Assembly (NCBI GenBank): GCA_963774955.1
Contig: CAVZGV010000003.1
Coordinates: 64,771-128,770 of the forward strand
Length of the DNA stretch: 64,000 nt
Origin: Candidatus Falkowbacteria bacterium
GTDB taxonomy: Bacteria; Patescibacteriota; Patescibacteriia; CAIXNZ01
Direction: 5' to 3'
In this document: positions 1 through 64,000 of the stretch, one piece after another
Position numbering within the stretch: position 1 is the first letter of the stretch
Layout of the letters: each line of letters begins with the position of its first letter
Notes under the pieces: generated by a model
Databases searched by the model: none
Seen by the model: only the letters and a program-made list of their open reading frames with translations
Told to the model about the DNA's origin: nothing
Position numbers and translations under genes: made by a program

Positions 1-1
1 G

Positions 2-1381
2 AATCAAGTTTTTTCGGCTTATATTCAGGGTAAGGTCAGTGAGGCTGCTTTAGCTGGTGAATTTGAGGAAAAAATCAGCCTCGATTTCAATGTAGCCATT
101 GATTTTGCCTATGAACTGGTGGAACAAGTGGTTCCTTTGTTGCCTGAAGATATTCAGTCAAAGCTTTTTCCTGAGTTAGCAGTAACCAAGGGGATTGATC
201 TGGCTGCGATGATTGAAAATTTGAAAAAAGAAGCCGGGATTAGTGTACCTAAAAATATGGAAGCCCGGCTGGTAGAATTGATTTATACTTGGTTTCGTGG
301 GATTCGCGATGATTGGGAGACGCTTGACCGGCTGACTTTGAGTTCCAAAATCGGGGGGTTAGGTTTGCCTTATGACCAAGCCCAGCAATTATTGTCCAGT
401 TTGAATAAAATAAAAAAAGTTGATAATGGAGAAATCCTGACGGCAATTAATAAAGAAATGGCCAGAAAATCAGCTGAGCCGGCTCTGCTGGAAGAATCGG
501 AAATTGATGTGGCGGCCAAACCCAAACCGAAAATTGAATTGGAAAAAATAACAGGACAGGAAGCAACTATCGAACAGCTTCTGGCGGATAAAGGCTTAGG
601 TTATAATGACCTGATAAAAAAAGCTTATGAAAGCCAGGCAGAACCACCGTTAGGTCACGAACCGAGCCATCTGCCGGACACTGAAGTGCCCAATTCGTTA
701 GTGGCAGAAATAAAAGAAGAAGAGGCGTTTTTAGACTCCCACGAAGAATTACCTGCGCCCAAAGAATTGCCTGTAATAAACCAAGAGTTTAAACCGCTCG
801 AACAAAAAGTTGAGTTGCCGACACCGGCCCAGGATATTTTAGAAGAATTGGGTTTGCCTCAGCCTGAACCACTCTGGAAAAAAACTCAAGCAGCTCCGGT
901 TACCCCAGAATCAGTGAAGTCAGATCCCGTACAGGCTTCTCAGTCAGCACCCGTGACGGCCTATCAGTCAGAACCAGCGCCGTCCTATCAGTCAGAACCT
1001 AAACCGCTTTATCGAAAGCCGGAAGTAAATGAAAGGCCGCGACTGGAAGATGTCAAAGGCTTTGCGACCAAATTATACGGGCCGATTGATGAATTGGGAT
1101 CCTTAAGTTTAATTGATTTTCGCCGTTTATCCAAAGATCCGCAAAAAGCCGTAGAAATTATCAGACAAAAATTGGAGGTTCTGGAAAACGATTCTTTGGA
1201 AAAAAGAGCAGCCGGCATCAAAGCTTTAAAGAACAGCCCTTTGTATAAAATTTATGCAGATATTATGAATCAGGCTTTTATGAATAATCAGTCTTATGAC
1301 AAGATTATTGCCCAAAGAGGGGATATTACTCCGGTTGAATATAAGGCGATTATGGATTTGAATAAAGGTTTGAAATATTAA
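2..1381 (+). CDS. hypothetical acidic/Pro-rich protein, 5' partial (frame open to window edge; first ATG at 119)
   Basis: ORF track 119..1381; same frame has no stop back to position 2; short internal YQSEP-type repeats; no recognisable catalytic motif. Confidence 0.45.
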   Translation, partial: NQVFSAYIQGKVSEAALAGEFEEKISLDFNVAIDFAYELVEQVVPLLPEDIQSKLFPELAVTKGIDLAAMIENLKKEAGISVPKNMEARLVELIYTWFRGIRDDWETLDRLTLSSKIGGLGLPYDQAQQLLSSLNKIKKVDNGEILTAINKEMARKSAEPALLEESEIDVAAKPKPKIELEKITGQEATIEQLLADKGLGYNDLIKKAYESQAEPPLGHEPSHLPDTEVPNSLVAEIKEEEAFLDSHEELPAPKELPVINQEFKPLEQKVELPTPAQDILEELGLPQPEPLWKKTQAAPVTPESVKSDPVQASQSAPVTAYQSEPAPSYQSEPKPLYRKPEVNERPRLEDVKGFATKLYGPIDELGSLSLIDFRRLSKDPQKAVEIIRQKLEVLENDSLEKRAAGIKALKNSPLYKIYADIMNQAFMNNQSYDKIIAQRGDITPVEYKAIMDLNKGLKY

Positions 1382-1448
1382 AAAAGTTAATCGATTTTCG
1401 TATAACGAAACGCAAGTCGAGACTGTTTAACGTAAAACGAATAAAACC

Positions 1449-1874
1449 ATGCCACTAACAGGACCGTTTTTAGTCCCACAATTTATTGACGTCGAAAGCA
1501 AAATCTTCGGGCCGATTACCACGAGGCAGTTTTTGATAATGATGGTGGCAGCGATGTTGGATTTTTTATTCTATAAGATGCTTTATGCCAATACTGCCAT
1601 AATCGTAATCGTTATTAATACCGGTCTATTTATGATAGTTGCTTTTTTAAAGATTAACGGCATGCCCTTCCATATTTTCTTTGTAAATCTGATGCAGACT
1701 TTATTGCGTTCCAGCGTAAGAATTTGGAGGCGGGTGGAAGTCACTGCTTTACCACCGGTGGAGAAAGAAGATGTTAAAAAAGAATTTGTCCCCAAAACTG
1801 CAATTCCAGAATCCAGACTTTCTTCTCTTTCCCTGACAATTAATACCGGCGGCGCTTATAAGGAAGAGGATTAG
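1449..1874 (+). CDS. small two-TM membrane protein, VirB3/PrgI-like (T4SS/conjugation-type), immediately upstream of VirB4-like ATPase
   Basis: 141 aa, two hydrophobic helices, position directly before VirB4-family gene as in Gram-positive/CPR T4SS loci. Confidence 0.45.
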   Translation: MPLTGPFLVPQFIDVESKIFGPITTRQFLIMMVAAMLDFLFYKMLYANTAIIVIVINTGLFMIVAFLKINGMPFHIFFVNLMQTLLRSSVRIWRRVEVTALPPVEKEDVKKEFVPKTAIPESRLSSLSLTINTGGAYKEED

Positions 1875-1976
1875 CGACGTGTTTTATTTGCTTCCGAATA
1901 CCCCGCATTTTTACCAGACTAGCTTTTTCACCCAGCCACCTTTTACCAATTAAATTATATATTCATATTTATTTTT

Positions 1977-4590
1977 ATGGCTTTTGCTTCCACTCAAAAA
2001 TATTTGCATATTTCCGAATTTCGTAACGACATGGTCATTCTTAAAGACGGTACTTTGAGAATGGTTATTATGTGTTCCAGTGTTAATTTTGCGCTTAAAG
2101 GTGAAGATGAACAAAGCGCTTTGATCGCCGGCTACATGGAATTTTTAAATTCCATGGATTATCCTATCCAGATTGTGATCCAGTCCAGAAAATTAGACAT
2201 TGAAGGCTATATGCGTCGTCTGCAGGAGGCGCAAAAGGCTCAAACCAATGAGTTATTGAAGACACAAATTGACGGCTATCGCGGTTATATCAATCAATTA
2301 ATTGAAATGCAGGAAATAATGACCAAGAAATTTTTTATTGTTATACCATTTAATCCGCTTGGTTCTAAAAATAAGAGTTTTTTTGCCAGGTTAAAGGAGT
2401 CTTTATTCCCGGTCCATCTTATTCGTTTACGGAAAGAAAAATTAGCTGAATACAAGGATGAAATAATGCTTAGAGCTGATAACGTGATGTCTAATTTGAG
2501 ATCAATGGGGCTTGAAGCCGTGGTCTTGGATACTCAGAGCTTAATTGAGCTTTATTATAATGTATATAATCCCAAAACCAGCCAGAATGAGAGATTAAAA
2601 GATGTCAGCCAGATGGGCTTGGAAGCTTAAATATTATTTTGAATTTATTATCTTATGCCATTAGAAATTAATCAACAAACCCAAGGCCCTCAGCCAAAAC
2701 AGCCTAAAGTGACTGCGGCGCAAATGAAAGCCCAGGAATCATCAGCGGCCAAAGGCGAGGCCATTACCTTGGAAGAAGAAAAAATTTATCGCCACGGTGT
2801 GATGGATATCAAGGATTTGATTTCCCCGGCTGCTTTTGAAGTTAAGCCGACTTATTTAATTTTAGGGGATATTTATTGTCCGAACATTTTTTGTTTTGAA
2901 TTATCCTCGCTATATTAATATTGGTTGGTTTACTCCGATTGTTAATTTGAGTAAGACCCTGGATGTGGCGATGTTTTTTTATCCGGTTAAATCAGATATG
3001 ATTTTAAAGCAACTAAAAAAAAGAGTCGGTAATATGGAAGCCCAGCTGATGTCTGATATTGAAAAAGGCGCGCCACGTGATCCGATTTTGGAAACCGGTT
3101 TGCGAGACATTGAAAAATTAAGAGATGATTTGACCCAGGGCATTGAGCAATTTTTTCAATTTGCTCTTTATATCACCATTTATGCCAAAAATATGGAGGA
3201 ACTGGAACAATTCAGCTTCGGAAATTGAATCAATATTTGGCGGTAAATTGATTTATAGTAAAAAAGTTTTTTATCAGGCGGAACAGGGCTTTAATTCTAC
3301 TATTGCCCATGGCCAATGATGAACTGATGATTTCTTTTAATATGAATACTTCGCCGGTGCGCCTCTTCTTTTCCGTTTATTTCTTCAGAATTGACCTCTG
3401 ACAACGGAATTTTATACGGGATTAATCGTCATAATAATAGTTTGATTTTTTTTGACAGATTTTCTTTGCAAAATGCCAATACGGTGGTTTTTGCCACTTC
3501 CGGTGCCGGTAAAAGTTATGCTATTAAATTGGAAGTTTTGCGTAGTTTAATGTTGGGCACTGATGTAATTATTATTGATCCGGAAAGGGAATATAAGCAT
3601 TTGTCTGAAGCTGTCGGCGGAACTTATATTGATATTTCTTTATCTTCAAAAAATAAAATTAATCCTTTTGATTTGCCTCGAGCCATTGGCGATGCCACCA
3701 CCGAAGATATTATCAGAAGCGCGGTTATTACTTTAAAAGGTTTATTGACGTTAATGCTGGGTAAACTGACAATTGAAGAAGATTCAATTTTGGATCGCGC
3801 CTTAATGGAAACTTATGCCAGTAAAGATATTACTCCCCAGTCTGATTTGGCTAAGATTGAAGCGCCGATTATGCAGGATTTGCAGAATATTTTAGACGGC
3901 ATGGAAGGCGCAAGCAATTTAAGCTTGAGGTTGAAAAAATATACCGAAGGTACTTTTTCCGGTTTATTTAACTCAGCCGACCAATGTGGATATGAAAAAT
4001 CAGTTGGTTGTTTTTTCGTCCGAGATTTGGAAGATGAATTACGGCCAATTGCTATTTACAGTATTATTAATTATATCTGGAATGTGGTTCGTTCAGAGAT
4101 TAAAAAAAGAATTTTGGTTATTGATGAAGCCTGGTGGCTGATGACTAGTGAGGATTCGGCTAAATTTATTTATGCTCTGGTTAAACGTTGTCGTAAATAT
4201 TATCTGGGCGTAACCACCATTACTCAGGATGTTAATGATTTTTTAAATAATCCTTATGGCAAGGCAATTGTGACTAATTCTTCATTGCAATTGCTTTTGA
4301 AACAATCTCCGGCTTCAATTGAAAATATCGTTAAAATATTTATGTTGACTGAGGGTGAAAAATATTTGCTTTTGGAATGCGGAGTCGGTGAAGGTATTTT
4401 TTTTGCCGGCCAGAAACATGCCGCTATTAAAATTGTGGCTTCTTATACTGAAGATCAGCTAATTACCAGTGATCCGCATCAACTTTTGGAAATTGAAGCG
4501 TCTAAACGAGAATTTGAACAGAAAAATGCAGCTGGGGAAGAAGCAGGTCAGGCTCCAAAGCGGGAAGGTGTTGAGGAAATAGCAATTTAA
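1977..4590 (+). pseudogene. virB4: VirB4/TrbE/CagE-family type IV secretion ATPase, disrupted into >=5 pieces (1977-2630, 2655-2918, 2896-3228, ~3225-3390 in two further frames, 3391-4590)
   Basis: N-terminal CagE_TrbE_VirB-like domain in 1977-2630; Walker A FATSGAGKSYAIK and Walker B VIDEAWW in 3391-4590; in-frame TAA (2628-2630) and TGA (2640-2642) plus at least three frame changes; summed length about 860 aa as expected for VirB4. Confidence 0.6.
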
Positions 4591-4623
4591 AATTATAACA
4601 GCTAATTACTAATTTTTTAATAT

Positions 4624-5280
4624 ATGGCATTGGCTCAAAATCAGGTCACCTCAAGGAAGAAAAGATCATTACTCTGGATCTTGTTGATTTTATTGTTATT
4701 AATTGCGGCTATTTTGATTTATTTGTATTTATTTTATTTTAAACCAAAACCAGTGACTGAAAATATCAATATTAATCAGAATACCAATCAGACAATTTCA
4801 CCGACTGCGCCGGCAACAACGACTTTCAATAATACAAATGCCAGCGTGTTAACGGATATTCAGGCAGCTACCGGCGGCAATCAGTCCGGTAATCAAAATG
4901 AACAGAATAATGCAATTTTAATAGCCACAGCTTTTACCGAAAGATTTGGCAGTTATTCCAATCAAAGCGATTATCGTAATTTCCAAGAGTTAGATCAGTT
5001 TATGACTGAGACGGTTAAAAAATGGGTCAGTCAGTATATCGAAGGCTTGAAAAAAGATCATGCTGATACCAATGTCTATTATGCTATTGAAACCAAGGCA
5101 ATTTCCACTCAGGTTAACAGTTTTGATGAGACAGCGGGTTTTGCTCAGATCTTAATCAGAACTCAGCGTCAGGAATTTAATAATACGATTACCAATCCCC
5201 AAATAATTTATCAGGATATGCTGTTAGAACTTATTAAAGATAATAATCAATGGAAAGTCAGGGGTGCTTATTGGCAATAA
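4624..5280 (+). CDS. hypothetical membrane-anchored protein (N-terminal TM, Asn/Gln/Thr-rich exterior)
   Basis: ORF track; single N-terminal hydrophobic helix, low-complexity N/Q/T region. Confidence 0.5.
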   Translation: MALAQNQVTSRKKRSLLWILLILLLLIAAILIYLYLFYFKPKPVTENININQNTNQTISPTAPATTTFNNTNASVLTDIQAATGGNQSGNQNEQNNAILIATAFTERFGSYSNQSDYRNFQELDQFMTETVKKWVSQYIEGLKKDHADTNVYYAIETKAISTQVNSFDETAGFAQILIRTQRQEFNNTITNPQIIYQDMLLELIKDNNQWKVRGAYWQ

Positions 5281-5317
5281 AAATAGACAGTGGTAATTAG
5301 TAAATGGTAATTGGTAC

Positions 5318-6052
5318 ATGGAAAATTTTATATTCATTTTAAACAAATTTAAAGATTTTTTTTTAAATTTAATTTTCCCGCAGGCATGCTTTGGTTGTCA
5401 GCAGGAGGGAAGTTATTTATGTTTAAAATGTTTAAATCAGATCGAATTAAATCGGGAATTTTATTGCGCGCTTTGCAAGCAAAAAAGCGACCTTGGCCTG
5501 ATTTGTCGTAATTGCAGGCAGTCTAGTGATTTGCAAGCAATTTGGGTCGCGGCAGATTATAATAATAAAATTTTGCAAGACTTGATTCATGCTTTAAAAT
5601 ATAAATATATCGAAGGTATAAGTGAAGATTTGGCTATCATTGCAGTTAAATATTTGCAGCAAGCGGATATTTTCTGCCATTTCGGAATTAATCAAACAAA
5701 TACTATTATAATTCCGGTACCTTTACATAGAAAACGTTTTTTAGCCAGAGGATTTAATCAGAGTGAATTGATTGCTGATCAAATCGGTAAGATATTAAAA
5801 CTTGATAAAGTAGACTTGCTTAAGCGTATAAAAAACACCGAAACTCAGATTAATTTAAATCGTTTGAAACGTCAAGAAAATGTTAAGGAGGCTTTTAGGC
5901 TAAGTAATTTGAAATTTGATCCAACAAAAAAAGTCATCCTAATAGATGACGTGGTAACCACGGGAAGTACTTTAAAAGAATGCGTCAAAGTTTTATCAGC
6001 AGTCGGTTATACGGAAATTTACGCTTTGGTTATAGCTCAGCGCGAAGATTGA
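5318..6052 (+). CDS. comF: ComF-family protein (double zinc-ribbon + phosphoribosyltransferase domain)
   Basis: N-terminal CxxC..CxxC..CxxC..CxxC, C-terminal PRTase motif VILIDDVVTTGSTL. Confidence 0.8.
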   Translation: MENFIFILNKFKDFFLNLIFPQACFGCQQEGSYLCLKCLNQIELNREFYCALCKQKSDLGLICRNCRQSSDLQAIWVAADYNNKILQDLIHALKYKYIEGISEDLAIIAVKYLQQADIFCHFGINQTNTIIIPVPLHRKRFLARGFNQSELIADQIGKILKLDKVDLLKRIKNTETQINLNRLKRQENVKEAFRLSNLKFDPTKKVILIDDVVTTGSTLKECVKVLSAVGYTEIYALVIAQRED

Positions 6053-6062
6053 TTATTTGGAC

Positions 6063-6079
6063 GGAGAGGGTGAGATTTG
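6063..6079. repeat. 17-nt near-exact duplicate (16/17) of the 3' end of tRNA-Ser(TGA) (6131-6147)
   Basis: ggagagggtgagatttg vs tRNA end ggagagggtgggatttg; separated by hairpin-pair element R2a. Confidence 0.7.
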
Positions 6080-6081
6080 TT

Positions 6082-6108
6082 CCGCAAAGCGGAATCCCGC
6101 TTTGCGGG
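6082..6108. repeat. hairpin-pair repeat R2a (ccgcaaagcgg-aat-cccgctttgcggg)
   Basis: two adjacent GC-rich hairpins; 25/30 identical to 10506-10532. Confidence 0.7.
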
Positions 6109-6129
6109 AAACCCTACGTTCGTGTTATT

Positions 6130-6216
6130 CGGAGAGGGTGGGATTTGAACCCACGGTCCCGTAAACGGGACTCCGGTTTTCAAGACCGGTACATTCAACC
6201 GCTCTGCCACCTCTCC
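6130..6216 (-). tRNA. tRNA-Ser (anticodon TGA), class II with long variable arm
   Basis: cloverleaf: acceptor ggagagg/cctctcc, anticodon loop cuUGAaa, T-loop ttcaaat; close to canonical bacterial tRNA-Ser. Confidence 0.85.
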
Positions 6217-6231
6217 ATAATAGGGACTTCC

Positions 6232-6327
6232 TGGCGGAGAGGGGGAGATTCGAACTCCCGCGCCGACTAAAAACGCCGACCTACAGGTTTAGCAAACCCG
6301 CCCCTTCAGCCTCTTGGGTACCTCTCC
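6232..6327 (-). tRNA. tRNA-Ser (anticodon GCT), CCA encoded
   Basis: acceptor ggagagg/cctctcc+gcca, anticodon loop ttGCTaa, T-loop ttcgaat, long variable arm. Confidence 0.85.
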
Positions 6328-6408
6328 AAAAGCCCTATTATGTCTAATATTTTATCTTAATTTAAAGAAAAAGTCAAACTTAGTACTTAATATTAACAAA
6401 TTAAATAT

Positions 6409-6918
6409 ATGCAGCAAACTCAAGATTCAAACCTAAAAAAAGGTGAATTTGGACGAATATTTTTCGAATGGCAGATTCCTGAATATACAATGCATGAAAG
6501 AAGTAATGCCTGGTATATTGTTATGGCGATTATTGGCATTGGGCTGGTAATTTATAGTATTTTTACGGCAAATTTTCTTTTTGCCTTGATTATTATTTTG
6601 GCTACCTTTGTTGTCTATTTACGGGTATATTATACTCCCAAGGACTTGTTTTTCCAGATTACTGAAGATGGCATCGTCATAGGCAATCAGTTTATTGGCT
6701 ATGAAACACTGCAAAATTTTTATATCATCTATTATCCCCCGGCGATTAAAAAGCTTTTTTTCAGACGTAAGGGAATAAATTTGACCGACATTTCAGTTCC
6801 TTTGGATAAAATAAATCCTGTTCTACTCAGAAAACAACTGCTGATTTATCTGAATGAAGATTTGGACAAAGAGCATCAAAGCGCAGCTGATTTGATTGAG
6901 ATGCTGTTTAAATTGTAA
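6409..6918 (+). CDS. hypothetical membrane protein
   Basis: ORF track; two TM helices near N-terminus; terminator hairpin at 6941-6966. Confidence 0.5.
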   Translation: MQQTQDSNLKKGEFGRIFFEWQIPEYTMHERSNAWYIVMAIIGIGLVIYSIFTANFLFALIIILATFVVYLRVYYTPKDLFFQITEDGIVIGNQFIGYETLQNFYIIYYPPAIKKLFFRRKGINLTDISVPLDKINPVLLRKQLLIYLNEDLDKEHQSAADLIEMLFKL

Positions 6919-6980
6919 AAAATAGTATTATAGGCTATAATAATTGGGGAGATGTTATGTCTCCCTTTTATATTCGTTTT

Positions 6981-7055
6981 ACGTTATTCGGTATCGGTTA
7001 ACGTTACGTTAATCGTCAACCGTTAGACGAAACGCATGTCGATACCGAATAACGA
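6981..7055. repeat. perfect 15-bp inverted repeat (cgttattcggtatcg / cgataccgaataacg) with 45-nt spacer, upstream of tRNA-Arg
   Basis: read directly; right arm overlaps motif ACGAAACGCATGTCGATAC shared with 1396-1446. Confidence 0.6.
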
Positions 7056-7067
7056 ACAACCGATTTA

Positions 7068-7139
7068 GTCCTCGTAGTTCAACGGATAGAACACAAGATT
7101 GCGGATCTTGTGATCCAGGTTCGATTCCTGGCGAGGGCA
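7068..7139 (+). tRNA. tRNA-Arg (anticodon read as GCG)
   Basis: acceptor gtcctcg/cgagggc, D-stem gttc/gaac, anticodon stem caaga/tcttg, loop ttGCGga, T-arm ccagg-ttcgatt-cctgg. Confidence 0.65.
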
Positions 7140-7147
7140 TACGTGGT

Positions 7148-7182
7148 TCTCCGCCGAAGGCGGATCCGCCTCTGGCGGAGAT
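7148..7182. repeat. hairpin-pair repeat R1a (ccgccgaaggcgg-at-ccgcctctggcgg)
   Basis: 34/37 identical to 10334-10366; lies between tRNA-Arg 3' end and its 17-nt duplicate. Confidence 0.7.
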
Positions 7183-7196
7183 TCCTGGTGAGGGCA
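7180..7196. repeat. 17-nt duplicate (16/17) of tRNA-Arg 3' end (7123-7139)
   Basis: gattcctggtgagggca vs gattcctggcgagggca. Confidence 0.7.
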
Positions 7197-7301
7197 TAAA
7201 TAAGTTTAAAGTTTAAAGTCAAAAGTTAAAAGTTTGGAAGATATATTTTAAAAAAATCCAAATACTGCTTCGCGGCATAACTTAGGAATAATAATTTCAA
7301 G

Positions 7302-9404
7302 ATGTATTCCTTAAGTGCTCCCATAGAAAATTTAACCCGGGTCGGTAAAACTACGGCCGGTCGTTTAAAAAGATTAGGCATTGCCACGGTCAATGACCTG
7401 CTTTTTTATTTTCCGTTCCGTTATGAGGATTTTAGTCAGGTGGTTAAAATAAATGATTTGCGGCCCAACCAGACAGTTACTATTAAAGGTAAGATTGTTT
7501 TGATTGAAAATAGGAGAGCCCATCGTCGCCGTATGACTATTACCGAGGCTTTGATTGAAGATGAAACCGGTTCAATTCAAGTTATCTGGTTTAATCAGCC
7601 TTTTTTAATAAAAAATTTAAAACCCGGTGATGAAGTTTTTATTGCCGGCACTACGGAGATAAATAATTTGTCCCTGCAGTTTACTTCACCGGCCTATGAA
7701 AAAATTACAGGCGGTGACAGCCTTAATACGGCTAAAATTGTACCGGTTTATCCCTTGACCAGCAATTTAACGCAAAAGCAATTGAGATTTTTAGTTAAAG
7801 TTGCTTTGGACTCGGTTAATCTGGTTAAAGAATGGCTGCCCAGGGAAATTTTGGATAAAAATAATTTAATGCCTTTGGCTCAAGCTTTGGCGGACATTCA
7901 TTTTCCGGCTAGTTTTGAGGTTCAGGCGCAGGCTCGTTATCGTTTTAAATTTGATGAGCTTTTTTTAATTGCCTTGCAAAGCCAGAGACTGCGTCAGTAT
8001 TTGGCTCAAACCAAAGCCCCGCAGATTGCGTTTAAAGAGCAGGAGATTAAAAATTTTGTCAGCAGTTTGCCTTTTACTTTGACCGCTGATCAGAAAAAAG
8101 CAGCCTGGCAAATCCTTTTAGATCTGGAAAAATCTCAGCCGGCCAACCGTTTGCTGGAAGGGGATGTCGGATCAGGCAAAACCGTGGTCGCAGCCATGGC
8201 CATTTTAAATACGGTTTTAAATGATTTTCAGGCGGTTTTAATGGCACCGACTGAAATTTTGGCCAGGCAACATTACAATGGAATCAAAACTTTATTAGCG
8301 CCGTTTAAAATTAAAACAGTTTTATTAACGAGCAGCGAAAAAGTATACTTTGACGGTCAGCAAGAAATTGTCGGGAAACATGAAGTTTTGAATTTGGTCA
8401 AAAACGGTAAGGCCCAATTAATAATCGGCACCCATGCTTTAATTCAGGATGAAGTTGAGTATAAGAATTTGGGTTTAGTCATTGTGGATGAGCAACATCG
8501 TTTCGGCGTGGAACAAAGGAAAACATTAAAAGATAAAAATAAAAACGGGTTGACACCTCATTTTATATCCATGACTGCTACGCCGATTCCCCGTTCGCTG
8601 GCTTTGATTTTATACGGCGATTTGGATTTATCCATGATTAAGGAAATGCCCAAGGGCCGTAAAAAAATTATTACCCGCCTGGTTGCTGAATCCGACCGGC
8701 AGCAGGCTTATCAGTTTATCAGGCAGGAAATTAATAACGGGCGTCAGGTTTTTGTCATTTGTCCCTTGATTGATCCTTCTGATAAATTGGGAGTCAAGTC
8801 AGTGACCGAAGAATTTAAAAAACTGGATAAGGAGATTTTTCCGGATCTCAAAATCGGTTTATTGCACGGCAAATTGAAAGGCAAGGAAAAAGAAGCAATT
8901 ATGGCCGACTTTAAAGCTAATGAAATTAAAATGCTGGTTTCCACTTCAGTGATTGAAGTCGGTATTGATATTCCCAATGCTACGATTATGATGATTGAAG
9001 GCGCGGATCGTTTCGGCCTGGCGCAATTACACCAGTTTCGCGGTCGGGTCGGCAGGGGAGAATACCAGTCTTATTGTTTCTTATTTGCGGAAAATTATCC
9101 CGCTAAACGGGATGCCGCTTCGCGGCATAATCCCAAGACTAGGGAAAGGCTGGAAGCCTTGGTTAAATCCAATGACGGTTTTGCTTTGGCTGAATATGAT
9201 CTTAAATTTCGCGGGCCTGGTGAGGTTTACGGCTCACGCCAATCTGGTTTGCCTGAATTACAGATTGCCAGTCTGACTGATTTGGAGTTGATTAATCTGA
9301 CCAAGGAACAGGCTAAGACTTTTTTTACTCAATATAAACTCGAAGATTTCCCTTGGCTTAAGGCTAAATTGGCTGAGAATAAACTGATTGATCATTTGGA
9401 ATAA
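7302..9404 (+). CDS. recG: ATP-dependent DNA helicase RecG
   Basis: 700 aa; N-terminal wedge domain, Walker A GDVGSGKT, DEQH box VIVDEQHRFG, conserved C-terminus TDGFALAEYDLKFRGPGE. Confidence 0.85.
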   Translation: MYSLSAPIENLTRVGKTTAGRLKRLGIATVNDLLFYFPFRYEDFSQVVKINDLRPNQTVTIKGKIVLIENRRAHRRRMTITEALIEDETGSIQVIWFNQPFLIKNLKPGDEVFIAGTTEINNLSLQFTSPAYEKITGGDSLNTAKIVPVYPLTSNLTQKQLRFLVKVALDSVNLVKEWLPREILDKNNLMPLAQALADIHFPASFEVQAQARYRFKFDELFLIALQSQRLRQYLAQTKAPQIAFKEQEIKNFVSSLPFTLTADQKKAAWQILLDLEKSQPANRLLEGDVGSGKTVVAAMAILNTVLNDFQAVLMAPTEILARQHYNGIKTLLAPFKIKTVLLTSSEKVYFDGQQEIVGKHEVLNLVKNGKAQLIIGTHALIQDEVEYKNLGLVIVDEQHRFGVEQRKTLKDKNKNGLTPHFISMTATPIPRSLALILYGDLDLSMIKEMPKGRKKIITRLVAESDRQQAYQFIRQEINNGRQVFVICPLIDPSDKLGVKSVTEEFKKLDKEIFPDLKIGLLHGKLKGKEKEAIMADFKANEIKMLVSTSVIEVGIDIPNATIMMIEGADRFGLAQLHQFRGRVGRGEYQSYCFLFAENYPAKRDAASRHNPKTRERLEALVKSNDGFALAEYDLKFRGPGEVYGSRQSGLPELQIASLTDLELINLTKEQAKTFFTQYKLEDFPWLKAKLAENKLIDHLE

Positions 9405-9585
9405 GACCAGATAGTTTCTTAAATTTGTATAGATTTTATTGGGCGGATACCGAAAGCCACCGAAATCAGGCCGCGCATGACAAAGGCGGATAGATCTTGA
9501 CAATAGTTTTTAAATTTAATAGGATTAAAATATGATTCCGGATGGTCCGGAATCAATATAAATTCAATAAGGAGGGGGCACAGAC

Positions 9586-10038
9586 ATGTCAGGAAGCAGG
9601 GATCGCGCTGGAAAAAAAGCGGAAGTAGAAAATGAAAAGTCAGGTAAACCGGAAAAGCCATTGGCTAAAAAGGAGGTAGAAAAGTTTCGTTTTTTATTGC
9701 AACGTAGACTTACAGAAGCTCAAAAAGTCTACCGGCAGGAGATCGGTAACGTCAAGGGCGCTGATTACAGTGATCAGGCCAGCCAGGAATGCGATTTAAG
9801 CGAGCAAATAAGGGCCAAAGACAAAGCCCGTAAGGAAATCTTTGAAATCCAGGCGGCTTTAGAGCGCATGGATAAAGAAGAATTCGGCATTTGCGAGGAT
9901 TGCGACGAACAAATTCCCAGGAAACGCCTGGAGTCGAGTCCGACCGCCAAATTCTGCATTACCTGCAAGATCGCCAACGAGCTGGCGGAAAAAAGGCTGG
10001 GCTACGGTCGAACTACGATCGTAGAGAGTGAGATCTAA
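9586..10038 (+). CDS. DksA/TraR-family C4 zinc-finger protein
   Basis: C-terminal CEDCDEQIP...CITCK four-Cys motif after coiled-coil; terminator 10056-10091. Confidence 0.7.
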   Translation: MSGSRDRAGKKAEVENEKSGKPEKPLAKKEVEKFRFLLQRRLTEAQKVYRQEIGNVKGADYSDQASQECDLSEQIRAKDKARKEIFEIQAALERMDKEEFGICEDCDEQIPRKRLESSPTAKFCITCKIANELAEKRLGYGRTTIVESEI

Positions 10039-10055
10039 AAAAAAACAAGGAGGGG

Positions 10056-10091
10056 GCGGACGGGCAGTTACCAGCTGTCCGCTCTTTTTTT
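10056..10091 (+). terminator. intrinsic terminator (gcggacgggcagttaccagctgtccgc + T-run)
   Basis: GC hairpin followed by tcttttttt. Confidence 0.7.
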
Positions 10092-10219
10092 ATGGTTACT
10101 AATCTAAGCGGGACGAATCAGCTACGAATCTACTAATGTAAAAAAATTTTTTTTAAGACGTGAGACGTAACACGCTTAACGATTCGAGCCTCGTAACCTA
10201 TTTACGTAAGACGCCTGCT

Positions 10220-10921
10220 TTATATTTTGGATACAAAAGGATTGTCCCTGAGATAAAAGCGCCAGGGTTTATGCTTGTAAGCGCCGGCGTAATCAACACC
10301 AATGCGTTTTGCACTTTGTATTTGAGAAGGTTTTCCGCCGGAGGCGGATCCGCCCTTGGCGGATATTTTTTCCTTGGGATTTTCAGCCAGATAAAGCTTG
10401 GGACTGGTAATGATATTTACCCCGTTTAATTTTTTATCAATTTTTAAGGCCTGGCAGAGTTTGGCCGAACCATTGGTAAGTACAGTATAAAGTCTAAAGT
10501 CTAGGCCGCGAAGCGGCATCCCGCAACGCGGGAAAGTTAAAAGTTTGGAATTTTTTATCTTAAGTTTACGATTTTTATACATTTGTTTAATGCCGGCGAC
10601 AGGTTCCAGGGCGCGGATTAAGATGGCGGCAGGGAAGTCCTTGGCTTCGGTTACAATATTAAAGCAATAATACATACCATAAACCAGATAAATATAAGCT
10701 GTACCCGGCTGGTCAAACATAATTTTGGTGCGTTCAGTTTTGCCGCGGGACGCATGTGAAGCTTTATCTTTCGGCCCGTAATAGGCCTCGGTTTCGACAA
10801 TTTTACCAATTAAAATATTTTTACCGTCTTGCCGCAGCAGGTATTTGCCCAAAAGTGCTTGAGCCAGCTTAAAGGTATTTTGTTTAAAAAAATTTGCGTT
10901 TAAACGTCGGTAGTTTGACAT
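10220..10921 (-). CDS. mpg: DNA-3-methyladenine glycosylase (Mpg/AAG family) carrying two in-frame repeat-derived insertions
   Basis: N-terminal ETEAYYGPKDKASHA...YIYLVYGMYYCFN, C-terminal RIGVDYA...WRFYL; about 35 aa longer than typical; extra segments coincide with repeats at 10334-10366 and 10487-10560. Confidence 0.75.
   Translation of the reverse strand: MSNYRRLNANFFKQNTFKLAQALLGKYLLRQDGKNILIGKIVETEAYYGPKDKASHASRGKTERTKIMFDQPGTAYIYLVYGMYYCFNIVTEAKDFPAAILIRALEPVAGIKQMYKNRKLKIKNSKLLTFPRCGMPLRGLDFRLYTVLTNGSAKLCQALKIDKKLNGVNIITSPKLYLAENPKEKISAKGGSASGGKPSQIQSAKRIGVDYAGAYKHKPWRFYLRDNPFVSKI
10334..10366. repeat. hairpin-pair repeat R1b, in frame inside mpg (encodes KGGSASGGK)
   Basis: tccgccggaggcggatccgcccttggcggatat; matches R1a. 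Confidence 0.7.
10487..10560. repeat. composite repeat inside mpg coding sequence: aaagtctaaagtcta + hairpin pair R2b (10506-10532) + aaagttaaaagtttggaa
   Basis: flanks match 7201-7246 (same flanks without the hairpin pair); R2b matches R2a. Confidence 0.65.
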
Positions 10922-11000
10922 AAATAGCTGGGGAGTATATAATAAATTTCAATAAATAGTTATTTCGCCTGTAAAACAATTTTTGCCAAGGAGGTATAAA

Positions 11001-11137
11001 ATGAAAATTAAATTTGGTAGGAAAGTCGCGCAAAAGCCGACGGTCTTTCTTAAGCTAGTCTGGGCCATGCTGGCCAATTGGATCACCTGGCAGGAAATGA
11101 CCGCAATTATGGCGGCCGAGCTCCGGGTTTACGCCTA
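11001..11137 (+). CDS. possible small hydrophobic protein (45 aa)
   Basis: strong RBS aaggaggtataaaATG, followed by bidirectional terminator at about 11195-11240. Confidence 0.3.
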
Positions 11138-11243
11138 AAAATGGAATCAGGCCATGCAGGAGCCAAATTGTCAGGACAATGAGTTGACCATAAAGGCGAA
11201 AACAAAGCGCCCAAAGAGAAATATTACTCGGGCGCTTTTTTAT

Positions 11244-12583
11244 TTATATAACTTTCTTGATGGCCTGTTCCAGATTTTTTACAGGTACTAATTCTTTTTG
11301 TGAGGGTGCGGTTTTGCCAACCGGTATGATAATTTTCTTAAAGTTTAGTTTCAAGGCCTCTTCGATTCTTTTGTCCAGCTGGTAAACCGGCCGGATTTCA
11401 CCACCCAAGCCGACTTCGCCCAAAATCAGGGTTTGCGGGTCAATAGCTTTGTTTTTTAGGGAAGAAACAATAGCCAGGCAAACTGCCAGGTCAGCGCCGG
11501 TTTCGTTGATTTTAAGGCCCCCAGTGACGTTTAAATGGATATCCTGGTTGAGCAAGGGTACATCAGCCCGTTTAATTAGGACAGCTGCCAGCATTTGCAG
11601 TCGATTCAAATCATAGCCTGAACTTCGTCTTTGCGGGTAGCCAAACATGGTTTTGGTAACCAGCGCCTGGACTTCAATCAAAAACGGCCGACTGCCTTCC
11701 ATAATGCAAGTCAGAGCAGAACCGGAAATAGGCGTCTGATTGATGCGGTAGAAAAAGTTCTGAGGGATTTTTTACTTCCAGCAGGCCGCTTGAGCTCATG
11801 CTGAATATGCCGATTTCCTGGGTTGAGCCAAATCGGTTTTTGGCGCAGCGCAGTGAGCCGAAAATCATCCGAAGTTGAACTTTCCAAATACATGACTGCA
11901 TCAACCAGATGTTCCAGTGATTTGGGACCGGCGACCTGGCCGTCTTTAGTCACATGACCGATGATTAGAATGGCGATATTATATTTTTTGGCTATTTCTA
12001 AAAGTTTAACCGTACAAATCCTGACCTGATTAATTGATCCGGCCTCGGAAGGAAGTTCATTAGAATATAAGGTTTGGATGGAATCAATGATAATTAAACT
12101 TGGTTTTTCTTCGACTGCAAATCCGGTAATTTTTTCAACGTTGTTTTCGGCCAGAAATTTTAATTTGGGAAAATCCAGATTAAGCCGGTCAATTCTCATT
12201 TTTATCTGGGAGGCTGATTCTTCACCGGAAACATAAAGAATGGGGGACTGGAGCTGATGGCAGAGTTGTAAAACCAGGGTTGATTTGCCGATGCCGGGTT
12301 CGCCGCCCAGCAGGATTAAACTGCCGGCGACAATACCGCCGCCCAAGACGCGGTCAAATTCGCCGATCTTAGTTTGCAAACGTTCGAATTTGGGAGTGGC
12401 TGAAGTTTTAAAGTCAATGAGTTGGGATTTATCTACCTTTATAGTTGTCATTTGAATTTTGTCATTTGTCATTTCTTCGGCTATGGTTCCCCAGGCGCTG
12501 CAAGTCGAACAGCGCCCAGTCCACTTGGGATACTGGGCGCCGCATTTTGAGCAAGCGTATATTGTCTGAGGTTGTTTAGACAT
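11244..12583 (-). CDS. radA: DNA repair protein RadA, interrupted by two frameshifts in this sequence (pieces 12583-11711, about 11904-11760, 11702-11244)
   Basis: N-terminal zinc ribbon [18 protein letters not shown], Walker [16 protein letters not shown] motif in a second frame, Lon-like C-terminal domain in a third. Confidence 0.75.
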
Positions 12584-12589
12584 GATGGT

Positions 12590-12782
12590 TATTTATTCAA
12601 CCCCCTCTTTGATTCTCCCCCTAATCATAGGGGGAGAGTGCGGGAATATCGGATTTTCCGTAAACACCCCTCCTTACAAAGGAGGGGATCGGGGGAGGTT
12701 CTCGGATACTTTATCAACTCCCTCCCACCTTCGCTAAAGCTACTGTGGGCTAGCTGTATCTCCCTCTAATCTTAGAGGGAGA
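12590..12782. repeat. GC-rich three-hairpin tail of DUF559 copy 1 (C' 12614-12637, B' 12667-12687, A' 12759-12782)
   Basis: perfect 9-10 bp stems tctccccctaatcatagggggaga, cccctccttacaaaggagggg, tctccctctaatcttagagggaga; homologous to 31851-32011. Confidence 0.75.
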
Positions 12783-13175
12783 TTCCGGAAGTGCAGGCTG
12801 AGTTTTGATTTTACGATCGTTTATTTCCTTACAAAGACAATATAGTTCCTCAACCACTGAATCAATATCTTCAAAGATTTGGTGATTCCAATATCTTTTT
12901 ACAATAATTCCGCAATCTTGTAAATATTTATCCCTGATTTTATCTCTATTAATATTCTTTTGTAGGGTATGAATATCACCGTCTAATTCAATCGCTAATT
13001 TTAATTCAGGGCAATAGAAATCTACTATATAGTATCCAATCCCATATTGCCGACGGAATTTGTATCCTAACTTTTTGTTTCTTAATTCTTTCCAGAGTGT
13101 AACTTCAGCTGGAGTCATTTTTTCCCTTAATATTCTTCTTTTCGTTTTATGCAATTTTAAATTAAACAATTGCAT
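12750..13175 (-). CDS. DUF559 (Vsr/restriction-endonuclease-like fold) domain protein, copy 1
   Basis: 141 aa, signature FRRQY..YIVDFYCPELKLAIELDGDIH; about 65% aa identity to 31458-31889. Confidence 0.75.
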   Translation of the reverse strand: MQLFNLKLHKTKRRILREKMTPAEVTLWKELRNKKLGYKFRRQYGIGYYIVDFYCPELKLAIELDGDIHTLQKNINRDKIRDKYLQDCGIIVKRYWNHQIFEDIDSVVEELYCLCKEINDRKIKTQPALPESPSKIRGRYS

Positions 13176-13263
13176 TTGATTTTTTATTTTGGTTTTAATT
13201 TAGTATCTCTGGGCGCCGCATTTTGAGCAAGCGTATATTGTTTGAGGTTGTTTGGGCATGGGG

Positions 13264-14961
13264 TTATTGAAAAAGTGGAAAATCAGAGGCTTCTGGTACA
13301 CAGGTGCCGCCAACAGATAATATTTTAGAAGTTGGGGTAGAGCATTTTAATCCCGCTCGGCACTCACCATCTCCTCTAGTTGTTACGCTATTACCAACCC
13401 TGGAACAGGAATCACCTATTTCACCTCGAGCGCAGGTATTGGTTCCCGCCGTGTTGCAAATTTTTGTTTTACATTCAGCATTACTGTTACAAGCTGTGCC
13501 TGCATCTCCAGTTGTACAAATATTGCCTAAAGAGGTATTGCAAATCATGGGATCGCCATTGGGAGCTTTGGGGCATTGATCGTTTGAATTACAATAACAA
13601 ACACACAACTTATCGCCTTTTGTTTGATTACTCGGTGCGCAAATGGTTCCGCCGGGAAATTGGAGATGGCCACCTTCAATTGGTTCTATTTTACATTCGT
13701 ACTCACCTTTGTTGCAATATGTTAATTCTTTTACCCCTGTTATTTTATCCATTGTGACACCAACAGCGGCACCTGCCATTCCTAATGTGGCTGTAATTGG
13801 CAATTTTGCATAAGCTGTGACGAGGGAACCTGTTAACCCGCAGGTAAATCCGCTTTGACAAGTAGTACTACTCATTCTGTAAGGATCACAGCGGCCATAG
13901 CCTATTTTGGGCATGCACTTGTTAGCCCCAAATGTTCCAACGCTGGTATTACAGTAATAGCCTTTCTCAGAGGCACAATCTTTATCAGCATCAGCATTAG
14001 CATTATAACAATTTTTTATTGTTTCAAAAGATGCACCACCTAAGCATTCTTGGAAATCAGTACCGACGCAAGGATTACCCACATAGCCAAATTGACAATA
14101 ATTTAAGCCTGCCCAAGGAGCATAGCATCTTAATCCCTTGCAGTCTTCTTTCTCAGTTTTATCAGAGCAGTCTTTAAAAAGTGATTCGGTAATATCAATG
14201 CATTTGCCGTCAGTACATTTGCCGCCGCAACAAAGGCGGTCTTCAGTGCAGGCTTCGCCGTTTTTAGTGCAATCTACACATTCCCAGGAACCGCTATTTT
14301 TACAAACCTTATCAGTACCTAAGGCTGAGCAGTCTTTGCCGGTGCATTTTGTTTTAAATGAATCTTCATAGGCTTCGCCGCATTTTTTAGTTAGGTCATC
14401 TGTGCAGGTGGTATTGTTTTCCAGATCCAAAGTGCGCAATTCGCCGACGCATAAACCAGGGGAGACTAATTTGCCTTTCTTGGCATCACAGTCGGCTTTT
14501 AATAAAAATTCATATTGTTTTTCACCTGTTTGACAGCATTTCGTGCCTTCTATTACTGTAATGGATAATGGCTGGAGCAGAATTGTGCCCGGTGCGACTA
14601 CTTGCAGGATGATAATCGCAAAAAGAGAGATACAGATGCCCAGGACAGCTTTGAAAATAGTATCTTTGGCTTTCTCGATATTTGACGGCGCTGCTCCGGA
14701 AAGTGTCCACAGGACACCGCCATACATGATCATAATAATAGCCAGGGCAATAACAGTGGCCGACCCAAATAAAAAGACAGCTTTGATATATTCGGCAATA
14801 GTTGAACCAGTAATCGGTAAACTGGCCGGTAAATCACCAAAAGGCACCTGTAGATCTAAAAAATCAAGCTGCGCCAGGCAGATAGGCAGGAAGATATTGA
14901 AAACCGTAACAATAATAAAGACAATAATCGGAAAAAGAAAAATTTTAGGCAATTTTGGCAT
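13264..14961 (-). CDS. cysteine-rich (about 60 Cys) surface protein with N-terminal signal peptide + two-TM hairpin (VirB2/T4SS-pilin-like topology)
   Basis: N-terminus MPKLPKIFLF..CLAQ then two helices; about 430-aa domain full of CxxC/GxC spacings; no homolog recognised. Confidence 0.55.
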   Translation of the reverse strand: MPKLPKIFLFPIIVFIIVTVFNIFLPICLAQLDFLDLQVPFGDLPASLPITGSTIAEYIKAVFLFGSATVIALAIIMIMYGGVLWTLSGAAPSNIEKAKDTIFKAVLGICISLFAIIILQVVAPGTILLQPLSITVIEGTKCCQTGEKQYEFLLKADCDAKKGKLVSPGLCVGELRTLDLENNTTCTDDLTKKCGEAYEDSFKTKCTGKDCSALGTDKVCKNSGSWECVDCTKNGEACTEDRLCCGGKCTDGKCIDITESLFKDCSDKTEKEDCKGLRCYAPWAGLNYCQFGYVGNPCVGTDFQECLGGASFETIKNCYNANADADKDCASEKGYYCNTSVGTFGANKCMPKIGYGRCDPYRMSSTTCQSGFTCGLTGSLVTAYAKLPITATLGMAGAAVGVTMDKITGVKELTYCNKGEYECKIEPIEGGHLQFPGGTICAPSNQTKGDKLCVCYCNSNDQCPKAPNGDPMICNTSLGNICTTGDAGTACNSNAECKTKICNTAGTNTCARGEIGDSCSRVGNSVTTRGDGECRAGLKCSTPTSKILSVGGTCVPEASDFPLFQ

Positions 14962-14967
14962 AAGAGG

Positions 14968-15669
14968 TTATTTTTTTAGTTCACTGTCAATGATATTTTT
15001 TATCGTGTAATAATTGATAAAACCTTCAATTTTTTGGTCGTTAACAAAGATAGTTGGCACTGCCGTGACTTCCATATTTATGGCTTCAACCAGATTGCGG
15101 TCTAAGACGGCTACATATTTGCCGGTATTAATACATTGCTGAAATTTTTCCTTATCTAAACTCAAGGTTTGAGCCAGGCTTACATAAGTGGCCGGACCTA
15201 AATTGGTTTGGTTTTGATAAAGTAACTCTTGATACTCCCAGAATTTATTTTGTTCCCAGGCGCAGTAAGCAGCCGAAAGAGACGGCCGGGTTTCCTGATT
15301 AATAGTGACCGGCAGGCCTTTAAATATAAAACGGACCTGACTGGCGTAAATTTTTTCCAAGTTGTTCATGGTTGCCTGAACCGAAGCACAGCTGGGGCAG
15401 GTGAAATCAGTATATTCAAAGACTGTTACCTTGGCATCCGGCTGGCCTTTGATCGGATCATAGCGGGTAACCGCTGGAATTTTTTTCAGGGCCTGTTCAG
15501 ACTGATTTTTGTAATACTGGTCTAGAAAATTATATAATTTCCATTCTTTCCAGTAATAGCCGAGTAAACTATAGGAAATAACGAAAATAACAAGCACCGT
15601 AAAAATCAGAAAATAAATAAAATAAAGCTTTTGCGGGGAAATCAGGATTTTTTTCTTGTCAGTCATCAT
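14968..15669 (-). CDS. membrane-anchored DsbA/BdbD-like thiol:disulfide oxidoreductase
   Basis: N-terminal TM; thioredoxin CxxC motif FTCPSCA; DsbA-like length. Confidence 0.7.
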   Translation of the reverse strand: MMTDKKKILISPQKLYFIYFLIFTVLVIFVISYSLLGYYWKEWKLYNFLDQYYKNQSEQALKKIPAVTRYDPIKGQPDAKVTVFEYTDFTCPSCASVQATMNNLEKIYASQVRFIFKGLPVTINQETRPSLSAAYCAWEQNKFWEYQELLYQNQTNLGPATYVSLAQTLSLDKEKFQQCINTGKYVAVLDRNLVEAINMEVTAVPTIFVNDQKIEGFINYYTIKNIIDSELKK

Positions 15670-15673
15670 AGTT

Positions 15674-16936
15674 TTATAATCTTATTTCTTTAATTTGTCC
15701 GGAATTTTTATCCCAGGCGTAGAGGATGGTTTTATCCTGACTGATCACCATTTTGCCGATTGAAGTATCAAAAAGCGGTTGAGCGATCAATTCCTTACTG
15801 CCAGTCATCAGGTTAATTTTATAAATATTATCAGGCTGGGAATCGGCCATGCTGGGAATAAAGCCGCTGCCCAGATCAAGTGTTTTTGGCACGGCGCAAT
15901 AGATAATATTATCCCCGCCAAAGGTGCATTTATCAGCCCAGGTATCAAGATCAAGTTTTGTTCGTCCGGTACCCAGTAAATCAGGAGTTGAATTAACTAC
16001 CCATAAAGTCGGATTGTATGAAGACGCTGAATTGTATGAGCTGTAAAGTAGTTTATTGCCAGTGGGTGAAAAAACATAGCGGGGATCACGGCCCTCAATG
16101 CGTACGGCTTTGAAATTTTCGCCGTTAAAGCCGATCGGGTAAATCTCAGAACGGTCAGCATCGAGTCCTTTGATAAACATCGCAACATATTGGTTATTAG
16201 GGGACCAGGTAATGGCAACATTTTCATCCTCATCACCCAGGGCTTCAATCTGGCGGTAATTACCTCCGTTGGTATCACTGATGGCTATATATCTGTCTTC
16301 AGGATCAAGTTTCATGGCTTTAAAAGCGATTTTGGAACTATCAGGTGAAAAAGTAAAATCTTTCCAGTGGGTGGGCAGAGTGATGGTGGTCTTTTTATTA
16401 ATATCGTAAATAACATTAGAACCGTCTGGATATTCCATGACTGCTTGTTTGCTGTTTGGCGCCCAGGTTACTTTCTCTACATTTTTAAAAGCAATGTCAG
16501 AAATTAAAGTTTTAGTGCCATCAGGGGTGATATTATAAAAAAATCCGTTATTGGCATTATAATAAACCAAATCCGTACCATTACTGCTTAAAGATGGGGT
16601 TAAGGCCGGATCATTTTCCAACACAGTATATGCTGTAAGGCCGCCATTTGCTTGAAATGAAATCGTAGTGCCCGGAATAGTGGTCACAGGCGGGGGTAGG
16701 CTGGGCAGTGCCGGCGGCAAGAGTGCCGGAGCATTAATAAGGGGAGGGATATAGGCTGGAGGTGGCTGGGTGGGAGGAAATTCAGTCGGTGGAGTCGGAG
16801 TAACCGGCGGTGTTACGGGTGGCGTTGGTTGTGGTAAAAGAGGCCTGAAAAATAAATAAAAAATAGCAAAGCCTATAAGCACAGCAACGGCAATAAAAAG
16901 TATAATCAGTAAAACTTTTTTTGTTCGATCAGACAT
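15674..16936 (-). CDS. membrane-anchored TolB-like/PD40 beta-propeller protein with Pro-rich linker
   Basis: N-terminal TM, PTPPVTPPVTPTPP linker, repeated beta-propeller blades. Confidence 0.5.
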   Translation of the reverse strand: MSDRTKKVLLIILFIAVAVLIGFAIFYLFFRPLLPQPTPPVTPPVTPTPPTEFPPTQPPPAYIPPLINAPALLPPALPSLPPPVTTIPGTTISFQANGGLTAYTVLENDPALTPSLSSNGTDLVYYNANNGFFYNITPDGTKTLISDIAFKNVEKVTWAPNSKQAVMEYPDGSNVIYDINKKTTITLPTHWKDFTFSPDSSKIAFKAMKLDPEDRYIAISDTNGGNYRQIEALGDEDENVAITWSPNNQYVAMFIKGLDADRSEIYPIGFNGENFKAVRIEGRDPRYVFSPTGNKLLYSSYNSASSYNPTLWVVNSTPDLLGTGRTKLDLDTWADKCTFGGDNIIYCAVPKTLDLGSGFIPSMADSQPDNIYKINLMTGSKELIAQPLFDTSIGKMVISQDKTILYAWDKNSGQIKEIRL

Positions 16937-17001
16937 ATTTTTTGGTTAATAATATATTAGTAAATAAAAGGCGGTAAAAATTATTAATTATTTTAAAATC
17001 T

Positions 17002-18393
17002 TTATGATTGCGGTGCTATTAATAACAGGAATAACGAAATAACAATTACCGGTGAGAGCAGGATCATTAAACAGATTATAAGTAACATCAGGATTATAGC
17101 GTCTAAGATGAGGAAAACAGCAATTTCAGCAATTTCAAAAAGCATCCACATGATTCTATCAGCCTTTTTATCAAAAGAATCATTGCCATCACTTATTTTT
17201 TCAGATTCTCCCGAGCCTCCTGATGTGCCGCCACCTCCTCCGGCAGCACCGCCACCTCCTCCGGCAGCACCGCCAGCTCCTCCGGCAGCGCCTCCAGCAC
17301 CTCCAGCAGCTCCGGCAGCACCGCCAGCTCCTTCGGCAGCTATATTTAGATATTCTTTCCATTCATGACCAAAACGGCAGACATATTTAGAATGTGCAAA
17401 ATATTTAACCAGAAAATGTATATTAATATAGATAATTCCTACGATAGGACCGAGAATTGTTTCCAGGTTAATTATGAGTGCCCAGGCATCACTTAAAAAT
17501 TGAGCTGATACTTTTTGCCCGATCATTATAATTACATCTTGGGCCACTTTCTTGGCAGCTTTAGCTGCTTCTCTGATCTTCATTTGAGAGGCTGCTCTTT
17601 GCATTCTCTGCAAATCTCTTTGCATGGCTTTTTCCGGATCTTCTTCCTGTTCTTTATCCTTGCCTTTATCCTCTGCTCCTTTTTTCTTATCTTTAGATTG
17701 GTCTTCTTCCCCTTGTTTTTCCTGGCCTCCTTGGCCCTGTATTAATTTAGTTTGATCAGACGGACCTGCTTCTTCAGGCGGTTCCGCCCCTGGTCCGGCT
17801 GAGGTTGGCTGCCGTTGCGCTACTCTGAAATCACGCGCTTGTTGATTTTCCTGTTGCTGTTCTTCTGGTTTTTCCGTGTTTTTATCTTGATCCGAGCTTT
17901 GTTGTTCCGGTTCTTTGCCCCCAGTTTGAGTTTGATCAGCAGGTTGCTGGTTACCGGTTTCGGCTTGGTTTTGTTCTGTAGTATTTTTATCTTGATCCGG
18001 ACCTTGTTGTTCCGGTTCTTTGCTCTCAGCTTGAGTTTGATCAGCAGGTTGCTGATTACCAGTTTCAGCTTGCGCATTACCATTAGTGGCCTGGCCTTGG
18101 TTTGCCGATGGAGCTCCTGACTTTTTCGGGGCAGTCATATTACCAGCTTGTTCTTGAGGCCCTGTTTTTTTCCCTTCCGCTTCATTAGCCAGGTTACCAG
18201 GTTCGTCTGGCGATCCTGGTTCTTGTGGTTGGCCATTTTTTCCCTTAGGTTTGCTTTGCGGAGTCTCATCATCATCAAGTTTTTCCGGTTTGGGGATATC
18301 TCCGGATATTTTAACTTGTCTTTTCTGATCACGTAAATTACGGCCCTGATCTTTTTCTTGGTTATTGGCTGGTGAAGTATTTGAATCGACCAT
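17002..18393 (-). CDS. hypothetical membrane protein with long disordered Q/E/K/G-rich N-terminal region, internal 35-aa tandem duplication and Gly/Ala repeat between TM helices
   Basis: 105-bp direct repeat x2 at 17879-18088; GAGGAAGAAGGAGG stretch; C-terminal hydrophobic helices. Confidence 0.5.
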   Translation of the reverse strand: MVDSNTSPANNQEKDQGRNLRDQKRQVKISGDIPKPEKLDDDETPQSKPKGKNGQPQEPGSPDEPGNLANEAEGKKTGPQEQAGNMTAPKKSGAPSANQGQATNGNAQAETGNQQPADQTQAESKEPEQQGPDQDKNTTEQNQAETGNQQPADQTQTGGKEPEQQSSDQDKNTEKPEEQQQENQQARDFRVAQRQPTSAGPGAEPPEEAGPSDQTKLIQGQGGQEKQGEEDQSKDKKKGAEDKGKDKEQEEDPEKAMQRDLQRMQRAASQMKIREAAKAAKKVAQDVIIMIGQKVSAQFLSDAWALIINLETILGPIVGIIYINIHFLVKYFAHSKYVCRFGHEWKEYLNIAAEGAGGAAGAAGGAGGAAGGAGGAAGGGGGAAGGGGGTSGGSGESEKISDGNDSFDKKADRIMWMLFEIAEIAVFLILDAIILMLLIICLMILLSPVIVISLFLLLIAPQS

Positions 18394-18415
18394 TTGAAAA
18401 AATTAATTCCTAAGC

Positions 18416-19198
18416 TTAAGCGCTTTTTACTCTTTTTAAATCCTGATATAAAGCAAAAGGATAAACTAGTATCAATAGCATGATAATAATAACAAAAATA
18501 TAGCTTAGTGCCGGTCCGATTGCCGGCAGTTTAAATAGTAAACCGGAAATGTTGTTTAAGATTAAGACCATAATGGCCAGCACAAAAATTTTAAAGGCCA
18601 GGCTGGAGAGGCTGCTTTTACTTAAATGGTACGTGTGTTTAATGGCATTTAGCGGGTATTCATCCTTTTCAATTATGATATAAATGCTAAAGATCAGTGT
18701 CGAGGAAAGCAGTAAGATCAAAATATAACCCAGGATCAGAGAAAGTATGCCTAAAACAGCTTGGTTGGCGATAAAGAAGATAATGGCAGCATAAATCGGC
18801 AGGGAAAAGATAACAAACAAAATGGAAATGATAATGGCGAGGAACAGAAAGTTTAAAAAATGTTTTTTGACCGACTTAATATTTTCTCTGAATTTCAATT
18901 TGGGATTCATTAAAGTATAAATAATAACGATTTGGGCAACTACGGCAATAAGAAAATAAATAAGATAAGTGCTTAAAGCCCAGAGAATGCGGGAGACTAT
19001 TATATTATCAACAGTAATGACTTTAAAGGTAACAAGTAAATAATAAATATAGGTCAAGAGCAGATTGGCAGCTAAAATCAGAACTGAAATAAAAATAAAA
19101 CTTAGCAGTAAATTCAGCCAGCTTTGCTTGACGATTTCCAGACATTTAAGAAATAGCTGGCTGGTCGGCATTAATTTTACGGAGTTATTGGTTGGCAT
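18416..19198 (-). CDS. hypothetical polytopic membrane protein
   Basis: about 6 predicted TM helices; in cluster with lemA-htpX. Confidence 0.5.
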   Translation of the reverse strand: MPTNNSVKLMPTSQLFLKCLEIVKQSWLNLLLSFIFISVLILAANLLLTYIYYLLVTFKVITVDNIIVSRILWALSTYLIYFLIAVVAQIVIIYTLMNPKLKFRENIKSVKKHFLNFLFLAIIISILFVIFSLPIYAAIIFFIANQAVLGILSLILGYILILLLSSTLIFSIYIIIEKDEYPLNAIKHTYHLSKSSLSSLAFKIFVLAIMVLILNNISGLLFKLPAIGPALSYIFVIIIMLLILVYPFALYQDLKRVKSA

Positions 19199-19282
19199 CT
19201 TTAAGAAAGATTAAGAATTAAAAGTTGAAATTAAATATTTTGTTTATTTTTTTCTATCATAAAAAAGCCCCTGAAAATTTAT

Positions 19283-20209
19283 TTATGCCATGCTGCGCAA
19301 TTTGTTGATGCGGTCTGCCAACGGCGGATGAGTAGAAAAGAGGCCGCTTAGGAATTTTTTAGTCTGGCCAAAAGGATTGGCAATATATAAATGAGCCGTG
19401 GCATTATGGGCTCTTTTTAAGGGTTGAATATTCTCTTGTCCGATTTTTTCCAAAGCATTGGCTAAGCCCTGAGGATAGCGGGTTAAAAGTGAACCATCAG
19501 CGTCAGCTAAATATTCGCGTTTGCGGGAAATTGCTAATTTGATAAGTTCGGCTATCAGCGGGGTAAGCAGGGCAACAAAGATGCCGATGATGATAAAAAT
19601 TCCGGCAGATTTACTATCATCTCCTTTATGGAAAAGGCCTCGCATCAGCCAGTCCGCCAAAAGTGCGATCACGCCGACCAAAACCAGGACAACCATCATC
19701 AAGCGGATATCATAATTTTTTACATGCGAAAGTTCGTGGGCAATCACACCTTCCAGTTCTTCATTGGTTAATTTGCTGATGGCGCCGCTGGTGAGCGCAA
19801 TAGATGCGTGTTGCGGATCTCTGCCAGTGGCAAAGGCATTGATATTCTGGTCTTCGATAATATAAATTTTAGGCAGGGGCAGGCCAGCAGTCAGACAGAG
19901 ATTTTCCACCATATGAAACACGTATTTATTTTCATCATGAGTGATTTCTTTGGCGCCCGAGCTAGATAAGGCGACTTTATCGCCGGCATAGTAGCTGACC
20001 AGAGTCATAATCATAGAAATTATAATTGCCGCAATGAGTCCCAGAGAACCGCTTTCAGTCAGATAACCAAAAAGCCAGCCCAAAGACAGAATAAAGGCGA
20101 TAAAAATAATAATTAAGAAAACAGTTTTGCGTTTATTGGAGTCAATTTGTTGATACATATTTTTGCTTATAGCAGATAGCTTATGGCAAATAGTTAAACT
20201 ATTTGCCAT
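19283..20209 (-). CDS. htpX: zinc metalloprotease HtpX (M48)
   Basis: HELSHVKN HExxH motif, N-terminal TM helices, lemA neighbour. Confidence 0.85.
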   Translation of the reverse strand: MANSLTICHKLSAISKNMYQQIDSNKRKTVFLIIIFIAFILSLGWLFGYLTESGSLGLIAAIIISMIMTLVSYYAGDKVALSSSGAKEITHDENKYVFHMVENLCLTAGLPLPKIYIIEDQNINAFATGRDPQHASIALTSGAISKLTNEELEGVIAHELSHVKNYDIRLMMVVLVLVGVIALLADWLMRGLFHKGDDSKSAGIFIIIGIFVALLTPLIAELIKLAISRKREYLADADGSLLTRYPQGLANALEKIGQENIQPLKRAHNATAHLYIANPFGQTKKFLSGLFSTHPPLADRINKLRSMA

Positions 20210-20222
20210 TGGTCATATGCTA

Positions 20223-20774
20223 TTAGAATTGAACTTTGGGTGCTTCTTTTTCTTCAGCTTCAATCTGGAAAAAGTCGTATTTTTTAAAGCCAAGCATGCC
20301 GGCGATCATATTGTTTGGGAAAACTTGAATTTTGGTGTTGAAATCGCGGACATTGCCGTTGTAAAAGCGGCGGGATGCCTGGATTTTGTTTTCAGTGTCG
20401 CTCAATTCATCCTGAAGCTGTAAAAAGTTGGTGCTGGCTTTCAAATCAGGATAAGCTTCAGCAACCGCAAATAATGACTTCAAAGTTCCTGATAAAATGT
20501 TTTCAGCCTCGCCTTTTTCTTCTATTCCCTTGGCTTGCATAGCTTGGGAGCGGGCTTCAGTGACTTTCTGGAAAACCTGGTTTTCATGGCCGGCATAGGC
20601 TTTGACTGTTTCCACTAAATTGGGAATCAGGTCATATCTTCTTTTTAATTGGACGTCAATATCTGACCAGGCTTCATCAACTCGGTTACGGCTTCTGATT
20701 AAATCATTATAAACCGCAATTAGCCATAAAAGCACAACGCCGATAATGACCAGAATTATTACCAAAATAGGCAT
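20223..20774 (-). CDS. lemA: LemA family protein
   Basis: N-terminal TM, conserved RRYDLIPNLVETVKAYAGHE region. Confidence 0.8.
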   Translation of the reverse strand: MPILVIILVIIGVVLLWLIAVYNDLIRSRNRVDEAWSDIDVQLKRRYDLIPNLVETVKAYAGHENQVFQKVTEARSQAMQAKGIEEKGEAENILSGTLKSLFAVAEAYPDLKASTNFLQLQDELSDTENKIQASRRFYNGNVRDFNTKIQVFPNNMIAGMLGFKKYDFFQIEAEEKEAPKVQF

Positions 20775-21011
20775 AATTTTTTGCTTTAATTAATTAAATT
20801 TAATATACTTAATTCAGCTATTTTATAAGGGCAGGTGTTTTAGCAAATATAAACAAAACTGGCCAAAATAAAACAGCCTGAAATTATGTCCTCATGAGTT
20901 AATTATAGTATGAAAATTGTGCTAATGTCAAAAGAAATTTATTATTTTTAATTAAATTTTCCCCAGTCAGCAATATTTTGCTGTAATTAGGGAAGATTTT
21001 GGAGAAAAAAT

Positions 21012-22196
21012 ATGATTTTCAAACGTCAACAATCATCAAGGCTATTAATCGCGGGCTTAGCGCTATTTGTGGTAATATTTTTTTTAACTTGCCCTAGTGC
21101 GAGTCAGGCAAATTTTGAGTCCAAGGACACTTCCGGCAATGTTTATATTCCGACAGGGACAGTTTTTGAGAATGTTTTTTATTTGGCGGGACAGAATTTA
21201 ACCATTAATGCCAGCATGAAAGATGATGTTTATCTGGCAGGCGCTAACATAAATATCTCCGGTCCGATTGAAGGCGATTTAATCGTCGCCGGTTCAAATG
21301 TAGTTATTAATTCGGAAATTAAGGGTGATTTAAGGGTAGCGGCTGGTTCGGTTACCATTAATGGCAAAGTAAATGGCAATACAACGATTTTGTCCGGTAT
21401 GGTTACTTTGTCTCAGAATTCCGAATTTGGCAAAAGTGTAATTATGTTGGCTGGTAATGGGGAGGTTTACGGTAAAATTAATAAGAATTTGTATGCTGCA
21501 GCGGGAAATGTCATATTAAATAATGAAATTTTAGGCAGTGCTTATTTAACAATCGATAGTGACGGAAGTTTAATTTTACAACCTGAAACCAATATTTATG
21601 GCAATTTGGAGTATACGGCCAGCCAAACCGCCAATATTATTTCAGGGGCAAAAATACAAAATGAAGAAAAATTCACTCAACGTCAGCCTCAAGCCGCAGG
21701 GCGTTCAAATAAAGGTATGGGTTTTGTCCTGGTACTCTGGTTGGCTGGTTTATTGGGCTCAATAATTGTCGGATTGATCATTGTTTTTGTTTTCAAAAAT
21801 CAGACAGTTAAAATTTTAAAGCAGCTGGAAATTAAAGTGCTGCTGACCATGCTTGCCGGTTTAGTTTATTTGATCGTCACCCCGATTGCTTTATTGATTT
21901 TGGCAGTAACCATCATCGGCTTACCTTTGGCTTTGATTATAGGTGCTTTTTTTGCCATTGCACTATTTATCAGTCGTATCTTTGTTGCCATTTATGTGGG
22001 CCAATTGATATTCAAAAATATTTTCAAACAAAAAGAAACATCAGCTGTCTGGTCAATGATTCTGGGCTTGGTATTATTATATGTTGTTTGTTGGTTACCA
22101 CTTTTAGGCTGGCTGGTTAAACTCGTTGTTTTGTTGTGGGGTTTAGGTGCCTTGATGGCCATTGTCAAAAAAGATCTTAATTTGGGAAATAATTAA
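21012..22196 (+). CDS. secreted/membrane protein with bactofilin-like beta-helical repeats and 4 C-terminal TM helices
   Basis: signal peptide; repeated xGDLxVAGSxVxIN motifs; terminator 22215-22245. Confidence 0.5.
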   Translation: MIFKRQQSSRLLIAGLALFVVIFFLTCPSASQANFESKDTSGNVYIPTGTVFENVFYLAGQNLTINASMKDDVYLAGANINISGPIEGDLIVAGSNVVINSEIKGDLRVAAGSVTINGKVNGNTTILSGMVTLSQNSEFGKSVIMLAGNGEVYGKINKNLYAAAGNVILNNEILGSAYLTIDSDGSLILQPETNIYGNLEYTASQTANIISGAKIQNEEKFTQRQPQAAGRSNKGMGFVLVLWLAGLLGSIIVGLIIVFVFKNQTVKILKQLEIKVLLTMLAGLVYLIVTPIALLILAVTIIGLPLALIIGAFFAIALFISRIFVAIYVGQLIFKNIFKQKETSAVWSMILGLVLLYVVCWLPLLGWLVKLVVLLWGLGALMAIVKKDLNLGNN

Positions 22197-22252
22197 AGAA
22201 AGCCTGAAGGCAGAAGTCTGGACTTCTGCCTTCTTGTTTAGGGTTTAAATAT

Positions 22253-23596
22253 ATGATCAATCCTTCCATTTTCAAAGCCTATGACGTGCGCGGCATTTAT
22301 CCTTCAGAAATTGACGAAAGCGCTGTTTATAAAATCGCTCAGGCTTATGCCAAGGTTTTTCAGCCCCAGAGCGCAATTGTTTTAGGCAAAGATGTGCGTT
22401 TATCTTCTCACAGTTTGTGGCAGTCAGCTGTCAAAGGCTTAACAGATGCCGGAATCGATGTCATTGATATCGGGACAATTTCCACGGATATGCTTTATTT
22501 TAGCGTGGCTAAATATGGCTATAGTGGGGGCCTGTCAGTTACTGCTTCCCATAATCCCAAAGAGTATAACGGTCTGAAATTTGTCAGAGAAAAGGCCATT
22601 GCCATATCAGGAGACACTGGCATTATGGATATGCGTGATCAGGCCTTGAAAAATGAACAAATCATGGAGCCGGAAAAGGGGGAAATAATTAAAAAAGACA
22701 TACTTTCAGATTATGCCGAGCACTGTTTGAGTTTTATTGATACTAAGGCTATTAAGCCTATGAAAATTGTAGCTAATGCCAATTTTGGCATGGCCGGAGT
22801 GGCGATTAATAAAATTTTGGAAGATATTCCGGTGGAAATAGTACCTTTAGATTTTGAACCTAATGGCAATTTCCCTAAGGGGCGACCAGATCCGATGATT
22901 CTGGAGAGAAGAAAAGAAACCGAAGAATTGGTCATATCTGCCAAGGCTGACTTGGGTGTAGCCTGGGATGCTGATGCTGACCGCTGTTTTCTTTTTGATG
23001 AAAATGGAGAATATGTTGATAATTATTATTTAACCGCGATATTGGCTGAATTATTTTTAGAAAAATCTCATAAAAAGGAAAAAATAATCTTGGATCCCAG
23101 GCAGTATTGGGCTGTGGCAGATACGGTAGCCAAGGCCGGGGGTGAATCAATCATGAATAAAGTCGGGCATGCTTTTATTAAAGACAGAATGCGCAAAGAA
23201 AACGTGCTTTTTGCCGGAGAAATTACGGGTCATTTTTATTTCCGCGATAATTTTTTCTGTGATAACGGCATGATTCCTTTGCTGTTAATTTTAGAAAAAC
23301 TAAGTCAAGAGGGGATTAAATTGTCGGAATTGGCAGATCCTTTTCGAAAAAAATATTTCATTTCCGGTGAAATTAATACCAAAGTAAATGATCCTGATGT
23401 GGTTTTAAAAAATGCTGAAGCCAAATATTCCGACGGTGAAATTTTACATATTGACGGCGTGTCAGTGGAATATAAAGACTGGCGTTTTAATTTGCGTAAA
23501 TCAAATACCGAACCATTAATTCGCTTGAATGTAGAGGCAAAATCGCAAGCGCTAGTTGACGAGAAGGTTAAGGAATTGTTGACTTTAATAAAATAG
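22253..23596 (+). CDS. phosphoglucomutase/phosphomannomutase (alpha-D-phosphohexomutase)
   Basis: active-site TASHNPKEYNGLK, metal-binding DADADR. Confidence 0.85.
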   Translation: MINPSIFKAYDVRGIYPSEIDESAVYKIAQAYAKVFQPQSAIVLGKDVRLSSHSLWQSAVKGLTDAGIDVIDIGTISTDMLYFSVAKYGYSGGLSVTASHNPKEYNGLKFVREKAIAISGDTGIMDMRDQALKNEQIMEPEKGEIIKKDILSDYAEHCLSFIDTKAIKPMKIVANANFGMAGVAINKILEDIPVEIVPLDFEPNGNFPKGRPDPMILERRKETEELVISAKADLGVAWDADADRCFLFDENGEYVDNYYLTAILAELFLEKSHKKEKIILDPRQYWAVADTVAKAGGESIMNKVGHAFIKDRMRKENVLFAGEITGHFYFRDNFFCDNGMIPLLLILEKLSQEGIKLSELADPFRKKYFISGEINTKVNDPDVVLKNAEAKYSDGEILHIDGVSVEYKDWRFNLRKSNTEPLIRLNVEAKSQALVDEKVKELLTLIK

Positions 23597-23610
23597 ATGA
23601 AGGCTGAAGA

Positions 23611-23694
23611 GCGAAAACGGCTGTTTTTAAGGAAGGTAGAGACGCGCTGCAGCGCGTCTCTACAGGCCAATGTCCTCGATGTCAGCCGTTTTCG
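23611..23694. repeat. nested GC-rich hairpin: outer 13-bp IR (agcgaaaacggctg / cagccgttttcgc) enclosing perfect palindrome gagacgcgc-tgca-gcgcgtctc
   Basis: read directly, between phosphohexomutase and next gene. Confidence 0.6.
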
Positions 23695-24647
23695 CCCGGA
23701 GATCAAATATGAACAAAGAAAAACCACAAGTAAAAAATGAATCCGCGCCGGCCTTGGAAATGGCTCGGCAGGCTTTGGGTCGGGTAAAAGAACTGGATCT
23801 GACGCCGGAAGAAAAAGAAGAAGTAATGCAGATGATTGATCAGGCAAAAAAGGAAGAATCCAGCGGTAATAAAGCTAAGGCGTTGGTGGTTTATAATGAG
23901 TTGTTAAGAAAATTAAAGGAAAGAAAAAACCCAGTTTCTGAAGTTATTAAATTTACTACACCTGAAGGCAAGGAAATAAATATTGATTTAGGTAAAGAAT
24001 TGGAATATTGGTCTGATTTTTATAATGAAATTGGTCTTGATTGGATAAAAATGCCCAAGCGTATTACTTTATCACAGGAACAAAAAGAAACATTGGTAAA
24101 AGGCGCTTTGGCTTTATGTCCTAATGGTCATTATGAAAAACTTAAATTATTAATAATCCCGGAGGGTATTGCTGATAAAAGTGATGATTATAGAAAATTA
24201 ACAAAGTTAGTCAGCAAAAATTTCAAAGTTAGTTTATCTGCGGATCCCATTTATGGTTTAGAAAATAAACCTGGGAAATTGAAGTTAATATTAGTCAAGG
24301 ATGCCAAAGAGTTAAGAAACGATAAAGTTTATCAGAATACTGCAAATTTATCTTTTAATGATTTAACTGCTGAAGGAGGACTTTTTGAACGAAAAGGATT
24401 GCAAAGCATTGATGTGGCGACTTATCTTATTTGGCAAATGGAAGCTAAATTAAGAACAGGAGAATTATTAGATAAAATGAGTCAGGTCTGGCTGACTGAA
24501 AATAAGTTACCTCAAGGAATTTTTCCGGAAACAAGAGAATTATCCTCTTATGTTGTCGGGGATAAATTATTCTTTGAAAGAAATAATCCCGATTATTATG
24601 CGCCACAATTGGGTTGCCGTCTTGCTTGCACAGTGGAAATTGAATAA
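23670..24647 (+). CDS. hypothetical protein (true start probably ATG 23709, MNKEK)
   Basis: ORF track; 5' part overlaps hairpin element. Confidence 0.5.
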   Translation: MSSMSAVFARRSNMNKEKPQVKNESAPALEMARQALGRVKELDLTPEEKEEVMQMIDQAKKEESSGNKAKALVVYNELLRKLKERKNPVSEVIKFTTPEGKEINIDLGKELEYWSDFYNEIGLDWIKMPKRITLSQEQKETLVKGALALCPNGHYEKLKLLIIPEGIADKSDDYRKLTKLVSKNFKVSLSADPIYGLENKPGKLKLILVKDAKELRNDKVYQNTANLSFNDLTAEGGLFERKGLQSIDVATYLIWQMEAKLRTGELLDKMSQVWLTENKLPQGIFPETRELSSYVVGDKLFFERNNPDYYAPQLGCRLACTVEIE

Positions 24648-24674
24648 AAAATATAAAAAGGTTTTACAAATAAT

Positions 24675-25478
24675 ATGAAGATCGGTATTTTTGATTCAGG
24701 CTTGGGTGGCCTGATTATTTTAAAAGAAATCATAAAAAAACTGCCGCAGTATGATTACATTTACCTGGGCGATAATGCGCGGACGCCGTATGGCAACCGC
24801 TCGCAGGAGGTAATCTATAAGTTTACAGAACAGGCAGTTGATTTTTTGTTTAAACAAAATTGCCAGCTGGTAATTATTGCCTGTAATACGGCTTCGGCTG
24901 AAGCTTTGCGTAAAATTCAGCAGGAGTGGCTGCCCAAGAATTATCCTGACAGGCGAGTGCTGGGAGTTATCAGACCAGTAGTAGAACAAGCGGTTAAAAC
25001 TGCGAAAAAGAAAATCGGGGTCATCGGCACCAAAGGCACGGTGGCTTCGCAGGCCTATATTCATGAAATTACCAAATTGAACCCTAAGCTTGAAGTTTTA
25101 CAGCAGGCCTGTCCGCTTTTGGTGCCTTTGGTTGAAGAAGGCTGGCAAAAATCAGATGTGACTAAACGAGTTTTACGAACATATTTGAAACCATTAAAAT
25201 CAGCAAAAGTAGATACTTTAATTTTGGGCTGTACCCATTATCCGATTTTATATAAAGAAATTCAGGGCATAATGGGCCCAAGAACTAAAGTTTTGCATTC
25301 CGGTGAAATCGTGGCTGAGTCTTTGGTTGATTATTTGGGGCGACATCCGGAAATTGAAACTAAATTAGATAAAAACTCTCAAAATATTTTTTACGTGACT
25401 GATTTGTCGGCGCATTACCAGATATTGGGGGAGGGCTGGTTTGGGCAGGGGATTAAGTTTGAAAAAGTTAGTTTATAA
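24675..25478 (+). CDS. murI: glutamate racemase
   Basis: IFDSGLGGL, ACNTAS, GCTHYP motifs. Confidence 0.9.
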   Translation: MKIGIFDSGLGGLIILKEIIKKLPQYDYIYLGDNARTPYGNRSQEVIYKFTEQAVDFLFKQNCQLVIIACNTASAEALRKIQQEWLPKNYPDRRVLGVIRPVVEQAVKTAKKKIGVIGTKGTVASQAYIHEITKLNPKLEVLQQACPLLVPLVEEGWQKSDVTKRVLRTYLKPLKSAKVDTLILGCTHYPILYKEIQGIMGPRTKVLHSGEIVAESLVDYLGRHPEIETKLDKNSQNIFYVTDLSAHYQILGEGWFGQGIKFEKVSL

Positions 25479-25574
25479 GGTTCTATTAGGTTAGATGAGG
25501 TTTTATAAAGTTATATAAGGTTGCGATGAGGAAATAAAAAATCCCGGACCAGGTGGCCGGGATTTTGGGTTTTA

Positions 25575-26213
25575 TCAGAGTTCCTTCTGGCCTCGAATTT
25601 CTTCTCTTTCGAGGTATAACTCTTTTAGTTTTTGCCGCAGCTTTTCATTATTAATATTTCTGCCTTTTAAGCGACGGGTAAGCTTGGCAATTATTTGATT
25701 GACTCGTCCGCCGGAAATATCAAATTTTCGTCCGATTTCCTCGTATGAATATTCCCGGTGCTCCGGATTTAATCCGAATTTGAGTCTTATCATTTCTTCT
25801 TCTTTCGGCGAAAATTGAGCAATTGACTGCTCAATGGTTTCCAGAAGTTCTGTTTCCACTATCTCCAGATACGGTTCTGAAACAGTAGGCAAGCATTTGA
25901 GCCTTGATATGTCTGTGGCACTCAGTTCATGCAGAGACAATTCAATCGCTCTTTTAGGAGATTCAAGCTGATAGAGCTTCAGGGGAAAAAGTAGGTCAAT
26001 ATTAATTTTGAGAATTTCTGACAACCTGACGCAAAACGGCAGCCAGTTGCCTCGTTTGCCAATGGGTGATTTTTTCAGGTTGATCAAATCTCCAATATAG
26101 GTCATATGCAGGCCGCATTGCCGGCTAAAGGCGGCAATTGAAGCGTAGTTATCATAAATAGCATGATAAAGAACATTATTTCGGACTCTGATTTCCACTC
26201 GTACTTCTTCCAT
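25575..26213 (-). CDS. sigma-70 region 3/4-containing HTH protein (no recognisable region 2)
   Basis: SYEEIGRKFDISGGRVNQIIAKLTRRLK region-4 HTH. Confidence 0.5.
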   Translation of the reverse strand: MEEVRVEIRVRNNVLYHAIYDNYASIAAFSRQCGLHMTYIGDLINLKKSPIGKRGNWLPFCVRLSEILKINIDLLFPLKLYQLESPKRAIELSLHELSATDISRLKCLPTVSEPYLEIVETELLETIEQSIAQFSPKEEEMIRLKFGLNPEHREYSYEEIGRKFDISGGRVNQIIAKLTRRLKGRNINNEKLRQKLKELYLEREEIRGQKEL

Positions 26214-26305
26214 CTTTTTTCTCCTTTGTCAGAGTAGACCTTGGCGACACATTAAATCAATTTAGCAATGATTTTGAGATTTGTCAATAATAAATTTAAG
26301 ATAAT

Positions 26306-26339
26306 ATAAAAGAAAAGGAGCTCCGCAACGCGGAGCTCC
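26306..26339 (-). terminator. intrinsic terminator for gene 26355-28208 (palindrome ggagctccgc-aac-gcggagctcc + T-run on minus strand)
   Basis: perfect 10-bp stem then cttttctttt on minus strand. Confidence 0.7.
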
Positions 26340-26354
26340 TTTGATAATTTGTGG

Positions 26355-28208
26355 CTATGGCTTGTCGCTGAGCAGTTGCTCCAGTTGTTTCAGTTGCTCA
26401 GGAGTCAGGTTGTCCAGCCGTCGTTTGACTTCTTCGTTGTCTGTGTTGGTTTCGGCTTCTGCTTGCGCCGGTACGGTGATAGCATCGCTGGCTTGCTGAA
26501 TTTCGGATTTGGTAAATTCCACATCCGGCAGGTCAAAGCTTGCCATCTGGATAATGCCTTCGTTTGTTTCCAGGTAGGTAATCTTGGCTTGGTCATTGTC
26601 GCGGGCAATAGCCAGTTCTTCGGAGATTTTACTGGTACCGGAAAAAAGCTTGTCAGGCATTTGGTCCAGCCAAACGTAGTATATGGTTACTCCGTTTTGG
26701 CTGTCAGCTGCGATGCGTTTAATTTTGCCTTCAGCTTTTTTTACGTACTTTTCATTACTGGGAGCCATGGTATTGCCGTTGGAAGCCAGTAGCTTGCGAT
26801 ACTCGGCCAGTAATTCCGTTTTGTCCTGTCCGAATGCAACTCGTGAAGACGAGGCTTCGACCATGGCAATGCGCTGGAAAACATGCTGGTCCGAAAGAAT
26901 CGGTACCACCCAGGTAAGGGTGCCGTAAATGTTATAAAGGATTGGATCAGTCGGATGCCATTTGGCAGATTCTGCGCCTAAACCGCTGGAAACAGCCTGG
27001 ATTACCGCTGTTTCATTGGCGCCGTTGATGCGGTAGAAATATGATTTGGCGTTGCGAGAGTTGATCATCAGAAATCCGACCAAGGCGTTATCGCTGGCAG
27101 AAGATGAGGTCATGCCGGTAAACCAGTATGGCTGGCCGTCATTACCGTAGACTAGCCACATATCCAGTTTGCCTGCGACTTCTGTGGGAATCATCACATC
27201 CTGTTCCGACCAGATTGAATTCCACCAGCCGCGGGTGTATTTGCCCCGCCACTTGGCATACGAAAAAGCGATTTTCTGAGGGATGATTCGATCCACCCAG
27301 ACAGGAGCTTCTTCTGGTTTGTATTTTTCAATCTCTCCGGTTTCCGCGTTGACCAGAATTACTCCGGTAACCTTGTCGCCGGTGTAATGATGGATTAGGT
27401 CGTATTTGGTGATGACCCAATAAGGGTTCAATTCATCATCAACTTCAAAGGTAAAATCGGTCAGGCCGGTAAACTGGTAACCTTTGGCATAGACATAACG
27501 TCTGAGGTTGTCGCTAAACCAGCCGGTGGTGACATATTTCAATTTGCGCTGTTCAATCCTGACGGGTCGGTTGCGATCCTCGGCATTGACCATGATAAAA
27601 CCATAGGTTTCCCCATAGCTTTGCCAGGAGGCAAAACCATTGAATTCCAGGGGAGCAACCCACCACAGTTCGTCTTTGACGCGCTGGATATGGAGTGTGC
27701 CCACATGGAAACGGCTGCCGATATTGCCGGGGATTTTGCCGATGTCCTGATTGCCCAACCATTCGGCGTGTTCCTGGTCAATGATCCTGATGTGCTTGGT
27801 ATCAATCGGCTGAAAATCATCCTGCCAGGATTTATCTTCCACCTTGCCGATCATATCCCGCAGATTGACTGACTGGAACATACCCATGGAAAGGATACCC
27901 CGGATCAAAACCAGAACCAGCAGAACCACGAAAAGATAAGTGCCGCCGGGAAGCTCCTCCGAGGTTATCCCGGTGATTAATAGATTGATACTCATGGTCA
28001 GCAAAATCATGAAACTCAGACCCCAGAACGGTCCATAAAGACCGGGGCAGACGGCATAAACAATGCCTACCCATAAGATCAGGGCTACAACTGAACGGAT
28101 GATCCAACCCAAAAGCCATTTGCCATGACCGTCTTCTTTCAGTTGATTGAAATTGGGGTTAAACCCGCCGACGACGCTGACGATAAAAGCCACCCAAAGA
28201 TAACTCAT
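26355..28208 (-). CDS. hypothetical large membrane protein (N-terminal polytopic region + about 450-aa soluble domain); codon usage more GC-rich than neighbours
   Basis: 617-aa intact ORF, 4-5 N-terminal TM helices. Confidence 0.55.
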   Translation of the reverse strand: MSYLWVAFIVSVVGGFNPNFNQLKEDGHGKWLLGWIIRSVVALILWVGIVYAVCPGLYGPFWGLSFMILLTMSINLLITGITSEELPGGTYLFVVLLVLVLIRGILSMGMFQSVNLRDMIGKVEDKSWQDDFQPIDTKHIRIIDQEHAEWLGNQDIGKIPGNIGSRFHVGTLHIQRVKDELWWVAPLEFNGFASWQSYGETYGFIMVNAEDRNRPVRIEQRKLKYVTTGWFSDNLRRYVYAKGYQFTGLTDFTFEVDDELNPYWVITKYDLIHHYTGDKVTGVILVNAETGEIEKYKPEEAPVWVDRIIPQKIAFSYAKWRGKYTRGWWNSIWSEQDVMIPTEVAGKLDMWLVYGNDGQPYWFTGMTSSSASDNALVGFLMINSRNAKSYFYRINGANETAVIQAVSSGLGAESAKWHPTDPILYNIYGTLTWVVPILSDQHVFQRIAMVEASSSRVAFGQDKTELLAEYRKLLASNGNTMAPSNEKYVKKAEGKIKRIAADSQNGVTIYYVWLDQMPDKLFSGTSKISEELAIARDNDQAKITYLETNEGIIQMASFDLPDVEFTKSEIQQASDAITVPAQAEAETNTDNEEVKRRLDNLTPEQLKQLEQLLSDKP

Positions 28209-28684
28209 TTTCTTTACTCCTTTTCTTCTGTTTTTGAGGTACGTTTTTGTACTAAAAAGTACAAATAGCCATAAAAATTTACGACACCTTAGTATATAAT
28301 TTTAAAAGATTTTTGTCAATAAAAAAGACGACCTGCTATTTTGGGTCGTCTAGGTAAAACATCACTGAGATTTTTCAGGATTTGAATTCAAAATGGAATT
28401 AGAGTTTTTATCCTTGCGGATTAGGATAAGACTAAAAGCAAAGGGAGTTTGTCTTTTAGATTATCCATCGGGACGGCTGATTGTTACATATCCAGGCCAT
28501 TGGCCTTGGTCTTGTAAACTGATCAACCAAACTCTTGGAACAAGCATTTGGCAATGCCTGATCCTCTTAACCCGACGTTGGTTTTTATAGCCAGAAACCA
28601 GCATTCTTGTCTGACTATTTTGAGATAACTCAATTAAAAACCAACAATTTTAGTAATAATAACTTATCATATTATTGAATTTTT

Positions 28685-29128
28685 GTCAAGATTAATAAAA
28701 AAGCGGTCAGACAGGGTCTGACCGCGTAATGGTTTGGTTCGGATTCCGGGAGGCGCTGGGCGTCTTCCGCTTATAAGGCCAATTGGTCTTACTGGAATCC
28801 GATTTTTAAAGCGACCAGTGCCGCTTTAAATACAATATTAAGTGTTTCTGGGCGTCTCAAAAGCCAAGATGCTTGAGGATACGGCTAAAAGCGGATTTGC
28901 GCAAACCCACTCAAGCTTCTCCATCGGGCAGAGCAATCTTTCCTGATCGGAGGCAAATATCCTTAGAAAAGATTGCCAACACTTGGCCAGCGCTTCCTCG
29001 AGGCGGGGCTGCCTACCCCAAGCGCCAACCTTCAAACCCGACGTCAGATCCGGAGGCCGAACATTTGCCTCACTTACGCGACCGCATTTACGGCAGTCCA
29101 TGACCTGACAATTTAAATTTCGATTATG
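28685..29128 (-). ncRNA. candidate structured ncRNA of about 440 nt, unidentified class
   Basis: minus-strand sigma70 promoter TTGACA-17-TAATAT (plus coords 29134-29162), GC-rich body, intrinsic terminator gcggtcagaccctgtctgaccgc+TTTTTT at 28688-28716; only short, GC-codon-biased ORFs inside. Confidence 0.5.
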
Positions 29129-29133
29129 CTGCC

Positions 29134-29162
29134 ATATTAGCAAAAATAATAGGTAATGTCAA
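29134..29162 (-). promoter_or_regulatory. sigma70-type promoter (TTGACA, 17-nt spacer, TAATAT) driving the candidate ncRNA
   Basis: revcomp of 29157-29162 = TTGACA; revcomp of 29134-29139 = TAATAT. Confidence 0.6.
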
Positions 29163-29231
29163 TGGTTTGCCTTTTATTTTATTTTGAGATAAAATTAGAG
29201 TATTCAATTTATTATTTAACTTTTCAATACA

Positions 29232-30339
29232 ATGATTACAACTGTATTAATTTTTCTGATTGTTTTAGGTATTTTAGTGCTGGTTCACGAACTGGGACAT
29301 TTTTGCACTGCCAAATTAATGGGCATGAAGATTTACGAATTTGGTATCGGCTTTCCACCGAAAATCTGGAGCAAAAAGGGTAAAGACGGGGTGATTTACT
29401 CGATTAATTCTATACCTTTGGGCGGTTTTGTTAATTTAAGGGAAACAGAATCAGAGGCTTCTGATCCCAATAGTTTTATCAATAAGAAACCATGGAAAAG
29501 GGCCGTCGTTATTTTAGCCGGCGTAGCCATGAATTTTTTATTATGCGTTGTTTTGCTTTCATTTGGTTTTATGTTTGGCCTACCGCAGTCAGTGGATCAG
29601 GATGCGCTTAATTCCGGAATTGTAAAAGATTATAAAATTCAGGTGGTGACTGTTTTAGATGATAAACCAGCCAAAACTGCAGGAGTTGAAATCGGCGATG
29701 TGCTGCTGGCTGTTGATGACCAGAAATATTGCCAGTGTTAAGGATTTGGTTGTGTATACCAGTACTAAAATAGGGACGAAAGTTAATTTTAAATTTTTGC
29801 ATGAAAAAGAGGAAGTAACCAAGGAAATTGAAATTGCAGAATTGGAAAAAGGCAAGGGCGGTATTGGTGTTGGCTTGGTGGAAACCGGGATTGTTTCTTA
29901 TCCGGTTCATTTGGCTGTTTGGCACGGTGTGAAATTAACTTTGGCGCTAACTAAGGAATTTATTTTTGCTTTTGCCAATATTATAAAGAATTTAGTCATT
30001 GGCCAGCCAATCGGCGTCCAGGTTTCCGGTCCGGTCGGTATTGCGGTTTTAACCGGTCAGGTAGCCAAATTGGGTATAATTTATTTACTGCAATTTACGG
30101 CTTTACTCTCATTAAATTTGGCGATTATCAATGCGATACCGTTTCCGGCTTTTGACGGCGGTCATTTAGTCTTTATTATAATTGAAAAAATTCGCCGCAA
30201 GCCTGTTGATAAGAAAATTGAGGGTATAATTCATACTATTGGGTTTTCTTTGTTAATGCTATTGATTATTGTTATTACTTTTCAGGATATTTTAAGGTAT
30301 AGTCATTTTTTTAGTAATTTTTTCAGTAATTTGATTTAA
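29232..30339 (+). CDS. rseP: RseP-like site-2 protease (M50), interrupted by one frameshift near 29710-29740
   Basis: HELGHFCTAK HExxH, PDZ segment, C-terminal NLAIINAIPFPAFDGGH; two overlapping ORFs in frames 0 and 1 rejoin as ...VLLAVDDQK|IASVKDLVVY. Confidence 0.75.
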
Positions 30340-30409
30340 ACGGCTTAGTGCTATAGGGCTTTGAGCTTAGAGCTTTATGCCCAAAGTTTATAGCTTATAG
30401 CAAAAAAAT

Positions 30410-31450
30410 ATGGAATTAAAATTCAAAGAACTCAAAGAGCAGGCCTTGAAGGAGATTCAGGCGATTCGCAATTCGGAAGAGTGGCAGCAGATTGAGAATA
30501 AGTATTTTTCCAGAAAAAGCGGGGAATTGGCCAAGCTTTTGAAAGATCTCAAGGATGTTTCCGAGGATTTGCGTCCGAAAATTGGCGCGGTTGCCAATGA
30601 AATAAAAAATGAAATCAGTAAGGCTTTGGAACAAAAAAAAGTCAGATTTGAATTTGGATATTGATGAGGATTTGGAACATGATTTTATTGATGTAACTTT
30701 AGAAATTGAAAAATATAAGCTTGGTCATTTGCATCCTTTGACTCAGGTGCAAATGGAACTGGAAGATATTTTTAAATCCATGGGTTTTATGATTTTGGAC
30801 GGTCCGGAGCTGGAATCGGATTATTATAATTTTGAAGCTTTAAATCTTCCGTCTTGGCATCCGGCTCGTGATATGCAGGATACTTTTTATATTGATCCCA
30901 AGACTGTGAACGGCACGGAAAATTTGCTTATGCGCACTCAAACTTCACCGGTACAAGTGCGGGCAATGCAAAAATATGGCGCGCCTTTGCGTTGTGTGAT
31001 GCCCGGCCGTTGTTTTCGTAATGAAGCCACTGATGTGCGTCATGAACATACTTTTTATCAGATGGAAGGCTTGATGATTGATAAAAATATTTCTTTTAAT
31101 GATATGTGCGGTGTTTTTGGAAACAGTGGCTAAAGAATTATACGGAGATGACACTAAATTAAGATTGCGACCAAAATATTATCCTTTTGTGGAGCCGGGT
31201 GTTAACGGAGAAGTGACTTGTTTTTTGTGCCATGGCAAAGGTTGTAAATTATGCAAACAGACCGGCTGGCTGGAAATCGTCGGCGCGGGCATGGTTCATC
31301 CCAATGTTTTGAAAGCCGGCAATGTTGACCCCAATAAATATCAGGGTTTTGCTTTTGGTTTTGGCTTAACCGGTTGGTGATGCTGAAATACAATATTGAC
31401 GATGCCAGGTTATTGCAGAGTGGGGATTTACGTTTCTTAAACCAATTTTA
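30410..31450 (+). CDS. pheS: phenylalanine--tRNA ligase alpha subunit, interrupted by three single-nt frameshifts (about 30640, about 31100, about 31378)
   Basis: class II motifs across four frames: N-terminal helix, [28 protein letters not shown]-terminal [20 protein letters not shown]. Confidence 0.8.
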
Positions 31451-31457
31451 GATTATA

Positions 31458-31889
31458 ATGCAGTTGTATAATATAAAAGTGCATAAAGAGAAAAGAAGGA
31501 TTTTAAGAAACACAATGACACCCGCTGAAGTTGCGCTTTGGGTAGAATTGAAAAATGAAAAATTAGGATATAAATTTCGACGACAATATGGAGTCGGTCA
31601 CTATATAATTGATTTTTATTGTCCTCAACTTAAATTCGCCATTGAATTGGATGGCGATGTTCATGCCATTGATAGTGTTCATAAAAAAGATCTGATTAGG
31701 GATAAATTTTTGGAAGAATGCGGGATTACCATGAAAAGATTTTGGAATCACGAGATATTTGAGGATATAAATTCAGTTTTGGAGGTGATAGTTAATCTTT
31801 GTCAACAAAAAACCGATTGTAATTCTAAGGTACAGCCGTCTCATCCGGAGTCTCCCTCTAAGATTAGAGGGAGATACAGAGGGAGTTGA
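31458..31889 (+). CDS. DUF559 (Vsr/restriction-endonuclease-like fold) domain protein, copy 2, inserted between pheS and pheT
   Basis: 143 aa; FRRQY..YIIDFYCPQLKFAIELDGDVH; paralog of 12750-13175 in inverted orientation. Confidence 0.75.
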   Translation: MQLYNIKVHKEKRRILRNTMTPAEVALWVELKNEKLGYKFRRQYGVGHYIIDFYCPQLKFAIELDGDVHAIDSVHKKDLIRDKFLEECGITMKRFWNHEIFEDINSVLEVIVNLCQQKTDCNSKVQPSHPESPSKIRGRYRGS

Positions 31890-32030
31890 TCGGGTAACCC
31901 GAATTCCCCGAATACCCCGAGAACCTCCCCCGAACCCCTCCTTTGTAAGGAGGGGAGATTGCGGGGAATGCCGTGACCACTAAGGATTCTCCCCCTTAGA
32001 CAAGGGGGAGACAAAGAGGGGGGGGTAAAT
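31851..32030. repeat. GC-rich three-hairpin tail of DUF559 copy 2 (A 31851-31874, B 31935-31955, C 31988-32011)
   Basis: A tctccctctaagattagagggaga overlaps ORF 3' end (encodes SPSKIRGRY); B identical to copy-1 B'; spacers also conserved. Confidence 0.75.
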
Positions 32031-32093
32031 TTTGACCGTTAACGACTTTCGTAATTTTCAAACGATTATCGCGAAAATTAATAATATTTTTAT

Positions 32094-34538
32094 ATGGATA
32101 TCTCAAAAAATTGGCTCCAAGATTTTGTAAAAATACCAGACTCTTTATCAGCTAAAGAGCTGGGTTCGAAATTAACCATGTCCACGGCTGAAGTGGAGGG
32201 GATGACTGATCAGGCTGAAAGTTTGAGAGGTGTTGTTGTGGGAGAAATTTTGGAAGTCAAAAAGCATCCTAATGCCGATAAATTACAGTTGACCGTAGTT
32301 GATATTGGCTCGCCTTCGCATAAAGCTTCGGCGAATGCAGACAAAGAGAAATTAAATATAGTCTGCGGTGCGCCTAATATTGCAGTCGGACAAAAAGTTC
32401 CGGTCGCCACTATTGGAACCAAATTGCCGAATGGTATGGAAATCCAGAAAGCCAAAGTTCGCGGTGAAGAATCTAGTGGCATGCTTTGCGCTGAAGATGA
32501 ACTGGGTCTGGGTAAAGATCATGCCGGGATTTTAATTTTAGACAGTAAAGTCATGGTCGGAGAATCTTTGACTAAGGCTTTAGGTTTAGATGATACTATT
32601 TTTGAATTTGATAATAAATCTTTAAGCAATCGTCCTGATTTATGGTCACATTACGGTATTGCTAGGGAAGTTGCGGTTTTATTGGGCGAAAAGTTAAAGG
32701 AATTTAAAGTGAATGTTAAGGAACCGGGAAAACCCGCAGAAAAGCTTGATATTAAAATTGATGATTATAAATTATGCCCGCGATATTGCGGCGTTGTCTT
32801 GGAAGGCATTAAAATTGCGGAATCACCTGATTGGCTAAAAAAACGAGTAGCTAGCGTGGGCATGCGTTCAATCAATAATATTGTTGATATTACCAATTAT
32901 GTAATGATGGAAATCGGTCAGCCTCTTCATGCGTTTGATTACGATAAATTAGCGGAACATAGGATTATTGTTCGTAAAGCTAAAAAAGGCGAAAAAATAA
33001 AGACTTTGGATGAACAAACCAGAGAACTTGATGAGAGTATGTTAGTGATTGCCGATGCCAGTAAGCCCGTAGCTATTGCCGGGATAATGGGTGGAGCAAA
33101 TACGGAAATTGATAATAATACTAAAAAAGTCATTATTGAATCTGCTAATTTTGACCATGTCTCTGTGCGCCAAACCGAAACAAAATTAAATTTAAGAACA
33201 GAAGCTTCCATCCGCTTTGAAAAGTCTTTGGATCCGAATTTGTCTGAATGGGGGATTAAGCGCGCCATTGAATTGATTCTACAGGTTTGCCCACAAGCTA
33301 AACTTGTTTCTAAAATTGAAGACGTAAAAAAGTTTAAATTGAACCAGGGTCCTATAAAATTAAGTTTTGATTTTATAACTAAAAAAATCGGACAGGAAAT
33401 TCCTAAAGATAAAGTCATGAAGATTTTATCAAGTTTGGGCTTTGTGATTAAAAAAGGTGTTAAGGATTTAGGCGTGACCATCCCAACCTGGCGCGCCACG
33501 AAGGATATTTCCATCCCAGAGGATTTAGTGGAAGAAGTGATTAGAATTTACGGTTACAACAATTTGAAATCAAGCCTGCCCATGATTGAAATTTCTAAGC
33601 CCGAAGCCAATACTGAGCGTGATTTGGAACGAAAGATCAAACAGCTCTTGGCCTATGGTTTTGGCTTAAGCGAAGTCTACAATTATTCGTTTGTCGGTGA
33701 GGAACAGGTGAAAAAACTAGGTTTAAAGATAGAAGATCATGTCCGGCTGGCGAATCCCCTGGCTAAAGAGTGGAATTTACTCAGGCGCTCTTTAGTCCCC
33801 AATCTCGTGAATAATGCCGCAACTAATTGCCGTAATTATGATGACTTCGGGCTATTTGAGGTCGGTTCCATATTCTGGCCTGGAGCCAAAGGCGAAAAAA
33901 TATCCGACAAGTCAGATAAAACCTTGCCTTTGCAGGTGAAAATGATGGCCGGGATTATTTGCGAAAAGAAAAATGACCGACCATTTTTTAACGCGAAAAA
34001 TATAATGGCCGGGCTTTTAGCTAAACTGCATTTTAATTATAGCTTTGAGAAATCAGCCGAGCCCTGGCCCTTTATTAATAAAAACCGCACAGTTAAAATT
34101 TTGGTTGAAGGCAAAGAAATTGGCTATGTTACGGAATTGGCAGATGATATCTATGATAAATTTAATATTTTGAATAAAATAGGTATTTTTGAGTTTAATT
34201 TGACTAAATTGACTCTTTTATATAAAGAGGCTTTGAAATATAAGCCGATTCCAAAATTCCCTAGTATTGAACTGGATATTTCCATGATTATAGCCAAAAA
34301 GATTCTCTGGGAAGAAATTTATCAGGCGGTTAAAGACGTTGACAAGGATTTAATCCGTAAAATATCGTTTTTTGATGTTTATGAAGGCCAGGGTATTCCC
34401 GAAGGCAAAAAATCAATTGCCTTCAGAATAGAATATCGTTCTGATGACAAGACCTTGACCATGGATGAAGTTCAGATTATTCATCAGAAAGTTTTAAATA
34501 TATTGAACTCAAAATTTGAAGCTCAAATAAGACAATAA
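32094..34538 (+). CDS. pheT: phenylalanine--tRNA ligase beta subunit
   Basis: 814 aa intact; N-terminal tRNA-binding domain, B3/4 and B5 domains. Confidence 0.85.
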   Translation: MDISKNWLQDFVKIPDSLSAKELGSKLTMSTAEVEGMTDQAESLRGVVVGEILEVKKHPNADKLQLTVVDIGSPSHKASANADKEKLNIVCGAPNIAVGQKVPVATIGTKLPNGMEIQKAKVRGEESSGMLCAEDELGLGKDHAGILILDSKVMVGESLTKALGLDDTIFEFDNKSLSNRPDLWSHYGIAREVAVLLGEKLKEFKVNVKEPGKPAEKLDIKIDDYKLCPRYCGVVLEGIKIAESPDWLKKRVASVGMRSINNIVDITNYVMMEIGQPLHAFDYDKLAEHRIIVRKAKKGEKIKTLDEQTRELDESMLVIADASKPVAIAGIMGGANTEIDNNTKKVIIESANFDHVSVRQTETKLNLRTEASIRFEKSLDPNLSEWGIKRAIELILQVCPQAKLVSKIEDVKKFKLNQGPIKLSFDFITKKIGQEIPKDKVMKILSSLGFVIKKGVKDLGVTIPTWRATKDISIPEDLVEEVIRIYGYNNLKSSLPMIEISKPEANTERDLERKIKQLLAYGFGLSEVYNYSFVGEEQVKKLGLKIEDHVRLANPLAKEWNLLRRSLVPNLVNNAATNCRNYDDFGLFEVGSIFWPGAKGEKISDKSDKTLPLQVKMMAGIICEKKNDRPFFNAKNIMAGLLAKLHFNYSFEKSAEPWPFINKNRTVKILVEGKEIGYVTELADDIYDKFNILNKIGIFEFNLTKLTLLYKEALKYKPIPKFPSIELDISMIIAKKILWEEIYQAVKDVDKDLIRKISFFDVYEGQGIPEGKKSIAFRIEYRSDDKTLTMDEVQIIHQKVLNILNSKFEAQIRQ

Positions 34539-34576
34539 TTGGCTAATTGCTTAGGGCTTATAGTTAATTAGAAAGT

Positions 34577-35965
34577 ATGAAAAAATTTAACCTCATATTA
34601 ATAATTTTGTTATTTTTAGGGTTTCCATTCATTGGAGCCAGGGCTGCTGATTTGTCAGGAGTCAGTTTAAGCATCAATCCGCAAAATGCCAGCAGTTTGG
34701 CGACCTGGACAATAAGTTTTACTGTTCCGGAAGATATAAAATTAGGCCATATTTTAATATCTTTAGGCGGTTATCAGCCTGAGTTGGGTTCGGCTGAACT
34801 TTTTGTTTCCGGCTTGCCCAAGGGAACGCCTCAGGTCGGAAAAAGCAATCCCAATTGCGTCTTTAATTGTGATGACATCCGCTATTACTATAGCGATCCT
34901 ATTAGCGTCAAGAAAAATACTAAAATTACCTTTACTTTAAATAAAGTTAAAAATCCAGATAAAGTCGGAACAACCGGTTTAGGCTTTATCAATATCTTTT
35001 CCTCCAAATATCCGCAAATGACCTTGGTTTATTCCAGCGGGGAGAAGCTGGTGAATTTGGGCGAGGCTTTGACCAGCCCTGATGATGAAAATTTAATTCC
35101 GGCGACAACTACTACCGAAAATACAGAGCCGGCTTCCGGCCTTGCCGGCGTCAAACTAAATGAGTTATTTTTTCAGCCGGGCGCCAAAACCACTAAATTA
35201 GACACGATTAAAGACGCTAGTAAGGTAGAAAATTTGACCTTAGATCTTTTAGGCAAGGAAAAAATTACCTTCAAAGGCACTTTGGATTTATCCACACCAG
35301 AGGCAGTTAAATTTTTTGAAAATCTTGGTGATTACATGACTTTTGATAAATTGAAATTCGAGGTCAAACAGGACTTGATGGATCAGTTTAAGGTACCGTT
35401 GGATATTACTTATTACGATTTGCCATTTATTTGGGATCCGGATATTTTAAAAAATGAAACGGAAGTAATAGCCAAAGAAAATATTACCAATTATCATTAT
35501 GTTATTTTTGATAATAAACCACAGGTTTCTTTGACACTTAATGAAGGCGGTGTGTATCAGTTGGTCCCTCATTTGCAGGTGTTTATTACGGATAATCAGA
35601 AAATACAGGGCTCGAAAAATGAGGCGACTTTTAACGGACGGATTTCAGATCCTAAAGCTAAGATTGTAATTTCCCTAAACGGCAAGGATCTGGATGATTT
35701 GGGTGTTTTAGTGGATCCACTTAAAGGTGAATTTAATTTTACCTTAAAGCTTTTATCAGGGACAAATTTAATCGAGGTTAAAGCTATCAGCGAGTATGGT
35801 ACCTTGCCTAAAATTACCAAATTAGTCCAGTACCTAGCGCCAGAAACATTCCTACCCAAGGAAAAAACCTTCATTAGCCCCTTTAATTTGATCGCTGTCG
35901 GCCTGGCCATCCTGGCAATTATTTTCATTTTTGCCATCAGGCGTTTGGCCAAGAAACGGAAATAG
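34577..35965 (+). CDS. hypothetical cell-surface protein (signal peptide, C-terminal TM anchor + KKRK)
   Basis: N-terminal signal, C-terminal LIAVGLAILAIIFIFAIRRLAKKRK. Confidence 0.5.
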   Translation: MKKFNLILIILLFLGFPFIGARAADLSGVSLSINPQNASSLATWTISFTVPEDIKLGHILISLGGYQPELGSAELFVSGLPKGTPQVGKSNPNCVFNCDDIRYYYSDPISVKKNTKITFTLNKVKNPDKVGTTGLGFINIFSSKYPQMTLVYSSGEKLVNLGEALTSPDDENLIPATTTTENTEPASGLAGVKLNELFFQPGAKTTKLDTIKDASKVENLTLDLLGKEKITFKGTLDLSTPEAVKFFENLGDYMTFDKLKFEVKQDLMDQFKVPLDITYYDLPFIWDPDILKNETEVIAKENITNYHYVIFDNKPQVSLTLNEGGVYQLVPHLQVFITDNQKIQGSKNEATFNGRISDPKAKIVISLNGKDLDDLGVLVDPLKGEFNFTLKLLSGTNLIEVKAISEYGTLPKITKLVQYLAPETFLPKEKTFISPFNLIAVGLAILAIIFIFAIRRLAKKRK

Positions 35966-35986
35966 TGGTATAATAAGGATAGCTGA

Positions 35987-36053
35987 AACACGGATTTAAT
36001 TCACAGATAACACTGATTACTTTATCTGTGTAATCAGTGATTATAAATCAGTG
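35987..36053. repeat. solo copy of the inverted-repeat pair that flanks the GxxExxY gene at 63424-63879
   Basis: aaacacggattt..cacagat..cactgattac..atctgtg..aatcagtg; same words as 63424-63464 and 63849-63879. Confidence 0.6.
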
Positions 36054-36068
36054 GTTAATAATTCCCAT

Positions 36069-36362
36069 ATGCTTATCGAGACTACTAAAGACATTTTATA
36101 TATAGTAATTTCCTTTGTCGTCCTTTTGTTGACTATTTTTATTTGCTGGGCGATTTATTATGTGGCGATGATTTTACGGGAATTTAAAAAAATTGTCATG
36201 GATATGCGCAAGAAAATAGAGTTGGTTGAGGCTGTTTTAACTACGTTTAAAGAAAAAATTGAACACACTTCCAGCTATATGAAGCTTTTAGTGGAAAGCG
36301 CAGGGAATATTGTGGAATTTCTAAAGGATAGGAAGGAAGAAAAGTCTAAGAAGAAGAAATAG
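36069..36362 (+). CDS. small membrane protein (start taken at ATG 36069; ORF track begins at GTG 36051)
   Basis: one TM helix, Lys-rich C-terminus. Confidence 0.45.
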   Translation: MLIETTKDILYIVISFVVLLLTIFICWAIYYVAMILREFKKIVMDMRKKIELVEAVLTTFKEKIEHTSSYMKLLVESAGNIVEFLKDRKEEKSKKKK

Positions 36363-36420
36363 AAGATTAGGACTTAGGCATTAAGAATTTGAATACCCGT
36401 TAGCGGGTATTCTTTTAGTC

Positions 36421-36449
36421 TTGACAAGGTTATAATAATATGATAGATT
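36421..36449 (+). promoter_or_regulatory. sigma70-type promoter with extended -10 (TTGACA-17-TGnTAGATT)
   Basis: read directly. Confidence 0.5.
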
Positions 36450-36455
36450 AAAGAT

Positions 36456-36716
36456 GCTCAAATGCCGCCGAGGCAGATCTCGGCCTGATTCCGCTTCGGA
36501 TCAGAATGACTTGAAAAACTGGTTTTCGGCAGCTTTTACAGGGTTTTGAGCCAGGCTTTTCCGAGCGCATCGTGGCCACTTGCCTGGGCGGAAGTCGCCC
36601 TTCATAAGCGAGAGGACGCACACGCACAAGTCGAGAAAAAAAAGAGATTATTTTTTCGGTCTGAAAAGCTGCCATCCCATTTCTTATTGCCGGAGTCCAC
36701 GTACTCCGGTTTTTTT
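36456..36716 (+). ncRNA. candidate structured RNA of about 260 nt (ncRNA or leader), unidentified class
   Basis: promoter at 36421-36449; GC-rich body with long-range pairing ggcagctttt (36526-36535) / aaaagctgcc (36664-36673); terminator ccggagtccacgtactccgg+TTTTTTT at about 36690-36716. Confidence 0.45.
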
Positions 36717-36739
36717 ATTAGCTGATTTATAGGTCTAGA

Positions 36740-37171
36740 TTGTTATTATTTGGTAGAAAATGTTATAATAGGCACATGACAATTAAACCAAAAACTCATA
36801 AGGTCAGAGGTAAGCATCATAAATTCGTAATGCCGGTATTATTTATTTTATTTACTTTAGTAATTTTAGGGGCAGTGGCCAGAACTGTTATGGCCTCAAG
36901 CGCCGGGGTAGTCTTTTGGGGAAGAATTGCCACTGTTGTGGCCATTTGTACTCCGGATCCGAATACCAATCCTTGTAATCCTTTTTTGTTGGCGCCGCCA
37001 TATGTTGTCGTGGCTACAGTAGACGGACTTCCTAATTTGGTTGGTATTATCCCTATGGCATCCTTAGGTCTGTCCAAAACTGCAGTTCCGGGGAATTGGA
37101 TTGTCGGTTTTGGAGCCCAGACTGGGCCTGCTTTTGTCGCCACAACCTATTGGATGTATAGTCTGCGATAA
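36740..37171 (+). CDS. hypothetical small secreted/membrane protein (probable start M at 36776)
   Basis: N-terminal basic segment then TM/signal; Pro/Val/Ala/Gly-rich body. Confidence 0.45.
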   Translation: MLLFGRKCYNRHMTIKPKTHKVRGKHHKFVMPVLFILFTLVILGAVARTVMASSAGVVFWGRIATVVAICTPDPNTNPCNPFLLAPPYVVVATVDGLPNLVGIIPMASLGLSKTAVPGNWIVGFGAQTGPAFVATTYWMYSLR

Positions 37172-37237
37172 AATTTAGTACTTTACTAGCCATTTAGGCC
37201 AGGGATTCTCTGGTCTTTTTTAATGCGTTGAAATTGA

Positions 37238-37266
37238 TTGACAAGTTTTACTTTTTCTGTTAAAAT
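37238..37266 (+). promoter_or_regulatory. sigma70-type promoter TTGACA-17-TAAAAT upstream of 37323
   Basis: consensus hexamers with 17-nt spacer; RBS AGGAGG before ATG. Confidence 0.6.
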
Positions 37267-37322
37267 ATATAATCGAGTAAATAGGTCAGAACTTTGACAA
37301 ATTTAACCTAAAAAGGAGGTAC

Positions 37323-38672
37323 ATGGTCATGTTTAAGCGTTCAAATTGGCTGGAAAAATATGGCCTTGTGCCAAAGATTTTTCTGGTCTGTCTGCTTTTT
37401 GTGTGTATTGGCGGTCTGAATATTTTTTTGGGGTTTGCTCAGGTAAATTCTTATTCTTATCAGCAAAAATTCAGCCACAATGCCAAACTGGATCCCTGGT
37501 TTCAACCGCCGGCGTACACCGGTCCGGAATTTGATTCCTGGCGGGAACGTAAAGAGGCTGCGCAAAAAGAAATTGACTCGCTTTATCAGCTGGCTTTGGT
37601 CAAGGGCAACGCATATTCGGTGGCGGATTATTTTCATGACTTTGACAGCCTGATGGAACTGGAAGATAAATACAACATACGCTTAACTTCCAGTACGCCA
37701 TTTTCGCCGCTGGATCAATTTGTCCTTCTGCGGGATAAATTGTCTGCCTGGTCAAGGCCCACACCCGATGACAAGCAGGTGGCTTACATCCAAAAAATCG
37801 GAGAAAAGATACGTCAACGCAACGGGGAGTTGGATTATACATCAAATACTGACATCAGCTGGTCAAGCTTAAGACCCATATTGTCCTGGCTGATAGATGC
37901 TTATCTGAAATTTATGTTCTTCTGCACCTTGATTTATATTATCAGGTTTGAGGAGCACAAAAAGTCTATCAGGCGTTTCCAGAGGCATCATCATGAACTT
38001 GGTAGATTTATTAATGATGAAGAGCCTTTTCCGGGTAGACTTTCATTCTACGATGAAATCCTGATCAACCCGTGGCGTTTTATCGGGCGTGTCCTGCTTT
38101 GGCCTAAGTACTTTCTGCATTATCCGCTTTATGAAAGTCCGGCTCAGCTGTGGCGTTTTAATCGGCTTAAAGCCGAGTTTTTGCGCTACCAGCCATTGGG
38201 CTATCAGCTGACTCCCAGGGAAGAAGCGATTTTACTGGCTCAGGCCGGAAAACCGGTAAAGGATTTTGGCAAAACTATTCGCACTTTGTTTTCCTATCCG
38301 GTTTTTATCAGACGTTCAGTCTATCTTGGCTACCTGTCTCTGGTCTTGGGATTTTTATTGCAGCCGGTAATAGTCTTGGCCGCGGATTATTCCAAGAAGA
38401 TTGAAGCTCATTGCTATGGGCAAGATCAGACCATTTTGGCTGAACAACCAAGTGATACCGGTCAACAAATAAGGGCTGGGACTGAAACCCCAAAACAGCA
38501 ACCTGACGAATCAGGCAATGAATGTCTGATTTTGACAGTTGCAGAGATGAGCATTCCTCTGAGCAGAAGCGAAAAGATCATGGATTTAATTTTGCTCAAA
38601 CCCAAAGAAATTGTTGCTGATATTGTCCATGTTCCCATTTTCCGGTTGCTTATCGCGGCGCGTTGTTTCTAA
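37323..38672 (+). CDS. hypothetical membrane protein (first gene of GC-rich island)
   Basis: 449 aa, TM helices at N-terminus, middle and near C-terminus; about 50% GC codon usage. Confidence 0.5.
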   Translation: MVMFKRSNWLEKYGLVPKIFLVCLLFVCIGGLNIFLGFAQVNSYSYQQKFSHNAKLDPWFQPPAYTGPEFDSWRERKEAAQKEIDSLYQLALVKGNAYSVADYFHDFDSLMELEDKYNIRLTSSTPFSPLDQFVLLRDKLSAWSRPTPDDKQVAYIQKIGEKIRQRNGELDYTSNTDISWSSLRPILSWLIDAYLKFMFFCTLIYIIRFEEHKKSIRRFQRHHHELGRFINDEEPFPGRLSFYDEILINPWRFIGRVLLWPKYFLHYPLYESPAQLWRFNRLKAEFLRYQPLGYQLTPREEAILLAQAGKPVKDFGKTIRTLFSYPVFIRRSVYLGYLSLVLGFLLQPVIVLAADYSKKIEAHCYGQDQTILAEQPSDTGQQIRAGTETPKQQPDESGNECLILTVAEMSIPLSRSEKIMDLILLKPKEIVADIVHVPIFRLLIAARCF

Positions 38673-38729
38673 ACAACAAACCAACTAAAGCAACCCGGAA
38701 GAAGTTCTTCCGGTTTTAGGGAGAACGAA

Positions 38730-39341
38730 ATGCGGAACAAGATGTTTTCGGTAATCGTGTCTTTGGTCATTGGCCTGCTGGCGTTTTCAGCTCTGGCTGT
38801 TGAGGACAAGCCCCAGATGGGAGTGTCGCTCAATACCGGCAGGGAACTTGGCGCCAATGTCAATCTGACCGCCAGCATGGTGTTCATCAATCTGATGTCC
38901 ACTCACGCGCCTTACACTTCCTTGGGCTTGAGCTATCAGGTGACTGACCAGTTTACTCTGGCCGGTTCTATGGGCTACGGCTTCGAGGAAGCAGATACTA
39001 TGGATGCCGGCTGGTTTGTAGGCGCTGATACGACCTTCAAGTCCGATGACTGGATCATGGTCAACAGCCTTTACTACTACGCTGGTTATGATATGTGGTT
39101 TTCTTACCACTCGTTGACTTATCCGCTCGGGTTTACCCGTGTGGGAGTTGATGTGCGTAATTACCACTATCTGCAACTGGTGGATGAAGGCTCCAGATCT
39201 TACCAGGTCGGTCCGAGCCTGAAGATCACTTTCAATGACAAGCTGAGCTTGAAGTTGAATTACTATTACGCGTTTGAACCCTATGGCGAACCGGCCATGG
39301 ATTCGAATGTGTACAAAGCAACTTTGATCTACAAATTCTAA
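38730..39341 (+). CDS. outer-membrane-type small beta-barrel protein (signal peptide, amphipathic beta-strands, C-terminal ...LIYKF)
   Basis: N-terminal signal; alternating hydrophobic pattern; terminal aromatic Phe typical of BAM substrates. Confidence 0.55.
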   Translation: MRNKMFSVIVSLVIGLLAFSALAVEDKPQMGVSLNTGRELGANVNLTASMVFINLMSTHAPYTSLGLSYQVTDQFTLAGSMGYGFEEADTMDAGWFVGADTTFKSDDWIMVNSLYYYAGYDMWFSYHSLTYPLGFTRVGVDVRNYHYLQLVDEGSRSYQVGPSLKITFNDKLSLKLNYYYAFEPYGEPAMDSNVYKATLIYKF

Positions 39342-39353
39342 GCGAGGCTGATC

Positions 39354-39593
39354 ATGACTGCCCCAAAGATTAGTGGTAAAGTAACATTAACTTGCTGTTG
39401 CGGACAAGAAATCAGTGTTCATTTATACCGCAACGATGAACCGCGAACAGCTTATGTTGTTTCTGCGGATGATAAGTCTCAATGTTGTTCAAGTTGCGGT
39501 AGGAAATATCAGTTCGCCCCAGTCGACTGTGTTGCATTTCAGATTTGGCCACCGCCATCGAAGCTCAAAGACGATGGCCATGTCATGACTTGA
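39354..39593 (+). CDS. small Cys-rich zinc-ribbon-like protein
   Basis: TCCCGQ...CCSSCGRKY; terminator 39618-39650. Confidence 0.4.
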   Translation: MTAPKISGKVTLTCCCGQEISVHLYRNDEPRTAYVVSADDKSQCCSSCGRKYQFAPVDCVAFQIWPPPSKLKDDGHVMT

Positions 39594-39617
39594 TTTTTTA
39601 ACGGTAATTAATATAAG

Positions 39618-39650
39618 GGCGAGGAGAAATCTTCGCCCTTTTTTAAATGG
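39618..39650 (+). terminator. intrinsic terminator gggcgaggagaaatcttcgccc+TTTTTT (near-identical copy at 40356-40390)
   Basis: read directly. Confidence 0.7.
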
Positions 39651-39741
39651 GTTGTTACTTGACATTTAAATAATATTGTGTTAAATTAAGGAGTTAAGGT
39701 TCGTTCTTTTTAATCAGGAAACAAAAGGAGGATGGGAAGAA

Positions 39742-40344
39742 ATGTACAGATATTCGGAAAAGAAAAATTCAAATTGGTTGCTGGTGTTGGCCATTTTTAT
39801 GGCGTTGCCGCTTGTTGTCCTTACTGCCGCCCGTTTTTACCAGCAGTACATGTTCAAAATTGAATGCACTGGCCATCTGAAGCGGGCGGCTGACGCCAAT
39901 GTCATCCGTCTGGCGAGTCAGGAAATGGACACAGCAATCCGCTATCTGGAAAAGAATGAGATGACCAGCGGTTATACTTCAGTGATAATTCAGACACCGG
40001 ATGAGGATGTGGGCTTCTGGTATCAGAATCTCAAGGCATCTGCGGAAGAGCTGGTTAATATTTCTTCGGAGGCAACGCAGCTGGAAAGCAGCAATGTGTT
40101 GATGAAATTGAGGGAAACTTTGTTGGATGAAGGACAAATCACTAAGGTTACTGTTCCCAGTGGCGTGGCTATATTTCCACATAATAAGGCCTATGCCCTT
40201 TTTACAGCCTTGGCAGCTCTGATGTTTGTTGGTGCCGCCATCCTGTATTTGCATAATTCCAAACAAAGTTTTACTTTGATTGAATTGATGATAGTGATCT
40301 CAATCGTCGGGATACTTATCACCTTGGCTTACCAGTATGCCTAG
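39742..40344 (+). CDS. hypothetical membrane protein whose last 25 aa reproduce a prepilin-type N-terminal motif (FTLIELMIVISIVGIL) without the cleavage-site Gly
   Basis: N-terminal TM, soluble domain, second TM, then pilin-like hydrophobic segment ending at the stop. Confidence 0.45.
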   Translation: MYRYSEKKNSNWLLVLAIFMALPLVVLTAARFYQQYMFKIECTGHLKRAADANVIRLASQEMDTAIRYLEKNEMTSGYTSVIIQTPDEDVGFWYQNLKASAEELVNISSEATQLESSNVLMKLRETLLDEGQITKVTVPSGVAIFPHNKAYALFTALAALMFVGAAILYLHNSKQSFTLIELMIVISIVGILITLAYQYA

Positions 40345-40355
40345 ATAAATAATAG

Positions 40356-40390
40356 GGGCGAGGAGAAATCCTCGCCCTTTTTTAATTTAT
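40356..40390 (+). terminator. intrinsic terminator ggggcgaggagaaatcctcgccc+TTTTTT
   Basis: duplicate of 39618-39650. Confidence 0.7.
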
Positions 40391-40496
40391 TACAAATTTC
40401 AGGATAGCGAATATACAAATCGAGTACAAATATACAAATAACCTAATTCATTAATAAACTAATAGATATTGACAATAAGTATTTATTTCGCTACAT

Positions 40497-40796
40497 TTGA
40501 TTTATGTTTCTAAGCCAAAGGAGGGACTGGAAATGATAGGTTTTGCCATAATGCTTTCGATTTTGGGTGCGTGTGTCGTGACCGGCATTTTGTTGAGAAA
40601 GTTCAAGTTCAAACGCGACTGTGAGAATGAGATGATTGCCGGAGTTTGCGCCGGTTTAGCCAAAACCTGTGGCATTCAGCCTTTGTGGATGCGTCTGGGC
40701 TTTGTTCTTTCAACCGTATGTGTCGGTTATGGCCTGGGTCTCTATATTATATTGTGGATCGTCTTACCCGAGGATTTACCAGAGGAAGGGGTGTAA
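40497..40796 (+). CDS. PspC-domain membrane protein
   Basis: MIAGVCAGLAKTCGIQPLWMRLGFVL...LYIILWIVLPE. Confidence 0.75.
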   Translation: MIYVSKPKEGLEMIGFAIMLSILGACVVTGILLRKFKFKRDCENEMIAGVCAGLAKTCGIQPLWMRLGFVLSTVCVGYGLGLYIILWIVLPEDLPEEGV

Positions 40797-40845
40797 AGAC
40801 GTGGAAATTTATTGCTCGATCGGGGTCTTTTCTATCAGCCTGAGC

Positions 40846-41073
40846 ATGTTCATTTTGATTATCCGGATTTCCAAAATCGGTCTGAGCCAACAAGGTAAAA
40901 AAATAGCCGGTGTTTGCGCCGGTTTATCTGAAGCTTCAGATATGCCGGTTTGGTGGATCCGCATTTTCTTTATGATTTTCTTCTTTTTTGTCGGGTATGG
41001 TTTTTTTCTCTATCTGGCGCTCTGGCTTTGCATGGTCAAAGTGAAGAAAAATACTCAGACGGAGACAAAATAG
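40846..41073 (+). CDS. PspC-domain membrane protein (second copy; start at M60 of the ORF-track entry)
   Basis: KKIAGVCAGLSEASDMPVWWIRIFFMIFF..LYLALW; bidirectional terminator 41087-41112. Confidence 0.65.
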   Translation: MFILIIRISKIGLSQQGKKIAGVCAGLSEASDMPVWWIRIFFMIFFFFVGYGFFLYLALWLCMVKVKKNTQTETK

Positions 41074-41160
41074 CAAAATAGTCTTTAAAAACGGCCGCTT
41101 GGCCGTTTTTTCCTTTTAGAATTTTTTTATTTTTTGAAATATTTATCCAGCCTATTAAAG

Positions 41161-41859
41161 CTATCTGAGATAACAAATTAAATTGGCATCAGCATAGATA
41201 CAGCTTTTAAATTGCCATAAGACATCAAGGCAAAAGACCACATCCTGGGCTCTGGGTAAATTTGAGTATTTTATTTTTTTAAAGACACTTTTGGCCACAG
41301 TGGCATGACCATGAGCCGGCAAGAGAACATAGGGCTTCTTTTGAGTAGGTTTGCGGTCGGTATAAATATAAATGGCCTGTTGACGTTTCGGTGGCCGGCC
41401 AAAGGTTAAGTTATAAATTTGTTTAGAAAACACCAGCCTTAATTTTTTAGGATTATATTTCTGCCAAGGGCAGACACCTGAAGAATATTGATGTAAAAAA
41501 AGTTTGGGCTGATATTTATCAAATATATATTTGGTAATTTCCAGCTTTTGCGGGTGACAGAGGTCATCTGCATCAAAAAAAACTAAAATGTCATAACGCG
41601 CAATTCTGGCGCCGCGATTCCGGTTTTGGCCTGCATATTGTTTTTTTAATGTGGTGGCAAAGGTAATAGGAAATTTACAGCTGGCCTGAAATTTACGGGT
41701 AAGTTTTAGGCCTTCTTTTTTGTCTGTTTCACTTAGAGCCACAATTACTTCATTTGGTAAAAGCGTAGATTGATTAAGGCTGGACAAGGCTTGAGGTAAA
41801 TCTTTAAGGTCAGGCGGATGGCAGGGGATAATAACCGAGATTTTGTTGTTTTTATTCAT
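41161..41859 (-). CDS. family 2 glycosyltransferase
   Basis: ISVIIPCHP...FDADD DxD motif. Confidence 0.75.
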   Translation of the reverse strand: MNKNNKISVIIPCHPPDLKDLPQALSSLNQSTLLPNEVIVALSETDKKEGLKLTRKFQASCKFPITFATTLKKQYAGQNRNRGARIARYDILVFFDADDLCHPQKLEITKYIFDKYQPKLFLHQYSSGVCPWQKYNPKKLRLVFSKQIYNLTFGRPPKRQQAIYIYTDRKPTQKKPYVLLPAHGHATVAKSVFKKIKYSNLPRAQDVVFCLDVLWQFKSCIYADANLICYLR

Positions 41860-42136
41860 GTTGTTAGATTTTGGGGTAGTTACTGCTTAATTTTATCAAA
41901 ATACCTTAATTTTCGCAAAAATTAGAAGTTTTTCTTGATTTTTTTTGTTAAAAATGATATCTTTTTATTGTAAATTAGCCTTAATTTATGAATGGAAAAT
42001 CAGGAGTTTCATTACATATTAACGGCCGGGTGCAGGGCGTTTTTTTCCGTTTAAAAAGGCCACAAATATACAAATTTTTACAAATGATTACAAATTTGTA
42101 GTAATTTGTATTTGATTCGTATATTTGTAACAATCT

Positions 42137-43642
42137 ATGCATTTAGACAAGCTTTCACCGGAAGAACGTAAAAAATATCGCAAACGAGAATATATTCCGG
42201 GCCTGATGATCTGGTCGACTTTTGTATTTTCTGTTGTCTTATCATTTATAAAACCAATGTGGGTGATTTATTTTATAATTCTCTTCTCCTTATATTGGGT
42301 CTTGCGAATTTTTTATTTTATTTTTTACTCTATCTATTCGGCCTATATTTTTAATAAGGCGATCAAGATTGATTGGAAGGCAAAAAGAGAAAGCCTGTCA
42401 AATTGGCATGATTATTATCATTTATTTATTTTACCGACTGCAACCGAGCCTTATGAAGTTTTGGAAACAACTTTAAACGGTATTTTGGCCTGCAAATATC
42501 CGACTGAAAAAATAATCGTGGCGATTAGCTGGGAGGAAAGAAAAAAAGATGTTTATGACGCGGTTGAGCCCAGGATTAAACAGAATTTTGAAGGAAAATT
42601 TTATAAAATGTTAACGACGTTACATCCTGACGGCTTGGAGGGTGAAATGAAAGCCAAAGGAGCCAATGCCAATTGGGTGGGCTGGAAGTGCAAGGAATTA
42701 ATTGACCAATTGGCTGTTCCTTATGAAAAGGTTATTGTTTCATATTTTGATTGTGATACCTTTGCTCATGAAAAATATTTGGATTACCTGACTTATTTAT
42801 ATGCAACTCATCCCAATCCGACCCGTTCATCTTTTCAGCCTGCTGTTTTATATAATAATAATATTTGGGACGCGCCGGCGCCAATGCGCATCACCGCATT
42901 TTCAACGGTGTTTTGGCTTTTGGCGGAATTAATGCGTCCTGACCGTTTATATACTTTTTCTTCCCATGCCATGAGTTTTAAAGCTTTGGTTGATGTGGGT
43001 TTTTGGGAAAAAGATATTGTCACGGATGATTCGCGCATTTTTTTGCAGTGTTTTATCCATTATAACGGGGATTATGAAGTGACGCCGATGTATATTCCCG
43101 TTTCTATGGATACTGTTATTTCCGAAACATCGATCTGGAACGGGTTTGTCAGTTTGTATAAGCAGCAGCGTCGTTGGGGCTGGGGCGTGGAACATCTGCC
43201 GTACATGCTTTATCATTTCAAAAAGAAGAAAGATTTAATTCCTTTCAAAACCAGAGTTAAGTATATTTGGAATTTAACCGAAGGTATGTATTCTTGGGCA
43301 ACCGCGCCGTTGATTCTTTTTATTCTGGGTCGTTTGCCCCTATATGTAGCAGGCCCCGCAGTTAAAGAAACAGTCTTAGCGCAGAATGCTCCTTTTGTGC
43401 TGGAATGGATTATGAGCATCGGTATGGTTGGTATTTTTGTTTCAGCTATTTTAAGTGTGCGTCTTTTGCCGCCGCGACCGTCTCAATATCCAAAGTATAA
43501 ATGGTTAATTATGTTTGCCCAGTGGGCACTTTTGCCCATCAATATTATTATTTTCGGGGCTATCCCCGCAGCTGAAGCTCAGACTCGTCTGATGTTGGGA
43601 AAATATTTAGGATTTTTTGTCACGCCGAAAGCCCGCAAATAA
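42137..43642 (+). CDS. processive family-2 beta-glycosyltransferase (cellulose/chitin/hyaluronan-synthase-like) integral membrane protein
   Basis: DCD (DxD), TDDSRIF (TED) and QQRRWGWG (QxxRW) motifs, N- and C-terminal TM bundles. Confidence 0.7.
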   Translation: MHLDKLSPEERKKYRKREYIPGLMIWSTFVFSVVLSFIKPMWVIYFIILFSLYWVLRIFYFIFYSIYSAYIFNKAIKIDWKAKRESLSNWHDYYHLFILPTATEPYEVLETTLNGILACKYPTEKIIVAISWEERKKDVYDAVEPRIKQNFEGKFYKMLTTLHPDGLEGEMKAKGANANWVGWKCKELIDQLAVPYEKVIVSYFDCDTFAHEKYLDYLTYLYATHPNPTRSSFQPAVLYNNNIWDAPAPMRITAFSTVFWLLAELMRPDRLYTFSSHAMSFKALVDVGFWEKDIVTDDSRIFLQCFIHYNGDYEVTPMYIPVSMDTVISETSIWNGFVSLYKQQRRWGWGVEHLPYMLYHFKKKKDLIPFKTRVKYIWNLTEGMYSWATAPLILFILGRLPLYVAGPAVKETVLAQNAPFVLEWIMSIGMVGIFVSAILSVRLLPPRPSQYPKYKWLIMFAQWALLPINIIIFGAIPAAEAQTRLMLGKYLGFFVTPKARK

Positions 43643-43757
43643 ACTAAGATTTAAAAACTAAAATGTAAGAGCTTTAACTAAAAAATTTATAACTGATTAG
43701 TTTTTAGTTCTAAGATCGAGTTCTTAGTTCTAACATCTAAGTTTTGAGTTATGTATT

Positions 43758-44840
43758 ATGCCTAAAGTCGCTATCAATTTGGTCACCTGGAACGGAGAAA
43801 AACAGATTGAATACTGTCTGAATTCTATCCTGGAACAAAAATTTCAGGACTTTTTGCTGTTGATTATTGATAATGGCTCTGTTGACAAGACTGTCGATAT
43901 AATTGAAACTGAGTATTTGCCCGCCTTTAAGGATAAAATAAAATTTGTTAAAAATAAAAGTAATCTGGGCTTTGCCTTTGCGCATAATCAGGCGATCTTA
44001 TGGACTGATTCGGATTATGTTTTAGTCCTCAATCAGGACGTAATTTTAGAGCCGGATTTTTTGGCTAAAGCAACAGAATTCATGGATGGTCATCATGACG
44101 TCGGCTCAATCAGCGGTAAGATATTACGTTGGGAATATCGGCAAATGGAAGACTTGAAAAAATGCGAAAAAACTGATATTATTGACTCACTGGGACTTAA
44201 AATTTTTAAAAGCCAGAGAGTGGTTGATCGTGGTTCCGGGGAAAAGGATTCGGCGCCTACCTCCGCTTTAACTGAGGCAAAAGCTTCGATGGACAAGTCG
44301 GCCGGCAGGCAATATGAAAATATTACGGAAATTTTTGGTGTTTCAGCAACTTGCCCGATTTACCGTCGTCAGGCCTTGCAGGATATCCGCTACGAAGATG
44401 AATTTTTCGATATAGATTTTTTTAGCTATAAAGAGGATGTTGATCTGGCTTATCGCCTTGCTTGGCGCGGTTGGAAAAGTTATTTTTTACCGGAGGTTAT
44501 TGCTTATCATGAAAGAGCCGCTAAGGGGCAGGAAAAAATTTCTCATTTGGCTTTAATTCGTCATCGTAAAGATAAATCAAAATTTGTTAATTATCACTCT
44601 TATAAAAACCATCGTTTCATTTTATTAAAGAATTTGAGTGGCCGCAACTTTTGGCGCTATTTTTTCCCGATTTGCTGGTTCGAATTTAAAAAATTTATTT
44701 ATTTGTTATTTGTAGAATTTTCTACCTTGAAAGCTATCGGTGAATTTAGGGCTAAGCGTAAGAAAATGAAAATTAAACGCCGTTTTATAATGTCGCGTCG
44801 GTTGATTAAAGACGATGAGATGAGAAAATGGTATTCGTGA
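43758..44840 (+). CDS. family 2 glycosyltransferase
   Basis: INLVTWNGEKQIEYCLNSI...LLIIDNGSVD GT2 N-terminal fold. Confidence 0.75.
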   Translation: MPKVAINLVTWNGEKQIEYCLNSILEQKFQDFLLLIIDNGSVDKTVDIIETEYLPAFKDKIKFVKNKSNLGFAFAHNQAILWTDSDYVLVLNQDVILEPDFLAKATEFMDGHHDVGSISGKILRWEYRQMEDLKKCEKTDIIDSLGLKIFKSQRVVDRGSGEKDSAPTSALTEAKASMDKSAGRQYENITEIFGVSATCPIYRRQALQDIRYEDEFFDIDFFSYKEDVDLAYRLAWRGWKSYFLPEVIAYHERAAKGQEKISHLALIRHRKDKSKFVNYHSYKNHRFILLKNLSGRNFWRYFFPICWFEFKKFIYLLFVEFSTLKAIGEFRAKRKKMKIKRRFIMSRRLIKDDEMRKWYS

Positions 44841-44941
44841 TAATAACCAATAATCAATAATCAAATTCCAAATAAATTCAAAATTACAATAATAAAAGCT
44901 AAAATTAGTTTGGAATTTTACATTTAGATATTTGTTATTGT

Positions 44942-45808
44942 TTGGTTGTTGGATCTTGGTTATTGTTTATTTCTAACATTATGGATTTATCAATTATAAT
45001 TTTAAATTACAAAACTCGGGGGCTGGTTAAGTATTGCCTGAAAAATGCCATTAATACGGTTAAGAATTTAAATTACGAAATTATTGTTGTTGATAACGGC
45101 TCTAATGACGGGATTGAGAAGATGCTGGCTGATGATTTTTCGCAGGTCAGATTTTTTCAAACCGGAAAAAATAAGGGCTTTGCCACCGGCTATAATGTCG
45201 GTATCAGACAAGCACAAGGTAAATATATTCTTATTTTAACGGCTGATGTCACGGTTTTAGACGGCTCAATTGAAAAAATGGTGGAGTTTATGGAAAAAAA
45301 TCCGACGACTGGTTTGGCCGGTCCGAAAATTATTAATCCGGATGGGAGTTATCAGATTACCTGCCGCACTTTTCAGACACCTGAAATTATTTTATATCGA
45401 CGGACACCCTTGGGTTATTTTTCATTTGCCAAAAAAGAATTAGACAAACATTTATTGTCAAATTTTGACCGTCAGACAAGCAGGGAAGTTGACTGGGTTA
45501 TGGGCGCCTGTATGATTGTCAGGAAATCAGCTTTAGACCAGGTCGGGTTATTTGATGAAAGATTCTTTTTCTATGTCGAGGACATGGATTGGTGTCGTCG
45601 CTTTTGGGCCAGCGGTTATAAAGTCAATTATATAGCTGATGCGGTCGTGATCCATTTATACGAAAAAGCCTCTGATCACGGCATCTGGAATTTTTGGAAA
45701 TTGGACAAAATGGCGCGCTGGCATATGGTTTCCGGCATTAAATATTTTCTTAAATATTTAGGACAAAAAAATCATGGAACAGTATCAAACCCCGCCACAA
45801 CCAAATAA
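44942..45808 (+). CDS. family 2 glycosyltransferase
   Basis: LSIIILNYKTRGLVKYCL...EIIVVDNGSNDG. Confidence 0.75.
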   Translation: MVVGSWLLFISNIMDLSIIILNYKTRGLVKYCLKNAINTVKNLNYEIIVVDNGSNDGIEKMLADDFSQVRFFQTGKNKGFATGYNVGIRQAQGKYILILTADVTVLDGSIEKMVEFMEKNPTTGLAGPKIINPDGSYQITCRTFQTPEIILYRRTPLGYFSFAKKELDKHLLSNFDRQTSREVDWVMGACMIVRKSALDQVGLFDERFFFYVEDMDWCRRFWASGYKVNYIADAVVIHLYEKASDHGIWNFWKLDKMARWHMVSGIKYFLKYLGQKNHGTVSNPATTK

Positions 45809-47626
45809 TATCAACCTGCCTTCACCCGACTATACTCAAATCAGAGAAAAACCGAGAAAATCTTTAGCTAAGATTATTATCTGGGGTGCTGTTAAAATTT
45901 TAGCCTTAATTTTGGTATTGATTTTGATTTTTGGGGGAGCGATCGGTTTGATTTATTACGATAATATTAAACAAGCCTATAGTTTGTCCTTTTCGGCTAA
46001 GGCTGATTTGGAAAATACGGCTCATCAGATAATTAACCGTGATTTTAAAACTGCGGTTGAATCAATCAAGAGCGCTAACTCTAAATTTTTACAGGCTCAG
46101 AATTATCTCAATCAGGTGGTAATTGTGCGCCAGATTCCCTATATTGGCCTGCAGATTACGGGCGGTTGATAATGTTTTGGTCGCAGCTATAAAATTAACA
46201 GACAGCGGTCAGCAGGTTGTGTTATTGATTGACGATATAACAGCGCCTTTGAAAAATGAATCTATTTCCTATGCCAGTTTGAGTCCTGAACAAAAAAGGC
46301 AGATTTTGGAAAAAGTAGTCGCTTCTGAAAGCATGTTGCTGGAAGTTCAGATCCAAATTGATGAAGCTGACCTGGCGATTTCTACCATACCTTCAGAGAA
46401 ATTAGTTAAACCGCTGAGAGACGGAATTGCCCCGATTCAGCAATATTTGCCTAGAATGAAATTGCTTATTGATAATGCGTTGCCATTATTGAGATTAGTT
46501 CCCAAAATTGCCGCCTTTGATGAACCAAAATCATATTTATTCTTGTTGCAAAATAATTCAGAATTACGGCCTACAGGAGGTTTTATCGGGACTTATGGAA
46601 TATTAAAATTGCAGGATGGCGATATTAAAGAATTTGCCACAGATAATATCTATAATCTGGACCGTTCGACTCAAAAAATTGTGGCCGAACCTTCACCCTG
46701 GCCGATTGTTAAATATTTGGAACAGAAAGATTGGTCTTTACGCGATATTAATTGGGCGCCTGATTTCCCAACCACAGCGCAAAAGGCCTTAGATATGTAT
46801 GACAAGGAAAATAAGGTCTGGCTGGATTTGAAAAAATCAGGTCAGAAAATCTTGGGTGAAAAAGGCATAGAAATTACCGATGTTTTGCCCTACCAGGAAA
46901 ATTTATCAGGTGTCATTGCGGTTACGCCGGAGATTTTGGGTGAACTTTTGGGATTAACTGGTCCGATCGTTACTGATAATATGCTGTTTACCGCTGAGAA
47001 TTATCAGGATCAGCTGGAATTAATGGTGGGTAAAATGTATCAGGAATTAAATATTCCAGTTAACCAAAGAAAAGAAATTATCAGAAAATTGGCTGATCAG
47101 ATTAAATTTAAATTAACGACATTGCCTTTGAGCCAGTTGCCAGCCTTAATTGATATGGGTTTTAAAGCGATGGATCAGAAACAAGTTCAAATTTATGTCC
47201 AAGACGTTGATTTGGAAAAATTAATATTGGAGCGCGGTTGGGGTGGAGAAATCAAAGAAACTGACGCTGATTATCTGATGGTCGTAGATAGCAATCTGGC
47301 CAGTTTAAAAACAGATCAGTATGTCAAGAGAACTATTAATTATTCAGTTTATTGGACAAGGCGATGATTTAATTGGCAAGACTGAAATTACTTATCAAAA
47401 TAATGCTGATTTTACCTGGAAGTCAACCCGCTTAAGAACTTATACTCGGGTTTATGTACCTTTGGGAAGTGAATTAATCAGTTCAGCCGGCGCCATGGAA
47501 AATGATAAAATTAAAGATCCTCAATTACAGGCCGGTCAGGTAGAGGCAGCCACTGAATTTGGTAAAACTTTTTTTGGCGCTTTTATTTCCATTGAACCGC
47601 ATGAAACGAGGTGTTTTAAGCTTTGA
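45774..47626 (+). CDS. hypothetical N-terminally TM-anchored about 620-aa protein (possibly DUF4012-like), interrupted by two frameshifts (about 46160, about 47340)
   Basis: three consecutive overlapping ORFs in frames 0,1,2 joining as ...GLQITGG|VDNVLVAA... and ...YSVYWT|... Confidence 0.5.
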
Positions 47627-47928
47627 ATATAAATTGCCTGCAGCGTATCAAGGATTCAATTAGAATTTATAACTGCATATAATTTAAGTTGTACAGAAGC
47701 AAGCCGGCGTGTTGCCTGATTTGACTTTGGATCTAAAGTTTGGTAAAAATATTAAATCAGCGACTCCGGCTGAACCGGAAAATGAGTGGTTTAATAACTC
47801 GTATAATAATGCAATGTCTCTGGATAAGGACAAAAATATAGTGGTCGGTTTTAAGTAAGCTTTTAATAAATTTTCAATAATAAAATTTTCAAACATTGAA
47901 AATTGAATATTGAGAATTAAATTTCGAT

Positions 47929-48936
47929 ATGTTAAGAAAAAAGATCGGTATTGATTTGGGTACAACTAATATATTAGTCTATTTACCTAAAAAGGGGGTG
48001 GTTATAAACGAACCATCCGTGGTTGCGATTTCCACGACTGATAAAAAAATTCTGGCTGTCGGCATTGAAGCTAAGGAAATGTTGGGTAAAACGCCTGATA
48101 CCATTATTGCTAAGCGTCCCTTAAAGGATGGCGTGATTGCCGATTATCACACCACAGAAGCCATGCTTAGATATTTTATCAATAAAGCCTTAGGCGGTTT
48201 GCGAATTTTGCGTCCTGAAGTCATGGTCGCTGTTCCGGCGGGTATTACATCTACTGAAAGACGCGCCGTGGTTGATGCGACTATGGCTGCCGGAGCCAAA
48301 GCCGCATATATTATCAAAGAACCGATTGTAGCTGCGATTGGCGCCGGTATTCCGATTGGCAGCCCTTCAGGCAATATGATTATTGATAGTGGCGGTGGTA
48401 CCACTGAAGTGGCGGTTATCTCTTTAGGCGGTATTGTGGCCAGCGCTTCAGTCAGAATCGGCGGTAACAAATTGGATCAGGCGATTTTGGAATACACCAG
48501 GAGAAATTACAATTTAGCTATTGGGGAAAGAACCGCTGAGGATATTAAAATTAATATTGGTTCAGCCTTGCCTATGAAAGAGCCTTTAACCATGGAAGTC
48601 AGAGGCCGCGATATGATCACGGGTTTACCGCGTACAATTACCATGACCACCAATGACGTAGTGGAAGCGGTCAAATCTGCGCTGGAGGGCATGATTGAAG
48701 CGATTAAAGAAGTTTTACATAATACGCCCCCGGAATTATCCGCTGACGTGATTGACAAAGGCATTATCATGAGCGGCGGTACTTCGCTTTTGCGCAACAT
48801 TGACCAGTTGATTTCTAAAGCTACCGGCGTGCCGGCTTACGTTGCTGATGACGCCTTGTATTGCGTAGCCAAGGGTACCGGCATTGCCCTGGAGAATTTG
48901 GAAGCCTATAAGAGGTCAATTTTAAGTTCAAATTAA
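47929..48936 (+). CDS. mreB: rod shape-determining protein MreB
   Basis: IGIDLGTTNILVY, DSGGGTTEVAVISLGGIV actin-fold motifs. Confidence 0.9.
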   Translation: MLRKKIGIDLGTTNILVYLPKKGVVINEPSVVAISTTDKKILAVGIEAKEMLGKTPDTIIAKRPLKDGVIADYHTTEAMLRYFINKALGGLRILRPEVMVAVPAGITSTERRAVVDATMAAGAKAAYIIKEPIVAAIGAGIPIGSPSGNMIIDSGGGTTEVAVISLGGIVASASVRIGGNKLDQAILEYTRRNYNLAIGERTAEDIKINIGSALPMKEPLTMEVRGRDMITGLPRTITMTTNDVVEAVKSALEGMIEAIKEVLHNTPPELSADVIDKGIIMSGGTSLLRNIDQLISKATGVPAYVADDALYCVAKGTGIALENLEAYKRSILSSN

Positions 48937-49026
48937 ACTTAGATATATAATTATTTATTGAGTTATTGGCAATTTTGACGGATAAATAATTAGATAGTAT
49001 ACTATTGGTATAAGAGATTAAATTTT

Positions 49027-49293
49027 ATGGCCATGGATCAGGAAAAACAATTGCAGGAAATTTTAGAAATCGTCGGATTTATCAAGGATAATGCTGCTAT
49101 GAAGGAAAATTTGGATCGTTTTGCTACCAAGGAACAACTAGATGAAACTAAGAATGAATTAATGAACCACATTGATATTTTTATTGGTTTGCATCAGAAA
49201 TTGGATATAGAACTAACAGCCCTGCGTTCCAAGTACGATCGTTTAGAAACCTCAATGAAAAAGGTCTTAGATCATTTGCATCTACAGGCATAA
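49027..49293 (+). CDS. hypothetical coiled-coil protein
   Basis: ORF track only. Confidence 0.4.
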   Translation: MAMDQEKQLQEILEIVGFIKDNAAMKENLDRFATKEQLDETKNELMNHIDIFIGLHQKLDIELTALRSKYDRLETSMKKVLDHLHLQA

Positions 49294-49421
49294 TTTCTGA
49301 TTTGCTCTAAAATGTTGATATTGTAGCAAAAACGTCACGCGTCGCGTGGTGTTTTTTATTTTATTGAAAATGTGGCCAAATATGCCTTTACTTAGCAATA
49401 TCTTTAGGCTATAATTAGGCT

Positions 49422-50444
49422 ATGAATAATTTCACTTGGCCGGTGGTCGGCCATCAGAAAATTCAGCAGTTTTTGCAAAAAAGCTTGGCCAATAATAAGC
49501 TGGGGCACGCTTATTTATTTTCCGGTCCGGTCCATCTGGGTAAGAGTCTGATCGCGGAAAATTTCATGGCTTCAATTTTGTGCGCTGATTACCATCAGCA
49601 GAATAAAAAAGAAGGCCAGAAATTACCTTGCGGGGAATGTGTGTTTTGCCAGCAGTTTAATAAAGGTATTCACCCCGACGTTTATTTTTTAAAAAAAGAA
49701 GAGGCTAAGAAAAATATCAGTGTGGAGCAGGTCAGGGAAATGCAGAAGTTTTTAAGTCTGACTTCATTCCTTAATTCTTATAAAATTGCGCTAGTAGTTA
49801 ATGCGCAGGATTTAAGCGAGAGCGCCCAGAATGCTTTACTCAAGGTTTTGGAAGAGCCTGCACCCAAAACGATTTTGATTTTAGTAGTTAGTGACTATAA
49901 TTTACTGCTGAAAACAATTGTTTCCCGTTGCCAGTTGATAAAATTTAGTTTGCTATCCGAAGAAGAAATTTTTCATCATCTCGTAGGTTTAGGTTCTAGT
50001 AGGGAACAGACAAAAATTTTAACCGCCTTGGCTTGCGGCCAAATTGGGTTGGCTATTGATTATCTGCGAAATCCTGAGCTGTTTAACGGCTATTTGGAAA
50101 AAATGGGTCGGATTTTGGGGATGTTTGACCAAAACTTGGCCACGAAATTTAAGAATATAGAAAGCATTTTTTCAGGCTCAAAAAACAATATGGAATCCGT
50201 AGAGGTCTTGGCTGAGGAATTAAATTATTGGCAATTAATTTTACGCGATATGCTTGTTACTAAAAATAGCGCGGATAATGTTTTATTTAATCTGTATTTC
50301 CGCGACCAAATTAAAAAGGTTGCAGAAAATTACTCGACCAAAAAGTTACTGGGACTGTTACAAACAGTAAAAAAGATAAAAATTTATTTAAATTATAATA
50401 TTAATCCGCGCTTAGCCGTGGAAAATTTACTTATAAATTTGTAA
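49422..50444 (+). CDS. holB: DNA polymerase III subunit delta'
   Basis: GHAYLFSGPVHLGKS, zinc module CGECVFCQQF. Confidence 0.8.
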   Translation: MNNFTWPVVGHQKIQQFLQKSLANNKLGHAYLFSGPVHLGKSLIAENFMASILCADYHQQNKKEGQKLPCGECVFCQQFNKGIHPDVYFLKKEEAKKNISVEQVREMQKFLSLTSFLNSYKIALVVNAQDLSESAQNALLKVLEEPAPKTILILVVSDYNLLLKTIVSRCQLIKFSLLSEEEIFHHLVGLGSSREQTKILTALACGQIGLAIDYLRNPELFNGYLEKMGRILGMFDQNLATKFKNIESIFSGSKNNMESVEVLAEELNYWQLILRDMLVTKNSADNVLFNLYFRDQIKKVAENYSTKKLLGLLQTVKKIKIYLNYNINPRLAVENLLINL

Positions 50445-50450
50445 AATCCT

Positions 50451-51560
50451 ATGCAAAACAAAAAATTATTATTATCTTTAGTCTTGGGCCTGTTGCTGCT
50501 AGTCTCAACCGGTTGTATTTCCATTAAAACCGGTGGTCAAACCGGGACAGCCGGAGGCGGTTTTGTCGGCATGTTTAAGTCAAACGACGCTGCGGCCAGC
50601 TGGCGGATGATAAACAATTTAGCCAATGCTCAAGGCAAGCCGCTTTATATCGCTGACGTCAATATCAGTAAAATTATAATGGATCCCAACGATAATCTGG
50701 CTTTGTATCTGGCAACCGATAGGGGCTTATATTATTCTTATGACGGCGGTGAAAGCTGGCAGCAATCTAAATTGCCTGGCAGTGAGACGATTATCAATGA
50801 TGTAGCGGTTGATTATAATAATAAATGCATAATATATGTGGCTACGGGATCATCGATTTATAAATCATATGATTGTTTGCGGGCCTTTGAAAAGGTTTAT
50901 TTTGACACTACTCGTCAGGGCTTGCAGATAACTGATGTTGAAACTGATCATTATGCTGCTAATAAAAATATTGTTTATGCCGCCAATAATAAAGGCGACG
51001 TGCTAAAAAGTGAAGATTACGGTAAAACCTGGCAGTTGAAGCGCAATTTAAATAACAATCCGATTAAAAAGATTCTTATTAATAAAGGCGATTCCAGGAT
51101 AATTTACTTTGCCACTCAAGATATCGGTATTTATAAAACTACGGACGCTGCCAATACCTGGAGTGATGAAAAACCAGAAACAGATATAAATAGGGGCTTG
51201 GATCAATTCGGCGATTCTAAACAATTTCGTTATTTAGTCCAGGATATGACCGAACCGAACACCTTGCTTTTGGCCAGTAAGTTCGGCTTATTAAGGACTA
51301 TTGACGGCGGGATGAAATGGGAAAGCTTGGAATTGGTGACGCCTGATCGTGGCGCCAATATTTACTCCCTGGCCATTGATCCTAAGGACAATAAAGTAAT
51401 TTATTATGGTACTGATACCACGCTATATAAATCAGTAAATAGCGGGGTCAGCTGGGCACCACAAAAGCCGCCTACAATCGGCTGGGTCAATGCTTTATTA
51501 ATTGATCCGCAGGATTCAAAGATTATTTATTTGGGGGGCAAGGCTCTACCCAAAAAATAA
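50451..51560 (+). CDS. lipoprotein with BNR/Ycf48-like beta-propeller repeats
   Basis: lipobox LLLLVSTGC; repeated S/T-x-D-x-G-x-S/T-W motifs. Confidence 0.55.
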   Translation: MQNKKLLLSLVLGLLLLVSTGCISIKTGGQTGTAGGGFVGMFKSNDAAASWRMINNLANAQGKPLYIADVNISKIIMDPNDNLALYLATDRGLYYSYDGGESWQQSKLPGSETIINDVAVDYNNKCIIYVATGSSIYKSYDCLRAFEKVYFDTTRQGLQITDVETDHYAANKNIVYAANNKGDVLKSEDYGKTWQLKRNLNNNPIKKILINKGDSRIIYFATQDIGIYKTTDAANTWSDEKPETDINRGLDQFGDSKQFRYLVQDMTEPNTLLLASKFGLLRTIDGGMKWESLELVTPDRGANIYSLAIDPKDNKVIYYGTDTTLYKSVNSGVSWAPQKPPTIGWVNALLIDPQDSKIIYLGGKALPKK

Positions 51561-51592
51561 CATTTAACACTTAACATTTAACACTTGACTTT

Positions 51593-52156
51593 ATGGCAGA
51601 CACAAATCAATTTATCAGTAAACATAAACCTGAGTTTGACGCTGTTATTGAACATTTTAAAAAAGAAATTGGCAGTTTGCGTACCGGACGGGCTCAGTCA
51701 GCCTTAGTTGATAATTTATTGGTTGAGGCTTATGGCACCAAGCAGGGTTTAAAACAATTAGCAGGAATCAGTATCCAGGATTCAAAGACTATCAGTATCG
51801 AACCTTGGGATAAGAGCATTATGAAGGATATTGAAAAAGCCATAAGCGCTTCAAATTTGGGTTTGTCTGTTATAAATCTCGGAGGAAAGATTCTGGCCAA
51901 AGTATCGATGATGACGGAAGATACTCGTAAGGAATTGCTGAAAATTTTAGGTAAAATGATGGAAACCTGTAAGATAAATATTCGACAAAGCAGAGACAAA
52001 GTCAAAGAAGAAATTTTAAAAGCCGAAAAGGATAAGGATATTACTCAGGATGACCGTTATCAGTATCTGGCGGACCTGGACAATTATGTGACGGAATTGA
52101 ATAAAAAGGTTGAAGCTATTGCCCAGGAAAAGGAAGAGGAAATTATGACCGTGTAA
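51593..52156 (+). CDS. frr: ribosome recycling factor
   Basis: RTGRAQSALVDNLLVEAYG...ISIQDSKTISIEPWDKS. Confidence 0.9.
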   Translation: MADTNQFISKHKPEFDAVIEHFKKEIGSLRTGRAQSALVDNLLVEAYGTKQGLKQLAGISIQDSKTISIEPWDKSIMKDIEKAISASNLGLSVINLGGKILAKVSMMTEDTRKELLKILGKMMETCKINIRQSRDKVKEEILKAEKDKDITQDDRYQYLADLDNYVTELNKKVEAIAQEKEEEIMTV

Positions 52157-52239
52157 GAACCACTGATTTTTAACACAGAGCACACAGATTTTGAGGCAGC
52201 TATTTGCAGTAAATAATTTTTTGGGGTAATATTCATAAC

Positions 52240-52410
52240 AGATAATATACAGCCTTGATCAGGGGTTTGGCTCCCTGGGAGCTGTGAATATATGAGGTGT
52301 CCTCCTTCGCTAAAGCTTCGGAGGAAACTTGGGTGGAACCGCCCTAAATAAAAAGGGGTCCCAAGATGGCAAGGTATTGTTGTATTTGCCGTTTCGGGAC
52401 TCTTTTTGTT
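52240..52410 (+). promoter_or_regulatory. probable glycine T-box leader of glyQS (T-box GGGTGGAACCGCC at 52331-52343; terminator 52358-52410)
   Basis: T-box consensus match, preceding hairpin cctccttcgctaaagcttcggagg (52301-52324), downstream hairpin + T-run. Confidence 0.5.
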
Positions 52411-52438
52411 TAAAAAATAATAAATAACTAATAAGTTT

Positions 52439-53932
52439 ATGAAAAAACAAGAATCCTCCTCCGCTAAAGCTACGGTGGATAAGTCAAATTCCTTGGAAAA
52501 GATCGTATCTTTTTGCAAACGTAGGGGATTTATTTATCCGTCATCTGAAATTTATGGGGGCTTGGGCGCTATTTATGATTACGGACATTATGGAGTTTTA
52601 TTAAAAAATAATATCCGTGATGCCTGGTGGCGCCATATGGTGCAGCTGCGCGAAGATGTGTTGGGTTTAGACAGCGCTATTTTTATGCATCCGCAAACCT
52701 GGGTGGCTTCAGGCCATGTGGCTGGTTTTAACGACCCGCAGATTGACTGTAAACAATGTAAAAATCGTTTTCGCGCTGATCATTTATTGGAAGAATATGG
52801 TATCAATATGGATAAAGCGTCCATTGAAGATATTAATAAGGCGCTGGATGAAGTCAGAGCCAGCGGTAAATTAAAATGTCCGGTTTGCGGTTCTAAAGAT
52901 TTAACCGAGGCAAAAGTTTTTTCGCTGATGGTCAAATCCAATTTGGGTTCTCCAACTGAAGCTTTGACTGAAGATAATGTCGTCTATTTAAGACCGGAAA
53001 CCTGCGGCGGCATTTATCTGGAATATAAAAATGTGGTGGATACTTTGCATCCCAAATTGCCTTTTGGCATTGCTCAGGTCGGTAAAGCCTTTAGAAATGA
53101 GATAATAACGCGTCAGTTTATTTTCCGTACTAGAGAATTTGAGCAGATGGAACTGCAGTATTTTTTAAAGTCGGAAATGATGGAAGAAAAATATGAAATG
53201 TGGAAAAATCTGCGCTGGGATTGGTATCTGGAATATGGTATTTCCAAAGATAAGATCCGCTGGTATAAACATGAAAAACTGGCGCATTATGCCAGTCAGG
53301 CTTATGATATTGAATTTGATTTTCAGTCTTTGGGCGGTTTTAAGGAAGTCGAAGGTATTCATGCCCGCGGTGACTGGGATTTATCTCAGCATGCTAAATC
53401 TTCAGGCGCGGATTTGACTTATTTTGACGATGAAACTAAGGAAAAAATAATTCCTCATATTATGGAGACTTCTGTCGGTTTAAATCGTTTATTACTAATG
53501 TTTTTGGATAATGCCTATCATGAAGAAGAAGTTGAACCCTCCTCCGCTGAAGCTTCCTCCTCCGCTAATGCTTCGGAGGACAAGTCGGAGGGCAGGGGTG
53601 AACAGAGAGTGGTTTTGAAAATTGATAAGCGCTTGGCTCCGGTGAAAATTGCTATTTTCCCGCTTTTGAAAAATAAGCCTAACTTAGTGGCTAAAGCCAG
53701 GGAGATTTATATTAATTTGCGCCAGAATTATTTCTGTGAATTTGATGATAACGGCAATATTGGTAAGCGTTACCGCCGTCAGGATGAAATCGGCACTCCG
53801 TATTGTGTTACGGTTGATTTTGAGACTCTGGAAAAGGATGATAGCGTCACTGTCAGAGACAGAGACACTATGAAACAGGAAAGAATAAAAATTGAAGCTC
53901 TGGGTGAATATTTTAGGGAAAAATTAGTTTAG
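52439..53932 (+). CDS. glyQS: glycine--tRNA ligase (alpha2-type GlyQS) with N-terminal extension and an internal Ser/Ala/Glu-rich insertion derived from hairpin repeats
   Basis: FIYPSSEIYGGLGAIYDYGHYG, class II motifs; inserts at 52455-52479 and 53538-53580. Confidence 0.85.
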   Translation: MKKQESSSAKATVDKSNSLEKIVSFCKRRGFIYPSSEIYGGLGAIYDYGHYGVLLKNNIRDAWWRHMVQLREDVLGLDSAIFMHPQTWVASGHVAGFNDPQIDCKQCKNRFRADHLLEEYGINMDKASIEDINKALDEVRASGKLKCPVCGSKDLTEAKVFSLMVKSNLGSPTEALTEDNVVYLRPETCGGIYLEYKNVVDTLHPKLPFGIAQVGKAFRNEIITRQFIFRTREFEQMELQYFLKSEMMEEKYEMWKNLRWDWYLEYGISKDKIRWYKHEKLAHYASQAYDIEFDFQSLGGFKEVEGIHARGDWDLSQHAKSSGADLTYFDDETKEKIIPHIMETSVGLNRLLLMFLDNAYHEEEVEPSSAEASSSANASEDKSEGRGEQRVVLKIDKRLAPVKIAIFPLLKNKPNLVAKAREIYINLRQNYFCEFDDNGNIGKRYRRQDEIGTPYCVTVDFETLEKDDSVTVRDRDTMKQERIKIEALGEYFREKLV

Positions 53933-53943
53933 AATAAGATAAG

Positions 53944-53972
53944 AAAACCCCTCCGCGCTGCGGAGGGGTTTT
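53944..53972. terminator. bidirectional intrinsic terminator aaaa-cccctccgcgctgcggagggg-tttt between glyQS and the aminotransferase
   Basis: read directly. Confidence 0.75.
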
Positions 53973-53979
53973 AAGTTGT

Positions 53980-55197
53980 TTATTTTTGCCGATAGTTTGA
54001 TAAGAAGTCACCCAAACGTGTGATAGCTTCTTTGAGCTCATCGGCATGAGGCAGAAAAACCAGCCGAAAGTGGTCAGGTTGGGCCCAATTAAAGCCTTTG
54101 CCGGTAACAAGCAGTACATGTTTTTCCCTTAAGAAATCGAGTAGGAATTTTTCATCACTGGTGATGTTGAATTTCTGAATGTCGATTTTGGGAAAAAGAT
54201 ACAAGGCGCTTTGAGGCTTAACACAGCTGAGACCGTCAATTTGAGTGATCATGTCGTAAGCCAAGTCACGTTGTACTCGCAGGCGGCCGCCTTCTTTGGT
54301 CAGGTCGTTGATTGATTGATAACCTCCCAATGATGTCTGAATCGCCATCTGACCTGGGACATTGCTGCACAGGCGCATATTGCAAAGCAGGTTGATGCCT
54401 TCGATGTAATCCTTGGCGGCGGCAGTATTGCCTGAAAGCACCATCCAGCCGGCACGGAAGCCGGGCAGGCGGTAAGCTTTGGACAGACCATTGAAAGTCA
54501 CAAAAAGCACATCATCAGCCAGTGAGGCAATGGCAACGCTTTGGACATTGTCATAGCAGATTTTGTCATAGATCTCGTCCGAGTAGATGATCAGATGATG
54601 TTCCTGGGCGAGTTTGACGATCTGCTCTAAAATTTCCCGGGGATAAACCGCCCCGGTAGGATTGTTAAAAGGAATCACGACAATACCTTTGGTCTTGCTC
54701 GTAATTTTCTTTTTCATATCCTCAATGTCCGGTAGCCAGCCCGCCTGTTCATCACAAAGATAATGAACAGGTTTGCCGCCGGCGAATTTTACCGCTGCAG
54801 TCCATAACGGATAGTCAGGTGCAGGTATCAGCATCTCATCGCCCTTATTGAGGAGGGCGTCACAGGCAATGCGGATTAGGCCGGAGACGCCGTCGCCAGT
54901 GAAAATGTTCTCGAGATTCAGGTTGAGAAAACCTTTTAGCTGGCATTCCTGCATGATGGCTTTACGGGCGCTGAAAATACCCTTGGATTCGCTGTAGCCT
55001 TCAGCCTGCCTGAGGTTTTGGATCACATCAGCGATAATTTCATCAGGCGCGTCAAAGCCAAAGGGCTTGGTATTGCCGATATTGAGCTTGATGACTTTTA
55101 CGCCCTGATCTTCGAGGCGTTTGGCCTCGTCGTGCAAAGGTCCGCGGATGTCATAAAGTACACCGTCAAATTTGCGAGCTTTTTGATATGAAGACAT
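53980..55197 (-). CDS. PLP-dependent aminotransferase, class I (AlaA-like)
   Basis: 405 aa; SKAYRLPGFRAGW lysine region. Confidence 0.75.
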   Translation of the reverse strand: MSSYQKARKFDGVLYDIRGPLHDEAKRLEDQGVKVIKLNIGNTKPFGFDAPDEIIADVIQNLRQAEGYSESKGIFSARKAIMQECQLKGFLNLNLENIFTGDGVSGLIRIACDALLNKGDEMLIPAPDYPLWTAAVKFAGGKPVHYLCDEQAGWLPDIEDMKKKITSKTKGIVVIPFNNPTGAVYPREILEQIVKLAQEHHLIIYSDEIYDKICYDNVQSVAIASLADDVLFVTFNGLSKAYRLPGFRAGWMVLSGNTAAAKDYIEGINLLCNMRLCSNVPGQMAIQTSLGGYQSINDLTKEGGRLRVQRDLAYDMITQIDGLSCVKPQSALYLFPKIDIQKFNITSDEKFLLDFLREKHVLLVTGKGFNWAQPDHFRLVFLPHADELKEAITRLGDFLSNYRQK

Positions 55198-55338
55198 TAT
55201 GGTTCCTCCTTGTTTATGAATGAACTATTTACCTAATTTAACAGAAAATATAGAAGTTGTCAACTATTTGTAATAGTTGGGTAAACTATGATAAAATATG
55301 AGTAGTTGGATCACTAATTTTTATTAACTTATAGTACT

Positions 55339-55536
55339 ATGTGCGTAAAAATTGTAGAATTAATTGGCTGTTCAAGTAAAAGCTTTGAAGATGCTATTAG
55401 CGACGGTGTAAAACGCGCCGGCAAGACTATCCGGGGCATAACCGGAGTCGATGTTATTGGACAGACAGCTAGAGTCGAGGATAATAAAATTGTTGAGTAC
55501 CATGTTAATATGAAAGTCGCCTTCAAGGTGGAATAA
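55339..55536 (+). CDS. dodecin-family protein
   Basis: 65 aa, VELIGCSSKSFEDAISDGVKRAGKTIRGITGVDVIGQTARV. Confidence 0.65.
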   Translation: MCVKIVELIGCSSKSFEDAISDGVKRAGKTIRGITGVDVIGQTARVEDNKIVEYHVNMKVAFKVE

Positions 55537-55581
55537 TTAATAAGAGCTAATGGCCAATAGCCAATGGCGTAAAGTTTCTTT

Positions 55582-56859
55582 ATGTTTCAAAAAATTGTTT
55601 TAAAAAACGGATTGCCGGTTATTCTGGCGCCAAAAAAAGAGAGTAAATCAGTGGCTGTTTTTTTAATTTATAGGGTCGGGTCCCGTTATGAAAAATCTGA
55701 TAAAATTTTTGGTATTTCCCATTTCGTGGAACATTTGATGTTTAAGGGCACAAAAAAGAGGCCGTCTACCCTGGAGATTTCCAAAGAACTTGATAGCATT
55801 GGCGCTGATTATAATGCCTATACTGCCAAAGATCATACGGCCTATCATATAAAGGTAAATGCGGAAAATTTTGGTTTAGCCTGTGATATTTTGTCTGATA
55901 TGCTGTATGATTCAGTCTTTGATAAGGCTAAGCTGGAACACGAAAAAGGGGTGATTCTTGAGGAAATTAAAATGTATGAAGATCAGCCGATTCAATACGC
56001 GGAAATGTTATTTGAGGAACAAATTTTTAGCGGCACGGATCTGGAGCATAATATCGCCGGCACCAGAGCTTCTGTCCAAGGTATCAGCAGACACGATATA
56101 ATTGAATATCTGGAGAACTTTTATTCTCCGCAAAATGCGATTTTGGTTGTGGCCGGTAAGATTGATAAAAATATTAACAAGACTCTGGATAAATATTTTG
56201 TTCGACCAGGTTTCGGTAAGAATTTTAAAGCCAAGGCTGAATTTAAGAAGTTGGTGGTTAAGCAGAAAACGGCCAAGGTAATATTGAATTATAAAAAAAC
56301 AAATCAGGCTCATATTGCCTTGGGTTTTCCAGCTTATTCATATTTTGATCCCAAAGTTTATGCTTTTTATCTTTTGGCCACTATCTTGGGCGGTAATATG
56401 AGCTCTCGTTTATTTATAGATGTCAGGGAAAAACAAGGTTTATGTTATTATATCCGCGCTCAGGCCGATGTCTATGAGGATACCGGAGATTTATTGATTC
56501 GGGCCGGGCTAGACGTTAACAAAGTGGAAAAAGGCCTGAGAATTATTGCTAAAGATTTAAAAGACATAAAAGCAAAGGGGATTACCAATGAAGAGTTATT
56601 AAAGGCCAAGAAGTTTTTAAAAGGTAGGCTGACTTTACAATTAGAAGAGCTCAATGACTTGGCGGAATTTTACGGCCGGGAATTTTTACTCGCTGATCAG
56701 TTGCTAACTCCGGAACAGAAAATCAATAAGATTTTAAAAGTTACCAGACAGGAAGTTAATCAGGTGGCTAAGGAAATATTGAATAAGCAGAAACTGAATT
56801 TTGCCATGGTCAGTCCGTTTAAGGATAAAAATAAATATTTAAAGATTTTAAAGATATGA
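55582..56859 (+). CDS. M16-family zinc peptidase
   Basis: inverted zinc motif HFVEHLMFKGT (HxxEH). Confidence 0.8.
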   Translation: MFQKIVLKNGLPVILAPKKESKSVAVFLIYRVGSRYEKSDKIFGISHFVEHLMFKGTKKRPSTLEISKELDSIGADYNAYTAKDHTAYHIKVNAENFGLACDILSDMLYDSVFDKAKLEHEKGVILEEIKMYEDQPIQYAEMLFEEQIFSGTDLEHNIAGTRASVQGISRHDIIEYLENFYSPQNAILVVAGKIDKNINKTLDKYFVRPGFGKNFKAKAEFKKLVVKQKTAKVILNYKKTNQAHIALGFPAYSYFDPKVYAFYLLATILGGNMSSRLFIDVREKQGLCYYIRAQADVYEDTGDLLIRAGLDVNKVEKGLRIIAKDLKDIKAKGITNEELLKAKKFLKGRLTLQLEELNDLAEFYGREFLLADQLLTPEQKINKILKVTRQEVNQVAKEILNKQKLNFAMVSPFKDKNKYLKILKI

Positions 56860-57581
56860 AAATCCTTATTGCCAATTGGAAAATGAATCTTTCTGTTAAT
56901 GAAAGTATCAGGTATGTAAAAGCCTTGAAAAAAAGTAAAGCCGAAGTGGTTATCGCGGCCCCTTTTACTTTTTTGGCTGATTTGAAAAAGAATATCGGTA
57001 ATAAAAAAATAAAATTAGCTGCGCAGGATGTTTCCCAATTTGAAGTCGGCGCTTATACGGGGGAAGTTTCAGCTAAGATGCTCAAGGAAGCCGGCTGTTC
57101 ATATTGTCTGGTCGGCCATTCAGAACGTCGTATCTATTTTCAAGAAACCGATGCCCAAGTTAATCAGAAAATAAAAAATTTGCTACAGTATAAAATTACC
57201 CCCATAATTTGTATCGGTGAAAATGCCGAGCAAAAGCAAAAAGGCCTGACTAAGCAGGTCATTAAAAAACAACTTTTAGCGGCGTTAGCCGGGATTAAAA
57301 ATACGTCCTTGATAATTGCTTATGAGCCGATTTGGGCTATTTCCACCTTTCAAAAAGGAAAAGTTATAAAAAGCGCCGGAATTTTTGATATTATTGCGGT
57401 TCATAATTATATTAGGAGTTTATTACCGGGAAAATCCCGTCAAATCAGGATTATTTATGGGGGGACTGTTAAACCTGAAAATAGCCAGGCAATTTTCAGC
57501 CTCAAAGAAGTTGAAGGTGCCTTGGTAGGCGGAGCCAGCTTGAAAGTTTCCAGCTTTAATGATATAATCCATATTACTTAA
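56856..57581 (+). CDS. tpiA: triose-phosphate isomerase
   Basis: ANWKMN, GHSERR, catalytic-loop context. Confidence 0.85.
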   Translation: MKILIANWKMNLSVNESIRYVKALKKSKAEVVIAAPFTFLADLKKNIGNKKIKLAAQDVSQFEVGAYTGEVSAKMLKEAGCSYCLVGHSERRIYFQETDAQVNQKIKNLLQYKITPIICIGENAEQKQKGLTKQVIKKQLLAALAGIKNTSLIIAYEPIWAISTFQKGKVIKSAGIFDIIAVHNYIRSLLPGKSRQIRIIYGGTVKPENSQAIFSLKEVEGALVGGASLKVSSFNDIIHIT

Positions 57582-57583
57582 TT

Positions 57584-58375
57584 ATGTATAATATATTACC
57601 TTTGATCATAATTTTGATTTGCCTGGCTGTCATTTTGGCCATTGTTTTTAAGAAACTGCCTCTTTTGGCTGTTTTTGATGTTAATGCTTTGCCTGAAGAA
57701 AAAGAAGCGGAAACAAAAAATAAAATTATGGAAGAAAGGCTGAATAGAAGATTGAAGTTGTTAGGCGAAAAAATTAAGCCTTTTTGGCGGCTTTTTACTA
57801 ATTTTTTCCAGCGTAAATTAAAAGCCTCAAAAGAAAGAATATCCAAATTGGAAGAAAAATATCAGGCTAAAGCTAAGCCGGAATCATTGATAACCAAGAA
57901 AGAGTTTGAAACTAATGAGAAGAAGATAGCTAGATTGCTTCAGGATGCTGAGAATTTGGCTAAAGCAGAGGATTATACTTCTGCTGAAAATAAGTACATT
58001 GAAATTTTAGGTTTGGAGGCAAAAAATATCGACGCTTATCGCGGTTTAGGCGACCTCTATCTTTTACAAAAACAATTTCAGAACGCAATTCAAACATTTA
58101 AGCATATTATTAAACTGGACAAAAACGACAGCCTGGCATATTTTGAATTGGCTGAAGTTTTCATGAGGCTGGAAGATTATGATAATGCTTTAAATAATTT
58201 GAATAAAGCCTTGGAAATTGAGCCTGTAAACCCGAAATACCTTGACCTTTTGCTCACAATTAGTATAATTATAAAAAACAAGGAAATGGCCAAAGAGGGC
58301 TTAACCAGGTTAAAGGCAATAAACCCCGAAAATGCCAAAATTGAGGAATTTGAGGCAAAGATTCGTGAAATCTAG
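57584..58375 (+). CDS. membrane-anchored TPR-repeat protein
   Basis: N-terminal TM, coiled coil, TPR-like helices. Confidence 0.5.
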   Translation: MYNILPLIIILICLAVILAIVFKKLPLLAVFDVNALPEEKEAETKNKIMEERLNRRLKLLGEKIKPFWRLFTNFFQRKLKASKERISKLEEKYQAKAKPESLITKKEFETNEKKIARLLQDAENLAKAEDYTSAENKYIEILGLEAKNIDAYRGLGDLYLLQKQFQNAIQTFKHIIKLDKNDSLAYFELAEVFMRLEDYDNALNNLNKALEIEPVNPKYLDLLLTISIIIKNKEMAKEGLTRLKAINPENAKIEEFEAKIREI

Positions 58376-58472
58376 GGATATTAAATATTTGAAGTTAAAT
58401 CGATTAAGACGATTTTTTTATTTAAGGAGAAAAATGGCCTAGGGCTTTGGCTTTAAGCCATTAAATGAAGTT

Positions 58473-58633
58473 CACGGACGGTCTACCAACTTCGCTTCCA
58501 GAAGTTACACGGATGGTCCTTGAATACTGGCCGTTGTATCCTTCGACTCGCTTCGCTCGCTCAGGACTTCGGCTCTTACGATATTAAAGAGATTATGGAC
58601 GGTCTACCAACTTCGCTCTCAGAAGTTACGGTC
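58473..58633. repeat. about 33-nt direct repeat x2 (ggacggtctaccaacttcgctYYcagaagttac at 58476-58510 and 58597-58631) plus R6 word ccttcgactcgcttcgctcgctcagg (58550-58575; second copy 58888-58913) and a duplicate of the tRNA-Thr 5' end gccgttgta (58534-58542)
   Basis: read directly; direct repeats resemble degenerate tRNA D-arm sequence on the opposite strand. Confidence 0.55.
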
Positions 58634-58647
58634 AGTCCGTAATATAC

Positions 58648-58720
58648 GCCGTTGTAGCTCAGTTGGTAGAGCAACTCCATGGTAAGGAGTAGGTCCGCGG
58701 TTCAAATCCGCGCAACGGCT
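58648..58720 (+). tRNA. tRNA-Thr (anticodon GGT)
   Basis: acceptor gccgttg/caacggc, anticodon loop atGGTaa, T-loop ttcaaat. Confidence 0.85.
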
Positions 58721-58801
58721 CACGGATATGTAATTAGAAATTCTGAATTAAATATGGACAATAATTTTGCTTTTTAATTTTTGATTTTTTATTTTAAAAA
58801 T

Positions 58802-58884
58802 GGGTCGGTACCAAAGCGGTCAAATGGGGCAGACTGTAAATCTGCTGGCTTACGCCTTCGGAGGTTCGATCCCTCCCCGGCCCA
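58802..58884 (+). tRNA. tRNA-Tyr (anticodon GTA), long variable arm
   Basis: acceptor gggtcgg/ccggccc, anticodon loop ctGTAaa, T-loop ttcgatc. Confidence 0.85.
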
Positions 58885-58965
58885 CCCTTCGACTCGCCTT
58901 GCTCGCTCAGGGCAGGCCTTGAAGTAGTCTTTAAAAGGCTTTTTGTTCTTTCGATATTTGTAAAT

Positions 58966-59038
58966 GCCGGAATAGCTCAGTTGGTAGAGCAGCTGTTTTG
59001 TAAACAGCAGGTCGTGGGTTCGAGCCCCTCTTCCGGCT
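58966..59038 (+). tRNA. tRNA-Thr (anticodon TGT)
   Basis: acceptor gccggaa/ttccggc, anticodon stem gctgt/acagc, loop ttTGTaa. Confidence 0.8.
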
Positions 59039-59071
59039 CAGATAATTAATAACTAATAACGATAAAATAGT

Positions 59072-59227
59072 ATGTCTCAAGACAATCTAATCAAACTGGA
59101 ATGTACTGTCTGTAAAAAGACCAATTATTATTCTCAAAAGAATAAAAAAATCATTAAGGAAAGATTACAGCTAAAAAAGTATTGCCGTCATTGCAAAAAA
59201 CATAGTTTGCATAAAGAAACTAAGTAG
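59072..59227 (+). CDS. rpmG: 50S ribosomal protein L33 (51 aa; below ORF-track cutoff)
   Basis: [26 protein letters not shown]...[14 protein letters not shown] with two CxxC pairs; terminator about 59236-59262. Confidence 0.8.
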
Positions 59228-59294
59228 ATAGTCAGGAAAAGGGCCGCTATAGTAGGGCCTTTTTCTGTTAACAGTCAAAAAAAGGAGGTGGCAG

Positions 59295-59582
59295 ATGGAG
59301 CGTGAAGACGGCTGGGAAGGGGACTTGATTATGGTGCTTTTAGTCGTTGGGAATGGAAATGAACGCAGAGTTCTGATTAGAACAGATCGGGGTAAGTATG
59401 AAGTGCCTTTATCTGATTTGACAGTGTCTCAGGCCAGCAGTGAATATTGTATGCCGTTATATGATCCGTTGAAAAAGATGATTCTAATCGGCTGGGAGAC
59501 GGAAACGCATGTTTCTAACGGCAAGGAGCGACGCTTGGTGGAAAAAGTAGGCCTTATTGCCTTGGCTCAGCAAGCGGCTTAA
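59295..59582 (+). CDS. hypothetical protein
   Basis: strong RBS aaaggagg before ATG; terminator hairpin after stop. Confidence 0.5.
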   Translation: MEREDGWEGDLIMVLLVVGNGNERRVLIRTDRGKYEVPLSDLTVSQASSEYCMPLYDPLKKMILIGWETETHVSNGKERRLVEKVGLIALAQQAA

Positions 59583-59605
59583 GGTTTCAGCTTAAAGGGA
59601 CAGCA

Positions 59606-60070
59606 ATGTCCCTTTTCTTTTTGAGTGGGTTTGTTATAATCAAAACAGATATGCAAAGGGTAAATCATTGTTCTCTAAAAAAGGAGGCTTACATGCAGAG
59701 AACTTTTGCAGAAATGATGATCCTGTTCTCAAATACAGATTTGTGCGAATTTTTTCAGATCCCCAATGCTAGTCAGTGGATTGGCATAATTAATCCGAGG
59801 GAAGTCCTGAGTATTCTGTCTGAGGCCGAAGACCAAAATTGGCAAACACGTTTTTGCGGTTTTGTTTCTGCGGAGGCGTACAGTGTCGATTACTCAAGTG
59901 TGGTGGAAATAGAGGCCGCACTTGACGAGTTAGATGAAATTTTTGTTTTGGTGGAAGAACAACCTGAACGGGTTAGTTCTTATCTGGCAGGCATAGATGA
60001 ACAGAAAAAAGCCAAGCTTCTCAAAGCGCTGATGTCCCAGTTGTTGCTGGAAGATTTGATTCAAGTTTGA
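59606..60070 (+). CDS. hypothetical protein (likely start M at about 59693, preceded by aaaggagg)
   Basis: ORF track. Confidence 0.45.
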   Translation: MSLFFLSGFVIIKTDMQRVNHCSLKKEAYMQRTFAEMMILFSNTDLCEFFQIPNASQWIGIINPREVLSILSEAEDQNWQTRFCGFVSAEAYSVDYSSVVEIEAALDELDEIFVLVEEQPERVSSYLAGIDEQKKAKLLKALMSQLLLEDLIQV

Positions 60071-60290
60071 ACAATAGAGGCCTTGTCGGGTAATTCTGGC
60101 AGGGCTTTTTCTTTTCGTTGATTCCTGTTAAAATAGCAGCATTGGGTAATTTCAGGTATAAATCACCAATCATCAATAATCAATAACCAAACAAATTTTA
60201 AATTCAAATATCAAATAATTTTGAGTTTTGTTATTTAGTTATTGGGTATTATTTGATGATTGAGATTTGATTATTGGTTATTAATCACCT

Positions 60291-61538
60291 ATGGATTTAT
60301 TTGATCAAAATTTAAAAGAAAGCGCGCCTTTGGCTGACCGGATGCGACCGCTTGATTTTAAGGACTTTGTTGGCCAGGAACAAATTGTAGGCGAAAAAAC
60401 CCTATTGCGCCAAGCCATTGAGGCTGATAATCTACCTTCAATTATTTTTTGGGGACCGCCCGGAACCGGCAAAACGACCTTGGCCAAAATAATAGCCCAA
60501 AAGACCTCGGCGTTTTTTGAGCCTTTTTCAGCTGTGGCTTCAGGCGTGAAAGAATTGCGGGAGGTTATAAAAGCGGCCATTGAGCGCAAGAAATTTAAAA
60601 ACCAAAAGACGATTTTATTCATTGATGAAATCCACCGCTGGAATAAATCACAGCAGGATGCGCTTTTACCGTTCGTGGAAAAGGGGATTGTAACTCTGAT
60701 TGGAGCGACCACGGAAAATCCGTCTTTTGAAGTTAATTCCGCTTTATTATCCCGTTGCCGGGTGTTTGTTTTAAACTTGCTGGACCAGGAACAATTAAAA
60801 CAAATAATAAAGAATGCACTTAGCGATAAAGACAGGGGTTTGGGTAATTTAAAAATTGACATGCCGGCAGAAGTTTCTGATTTTTTAACCCAAATGGCCA
60901 ACGGCGATGCCCGGACGGTTTTGAATGCTTTGGAGTTTGCAGCTAATTCCAGCCAGCCTGATGAAGACGGAAAAATTATTTTAGATAAAAAAATCATTGA
61001 GCAGGCTTTGCAAAAAAGTTATCTTTACGATAAGGCCGGGGAACAACATTACAATATAATTTCTGCTTTGCATAAATCCATGCGTGGTTCTGATGCCAAT
61101 GCTTCATTGTACTGGTTGGGGCGCATGGTTGAGTCAGGCGAGGATCCTTTATACATTGCGCGGCGTTTAGTCCGGTTTGCCTCCGAAGATATTGGTTTAG
61201 CTGACCCCCAGGCTTTGGTTCAGGCTGTTTCAGCCTATACTGCCTGCCATTACTTGGGTTATCCTGAATGTGATGTGATTTTAGCCCAGGCCGTTGCTTA
61301 TTTAGCCAAAGCACCGAAAAGTAATAAACTTTATACTGCCATTGGCCAGGTTAAACAGGATATTAAGAATTTACCCAATGAGCCAGTGCCTTTGCATTTG
61401 CGCAACGCGCCAACCAAATTGATGCAGGATTTAGATTATGGCAAGGGGTATAAATATACACCTAATTTTAAAGATGCCGAGGAAGCCAAGCAGGATTATC
61501 TGCCGGAAAAGTTAAAAGGGAAAAAGTATCTTGACTAA
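60291..61538 (+). CDS. rarA: replication-associated recombination protein A (RarA/MgsA AAA+ ATPase)
   Basis: FVGQEQIVG, Walker A GPPGTGKTT, Walker B ILFIDEIHR, conserved C-terminal domain. Confidence 0.85.
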   Translation: MDLFDQNLKESAPLADRMRPLDFKDFVGQEQIVGEKTLLRQAIEADNLPSIIFWGPPGTGKTTLAKIIAQKTSAFFEPFSAVASGVKELREVIKAAIERKKFKNQKTILFIDEIHRWNKSQQDALLPFVEKGIVTLIGATTENPSFEVNSALLSRCRVFVLNLLDQEQLKQIIKNALSDKDRGLGNLKIDMPAEVSDFLTQMANGDARTVLNALEFAANSSQPDEDGKIILDKKIIEQALQKSYLYDKAGEQHYNIISALHKSMRGSDANASLYWLGRMVESGEDPLYIARRLVRFASEDIGLADPQALVQAVSAYTACHYLGYPECDVILAQAVAYLAKAPKSNKLYTAIGQVKQDIKNLPNEPVPLHLRNAPTKLMQDLDYGKGYKYTPNFKDAEEAKQDYLPEKLKGKKYLD

Positions 61539-61590
61539 AATTTATTCAAATAATAAGATACCAACAAACAGCTAACAAGGAGGGTTTAAA

Positions 61591-61872
61591 ATGGCGGGAA
61601 TAGCGGTTAGGCCGAATGCTTCGGAGTACCATGAAATCACCAGCCTGTCGATTGATGACCATGGTTGGGAAGTCGTAACCAAAGAAGGTAAAAAGTTCCA
61701 TTTTGACGGCAGGCCAATTTGGGCGGAACATCTTGACAAGGCTGACACGCTCTTGGTTGATGTCAAAAGGGGCTTTGTGCTTATTCCGCCTTTACAGCCG
61801 ATTCCCCATAAGATTTATGATCCTGGGGAACGGTCAGCTGACAAGGGCCGAGAAGTGATTGAGAGTCCTTGA
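61591..61872 (+). CDS. hypothetical small protein
   Basis: RBS aaggaggg; terminator about 61888-61920. Confidence 0.45.
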   Translation: MAGIAVRPNASEYHEITSLSIDDHGWEVVTKEGKKFHFDGRPIWAEHLDKADTLLVDVKRGFVLIPPLQPIPHKIYDPGERSADKGREVIESP

Positions 61873-62013
61873 ATTTAACTTTTTTCATTTAAAGCGCACC
61901 AGCGGGTGTGCTTTTTTTTATAGTAGAAAAATTGAAAATAGAAAATATTTAGGGGATTGACAGGAGTGATTTTTATTGCTACGATTTGAAATCAATAAAG
62001 GGAGGGCAAGACA

Positions 62014-62235
62014 ATGAAAATTCGGAACTTGATCAATGGGCTTCTCGTAGGATTGAAGCGATACTATCAGGCAAGGAAGTTGCACTATCGTCTTTCACGC
62101 CTGAAAACCGAAGTGCATAATCATCCAGAGACAAGACCCAGGATACTATTTACTGGCACAGGCGGACGCATACGCGATGTGCCAGTGGGTCCTATTGAGT
62201 TTAAAGTTGAGCCGGAAAAAGATATCAAGCTTTAA
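62014..62235 (+). CDS. hypothetical small protein
   Basis: RBS aagggaggg; terminator about 62262-62295. Confidence 0.4.
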   Translation: MKIRNLINGLLVGLKRYYQARKLHYRLSRLKTEVHNHPETRPRILFTGTGGRIRDVPVGPIEFKVEPEKDIKL

Positions 62236-62403
62236 TTTGAGCGAAAACATTAATTTAAATCGCTCTGAGGTATATTACCTCGGGGCTTTTTTTTATGGCT
62301 GTTATTTGGTAAAATAAAGGTAGAATTTAAGTGTTAAAGCGTTTAAGCATTTAAGCACTAAAATTCTTAAATTCTGTAACTCTAAAACACTAACTTTAAA
62401 ATT

Positions 62404-62742
62404 ATGAAAATTCTCCTTCGTTGGCTAATTAACACGATCGCCATTATGCTCATGGCTCTTTATTTGCCGGGCATTGGCGTGTCCAGCTTTTATGCGGCTT
62501 TAATCGCAGCTTTGGTTTTGGGTATAATTAACGCTTTAATCAGACCATTGCTGGTCTTGCTGACCTTACCCATCAATTTACTAACCTTAGGTTTATTTAC
62601 ACTTTTGATCAACGCCTTTTTATTCTGGTTTACCAGTACGATTGTCAAAGGCTTTACCGTGGCTGGATTTTGGCCGGCTTTCTGGGGCGCTTTGATTATG
62701 TGTCTGGTTTCTTGGGTGACAAGTTGGTTGATTAAAAAATAA
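62404..62742 (+). CDS. four-TM membrane protein, phage-holin-4_2/YvlD-like
   Basis: 112 aa, four evenly spaced hydrophobic helices. Confidence 0.5.
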   Translation: MKILLRWLINTIAIMLMALYLPGIGVSSFYAALIAALVLGIINALIRPLLVLLTLPINLLTLGLFTLLINAFLFWFTSTIVKGFTVAGFWPAFWGALIMCLVSWVTSWLIKK

Positions 62743-62848
62743 GCACCAAATAGCAAATCGCAAGCTCCAAATAATCGACAAATAACAAATTTTTAAATTA
62801 CAAACTTGTTTGAGGTTTAATTTTTATAATTTAAAATTTATTTGATGT

Positions 62849-63433
62849 TTGTTATTTGAGTTTTGTAATTTTAAGAATACTATGTCTGACTTCGAGTTAA
62901 AAGAAAAGCTGCTACTCCACACCTGCTGCGCGCCGTGCAGCATATACGTGATTAACCAGTTATTGGATAGATTTGACCTGACTGTATATTTTTTTAATCC
63001 TAATATTTTCCCTGAAGATGAATATTTGCAGCGTTTGGCCGAAGTTAAAGAATTTTGCCGCCGCAAACGGATTGATTATATAGAGGAACACTATCAGCCT
63101 AAAGACTGGTTGGGCTTTGTTCGCGGTTATGAACAGGAGCCGGAAAAGGGGTTTCGCTGCGATTTGTGCTTTTTATTGCGTTTGAGCAAAACTGCCGAAT
63201 TTGCCCAGACAAACGGCTTTGATTGGTTCAGCACGACCCTGACCATGGGTCGGCAGAAAAACTCCTTGCAAGTTTTGAACGCAGGGCGTAAAGTAGAAGG
63301 TAAGTACCGGGTTAAATTCTGGGACCAGGATTTTAAAAAGAAATACGGGACTCAGATCGCTGATTGGTTGGCGAGTCGGTTGGGGTTGTATCGGCAGGAT
63401 TATTGCGGTTGTGTCTTCTCAAAGAAATCTTAA
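62849..63433 (+). CDS. queH: epoxyqueuosine reductase QueH (DUF208)
   Basis: LLLHTCCAPCSIYV signature, conserved Cys later; probable start M at 62882. Confidence 0.75.
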   Translation: MLFEFCNFKNTMSDFELKEKLLLHTCCAPCSIYVINQLLDRFDLTVYFFNPNIFPEDEYLQRLAEVKEFCRRKRIDYIEEHYQPKDWLGFVRGYEQEPEKGFRCDLCFLLRLSKTAEFAQTNGFDWFSTTLTMGRQKNSLQVLNAGRKVEGKYRVKFWDQDFKKKYGTQIADWLASRLGLYRQDYCGCVFSKKS

Positions 63434-63851
63434 ACACGGATTTTTAATCACTGATTACACTGATTTTCACAGATATATATGGGACTATTTATATCAAGAT
63501 ATTACTTATAAAATTAATGGAGCAGCTTTCCGATGTTATAATAAATTGAGCTATGGATACAGGGAAAAGTTTTACCACAGGGGCTTTGCCGAAGAATTAA
63601 AATTGGAATTATTAAAGTTTAAACATGAATGCCCCGTCAAATTAATTTATAATGGTAAAATTATAGGTAAATATTATATTGATTTTGTTGTTGAGGATAA
63701 AATAGCCGTAGAGATACAAATTGCCAATGATTTTTACGTGAGGGATATTAAACAATTATTTAGTTATTTAAAGGCAAAGAATTTAAAGCTGGGCTTGTTG
63801 ATTATTTTTAATAAAGATGGAGTTAAGATTAAACGTATAATTAATTCATAA
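63411..63851 (+). CDS. GxxExxY-family (PD-(D/E)xK-like) protein, bounded by inverted repeats 63448-63464 and 63849-63879
   Basis: YQDITYKINGAAFRCYNKLSYGYREKFYHRGFAEELK...VEIQIAN..LKLGLLIIFN; start codon uncertain. Confidence 0.65.
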   Translation: MSSQRNLKHGFLITDYTDFHRYIWDYLYQDITYKINGAAFRCYNKLSYGYREKFYHRGFAEELKLELLKFKHECPVKLIYNGKIIGKYYIDFVVEDKIAVEIQIANDFYVRDIKQLFSYLKAKNLKLGLLIIFNKDGVKIKRIINS

Positions 63852-63883
63852 TCTGTGTTTATCTGCGAGGATAAATCAGTGTT

Positions 63884-64000
63884 TAAGTTCACTATGAGTC
63901 CTGACAAATGGGAAGAAATAAAAGACATGGCCAAGAAGAATTTTGAGGTTTTGGAAATAGGTAAAAGTGAAAATGAGGACGTAATTACCGAGGAGTTAAT
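63884..64000 (+). CDS. hypothetical protein, 3' partial at window end
   Basis: ATG at 63884, frame open to 64000. Confidence 0.3.

What the first reader, a model, noticed from the sequence alone, without database searches (positions are those of the whole stretch)
12590..32030. Two inverted paralogous DUF559 nuclease-fold genes with conserved three-hairpin GC-rich 3' tails; one copy splits pheS from pheT
ORFs 12750-13175 (minus strand) and 31458-31889 (plus strand) share about 65% protein identity. Each is followed by about 170 nt carrying three perfect 9-10 bp hairpins (A, B, C) whose sequences and spacers are conserved. Hairpin A overlaps the last codons of the ORF. This nuclease-plus-structured-3'-RNA layout resembles the TnpB/IscB omega-RNA arrangement and homing-endonuclease cassettes. 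Copy 2 lies exactly between pheS and pheT, which normally form one operon. Copy 1 lies immediately upstream of radA. The two copies are inverted and 18.3 kb apart, so they could mediate inversion. The adjacent genes (radA; rseP and pheS) are frameshifted.
Basis: partly seen in the sequence, partly recalled or inferred. Interest (0 to 1): 0.7.

Follow-up and report, generated by a model that had tools for sequence, protein, structure and literature searches.

The report
DUF559 nuclease cassettes with triplex repeats
Two old insertions in a tiny Parcubacteria genome each carry a small Vsr-fold nuclease gene followed by three copies of a DNA repeat of the kind known to fold into a triple helix (E. 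coli BoxC/PIT/TM class), and the same gene-repeat pairing recurs across many bacterial phyla, which suggests this nuclease family is the missing partner of those long-unexplained repeats.

Summary
Two inverted DUF559 paralogues (66% aa identity) each carry a conserved 3' tail with three perfect hairpins. One lies between pheS and pheT, the other in front of radA.

The hairpins are more than hairpins. Each is a pyrimidine arm, a loop, a purine arm, a short spacer (3-5 nt here) and a G-rich tail that mirrors the purine arm. This is the intrastrand purine-motif triplex class published as BoxC/PIT/TM. It folds in DNA, not RNA.

In 83 DUF559 loci from many phyla, 78 have such a unit within 200 nt and 44 have one on both sides, a density 65 times background. 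E. coli ycjD and Neisseria NGO0050 show the same linkage. I found no paper reporting it.

Both window copies are insertions. The radA copy is flanked by a 52-nt duplication of the radA start. Most relatives have an empty pheS-pheT junction, and the closest hosts carry different cargo there.

The copies are old and vertically inherited, and the protein is under purifying selection.

An omega-RNA-like reading is not supported, and nothing here supports inversion between the copies. The neighbouring frameshifts look like homopolymer assembly errors.

Best reading: a REP/RAYT-like or homing-like nuclease-plus-repeat cassette. The nuclease's action on the repeats is inferred, not shown.

The parts
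31458..31889 (+). DUF559 copy 2 ORF, 143 aa. Public annotation starts it at M20. The last 13 codons are the translation of unit A.
   Evidence: C-terminal residues 125-141 have pLDDT below 50
31851..31886 (+). Unit A of copy 2: Y-arm TCTCCCTCT (31851-59), loop AAGATT, R-arm AGAGGGAGA (31866-74), spacer TAC, mirror tail AGAGGGAGT (31878-86). The stop codon TGA follows.
31922..31955 (-). Unit B of copy 2, with its G-rich side on the minus strand. On the + strand it reads lead AACCTCCCCC (31922-31), spacer GAA, hairpin CCCCTCCTT-TGT-AAGGAGGGG (31935-55).
31988..32023 (+). Unit C of copy 2: hairpin TCTCCCCCT-TAGACA-AGGGGGAGA (31988-32011), spacer CAA, tail AGAGGGGGG (32015-23; 8 of 9 positions fit the mirror rule).
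32054..32088 (+). Conserved right-end segment ATTTTCAAACGATTATCGCGAAAATTAATAATATT, just before the pheT ATG. It is also present before pheT in L001 and before nif3 in L097, so it travels with the cassette. It contains a weak promoter-like site, TTCAAA-17-AATAAT.
12750..13175 (-). DUF559 copy 1 ORF, 141 aa.
12717..12782 (-). Unit A of copy 1: hairpin 12759-12782, spacer TACAG, a 30-nt nested GC hairpin inserted in the spacer (12724-12753; CCCAC...GTGGG, related to repeats at 52295, 52449 and 53550; it creates the TAG stop), then tail AGGGAGT (12717-12723).
12667..12700 (+). Unit B of copy 1, with its G-rich side on the + strand. Read on the minus strand: lead AACCTCCCCC (12700-12691), spacer GAT, hairpin 12687-12667.
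12600..12637 (-). Unit C of copy 1: hairpin 12614-12637, spacer ATCAA, tail AGAGGGGGT (12608-12600).
12533..12584 (-). Downstream copy of the 52-nt direct repeat. It is the functional 5' end of radA (ATG at 12583; [17 protein letters not shown]...).
13200..13260 (-). Upstream copy of the repeat. It is the displaced original radA start, now a 19-codon stub ([19 protein letters not shown]), 4 nt after the stop of the upstream 565-aa gene. The same stub is present in L002 and L003.
30410..31451 (+). pheS, left neighbour of copy 2. It changes frame three times at or near short base runs. Its stop lies 6 nt before the DUF559 ATG.
32094..34538 (+). pheT, right neighbour of copy 2, intact.

Best explanation
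Each locus is an insertion-derived cassette. It couples a DUF559/YcjD-family nuclease gene (minimal Vsr-type PD-(D/E)XK fold) to its own DNA repeats.

Each repeat has five parts: pyrimidine arm, loop, purine arm, short spacer, and a G/A or G/T tail that mirrors the purine arm. In one DNA strand this can fold into a hairpin with a third strand laid on it, giving G*G-C, A*A-T and T*A-T triplets. It is the same class as the E. coli BoxC/PIT/TM repeats, for which triplex folding has been shown in vitro. The repeats therefore act at the DNA level, not as RNA.

The canonical family layout is [hairpin>tail]-gene-[tail<hairpin], and gene-less pairs of units are scattered elsewhere in those genomes. 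This parallels REP/REPIN repeats and their RAYT transposase.

In this window the two cassettes entered the radA start and the pheS|pheT junction in an ancestor of this Parcubacteria lineage. They have been inherited vertically since, and they have kept an active-looking nuclease and their 3' units. No upstream unit was found at either copy.

Shown: the anatomy, the linkage across phyla, the insertion status, the age, and purifying selection.

Inferred: the nuclease recognises or nicks the folded units, and this drives copying of the cassette and of solo units and causes the local rearrangements seen around them.
For: (1) Anatomy in the window.

(2) Mirror rule. Of 188 pyrimidine-first hairpins in 85 loci, 63% have a flank matching the mirror of the purine arm at 90% or better. 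The figure is 12% for a direct-repeat rule and 9% when flanks are taken from units with a different arm. Among 134 distinct units (chosen for at least 80% fit to the rule), arm G pairs with tail G in 98% of positions and arm A with tail A or T in 93%. A 3-nt spacer occurs in 83 of the 134, and the signal collapses when the register is shifted. Units A and C differ by a concerted change in all three strands. The spacer can hold a nested hairpin, as in copy 1.

(3) Linkage. 78 of 83 DUF559 loci from CPR, Gammaproteobacteria, Bacteroidota, Chloroflexota, Planctomycetota and others have a unit within 200 nt, and 44 have one on both sides. Density is 65 times background, and no purine-first hairpins were found. 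Tails point toward the gene 32:11 upstream and 35:16 downstream, and L024 has a 42/42-nt inverted repeat.

(4) Reciprocal control. In 397 kb of PheT-centred CPR DNA, 9 of 16 units lie within 350 nt of the only 3 DUF559 genes.

(5) Model organisms. The published TM_ECO no. 9 lies about 170 nt downstream of E. coli ycjD. The homologue of NGO0050 (PDB 3HRL) in N. gonorrhoeae and a Synechocystis plasmid copy are flanked by units too.

(6) Literature. PMC4666352 reports that TM_ECO forms a triplex by CD and NMR, is linked to rearrangements and has no known mobility gene, and it states that purine triplexes do not form in RNA.

(7) Insertion status. The radA start is duplicated. Empty pheS-pheT junctions exist, cargo at that junction varies, and the DUF559 allele in L097 is discordant: 59-64% identity although host PheT is 72-77% identical.

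(8) Gene-less unit pairs occur between housekeeping genes.

(9) Protein. dN/dS is 0.13-0.18 and the conserved ELDGxxH core is intact. The fold matches 3HRL, I-Bth0305I, Vsr and TnsA.
Against: - No biochemical link between DUF559 and the units exists. The linkage is correlative.
- In this window there are no solo units and no unit upstream of either gene.
- Both sites are orthologous in the nearest relatives, so nothing shows recent mobility here.
- No target-site duplication or defined cleavage site was found for canonical cassettes.
- Hairpins were detected by requiring perfect stems, so stem covariation is partly circular. The tail test and the enrichment test are not.
- Holder et al. found in-vivo footprint evidence for the triplex only indirectly.
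- Few relatives are present in viral contigs: 11 of 2.9 million.
Confidence: 0.6

Rival explanations
1. DUF559 is a free-standing homing endonuclease whose recognition or insertion site is the triplex repeat. Under this view the repeats are pre-existing host elements that are the target and not part of the mobile unit. The gene is found next to them because it lands in or beside them.
For: - Gene-less unit pairs with the same outer layout exist and could be empty sites.
- The fold is close to the homing endonuclease I-Bth0305I.
- There is presence/absence and allele replacement at one site.
- E. coli has 23 units but one ycjD.
Against: - Unit sequence travels with the gene across phyla and differs between DUF559 clades.
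- In this window no units exist away from the genes, so there is no pool of targets.
- The pheS|pheT and radA sites in relatives without DUF559 carry no unit.
Confidence: 0.18
2. DUF559 is an ordinary resident Vsr-like repair nickase acting on T:G mismatches, as proposed for Caulobacter VsrA. The GC-rich hairpins are generic intergenic repeats, terminators or mRNA stabilisers that happen to lie nearby.
For: - Both positions are conserved in relatives and the protein is under purifying selection.
- A DUF559 protein behaves as a Vsr-like factor in Caulobacter (PMC12907096).
Against: - Enrichment of one specific motif class beside DUF559 is 65-fold in many phyla.
- Units lie on both sides in inverted orientation.
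- None of the units has a T-run, so none qualifies as an intrinsic terminator.
- PIT elements showed no promoter or terminator activity according to PMC4666352.
- The score against the Vsr equivalog model is far below its cut-off, 22 against 98 bits.
- The junctions are variable and carry a duplicated gene end.
Confidence: 0.12
3. A nuclease with a structured 3' RNA, as in the TnpB/IscB omega-RNA arrangement. The tail would be transcribed and would guide or regulate the nuclease.
For: The tail is conserved, starts inside the ORF and folds well.
Against: - The protein has no RuvC or HNH domain and no RNA-binding domain. It is a single 100-aa Vsr-fold core.
- No Rfam hit.
- Units lie on both flanks and on both strands.
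- The number and order of units vary between orthologues.
- The arm-tail mirror symmetry has no RNA explanation, and purine triplexes are excluded in RNA.
Confidence: 0.03
4. A defence or toxin module. DUF559 would be a stand-alone effector nuclease, as in the C-terminal domains of Hhe and ProA, and the repeats would be unrelated.
For: Weak similarity to the nuclease domains of Hhe, ProA, DpdF and methyl-directed restriction enzymes. One plasmid copy lies next to BREX pglX.
Against: - Only domain-level hits far below family cut-offs.
- No partner genes in the window.
- The position is between housekeeping genes.
- It does not explain the repeat linkage.
Confidence: 0.04

Closest known systems
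BoxC / PIT elements / TM_ECO intrastrand triplex motifs (Bergler and Bachellier, 1990s; Hoyne & Maher 2000, 2002; Holder et al. 2015, PMC4666352)
   Same: - Three-block layout: pyrimidine arm, 3-6 nt loop, purine arm, about 3-nt loop, mirror G-rich block (class II purine motif).
- Loops vary while blocks are conserved.
- Units occur singly or as inverted pairs, are intergenic, and sit at rearrangement-prone loci.
- One published E. coli copy (no. 9) lies beside ycjD.
   Different: - Arm sequences differ: TCTCCCTCT / CCCCTCCTT here against the CCCTCNCCC consensus.
- The units here are found only next to the nuclease gene.
- Unit A overlaps the ORF end.
- The papers I could search name no associated gene.
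REP / REPIN repeats with their RAYT (TnpA-REP) transposase
   Same: - A vertically inherited, single- or low-copy nuclease gene flanked by copies of a short palindromic repeat.
- That repeat also occurs as dispersed inverted doublets.
- Long persistence in lineages.
- Probable action on folded single-stranded DNA.
   Different: - The enzyme is a Vsr-type PD-(D/E)XK nuclease, not a Y1 HUH transposase.
- The repeat carries a third, mirror block (triplex former) in place of a GTAG guide.
- No activity has been shown.
I-Bth0305I (EDxHD, Vsr-like homing endonuclease) and free-standing homing endonuclease genes of phages
   Same: - Same nuclease fold (Foldseek TM 0.70 to 3R3P).
- A small gene inserted at a conserved site between or in essential genes.
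- Presence/absence polymorphism and allele replacement at one site.
   Different: - Not inside an intron or intein.
- No added DNA-binding domain.
- Flanked by its own repeats.
- Rare in viral contigs.
- Homing has not been demonstrated.
Vsr very-short-patch repair endonuclease / Caulobacter VsrA
   Same: Fold and conserved acidic/His core. Caulobacter VsrA contains a DUF559 domain.
   Different: - Scores far below the Vsr family cut-off.
- I did not look for a cytosine methyltransferase gene in the window.
- The repeat linkage is not a feature of Vsr.
Rickettsia palindromic elements (RPE) and other MITEs
   Same: Short palindromic units that can insert in frame into protein genes without destroying them. 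This is seen for these units inside pheT of several CPR relatives.
   Different: RPEs have no known cognate gene, are longer, and have no triplex layout.
TnpB / IscB with omega-RNA
   Same: A small nuclease gene followed by a conserved structured non-coding segment that starts within the ORF end.
   Different: - Different fold.
- No RNA family and no guide.
- Units lie on both sides and on both strands.
- The motif is specific to DNA.

Membership tests
DUF559 (Pfam PF04480) / YcjD family | Match to the family HMM above the curated cut-off | tested here: met
   106 and 104 bits against a cut-off of 20.6. PRK09767 (YcjD) is matched at 64-67 bits, below its equivalog cut-off of 218, so these are family members but not YcjD orthologues.
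DUF559 (Pfam PF04480) / YcjD family | Vsr-type PD-(D/E)XK fold with a conserved acidic/His core | tested here: met
   Profile match to PDB 3HRL at E 5e-29 over residues 18-120. AF2 model has pLDDT 80.5. Foldseek finds 3HRL, 3R3P, 1VSR and TnsA. E63, D65, G66, H69 and D78 are invariant in 20 sequences including both copies.
Vsr mismatch endonuclease (TIGR00632) | Score above the family cut-off | tested here: not met
   22 bits against a cut-off of 97.85.
Vsr mismatch endonuclease (TIGR00632) | Functional or genetic link to a cytosine-5 methyltransferase | not tested
   I did not search the window for a methyltransferase gene. The rest of the genome is not available.
Intrastrand triplex motif (BoxC / PIT / TM class) | Three consecutive blocks: Y-arm, complementary R-arm, and a third block that mirrors the R-arm (G>G, A>A/T), with short loops | tested here: met
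   All six window units fit: A 9/9, C 9/9 and 8/9, B on the opposite strand. Family-wide test.
Intrastrand triplex motif (BoxC / PIT / TM class) | Match to the TM_ECO consensus CCCTCNCCC-N3-6-GGGNGAGGG-N3-GGGNGAGGG | tested here: not met
   The window arms are TCTCCCTCT, CCCCTCCTT and TCTCCCCCT. Same class, different sequence family. Units with the E. coli arms do occur in other DUF559 loci (L054, L042).
Intrastrand triplex motif (BoxC / PIT / TM class) | Physical formation of a triple helix | not testable with these tools
   Shown by CD and NMR for TM_ECO oligonucleotides only (PMC4666352). ViennaRNA cannot model triplets.
REP/REPIN-RAYT system | Y1 HUH (IS200/IS605-like) transposase | tested here: not met
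   The protein is DUF559 / PD-(D/E)XK.
REP/REPIN-RAYT system | Nuclease gene flanked by the repeat, plus dispersed inverted doublets of the repeat in the same genomes | tested here: inconclusive
   Met in the wider family. In this window units are on the 3' side only and there are no dispersed copies in 64 kb. The rest of the genome was not seen.
Homing endonuclease cassette | Presence/absence polymorphism at a fixed site in otherwise syntenic relatives | tested here: met
   The pheS-pheT gap is 5-60 nt in most relatives. The closest hosts carry DUF559 of two clades, or nif3, or other genes.
Homing endonuclease cassette | The enzyme cleaves the empty allele at or near the insertion point | not testable with these tools
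   Needs biochemistry.
TIR transposon / MITE | Terminal inverted repeats | tested here: inconclusive
   Present in many canonical loci (L024 42/42 nt, L032, L021, L054). Absent at the two window copies, which have no upstream unit.
TIR transposon / MITE | Short target-site duplication | tested here: not met
   No short duplication was seen. Instead there are 52-70-nt duplications of gene ends at copy 1 and in L001.
TnpB/IscB-type nuclease with omega-RNA | RuvC (and HNH) nuclease with an adjacent structured guide RNA | tested here: not met
   No such domain. No RNA family. The layout is incompatible.
Intrinsic transcription terminator | GC hairpin followed by a T-run | tested here: not met
   None of the six units is called as a terminator. 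The sequences following them are G-rich.

The most novel reading that the evidence does not exclude
DUF559/YcjD proteins are structure-specific nucleases whose natural substrate is the folded intrastrand triplex repeat (BoxC/PIT/TM). Together they would form a widespread, previously unrecognised class of mobile or semi-domesticated elements, a PD-(D/E)XK counterpart of REP-RAYT. This would explain how these repeats spread, why their loci are rearrangement-prone, and what this large domain of unknown function does.
Probability: 0.4. Interest if true: 0.85.

Novelty: new variant of a known kind. Interest (0 to 1): 0.72.

Why it matters
The BoxC/PIT/TM triplex repeats have been known since the 1990s. 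They were shown to fold in vitro and were linked to genome instability, but the published work found no gene that could make or move them. DUF559 is a very large family of unknown function, with a solved structure (3HRL) and an E. coli member (ycjD).

A tight physical linkage of the two across phyla gives both a testable function. It offers E. coli K-12 as a ready experimental system. It would also add a second enzyme class to the short list of nuclease-plus-repeat systems that persist in bacterial genomes.

For this genome it explains why a conserved operon (pheS-pheT) is split and why radA has a duplicated start.

Tried and rejected
- **Literature.** Searches for DUF559, GxxExxY, the motif sequences, and Patescibacteria plus endonuclease gave nothing on the linkage. 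Only the search for intramolecular triplex / mirror repeat found the key paper. Later papers add nothing on a partner gene.
- **Source contig.** Look-up by the exact annotated protein failed. The source genome was not among the 80 genome-contig loci, so a whole-genome census was not possible.
- **Rfam.** Scans at gathering and at permissive thresholds gave only tRNAs, one TPP riboswitch and noise.
- **G-quadruplex reading of the G-rich arm plus tail.** Rejected. Units A and C have only two GGG runs.
- **Direct-repeat reading of the tail.** Rejected (12% against 63%).
- **Terminator reading.** Rejected.
- **A pheS 3'-end remnant downstream of copy 2.** Rejected. That segment is a conserved cassette right end, also found before nif3 in L097.
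- **Truncated unit tail at the upstream junction of copy 1, joined by CAG microhomology.** It fits L002 (CAG|AGGGACT) but not W1 or L003, so I keep it only as a weak lead.
- **Gene conversion between the two loci**, suspected from L003 being closer to L001 at the DNA level. The protein tree still groups copies by locus, so this is not needed.
- **Viral origin.** Only 11 relatives in viral contigs.
- **Defence system.** Only weak domain hits.

Full report
**1. What is in the sequence**

The two ORFs exist as described. ORF 12750-13175 (minus strand) is 141 aa and ORF 31458-31889 (plus strand) is 143 aa. They share 66% identity. Both are clear DUF559 proteins, related to E. coli YcjD.

Each ORF is followed by three perfect GC-rich hairpins. 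A scan of the whole window finds these six members of the family and no others. The first hairpin lies within the last codons of the ORF.

The window comes from a Candidatus Parcubacteria (CPR) genome assembled as a 565,549-bp contig. The neighbours are radA, rseP, pheS and pheT.

**2. The hairpins are triplex-type units**

After each hairpin comes a short spacer and then a G-rich block that is the mirror image of the purine arm, reversed but not complemented.

| Unit | Sequence |
|---|---|
| A | TCTCCCTCT-aagatt-AGAGGGAGA-tac-AGAGGGAGT |
| C | TCTCCCCCT-...-AGGGGGAGA-atcaa-AGAGGGGGT |
| B | the same design on the other strand: AACCTCCCCC-gaw-CCCCTCCTT-tgt-AAGGAGGGG |

Units A and C differ by one concerted change in all three blocks.

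I tested the rule on 188 pyrimidine-first hairpins from 85 loci:
- 63% have a flank matching the mirror of the arm at 90% or better, with G to G and A to A or T.
- The figure is 12% for a direct-repeat rule.
- It is 9% when flanks are taken from units with a different arm.

In 134 distinct units that fit the rule at 80% or better, arm G faces tail G in 98% of positions and arm A faces A or T in 93%. The spacer is 3 nt in 83 units. Shifting the register destroys the signal.

These are exactly the triplets of an antiparallel purine-motif triple helix.

The spacer can hold a nested GC hairpin in several loci. Copy 1 has such an insertion at 12724-12753. This is the main difference between the two tails, and it creates the earlier stop codon of copy 1.

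**3. The motif is already known; its gene partner apparently is not**

Holder et al. 2015 (PMC4666352) describe the same design as the E. coli BoxC / PIT / TM_ECO repeat, with consensus CCCTCNCCC-N3-6-GGGNGAGGG-N3-GGGNGAGGG. According to that paper:
- It forms a stable intrastrand triplex by CD and NMR.
- It occurs 23 times in K-12, five times as inverted pairs.
- It is found in more than 260 genomes.
- It marks rearrangement-prone loci.
- Purine-motif triplexes do not form in RNA.
- PIT elements showed no promoter or terminator activity.
- No mobility function was ever found near these motifs.

The paper does not mention ycjD, DUF559 or any endonuclease. Yet its TM_ECO no. 9 (1,351,239-1,351,204) lies about 170 nt downstream of ycjD (1,351,407-1,351,760), on the same strand. 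A degenerate unit overlaps the ycjD stop codon, as unit A does here. A 39-nt duplicate of the ycjD 3' end lies between the two.

I found no later paper making the link. My access to the literature is limited to the held library.

**4. The linkage is general**

A scan of one genome per species with the DUF559 alignment found more than 595 relatives. The 80 best come from CPR, Gammaproteobacteria, Bacteroidota, Chloroflexota, Planctomycetota, Acidobacteriota, Ignavibacteria and others.

- Of the 83 fetched DUF559 loci (these 80 plus L001-L003), 78 have a unit within 200 nt and 44 have one on both sides.
- Unit density is 65 times that of the rest of the loci.
- Purine-first hairpins were never seen, and ordinary mixed hairpins are evenly spread.
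- Upstream units point their tail toward the gene 32:11. Downstream units do so 35:16.
- The typical layout is therefore [hairpin>tail]-gene-[tail<hairpin], a terminal inverted repeat. It is perfect over 42 nt in L024.

As a reciprocal control I used 80 loci chosen through PheT, 397 kb of CPR DNA. They hold 16 units, and 9 of these lie within 350 nt of the only three DUF559 genes present.

The N. gonorrhoeae homologue of NGO0050 (the solved structure 3HRL), a Synechocystis plasmid copy and a few viral contigs show the same flanks.

Gene-less pairs of units occur between housekeeping genes. Single units are even inserted in frame inside pheT in some lineages.

**5. Both window copies are insertions, but old ones**

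*Copy 1.* It is bracketed by a 52-nt direct repeat (94% identity), extending to about 61 nt. The repeat is the start of radA. The upstream copy sits 4 nt after the preceding gene's stop and is now a 19-codon stub. The downstream copy continues into radA. The same arrangement is present in two relatives, L002 and L003.

*Copy 2.* Most CPR relatives have pheS and pheT 5-60 nt apart. The five closest hosts have 64-77% PheT identity and all differ at this junction:

| Host | Content between pheS and pheT |
|---|---|
| window | DUF559 + units A, B, C |
| L001 / L096 | hairpin insert with a 70-nt duplicate of the pheS end, a 129-aa ORF, DUF559, four units |
| L097 | DUF559 + A, B, then nif3 |
| L098 | two unrelated ORFs |
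| L099 | nif3 only |

In other lineages the same junction holds a GIY-YIG gene with 43-nt inverted repeats, a GxxExxY/PDDEXK_3 gene, or a gene that I read by eye as a four-helix-bundle (23S rRNA IVS protein-like) gene.

*Phylogeny.* DUF559 copies group by locus into a pheS-pheT clade and a radA clade. The two paralogues therefore predate these species. The L097 copy falls in a distant clade (59-64% identity) although its host is as close as L001's. This points to an independent arrival or a replacement at the same site.

*Right end.* A conserved 35-nt segment precedes the next gene's ATG whether that gene is pheT or nif3. It contains a weak promoter-like site.

**6. State of the genes**

dN/dS is 0.13-0.18 in all comparisons. 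The conserved core (E63, D65, G66, H69, D78...) is intact in both copies.

The model is confident for residues 10-124 and disordered for the unit-encoded C-terminus. The nearest structures are 3HRL, the homing endonuclease I-Bth0305I, PvuRts1I/AbaSI, Vsr and TnsA.

Synonymous divergence between the two copies is 1.24, yet the arms and tails of their units are essentially identical. The units are therefore under constraint or are homogenised.

**7.

- An RNA-guided or omega-RNA-like arrangement is not supported: wrong fold, no RNA family, units on both flanks and strands, and a DNA-only motif.
- The units are not intrinsic terminators.
- Nothing here supports inversion between the copies. Relatives keep both flanks of each copy, and the longest exact match between the copies is about 29 nt.
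- The frameshifts in pheS (three), rseP and radA look like assembly errors. The pheS sites examined lie at or near short base runs, and the genes are otherwise conserved.

**8. How it most likely works**

*Shown:* a Vsr-fold nuclease gene and triplex-forming DNA units form one heritable module that has entered conserved sites.

*Inferred:* the nuclease recognises or nicks the folded unit, or a duplex containing it. The resulting breaks would be repaired by copying, which spreads the cassette and gene-less unit pairs. Such breaks would also produce the local rearrangements seen here:
- gene-end duplications of 39-70 nt;
- nested hairpin insertions;
- extra small ORFs;
- variable unit number.

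The 52-nt repeats around copy 1 could also allow precise loss of the cassette.

The closest analogy is REP/REPIN with RAYT, with a different enzyme and a three-stranded repeat. A homing-endonuclease variant, in which the units are the target, cannot be excluded.

**9. Verdict**

The RNA part and the frameshift part are not, and I found no evidence for inversion.

The motif class is known, and so is the protein family as a family of unknown function. Their linkage appears to be new. It would make two old questions directly testable, in E. coli among other organisms.

Noticed in passing
window 63411-63851 (+): A 146-aa PDDEXK_3 protein (PF13366, E 4e-27; by my recollection the family NCBI names GxxExxY) overlaps the end of queH (62849-63433). 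It is another small stand-alone nuclease of the kind found at the pheS-pheT junction in other CPR lineages.
   Followed up: partly
window 52295-52331, 52449-52485, 53550-53586; also 12724-12753: A second GC-rich hairpin family (..CCTCCGCTAAAGCTxCGGAGG..). One copy is nested in the spacer of unit A of copy 1.
   Followed up: partly
window 7145-7183 and 10329-10367; L001 3398-3440: A third hairpin family (TCCGCC-nnn-GGCGGA, doubled). In L001 a copy is inserted after pheS and is flanked by a 70-nt direct repeat (90% identity) of the pheS 3' end, whose differences from the functional copy look synonymous by eye.
   Followed up: partly
window 58469-58911: Repeated GC-rich segments (58469/58590 and 58540/58886) lie between three tRNA genes (58648-58720, 58802-58884, 58966-59038).
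   Followed up: no
window 29726, 30640, about 31100, about 31380; radA between 11702 and about 11850; possibly 45774-47626: Frame changes occur in rseP, pheS (three times) and radA. The pheS sites examined lie at or near short base runs. A further run of overlapping same-strand ORFs (a DUF4012 gene?) lies at 45774-47626. These suggest indel errors of a long-read assembly across the window.
   Followed up: partly
window 17202-17340 and 17876-18072 (inside ORF 17002-18393, minus strand): A 9/12/21-nt periodic GC-rich repeat and a 105-nt tandem duplication (89% identity) lie inside one 463-aa ORF. This is a low-complexity repeat protein.
   Followed up: no
L118 3856-3878, L122 3853-3875, L158 2726-2748, L114 2751-2771: Triplex-type units are inserted in frame inside pheT coding sequence (for example ...NSPHPSPLLGKERGRRL...) without breaking the ORF. 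This resembles Rickettsia palindromic elements.
   Followed up: partly
L109 2030-2075 and 2385-2425: A 97-aa GIY-YIG gene between pheS and pheT is flanked by about 43-nt inverted repeats (TTGTCATTGCGAGC..GAAGCAATCTCCGGT), each with a nested hairpin. Another small nuclease family therefore has its own repeat type.
   Followed up: partly
L095 (E. coli K-12 NC_000913.3) 1,351,204-1,351,420: A degenerate unit overlaps the ycjD stop. A 39-nt duplicate of the ycjD 3' end and the published TM_ECO no. 9 lie in the ycjD-fabI spacer. No repeat feature is annotated there in the record.
   Followed up: yes
L001 3543-3932 and L003 3699-3950: Extra small ORFs of 129 aa and 83 aa, with no significant family match, are inserted directly upstream of the DUF559 gene in two relatives. 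They may be partner or passenger genes.
   Followed up: partly
L176 (N. gonorrhoeae) 1162-1296 and 1443-1577: Tandem arrays of inverted unit pairs lie downstream of the NGO0050 homologue. The record is a 2.17-Mb replicon labelled as a plasmid in PLSDB.
   Followed up: no

Follow-up and report, generated by a model that had tools for sequence, protein, structure and literature searches.

The 565-aa protein encoded on the minus strand at 13264..14961 of the window (the whole 64-kb stretch of DNA analysed here) combines a signal peptide, a pilin hairpin and a Cys-rich ectodomain. We consider it reasonably probable that the protein is a modular VirB2-type (T4SS) pilin from an ultra-small, Parcubacteria/Buchananbacteria-like CPR bacterium, folded by the neighbouring DsbA and showing a variable surface domain. 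It would then stand out within a known pilin family as an unusual variant, with a large, fast-evolving, disulfide-packed outer domain carried on the hairpin.

Domain architecture of the 565-aa protein

A Sec-type signal peptide at aa 1-30 (14872..14961, minus) is indicated by a hydrophobic segment covering residues 1-35 and by the aligned N-termini of orthologues, with cleavage predicted at PICLAQ|LDF. Two further helices are seen in the hydrophobicity profile (about aa 55-91 and 99-135) and in the AF2 model (54-87 and 92-122), in agreement with the signal peptide and two-TM hairpin described in the sequence-only reading of this DNA; the conserved core of the hairpin spans aa 55-125 (14587..14799, minus). 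The Pfam model PF18895 (T4SS_pilin) scores 24.8 bits on aa 55-122, 1.8 bits short of its GA of 26.6, and 29-34 bits on the same-slot orthologues. A hairpin profile (A4) retrieved 958 proteins, and the best 120 of these 958 are short Patescibacterial pilins of 58-180 aa; a precomputed PF18895 match is present in 119 of them, with PF04956 in addition in some, and the remaining one has no recorded Pfam match. The PF18895 scores and profile matches indicate that the N-terminus is homologous to VirB2/T4SS_pilin, and the pilin-like character first proposed from topology thus reflects true homology.

The rest of the protein forms a predicted extracytoplasmic domain (aa 138-565; 13267..14550, minus). 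Its cysteines had been put at about 60; the count is 48 for the whole protein and 46 for the ectodomain (aa 142-554), enough for about 23 putative disulfides. The neighbouring proteins have 9 Cys in 1376 aa; at about 16 times this density, the ectodomain is enriched far beyond chance. In an alignment of nine type-A ectodomains, 54 columns are invariant and 39 of them are Cys; of 22 complete family members, 20 have an even number of ectodomain Cys.

The repeated Cys spacings that were also described hold only weakly: a BLASTP self-comparison of the 565-aa protein gave no internal repeat. At the level of motifs, the knottin-like C-x6-C-x6-CC-x3-C-x4-C was matched once by regular expression at aa 231-254 (14200..14271, minus) and is kept in type-A orthologues; with a pLDDT of 74-83 in 10-residue blocks, its region is one of those that AF2 modelled better within the ectodomain. 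A 4-Cys module, G-x2-C-x4-6-[EDQP]-C-x3-7-C-x5-9-C, occurs in one strict copy here and in up to four copies in orthologues, as in P0004, where four copies stand against 0.09 expected and were reached in 0 of 2000 shuffles. The structure model is moderate overall (pLDDT 61.8, pTM 0.50) and matched no known fold. Pfam, PDB and fold searches returned no match to the ectodomain, consistent with the earlier remark that no close characterised homologue was apparent, and its relatives number only about a dozen among 1.84 billion representative proteins.

Gene neighbourhood and the paired oxidoreductase

All four ORFs of the block described from the sequence were recovered, co-oriented on the minus strand and tightly spaced. 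Read in the direction of transcription, a 463-aa disordered membrane protein (17002..18393), a 420-aa TM-anchored beta-propeller (15674..16936), a 233-aa oxidoreductase (14968..15669) and the pilin are separated by gaps of 65, 4 and 6 nt. The block had been taken for one operon, and the co-orientation and spacing agree with this; its four-gene extent is the weaker part, as the sole strong promoter-like site, a perfect sigma-70-like TTGACA-18-TATAAT (20902..20931, minus; a consensus match only), lies upstream of LemA, so that the operon may exceed four genes. The co-oriented genes upstream of the block (18416..20774, minus), assigned by Pfam and synteny, encode a 6-TM protein (19198..18416) upstream of the 463-aa gene, HtpX/M48 (20209..19283) and LemA (20774..20223), and these three genes are possibly in the same transcript as the pilin block. 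No strong terminator-like site was found on the minus strand between the LemA promoter match and position 13264, and the DsbA and pilin genes are presumably co-transcribed.

The 233-aa protein is a membrane-anchored DsbA/BdbD/MdbA-like thiol-disulfide oxidoreductase, with Pfam matches to Thioredoxin_4 (102.6 bits, E=3e-29) and DSBA (44.5 bits), an N-terminal TM segment at aa 8-40 and the motif CPSC, as the sequence-only reading had it. Among solved structures, B. subtilis BdbD is the closest to it (E=4e-15). In the window and at all related loci whose upstream side can be seen, about 25 (L001, L002/L007, L004-L006, L008, L009, L012-L015, L017-L020, L022-L030), the DsbA gene lies upstream of the pilin gene; the two genes were co-conserved at each related locus that was examined. 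They are direct neighbours apart from L026, which has a DUF559 gene between them. Where the gap could be taken from gene calls or ORF lists, it measures 1-19 nt, with L006 (126 nt) as the exception.

The suggestion that the pilin has an oxidase of its own fared less well: the MdbA/BdbD-like family is widespread in CPR, and this DsbA may be the cell's general oxidase rather than a dedicated one. A published proposal assigns pilin folding to an MdbA-like oxidoreductase family that is enriched in CPR (bioRxiv 10.1101/335083). In a scan of the 64-kb window that covered all but about ten short ORFs (100-143 aa), neither a DsbB nor a VKOR partner was found. All related loci share one chromosomal order, LemA-HtpX-6TM-(ClpB)-disordered TM protein-propeller-DsbA-pilin-RadA-MPG-RecG-...-VirB4, so adjacency alone is no proof of functional coupling. 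The DsbA-pilin pair is usually found together with the propeller and the disordered membrane protein, and the co-conservation of these two within this one syntenic region could be a matter of inherited order, not of function.

Sequence variation among related loci

Against an 81%-identical orthologue, the pilin gene has a dN/dS of 0.12 and is therefore a real gene under constraint; the ectodomain is at 0.128, the hairpin at 0.058 and the neighbours at 0.035-0.10, and selection on the pilin gene is purifying but relaxed. In relatives whose LemA, RadA and RecG share 59-87% identity with those of the window, identity is 46-66% for the hairpin and 28-38% or undetectable for the ectodomain, which is the fastest-changing part of the gene. 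Same-slot ectodomains range from 46-56 aa with 4 Cys (P0015, P0016) up to 440 aa with 46-48 Cys. In L012, the hairpin instead carries a VanY/M15 peptidase domain (VanY 33.9 bits, GA 25) with the motifs H-x3-G-x-A-x-D and E-x2-H.

Proposed mechanism and alternative explanations

In the explanation that we favour, the Sec signal peptide would export the N-terminus and the conserved two-helix hairpin would enter the membrane with its short loop on the cytoplasmic side; from this topology we infer that the 428-aa C-terminal domain lies outside the cell. There its disulfides would be introduced by the BdbD/MdbA-like DsbA, itself anchored in the membrane and encoded 6 nt upstream of the pilin, and would fix the domain in shape. 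The ectodomain would be the variable "business end" of the protein, growing, shrinking or being swapped from one relative to another against a conserved background of hairpin, DsbA and propeller. Its probable role is that of a surface adhesin or of a module for host contact; this role is assigned by analogy, as the structure model is moderate and matches no known fold. The hairpin may act as a plain membrane anchor or may take a T4SS (PrgI/VirB3-VirB4) route into a pilus-like structure, in which case the pilin would most plausibly be a minor or specialised subunit. Against the favoured explanation, we know of no characterised VirB2-type pilin bearing a large extra domain, and the window protein itself stays below the PF18895 GA.

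Components for such a route are encoded in the same window, 8.7 kb from the pilin gene, although seven housekeeping or other genes lie in between. A PrgI/VirB3-like protein lies at 1449..1874 (plus; PF12666 35.6 bits, GA 27), followed by a VirB4-like ATPase at 1977..4590 (plus) that is read as 4-5 ORFs through frameshifts and one in-frame stop, with P-loop_TraG (87 bits), AAA_10 and DUF87 on 3391..4590 and a weak TraC_F_IV match on 1977..2630. The frame changes fall near T-runs, and the fragmentation is probably an assembly error because other essential genes are split too. An intact VirB4 orthologue is found in L029 at the same relative position, and the PrgI/VirB3-VirB4-pilin arrangement is conserved there. 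VirB2-like pilins are widespread in Patescibacteria, lie near virB4 in 1,135 of 1,948 assemblies having both, and form an array of six genes that is essential in the cultured relative Southlakia epibionticum (PMC12102498, PMC12857230).

A narrower form of the favoured explanation, which we regard as rather unlikely, makes the protein a true pilus subunit: the T4SS would extract the hairpin and polymerise it, alone or with other pilins, into a VirB2-type pilus decorated or capped by disulfide-knotted modules that set host specificity. The conserved proximity of PrgI and VirB4 and the essential arrays of the cultured relative speak for it, as do the hairpin, which is better conserved than the rest of the gene and has ordinary short pilins as homologues, and the short same-slot orthologues, which resemble normal pilins with a 4-Cys knob. 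Against it, the literature holds no demonstrated VirB2-like pilus in any monoderm or CPR bacterium, and no further pilin paralogue was found within the 64-kb window. A compact domain of roughly 45 kDa on every subunit would also not pack, by a rough estimate from published F-pilus dimensions, which makes a homopolymeric fibre sterically doubtful.

To a plain envelope protein we give a similarly low chance. Here the hairpin would only anchor, DsbA would be a general housekeeping oxidase and the block would be kept by inherited order, with no specific functional tie to the T4SS, the propeller or the disordered protein. The region from PGM to RecG is indeed syntenic across all relatives, the only strong promoter-like site precedes LemA, MdbA-like oxidoreductases are CPR-wide, only one DsbA copy was seen per locus or window, and in L011 the propeller is present while DsbA and pilin are absent. 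Yet the DsbA-pilin pairing is kept in the most distant relatives with differing flanks (L006, L012), survives insertion of mobile DUF559 genes and holds over hairpin divergence down to 26% identity; the short intergenic gaps suggest translational coupling, and every pilin-slot protein retains at least four ectodomain Cys, even at 46 aa.

Quite improbable is an anchored effector or toxin display, in which knottin-like or small disulfide-rich modules (in L012, the VanY peptidase) would act on a host or neighbouring cell, for example by inhibition, pore blocking or wall hydrolysis, and might be released by proteolysis: the ICK-like motif, the recurrent 4-Cys modules, the L012 domain on the same hairpin and the fast ectodomain turnover fit it, but the ectodomain matched no toxin or inhibitor family by HMM or fold, Foldseek matches to Dickkopf, MIT1 and double-knot toxin all had E>1, and no cleavage site or processing protease was identified.

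Comparison with known systems

The closest known system is that of the Patescibacterial VirB2-like pilins (PF18895/PF04956 TrbC-VirB2), with which the protein shares its phylum, a homologous signal peptide and hairpin, and a gene position within about 10 genes of virB3/virB4. Whereas ordinary members have no extra domain, the pilin here carries a 428-aa, 46-Cys ectodomain, and in place of the S. epibionticum array it is a single gene, always paired with DsbA. In concept, the conserved pilin module with a C-terminal adhesive module recalls the modular Gram-positive type IV pilins, such as Streptococcus sanguinis PilB and PilC with their grafted vWA or lectin modules. Those pilins belong to an unrelated superfamily with a class III signal peptide and PilD processing, whereas the protein here combines a Sec signal with a VirB2 hairpin and lacks an N-methylation motif.

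Folding of pilus proteins by a membrane-anchored, extracytoplasmic thioredoxin-fold oxidase is known from B. subtilis BdbD/BdbC-ComGC and Actinomyces oris MdbA/VKOR-FimA, and the F-plasmid T4SS has the thioredoxin-like proteins TrbB/TraF; the DsbA here is nearest BdbD. In contrast to the oxidoreductase-pilin pairs, the oxidase gene forms one tightly spaced gene string with that of its presumed substrate, no BdbC, DsbB or VKOR partner is seen nearby, and that substrate would have about 23 disulfides rather than 1-2. With inhibitor cystine knots (knottins) and Dickkopf/colipase-type domains the ectodomain has in common the local spacing of the knottin-like motif and tandem 4-Cys modules; there is no significant HMM or fold match, and the motif is embedded in a multi-module domain of 428 aa.

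Neighbouring membrane proteins

In the 420-aa protein, a TM segment is joined by a Pro-rich linker to a PD40/TolB-like propeller (PD40 21.0 bits, GA 20.9), as had been described, and its gene is upstream of DsbA in most loci. PDB TolB aligns with it over about 130 aa (E about 7e-6), and the TolB equivalog model gives 31 bits against a cut-off of 343. It has PD40-type blades in common with TolB of Tol-Pal, but in place of the TolB N-terminal domain it has the N-terminal TM anchor and Pro-rich tether, and its organism is a presumed monoderm without Tol-Pal. The 463-aa protein had no match in Pfam or NCBIfam; the Gly/Ala-repeat and Q/E-rich disordered membrane protein recognised earlier is seen in its hypervariable, charged Q/E/K-rich N-terminal half, Gly/Ala run and C-terminal TM helices. 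Orthologues, 152-563 aa long, are found at the corresponding position, also in the distant L012 and L013, and the protein contains a conserved loop, YINFHF..KY..S..FC.FG.EW.

A VirB2-like hairpin with a cysteine-rich extension

Four co-oriented open reading frames lie on the minus strand with gaps of 65, 4 and 6 nt between them, encoding a disordered membrane protein (463 aa, 18393..17002), a propeller (420 aa, 16936..15674), a DsbA (233 aa, 15669..14968) and a pilin-like protein (565 aa, 14961..13264). The core idea of the sequence-only reading, a pilin-anchored, disulfide-rich surface protein next to an oxidase, holds: the last of these proteins joins a hairpin of the PF18895 type to an ectodomain with 46 cysteines, the DsbA gene lies upstream, and the ectodomain would be expected at the cell surface.

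The PF18895 (T4SS_pilin) model matched residues 55-122 of the window protein with 24.8 bits (E=2.3e-5), 1.8 bits under the Pfam gathering threshold of 26.6, and orthologues in the same slot of related loci exceeded that threshold with 29.0 to 33.7 bits (L013 32.0, L008 29.0, L009 31.2, P0009 33.7, P0012 31.9); the homologue P0001 carries PF18895 in database precomputation. In the reciprocal direction, a profile of eight hairpins (A4, which also seeded the metagenome scan and had replaced A3, a 17-sequence alignment that was too divergent) retrieved 958 proteins at E<=1e-3. The best 120 of these 958 matches are 58-180 aa long, 119 of them have a precomputed PF18895 assignment, often together with PF04956 (TrbC/VirB2), and several A4 matches are named “pilin” by their sources, in Saccharibacteria, Nomurabacteria and related groups. 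A word-indexed protein search with a single hairpin sequence had returned no match; the profile did. Because same-slot proteins score against PF18895 and the profile recovers short canonical pilins, the window hairpin is taken to be homologous to ordinary Patescibacterial VirB2-like pilins, and the earlier suggestion that this N-terminus is related to T4SS pilins is borne out.

The topology also agrees: after the signal peptide come two hydrophobic helices with a short polar loop between them. Hydropathy segments span residues 1-35, 55-91 and 99-135, and an AF2 model of the full-length protein from a 6-sequence alignment (pLDDT 42.9, in which the hairpin helices alone are usable) places helices at 54-87 and 92-122. 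By analogy with VirB2 topology, the polar loop (…SGAAPSNIEKAKD…) would be cytoplasmic, and the N-terminus left after cleavage and everything after helix 2 would lie outside. PF18895 pilins are thus matched in hairpin, topology and association with virB4, but not in size: that family consists of small single-domain proteins (about 100-180 aa; 58-180 aa among the canonical matches here), and the oddity of the window pilin, at 565 aa, is its C-terminal ectodomain, a 428-aa extension past helix 2.

Of the 48 cysteines in the protein, the signal segment and the second hydrophobic helix hold one each and residues 142-554 the other 46, so that the “about 60” of the sequence-only reading was too high a count. 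Cysteine makes up 10.7% of the ectodomain, compared to 0.65% (9 of 1376 residues) in the four upstream proteins. The “repeated spacings” survive only at the level of motifs, as a BLASTP self-comparison found no internal repeat in the ectodomain, which rules out a tandem-repeat protein. One such motif, the knottin-like C-x6-C-x6-CC-x3-C-x4-C at residues 231-254, is conserved; its six-cysteine spacing comes with no HMM or significant fold match, and the name refers to spacing alone, not to the I-IV, II-V, III-VI connectivity that defines a knottin. The other is a four-cysteine module, G-x2-C-x4-6-[EDQP]-C-x3-7-C-x5-9-C, with one strict copy in the window protein and up to four in orthologues; in P0004, the four copies compare with 0.09 expected and were reached in 0 of 2000 shuffles.

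Cysteines account for 39 of the 54 invariant columns in an alignment of nine ectodomains of the window's type (type A), and the ectodomain cysteine count is even in 20 of 22 complete family members, with counts including 4, 14, 18, 26, 28, 30, 32, 42, 44, 46 and 48. Cysteine-rich extensions that precede the hairpin in some members likewise hold even numbers (4, 8, 12 or 14). Even and conserved cysteines are the pattern expected of a fully disulfide-bonded extracytoplasmic domain, and in this respect the ectodomain behaves like one.

No close characterised homologue had been apparent, and none emerged. A word-indexed search of 5.8 billion proteins gave six relatives, and an ectodomain profile searched against 1.84 billion representatives gave 12 matches at E<=1e-3, eleven of them real relatives in which the ectodomain match starts between residues 135 and 263, after the pilin hairpin; the weakest match, P0014 (E=1.8e-4), is an unrelated repeat protein. 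The family is small, about 30 sequences in one lineage. No Pfam family was common to the nine type-A ectodomains at E<=1, PDB sequences yielded no meaningful match to the ectodomain by phmmer or by profile, and the pilin had no match in NCBIfam. A seven-sequence AF2 model of the ectodomain reached moderate confidence (pLDDT 61.8, pTM 0.50), and Foldseek against the PDB returned nothing below E=1 for it; the top matches, to ADAM17, Dickkopf, MIT1 and a double-knot toxin, are not significant and were discarded as fold relatives.

Comparison with the 81%-identical orthologue in L002 gives a dN/dS of 0.128 over the ectodomain and of 0.058 over the hairpin; values for LemA, HtpX, the propeller and DsbA range from 0.035 to 0.10, all at a dS of about 1, near saturation. 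On such ratios the 565-aa pilin gene reads as real and under constraint. A Cys-free, Gly/Ala-rich and mildly hydrophobic insertion of ~40 aa (…LTGSLVTAYAKLPITATLGMAGAAVGVTMDKITGVK…) at residues 375-413 (about 13723-13839) occurs also in the 81% orthologue, is missing from other type-A members and gives a weak holin-like Pfam match (E=0.099).

An oxidase gene accompanies the pilin gene

The DsbA scores 102.6 bits against Thioredoxin_4 (GA 23.2) and 44.5 bits against DSBA (GA 25.6) in Pfam, and is closest to Bacillus subtilis BdbD (3eu3, E=4e-15). Its catalytic CxxC reads CPSC, with CPDC, CTAC, CDGC or CSSC in orthologues. The N-terminus has KKK followed by a transmembrane segment at residues 8-40, which suggests an N-in, domain-out orientation and would make the catalytic domain extracytoplasmic. 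Neither VKOR, DsbB/BdbC nor a second DsbA was found among the Pfam-scanned open reading frames of the 64-kb window, a scan that left aside ~ten short frames of 100-143 aa, and no DsbB/BdbC/VKOR partner was seen in the related loci. The 6-TM protein encoded in the block, considered as a DsbB-like candidate, is excluded by its 0-3 non-conserved cysteines. The DsbA is therefore at most a candidate for the dedicated oxidase of the sequence-only reading.

Co-conservation was assessed in loci drawn from the contigs of the first six homologues, a propeller-seeded scan of species-representative genomes and a hairpin-profile scan of metagenomes. In all loci that show the upstream side, the pilin gene has a DsbA gene before it (the window, L001, L002/L007, L004, L005, L006, L008, L009, L012-L015, L017-L020 and L022-L030; L010 ends inside DsbA, and in L001 the gene is an uncalled frame broken by Ns), so that the proposed co-occurrence of the two genes is confirmed across these loci. 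By gene calls and ORF lists the gap between them is 1-19 nt, or 126 nt in L006, and the sole interruption is in L026, where a DUF559 gene (1681-2148) has been inserted. All loci share one long syntenic region, so inherited gene order explains part of the co-occurrence. In favour of a specific link between DsbA and pilin, the pair persists in L006 and L012 despite different flanks and at hairpin identities down to 26%, the spacing is tight, and no protein in the slot has fewer than four ectodomain cysteines, not even where the ectodomain is only 46-56 residues long (P0015, P0016). With about 23 putative disulfides in the pilin, the two proteins would form a natural enzyme-substrate pair with which to study how CPR bacteria fold proteins oxidatively. 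Méheust et al. described a family of MdbA-like oxidoreductases that is enriched in CPR and most often neighboured by VKOR, and proposed that it folds type IV pilins (bioRxiv 10.1101/335083).

The ectodomain turns over in a conserved slot

In most loci, LemA, RadA and RecG are 59-87% identical to their window counterparts, the propeller 53-56%, DsbA 43-48% and the hairpin 46-56%, with the ectodomain at 28-32% or undetectable. In the close relative L004, LemA is 87%, the propeller 75%, DsbA 67% and the hairpin 66% identical, and 14% of the ectodomain can be aligned. Judged by these identities, the ectodomain is the variable part of the pilin and turns over rapidly; the piece of it kept most widely is a CC…C…C stem module close to the membrane.

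The slot holds ectodomains of at least four types. Type A, with the knottin motif, is found in the window protein, P0002, P0004 and P0008-P0011; type B, with repeated C…C-x-W modules, in P0003, P0005, P0007, P0012 and P0013; a third Cys-rich type in L008 and L009; and minimal four-cysteine knobs of 46-56 residues in P0015 and P0016. L013 has yet another domain on the hairpin. In L012 (OZ246405.1, 11888-13579), the same slot after propeller and DsbA encodes a 563-aa protein with a signal peptide, an 8-Cys N-terminal extension, the hairpin and a C-terminal VanY/M15 D,D-peptidase domain (33.9 bits, GA 25), in which the metal and catalytic motifs H-x3-G-x-A-x-D and E-x2-H are intact. We regard this protein as a putative pilin-anchored cell-wall hydrolase.

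Gene order and the upstream proteins

The loci share the order PGM | DUF8173 | LemA-HtpX-6TM-(ClpB-like)-disordered TM-propeller-DsbA-pilin-(DUF559)-RadA-MPG | RecG-...-ComF-218-aa TM protein-VirB4. The propeller gene lies upstream of DsbA wherever that side is visible, and a homologue of the disordered membrane protein precedes it; the distant loci L012 and L013 keep both, with propellers 38-39% identical to that of the window. The proposal of a four-gene operon stands as far as four co-oriented, closely spaced frames are concerned, and its boundary is doubtful, with a transcript that may be longer, as the only perfect sigma-70-like promoter match to consensus in the region lies upstream of LemA (20931..20902, minus strand), and no convincing minus-strand terminator was found between that match and 13264.

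The propeller is TolB-like in fold only. It scores 31.1 bits against the TolB equivalog TIGR02800, with a cut-off of 343, and TolB structures in the PDB match it (7e-6) over the blades only and not over the N-terminal domain that TolB of the Tol-Pal system has. A propeller orthologue, again 38-39% identical, occurs without DsbA or pilin in L011 (1374-7484). There it divergently adjoins a type IV pilus cluster (a PilB-like ATPase and PilM/N/O-like genes), ComF follows, and a TM-anchored CSHC thioredoxin-like protein and a CPVC membrane protein are encoded about 3 kb downstream.

Orthologues of the disordered membrane protein share a YINFHF..KY..S..FC.FG.EW loop, C-terminal TM helices and a hypervariable charged N-terminus; neither this protein nor the 6-TM protein received a family assignment from Pfam or NCBIfam. 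In the window gene (17002-18393, minus strand) and its orthologues, the length of this charged region ranges between almost nothing and about 400 aa, and the dN/dS of the gene, 0.22, is the highest in the block. A ClpB/ClpC-like AAA+ gene stands just before it in L008 (6847-9297), L012 (5355-7928), L013 (6595-9225) and L029 (2538-4991), an insertion missing from the window.

Type IV secretion genes near the pilin

On the plus strand, 8.7 kb from the pilin stop codon, lie a PrgI/VirB3-like gene (1449..1874; 35.6 bits, GA 27) and a VirB4-like ATPase gene (about 1977..4590; P-loop_TraG 87 bits, AAA_10, DUF87). Genes for the 218-aa TM protein, ComF, a 169-aa membrane protein, RecG, DksA, MPG, RadA and DUF559 separate virB4 from the pilin. 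L029 has this arrangement too, and so do L001, L008 and L015 over the extent of their flanks. At the left edge of the window (119-5280, plus strand), the string of T4SS genes comprises a 420-aa acidic, Pro-rich protein without a family, PrgI/VirB3, VirB4 and the 218-aa TM protein, and the cluster probably continues past the window start. The 218-aa protein (4624..5280) could be guessed to be VirB8/PrgL-like from its position next to VirB4; no sequence support for that identity was found.

The virB4 gene reads as four to five frames, with frame changes beside T-runs. Similar splits into overlapping or adjacent frames affect radA (11244-12583, minus strand), an M50/RseP protease gene (29232-30339, plus strand) and apparently pheS (30609-31380, plus strand), and since essential genes are among them, assembly indels are a more likely cause than gene decay. 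An alternative genetic code behind the broken virB4 is ruled out by the neighbouring genes, all of which read through under code 11.

A survey detected VirB2-like pilins in 1,948 Patescibacterial assemblies, 1,135 of which have them near virB4 (PMC12102498). According to a recent review, a pilin array is essential in Southlakia epibionticum and a pilus has yet to be shown; polymerisation into one still awaits demonstration for VirB2-like proteins of Patescibacteria (PMC12857230). Cys-rich pilins, pilins that bear extra domains and a linked DsbA are mentioned in neither source, and our literature searches on Cys-rich pilins or DsbA in Patescibacteria yielded no description of such an architecture.

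Possible roles of the pilin-anchored modules

The functions of the pilin family discussed here are all ones that we infer. Sec export and insertion of the hairpin would put the Cys-rich domain outside, where the co-transcribed DsbA would oxidise it during its emergence, and the folded module would then serve adhesion or host contact at the cell surface, or wall hydrolysis in the case of L012. The hairpin may serve as a mere anchor or may be taken into a filament by the VirB3/VirB4 machine. By our own estimate of the surface area per subunit in the F-pilus, there would be no room for a compact domain of ~45 kDa on each subunit, and the protein is more plausibly a minor subunit, a cap or part of a brush-like arrangement than a homopolymer.

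A more ambitious reading makes the T4SS pilin a modular display platform, with VirB2 hairpins polymerised or capped by VirB3/VirB4 and swappable modules (the four-cysteine knob, 26-48-Cys domains of several types and the VanY cell-wall peptidase) that are matured by the co-transcribed DsbA, perhaps scaffolded by the tethered propeller, and displayed for host recognition or as effectors. We consider this full picture rather unlikely; if true, it would describe the first “modular VirB2 pilin” and a candidate host-specificity determinant of CPR episymbiosis. For the pilin-anchored, disulfide-rich surface protein itself, the locus offers a handle on what contacts the host and on what VirB2-like pilins build, proteins that abound in Patescibacteria and that at least one cultured species cannot do without. 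The architecture suggests that the pilin can bear cargo at its C-terminus and that this end lies outside, and the ectodomains are candidate host-recognition modules.

In its working, the window protein would resemble the modular type IV pilins of Gram-positive bacteria while standing outside that family. Type IV pilins have a class III signal peptide with an N-methylation motif, whereas the window pilin has a Sec-type signal and a VirB2 hairpin and gave no N_methyl match in Pfam, so that the resemblance is functional only. The DsbA-pilin pair would likewise work as the oxidase-pilin pairs BdbD-ComGC and MdbA-FimA do, outside those families.

Additional features of the region

The pilin stop codon is immediately followed by a remnant of 19 codons (13200-13259, minus strand), a duplicate of the radA 5' end; next come a gene for DUF559, a Vsr-like endonuclease (12750-13175, minus strand), and the genuine radA. 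Another copy of DUF559 adjoins pheS/pheT (31458-31889, plus strand), and in L001 and L018 the pilin frame is overlapped at its 3' end by a radA-5' remnant. DUF559 here looks like a mobile element that duplicates its target. A 617-aa membrane-anchored protein without a Pfam family (26355-28208, minus strand) coincides with the most GC-rich 2-kb bin of the window (0.47 compared to about 0.39) and stands beside a small sigma-70 region-4 protein (25575-26213, minus strand), and the stretch may be a foreign island. A 203-aa secreted protein (38730-39341, plus strand) scores 27.3 against OMP_b-brl (threshold 28.7), which is odd for a presumed monoderm. Lastly, a 200-aa frame (39742-40344, plus strand) has a type IV pilin N-methylation motif at residues 173-197, its very C-terminus, suggesting a frameshifted or mis-started pilin gene.

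Follow-up and report, generated by a model that had tools for sequence, protein, structure and literature searches.

What is encoded by a GC-rich segment that lies between a near-consensus promoter and an intrinsic terminator in the genome of a Candidatus Falkowbacteria bacterium? The segment is on the minus strand of a 64,000-nucleotide stretch of contig CAVZGV010000003.1 (hereafter the window; the RNA units, promoters, terminators and downstream genes described below are all on its minus strand), and an earlier note had read it as a non-coding RNA (ncRNA). Our analysis supports and extends this reading, as orthologues hold the structure of the RNA through compensatory changes. We consider it very probable that the locus is a genuine structured ncRNA gene of a family uncatalogued in Rfam. 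When this claim is blended with a proposed role of the RNA as a scaffold or decoy, the explanation as a whole is still favoured, with appreciably less confidence.

The boundaries of the gene, which we call unit 1, are predicted by its transcription signals. Promoter P1 (29134..29162) combines a -35 element TTGACA (29162..29157), a 17-nt spacer and an extended -10 element TGcTAATAT (-10 at 29139..29134); it matched the consensus at 10/12 positions in a consensus scan, with TG preceding the -10. The intrinsic terminator (28697..28725) has a 10-bp stem, a 3-nt loop and a T6 run, its hairpin GCGGTCAGACC-CTG-GGTCTGACCGC spanning 28725..28703 with G-C at 7/10 pairs and the T6 following the stem. Both signals were thus confirmed as first described, TTGACA-17-TAATAT and the perfect 10-bp stem alike. 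The predicted RNA (28697..29127) is about 430 nt long and 51% GC, with the start placed about 7 nt past the -10 and the end at the T run, close to the approximately 440 nt first proposed. The GC content of 28700-29135 is 50.9%, matching the original estimate of roughly 50%, while the figure of about 35% for the surrounding DNA is roughly right for the immediate flanks (26-37%) and too low for the window overall (39.7%). A P1-type promoter (GCAAACCnTTGAC, 17 nt, TGnTAAnnT) occupies the equivalent position in five further loci from relatives (L023, L073, L067, L074 and L070), and the terminator recurs with compensatory changes in the first four of these, one such change separating the window from L023. 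Conservation of both signals in orthologues suggests that unit 1 is an independent bacterial transcription unit with a sigma-70-type promoter.

Alternatively, the same segment could encode a small CxxC protein (MDCRKCG..., 87 aa). Its start had been given as 29082; the ATG is actually at 29101. An 87/101-aa open reading frame is indeed open in the window. However, in L023 the ATG is replaced by TAG, the CxxC motif is lost and an early stop follows 'ANPL', and the frame is not kept in L073 or in the second copy of the RNA within the window (unit 2, see below). Substitutions between the window and L023 fall on codon positions 1/2/3 as 18/15/22, without third-position bias, and codon changes are non-synonymous in 30 cases and synonymous in 11. 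No Shine-Dalgarno sequence precedes the ATG at 29101, and public records annotate no gene there. The product matches no Pfam family and has no word-sharing homologue in a word-index search. A phmmer search of 1.84 billion representatives returned two spurious matches only, a repeat/LRR protein and an open reading frame across eukaryotic tRNA-Leu genes. We reject the protein reading as scarcely credible; the comparison of copies shows the unit 1 RNA to be untranslated.

Unit 1 is an evolutionarily conserved structured ncRNA, judged by stability beyond shuffled sequences and by compensatory substitutions in the four sequences available. Its minimum free energy (MFE) is -167.8 kcal/mol, compared with -139.0 +/- 5.8 in dinucleotide shuffles (z = -5.0), and 0/100 shuffles fold as well. 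The other copies give z-scores of -5.9 (L023), -7.8 (L073) and -5.8 (unit 2), and a different RNA found in L067, type X, gives -5.0. Unit 1 and its orthologue at L023:1872-2307 are 79.5% identical. Among the base pairs compared between these two, 106 are unchanged, 6 compensatory, 13 changed on one side and 0 broken, and differences affect 25/250 paired columns (10%) against 80/201 unpaired ones (40%). Since 38% of rseP third codon positions differ, our neutral yardstick, the unpaired columns appear to evolve at a near-neutral rate.

Covariation across the homologues, the check proposed with the original reading, points the same way. The type-1 set comprises four sequences (three orthologues and one paralogue) and type X two, all from one clade. 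In the four-sequence core alignment, in which 96.8% of cells are paired, 12 pairs changed on both sides, compared with 4.3 +/- 1.7 in shuffles (0/500 reach 12) and at most 2 in slid controls, although these statistics are thin because they draw on only four type-1 and two type-X sequences of a single clade, and the alignment was fitted to the structure model and leans towards that structure. MAFFT aligned the arms of the first helix, H1, out of register, and per-sequence helix checks were used for it instead of pair counting; by such checks all helices form in all four type-1 copies, out of differing sequences. These observations bear on the possibility that the segment is non-functional, a decaying piece of foreign GC-rich DNA or a mobile-element remnant in a hypervariable spot. 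Its slot does differ in nearly every relative and the RNA is patchily distributed. Yet differences are four times rarer at paired than at unpaired positions, compensatory change keeps helices across otherwise unalignable copies, promoter and terminator are conserved, and the window holds no repeats, terminal inverted repeats or further RNA copies. We regard decay as very unlikely.

Covariation among only four sequences supports a predicted architecture in which a Y-shaped 5' domain precedes a three-way junction closed by GUCGGG/CCCGAU, with a probable pseudoknot and zero to three 3' modules; this architecture is retained across copies whose sequences have largely diverged. The 5' domain, H1 (29043..29109), is a 67-nt three-way junction with the basal stem GUCAGGUC/GAUCUGAC and two hairpin arms. 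Its length is 66-69 nt in 4/4 copies, and its stem sequences vary while pairing stays. The Y shape is the MFE structure in L023, L073 and unit 2, and lies 3.5 kcal/mol above the MFE in unit 1. Its basal stem resembles a tRNA-Leu acceptor; a tRNA identity was rejected, as H1 has no T or D arm and matches no tRNA model. The closing helix, Pc, pairs GUCGGG (29037..29042) with CCCGAU (28923..28928), the latter inside the conserved motif CCCGAUGGAGAAGCU. It is identical in 4/4 copies and present in the MFE of the isolated core, and it shows no covariation because it never varies.

Within the junction, H2 (28985..29030) is a branched hairpin GGUUGGCGCUU...AAGCGCUGGCC with tips GGGG/CCCC and CCUCGAGG, in which five pairs are altered on both sides between copies. 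H3 (28932..28977) is a long hairpin GGCAAUCUUUUCU...AGGAAAGAUUGCU, in which one C-G pair is replaced by U-A in L023; the same hairpin is built from other sequences in L073 and unit 2. Between H2 and H3 lies AGUGUU (28978..28983), the 5' strand of a long-range helix, P-lr, whose 3' strand AACACU is at 28841..28846. The pairing is AGUGUU/AACACU in the window and L023, whereas L073 and unit 2 have AGAGUU(U)/(A)AACUCU. It is predicted in several folds, including the unit 2 centroid. Together, Pc and P-lr probably form a pseudoknot, as suggested by a single compensatory U-A to A-U swap in P-lr, common to L073 and unit 2, with Pc being invariant. The overall helix order is Pc 5', H2, P-lr 5', H3, Pc 3', H4, H5, P-lr 3'.

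The remaining elements lie further 3'. H4 (28877..28922) has a GGA...UCC base, a GCU/AGC segment and an apical stem of 10 bp capped by a GCGC loop. Its conserved motif GCUUUUAGCCGUAUCC is common to unit 1 and unit 2, a base pair changes from G-C to A-U in L073, and the apical stem covaries. H6 (28808..28827) is a small variable hairpin, AAAGCG...CGCUUU, which other sequences form in L073 and unit 2 and, judged by eye, in L023 as well. Module M (28739..28802) is a 64-nt Y-shaped 3' module, UCGGAUUCC...GGAAUCCGA, present once in unit 1, once in L023 and as three tandem copies in L073; unit 2 has none. Such 3' modules measure 57-77 nt, follow the pattern UUCGGnnCC...GGnnCCGAAUC and have A-rich linkers between copies. 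Neither the conserved 5' leader nor the GCUUUUAG motif is complementary to other window sequences beyond chance level.

The window holds two of these RNA units in tandem. The second unit, directly downstream of the first, and the wider family had been missed in the first reading. Unit 2 (28321..28655; about 335 nt, 37% GC) is a diverged paralogue of the unit 1 core, driven by a predicted promoter P2 (28661..28689; TTGACA, 17 nt, TGaTAAGTT) that is absent from the consensus-scan list because its -10 matches at only 3/6 positions. Its helices correspond to H1 (28645..28577), Pc (28576..28571 with 28472..28467), P-lr (28535..28529 with 28407..28401) and H3 (28528..28475), and motifs shared with unit 1 occur in collinear order. 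By sequence alone the resemblance is weak (Smith-Waterman p of about 0.05), and nhmmer with unit 1 as the lone query missed unit 2. A covariance model built from the unit 1 orthologues only (window and L023) found unit 2 as its best non-self match within the window, at 31.2 bits (E of about 4e-7), and recovered L073 at 25.6 bits; scores of 25-31 bits are not far above noise, since a plain terminator hairpin scored 21 bits and the model E-values are rough. The unit 2 terminator (28321..28350; GACGACC, 10-nt loop, GGUCGUC, T6) comes from sequence reading and folding and is not in the terminator scan because its loop is too long for it.

Downstream, a third predicted promoter, P3 (28291..28319; TTGACA, 17 nt, TATACT; 11/12 consensus matches), precedes the gene of a 617-aa multi-pass membrane protein without family assignment (26355..28208), and next comes the gene of a fast-evolving 212-aa helix-turn-helix protein resembling sigma-70 region 4 (25575..26213). 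In L023, where unit 2 is missing, the P2 orthologue directly drives the 617-aa gene. This arrangement raises the question of whether the RNA is a cis-acting leader, a very large riboswitch-like element or attenuator in which transcripts from P1 would continue into the downstream gene whenever the terminator failed to form. The RNA always precedes a protein gene (617-aa or sigma-70-region-4-like) in the same orientation, and other bacteria have large folded leaders that end in terminators. However, every locus has a strong conserved terminator followed, no more than 10 nt further on, by a separate near-consensus promoter, and relatives without the RNA have the same downstream genes under that promoter. 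Moreover, no alternative anti-terminator pairing was seen, and the units stand two in tandem. On balance, a leader seems improbable, and an independent RNA gene remains our preferred reading.

Synteny via RseP was the productive search route for homologous loci. The slot in which unit 1 lies, divergent from rseP and between it and an Asp/Glu racemase gene, has different contents in nearly all relatives. In the window, three apparent frameshifts affect rseP and pheS at 29232-31380. It holds unit 1 homologues in L023 and L073, and relatives with 80-85% identical RseP carry another 5' domain (L067, L074), tRNA genes under a P1-type promoter (L070) or nothing (L069, L072). The RNA in L067 and L074 is type X, a different RNA below the equivalent promoter, with a common 3' module and a similar terminator; between the two, 94 pairs are unchanged, 6 compensatory and 0 broken. 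The type-X module can be aligned with the first 3' module of L073. These comparisons show the family to be modular: one type of promoter precedes two kinds of 5' domain, type X being the second, with related 3' modules and similar terminators. Synteny via the 617-aa protein led to 41 loci in genomes and several in metagenomes, of which L023 alone has the RNA; L001 and L003, for example, have the 617-aa gene without any RNA unit.

Searches beyond these relatives were negative. A strict two-motif pattern matched 0 viral and 0 genome contigs, and a looser one gave 18 matches in metagenome contigs, about the chance number, 0 of them with GTCGGG upstream or further similarity to unit 1 or unit 2; two that we inspected lie in a Bacteroides capsule-locus spacer and in a coding region. 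Four more viral motif scans gave 0 matches or matches within phage coding regions (L075, L076), and comparison with phage, plasmid and E. coli DNA found no similarity beyond a 48-nt chance match. So far, the family has been seen in one Candidatus Parcubacteria clade only.

Could unit 1 nonetheless be a very divergent housekeeping RNA (RNase P RNA, tmRNA, SRP RNA or 6S RNA) that escapes the Rfam models? Its size, GC enrichment and stable-RNA-type promoter fit, and the equivalent promoter drives tRNA genes in L070. However, cmscan against Rfam 15 (4227 families) gave no relevant match for the window at gathering score, nor for the locus and the homologous loci at E<=10, leaving three different copies without a match to a housekeeping-RNA model; the best sub-threshold matches, of 12-27 bits, were to models of unrelated short sRNAs or snoRNAs. 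In particular, RNase P RNA (RF00010/RF00011) gave no match at gathering score or E<=10, and its conserved P4 strands GGAAAGUCC and ACAGAAnCCGGCUUA are absent from the unit 1 sequence. ARAGORN found no tmRNA in the window. The SRP and 6S RNA models gave no match, and the predicted fold is multi-branched, not rod-like. Thus the class stays unassigned, in agreement with the earlier note, which had matched no motifs of RNase P RNA, tmRNA or SRP RNA. The lack of similarity to any E. coli DNA, the fluid content of the slot among relatives and the two copies in the window further argue against an essential RNA, as such RNAs are not so fluid. We see a very slim chance of a housekeeping identity, slimmer even than that of decay.

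Several other identities were tried and rejected. Reading AAGUGUU/AACACUU with CAGAA as an RNase P P4-like element was dropped, as the sole CAGAA of the sequence is not conserved, being UAAAA in L023. A group I intron in a tRNA was rejected, as there is no RF00028 Intron_gpI match at E<=10 and there are no flanking tRNA halves, and the helix order misfits P3, P4-P6, P7, P3', P8, P7'. Three CCUCC anti-Shine-Dalgarno sequences are only partly conserved, and GGA motifs of the CsrA type, 9 by eye compared with about 7 expected, are not enriched.

If unit 1 is neither a leader nor a catalogued RNA, how might it act? We propose that the independently transcribed, stable, highly structured ncRNA of about 430 nt that the locus very probably encodes would work in trans as a folded protein-binding scaffold or decoy. 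Its reiterated 3' modules may be repeated protein-binding sites, and the neighbouring fast-evolving sigma-70-region-4-like protein would be the most obvious candidate partner. We hold this mechanism only tentatively. The sigma-70-region-4-like gene accompanies the RNA in 3/3 loci with downstream DNA (window, L067/L068 and L073). In L067 and L073 its orthologue immediately follows the RNA; in the window the 617-aa gene stands between the two, and L069 has the sigma-70-region-4-like gene without the RNA. Given that the slot is hypervariable, this neighbourhood may be accidental. A bolder version, in which the RNA and this protein form a previously unknown RNA-protein system of Candidate Phyla Radiation (CPR) bacteria, the protein being titrated or guided by a modular RNA with swappable 5' 'heads' and reiterated 3' 'handles', we consider unlikely. 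Such a system would sit in a hypervariable, defence-island-like slot and diversify by module swap and duplication. In a variant of it, the RNA alone would self-assemble into a particle via the conserved self-complementary GCGC loop.

About equally unlikely is a functional RNA that needs no protein, be it a ribozyme or an ornate RNA that assembles itself like ROOL, GOLLD and OLE. Such a role is suggested by the core with its putative pseudoknot and invariant junction nucleotides, and by the self-complementary GCGC loop of H4, which is kept in the window, L023 and L073 despite different closing stems. GOLLD and ROOL often adjoin tRNA genes, and the slot holds tRNAs in L070. However, the RNA has no similarity to the ROOL, GOLLD and OLE families, unit 2 is without the GCGC loop, the loop evidence comes from three related sequences only, and any spacer-less inverted repeat yields a palindromic loop as a by-product. 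A protein-binding scaffold or decoy remains the preferred role among these.

To our knowledge, few bacterial ncRNAs combine a length above about 300 nt with an intricate conserved fold, and all those characterised so far have shown unusual biochemistry. CPR bacteria have tiny genomes with scant space for idle DNA, and here about 0.8 kb of such a genome is devoted to two structured RNAs. Domain-by-domain evolution, with alternative 5' domains and zero to three 3' modules, is uncommon for structured RNAs and occurs here among genomes with 80-90% identical housekeeping proteins. If the link to the sigma-70-region-4-like protein is true, it would suggest that not-yet-cultured organisms use a novel form of RNA-based regulation or defence; if it is false, there would still be a well-delimited new RNA class with known sequences, boundaries and a testable secondary structure, fit for an Rfam entry.

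Comparison with known systems places the RNA among several families. In Patescibacteria, group I introns interrupt some tRNA genes (Nakagawa et al., mSystems 2026, PMC13011429). The new RNA shares with these the phylum, a structured RNA of a few hundred nucleotides that goes undetected by standard tRNA finders, a putative pseudoknot and a slot that holds tRNAs in a relative, and it differs in having no Intron_gpI match, no tRNA halves and another helix order. With RNase P RNA, tmRNA and SRP RNA it shares the size class, the GC enrichment and a stable-RNA-type transcription unit, whereas all membership tests failed and its distribution is not that of an essential gene. Like CsrB/RsmZ and 6S RNA, it combines reiterated hairpin modules with a strong stand-alone promoter and terminator and a sigma-factor-like neighbour gene, and the module count (0, 1 or 3) shifts rapidly among relatives. 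It differs from these protein-sequestering RNAs in that GGA is not enriched, a 6S-like rod with a central bubble is absent, conservation within the module falls on the base of the stem instead of a loop motif, and Rfam gives no match.

It also differs from OLE, GOLLD, ROOL and raiA, none of whose covariance models, nor that of HEARO, matched unit 1: its 5' domain is swappable, its 3' modules vary in number and it is present or absent among close relatives, and unit 1 is shorter than OLE, GOLLD and ROOL. Nevertheless, it resembles these four in being a multi-branched RNA of several hundred nucleotides, with a core containing a putative pseudoknot, encoded by a stand-alone gene that has a dedicated promoter and terminator and is GC-rich relative to the host genome, in its narrow phylogenetic range and in a function not deducible from sequence. 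With OLE there is a further likeness, as the RNA gene adjoins a membrane-protein gene, just as ole adjoins oapA.

A conserved transcription unit on the minus strand of the window encodes a non-translated, structurally constrained and modular RNA. The earlier note had described a promoter, a GC-rich stretch of about 440 nt and a terminator, and this description held up. Unit 1, the RNA of about 430 nt at 28697-29127, follows a sigma-70-type promoter with 10 of 12 matches (-35 TTGACA at 29162-29157, a 17-nt spacer, and -10 TAATAT at 29139-29134 preceded by TG), and about 430 nt past this promoter lies a 10-bp terminator hairpin with seven GC pairs (28725-28703) and a T6 run. At 50.9% GC, its DNA exceeds both the whole window (39.7%) and the DNA that immediately flanks it (26-37%), and its predicted fold (-167.8 kcal/mol) is more stable than those of dinucleotide shuffles (-139.0 ± 5.8; z = -5.0), with a weaker fold on the opposite strand (z = -4.35).

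The same note had offered a CxxC protein, MDCRKCG, as an alternative. Its ORF (101/87 aa) is present with an ATG at 29101, but the start proposed at 29082 was incorrect. The protein reading itself did not survive comparison with the closest relative (locus L023), in which the ATG is replaced by TAG, the CxxC is lost and an early stop appears. Substitutions at codon positions 1, 2 and 3 number 18, 15 and 22, with no third-position excess, and 30 codon changes are non-synonymous against 11 synonymous. The ORF has no Pfam family, no gene called at its position in public records, and no word-sharing homologue among 5.8 billion proteins. A phmmer search of 1.84 billion representatives returned two matches, a Listeria-Bacteroides-repeat/LRR protein and an ORF spanning three eukaryotic tRNA-Leu genes, neither of which reflects nucleotide homology. 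We consider it exceedingly improbable that unit 1 is a small protein gene.

Searching with the 617-aa protein encoded downstream (26355-28208, minus) recovered three close relatives (L001, L003 and L064) with rseP-617 synteny and spacers of 240-320 nt, none of which contains the RNA. The single genome-collection match with the RNA was L023, from Candidatus Parcubacteria MAG LacPavin_0920_SED3_MAG_40_21 (617-aa protein identity 93%), whose unit 1 orthologue is 79.5% identical over 431 nt and retains promoter and terminator. An RseP-based search opened up the clade. What the conserved promoter divergent from rseP (GCAAACCnTTGAC, 17 nt, TGnTAAnnT) drives varies among these relatives: unit 1 in the window and L023; an RNA of about 530 nt in L073 (GCA_041308785.1), whose core is recognized by our covariance model at 25.6 bits; a different RNA of 376 nt, type X, in L067/L068 and L074 (fold z = -5.0, unmatched in Rfam); tRNA-Glu plus tRNA-His in L070 (2805-2973, minus); and nothing in L069 and L072. 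Since the promoter drives tRNAs in L070, the slot seems to be a general site for stable RNA genes. This slot, bordered by rseP and an Asp/Glu racemase gene, is hypervariable: depending on the relative, it contains the 617-aa gene, an acetyltransferase, tRNAs, RNAs, or the gene for a roughly 200-aa sigma-70-region-4-like protein.

Directly downstream comes another structured unit with transcription signals of its own (unit 2; 28321-28689, minus; about 335 nt, fold z = -5.8). The TTGACA of its promoter is at 28689-28684, ten nt past the unit 1 terminator, and its own terminator is at 28350-28321. It lies outside the region covered by the earlier note and is missing from L023. A third promoter (28319-28291, minus) serves the 617-aa gene, and beside these separate signals we regard a cis-acting leader as unlikely. 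By sequence alone, the kinship between the two units appears weak: they share the collinear motifs ACGUCGGGUU, CCCGAUGGAnAAnCU, GCUUUUAGnCnUAUCC and AAACnCU, Smith-Waterman comparison against shuffles gave p ~0.05, and unit 2 was missed when nhmmer was run with only unit 1 as query. When the 174-nt core of unit 1 and of its L023 orthologue was the sole input to a covariance model, unit 2 was the top non-self match in the window (31.2 bits, E ~4e-7). How rough this E-value is can be seen from the next match, a simple terminator hairpin scoring 21 bits. Taken with a terminator and promoter, unit 2 resembles an insert of 370 bp placed exactly where transcription of the 617-aa gene starts, with the duplicated TTGACAAAAAT promoter on either side; the window lineage may have gained it, or L023 may have lost it through recombination between the promoter repeats.

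The same elements are predicted to form in all four type 1 copies (unit 1, L023, L073 and unit 2) from largely differing sequences. All four have H1, a Y-shaped junction of 66-69 nt. The closing helix Pc (GUCGGG/CCCGAU), part of the MFE fold of the isolated core, closes a junction around H2 and H3, while the long-range helix P-lr would join the H2/H3 linker to a site past H4 and the small hairpin H5 (AGUGUU/AACACU in the window and L023, AGAGUU(U)/(A)AACUCU in L073 and unit 2). Together, P-lr and Pc make a predicted pseudoknot, with Pc invariant among copies and P-lr varying by a single swap. H4 has the base GGA/UCC (GAA/UUC in L073), and H6 is another small hairpin. At the 3' end, a Y-shaped module (UUCGGnnCC...GGnnCCGAAUC), set apart by A-rich linkers, occurs in zero (unit 2), one (window and L023) or three (L073) copies. 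The first L073 module can be aligned with one within type X (L067 4530-4905, minus, GC-rich, structured and about 376 nt; L074 1-385, minus), and type X therefore joins a 5' domain of another kind to a related 3' part, followed by a similar terminator.

Between the window and L023, 106 pairs are unchanged, 6 are compensatory, 13 are one-sided and none is broken; differing columns make up 10% of paired and 40% of unpaired positions, with third codon positions as the neutral yardstick at 38% (rseP) and 19% (617-aa gene). In the four-sequence core alignment, which was fitted to the model and comprises few, related sequences, 96.8% of cells are paired and 12 pairs changed on both sides, compared with 4.3 ± 1.7 in shuffles (12 reached in 0 of 500) and at most two in slid controls. 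Type X behaves similarly (L067 versus L074: 94 pairs unchanged, 6 compensatory, none broken; divergence 7% in paired versus 38% in unpaired columns). Decaying foreign DNA is a very unlikely explanation of an RNA with such retained pairing.

The apical loop of H4 is GCGC, a self-complementary tetranucleotide, in the three orthologues (window 28899-28902, L023 2099-2102, L073 ~741-744), despite differing closing stems (UUU/AAA versus AGAC/GUUU). This loop might mediate loop-loop dimerization or may simply result from a palindromic repeat; overall, a ribozyme or self-assembling particle made of RNA alone seems rather unlikely.

The sigma-r4-like gene (window 25575-26213, minus; L067 3791-4405; L069 4217-4816) is found immediately downstream of the RNA in L067/L068 and L073, and in the window it comes after the intervening 617-aa gene. 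It accompanies the RNA in all three informative loci and occurs once, in L069, without it. Its product is fast-evolving (36-52% identity, versus 80-85% for RseP), and its sole family signal is sigma-70 region 4, including the C-terminus of the defense-associated MzaA. We infer that the RNA is stable and acts in trans. Our best, still tentative, guess is that it could be a protein-binding scaffold or decoy. Proteins would then bind at the 3' modules, reiterated and fast-changing in number, with the neighboring sigma-r4-like protein as the first candidate partner.

The surrounding region has further features. The 617-aa protein passes the membrane several times and belongs to no Pfam, NCBIfam or PADLOC family. 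Homologues occur in Parcubacteria, Saccharibacteria, Bdellovibrionota and Eremiobacterota, and the gene is 44-49% GC against 35-40% for the genome in three relatives. Relative to intact orthologues, rseP (29232-30339) carries one single-base insertion and pheS (30410-31380) two, giving three frameshifts within 2.1 kb adjoining the RNA locus; these could reflect assembly errors or genuine pseudogenes. The pheS-pheT site is a second small insertion hotspot, holding a DUF559/restriction-endonuclease-like gene in the window (31458-31889) and, at exactly this site in several relatives, an IS200/IS605 Y1 transposase. In the same variable neighborhood of L003, about 900 nt of non-coding DNA (9723-10617), located upstream of the gene for a 313-aa reverse transcriptase (RVT_1), may represent an ncRNA of the retron or DRT type. 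Covariance model R1 matched neither this stretch nor two further window stretches of more than 700 nt without an ORF of at least 110 aa (35992-36739 and 61539-62403).

By every membership test that we ran, the RNA falls outside the known families, in agreement with the class having earlier been left unassigned. At gathering scores, Rfam 15 cmscan of the whole window found only six tRNAs, all away from the RNA locus; at E<=10 the locus matched solely unrelated short models (12-27 bits). The L023 orthologue and the L067 RNA likewise gave no relevant Rfam match, and ARAGORN found no tmRNA. Comparison of the DNA with phages, plasmids and E. coli showed no similarity. A divergent housekeeping RNA is thus highly improbable. 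The searchable literature yielded no description of the RNA family; a group I intron in Patescibacteria tRNA genes (PMC13011429) was considered but did not fit. We rate the RNA as a putative new family, represented by six sequences that all come from one clade. In size, complexity and predicted stand-alone expression it is comparable to large structured orphan RNAs (OLE, GOLLD, ROOL and raiA), and in its reiterated modules to sequestering RNAs.
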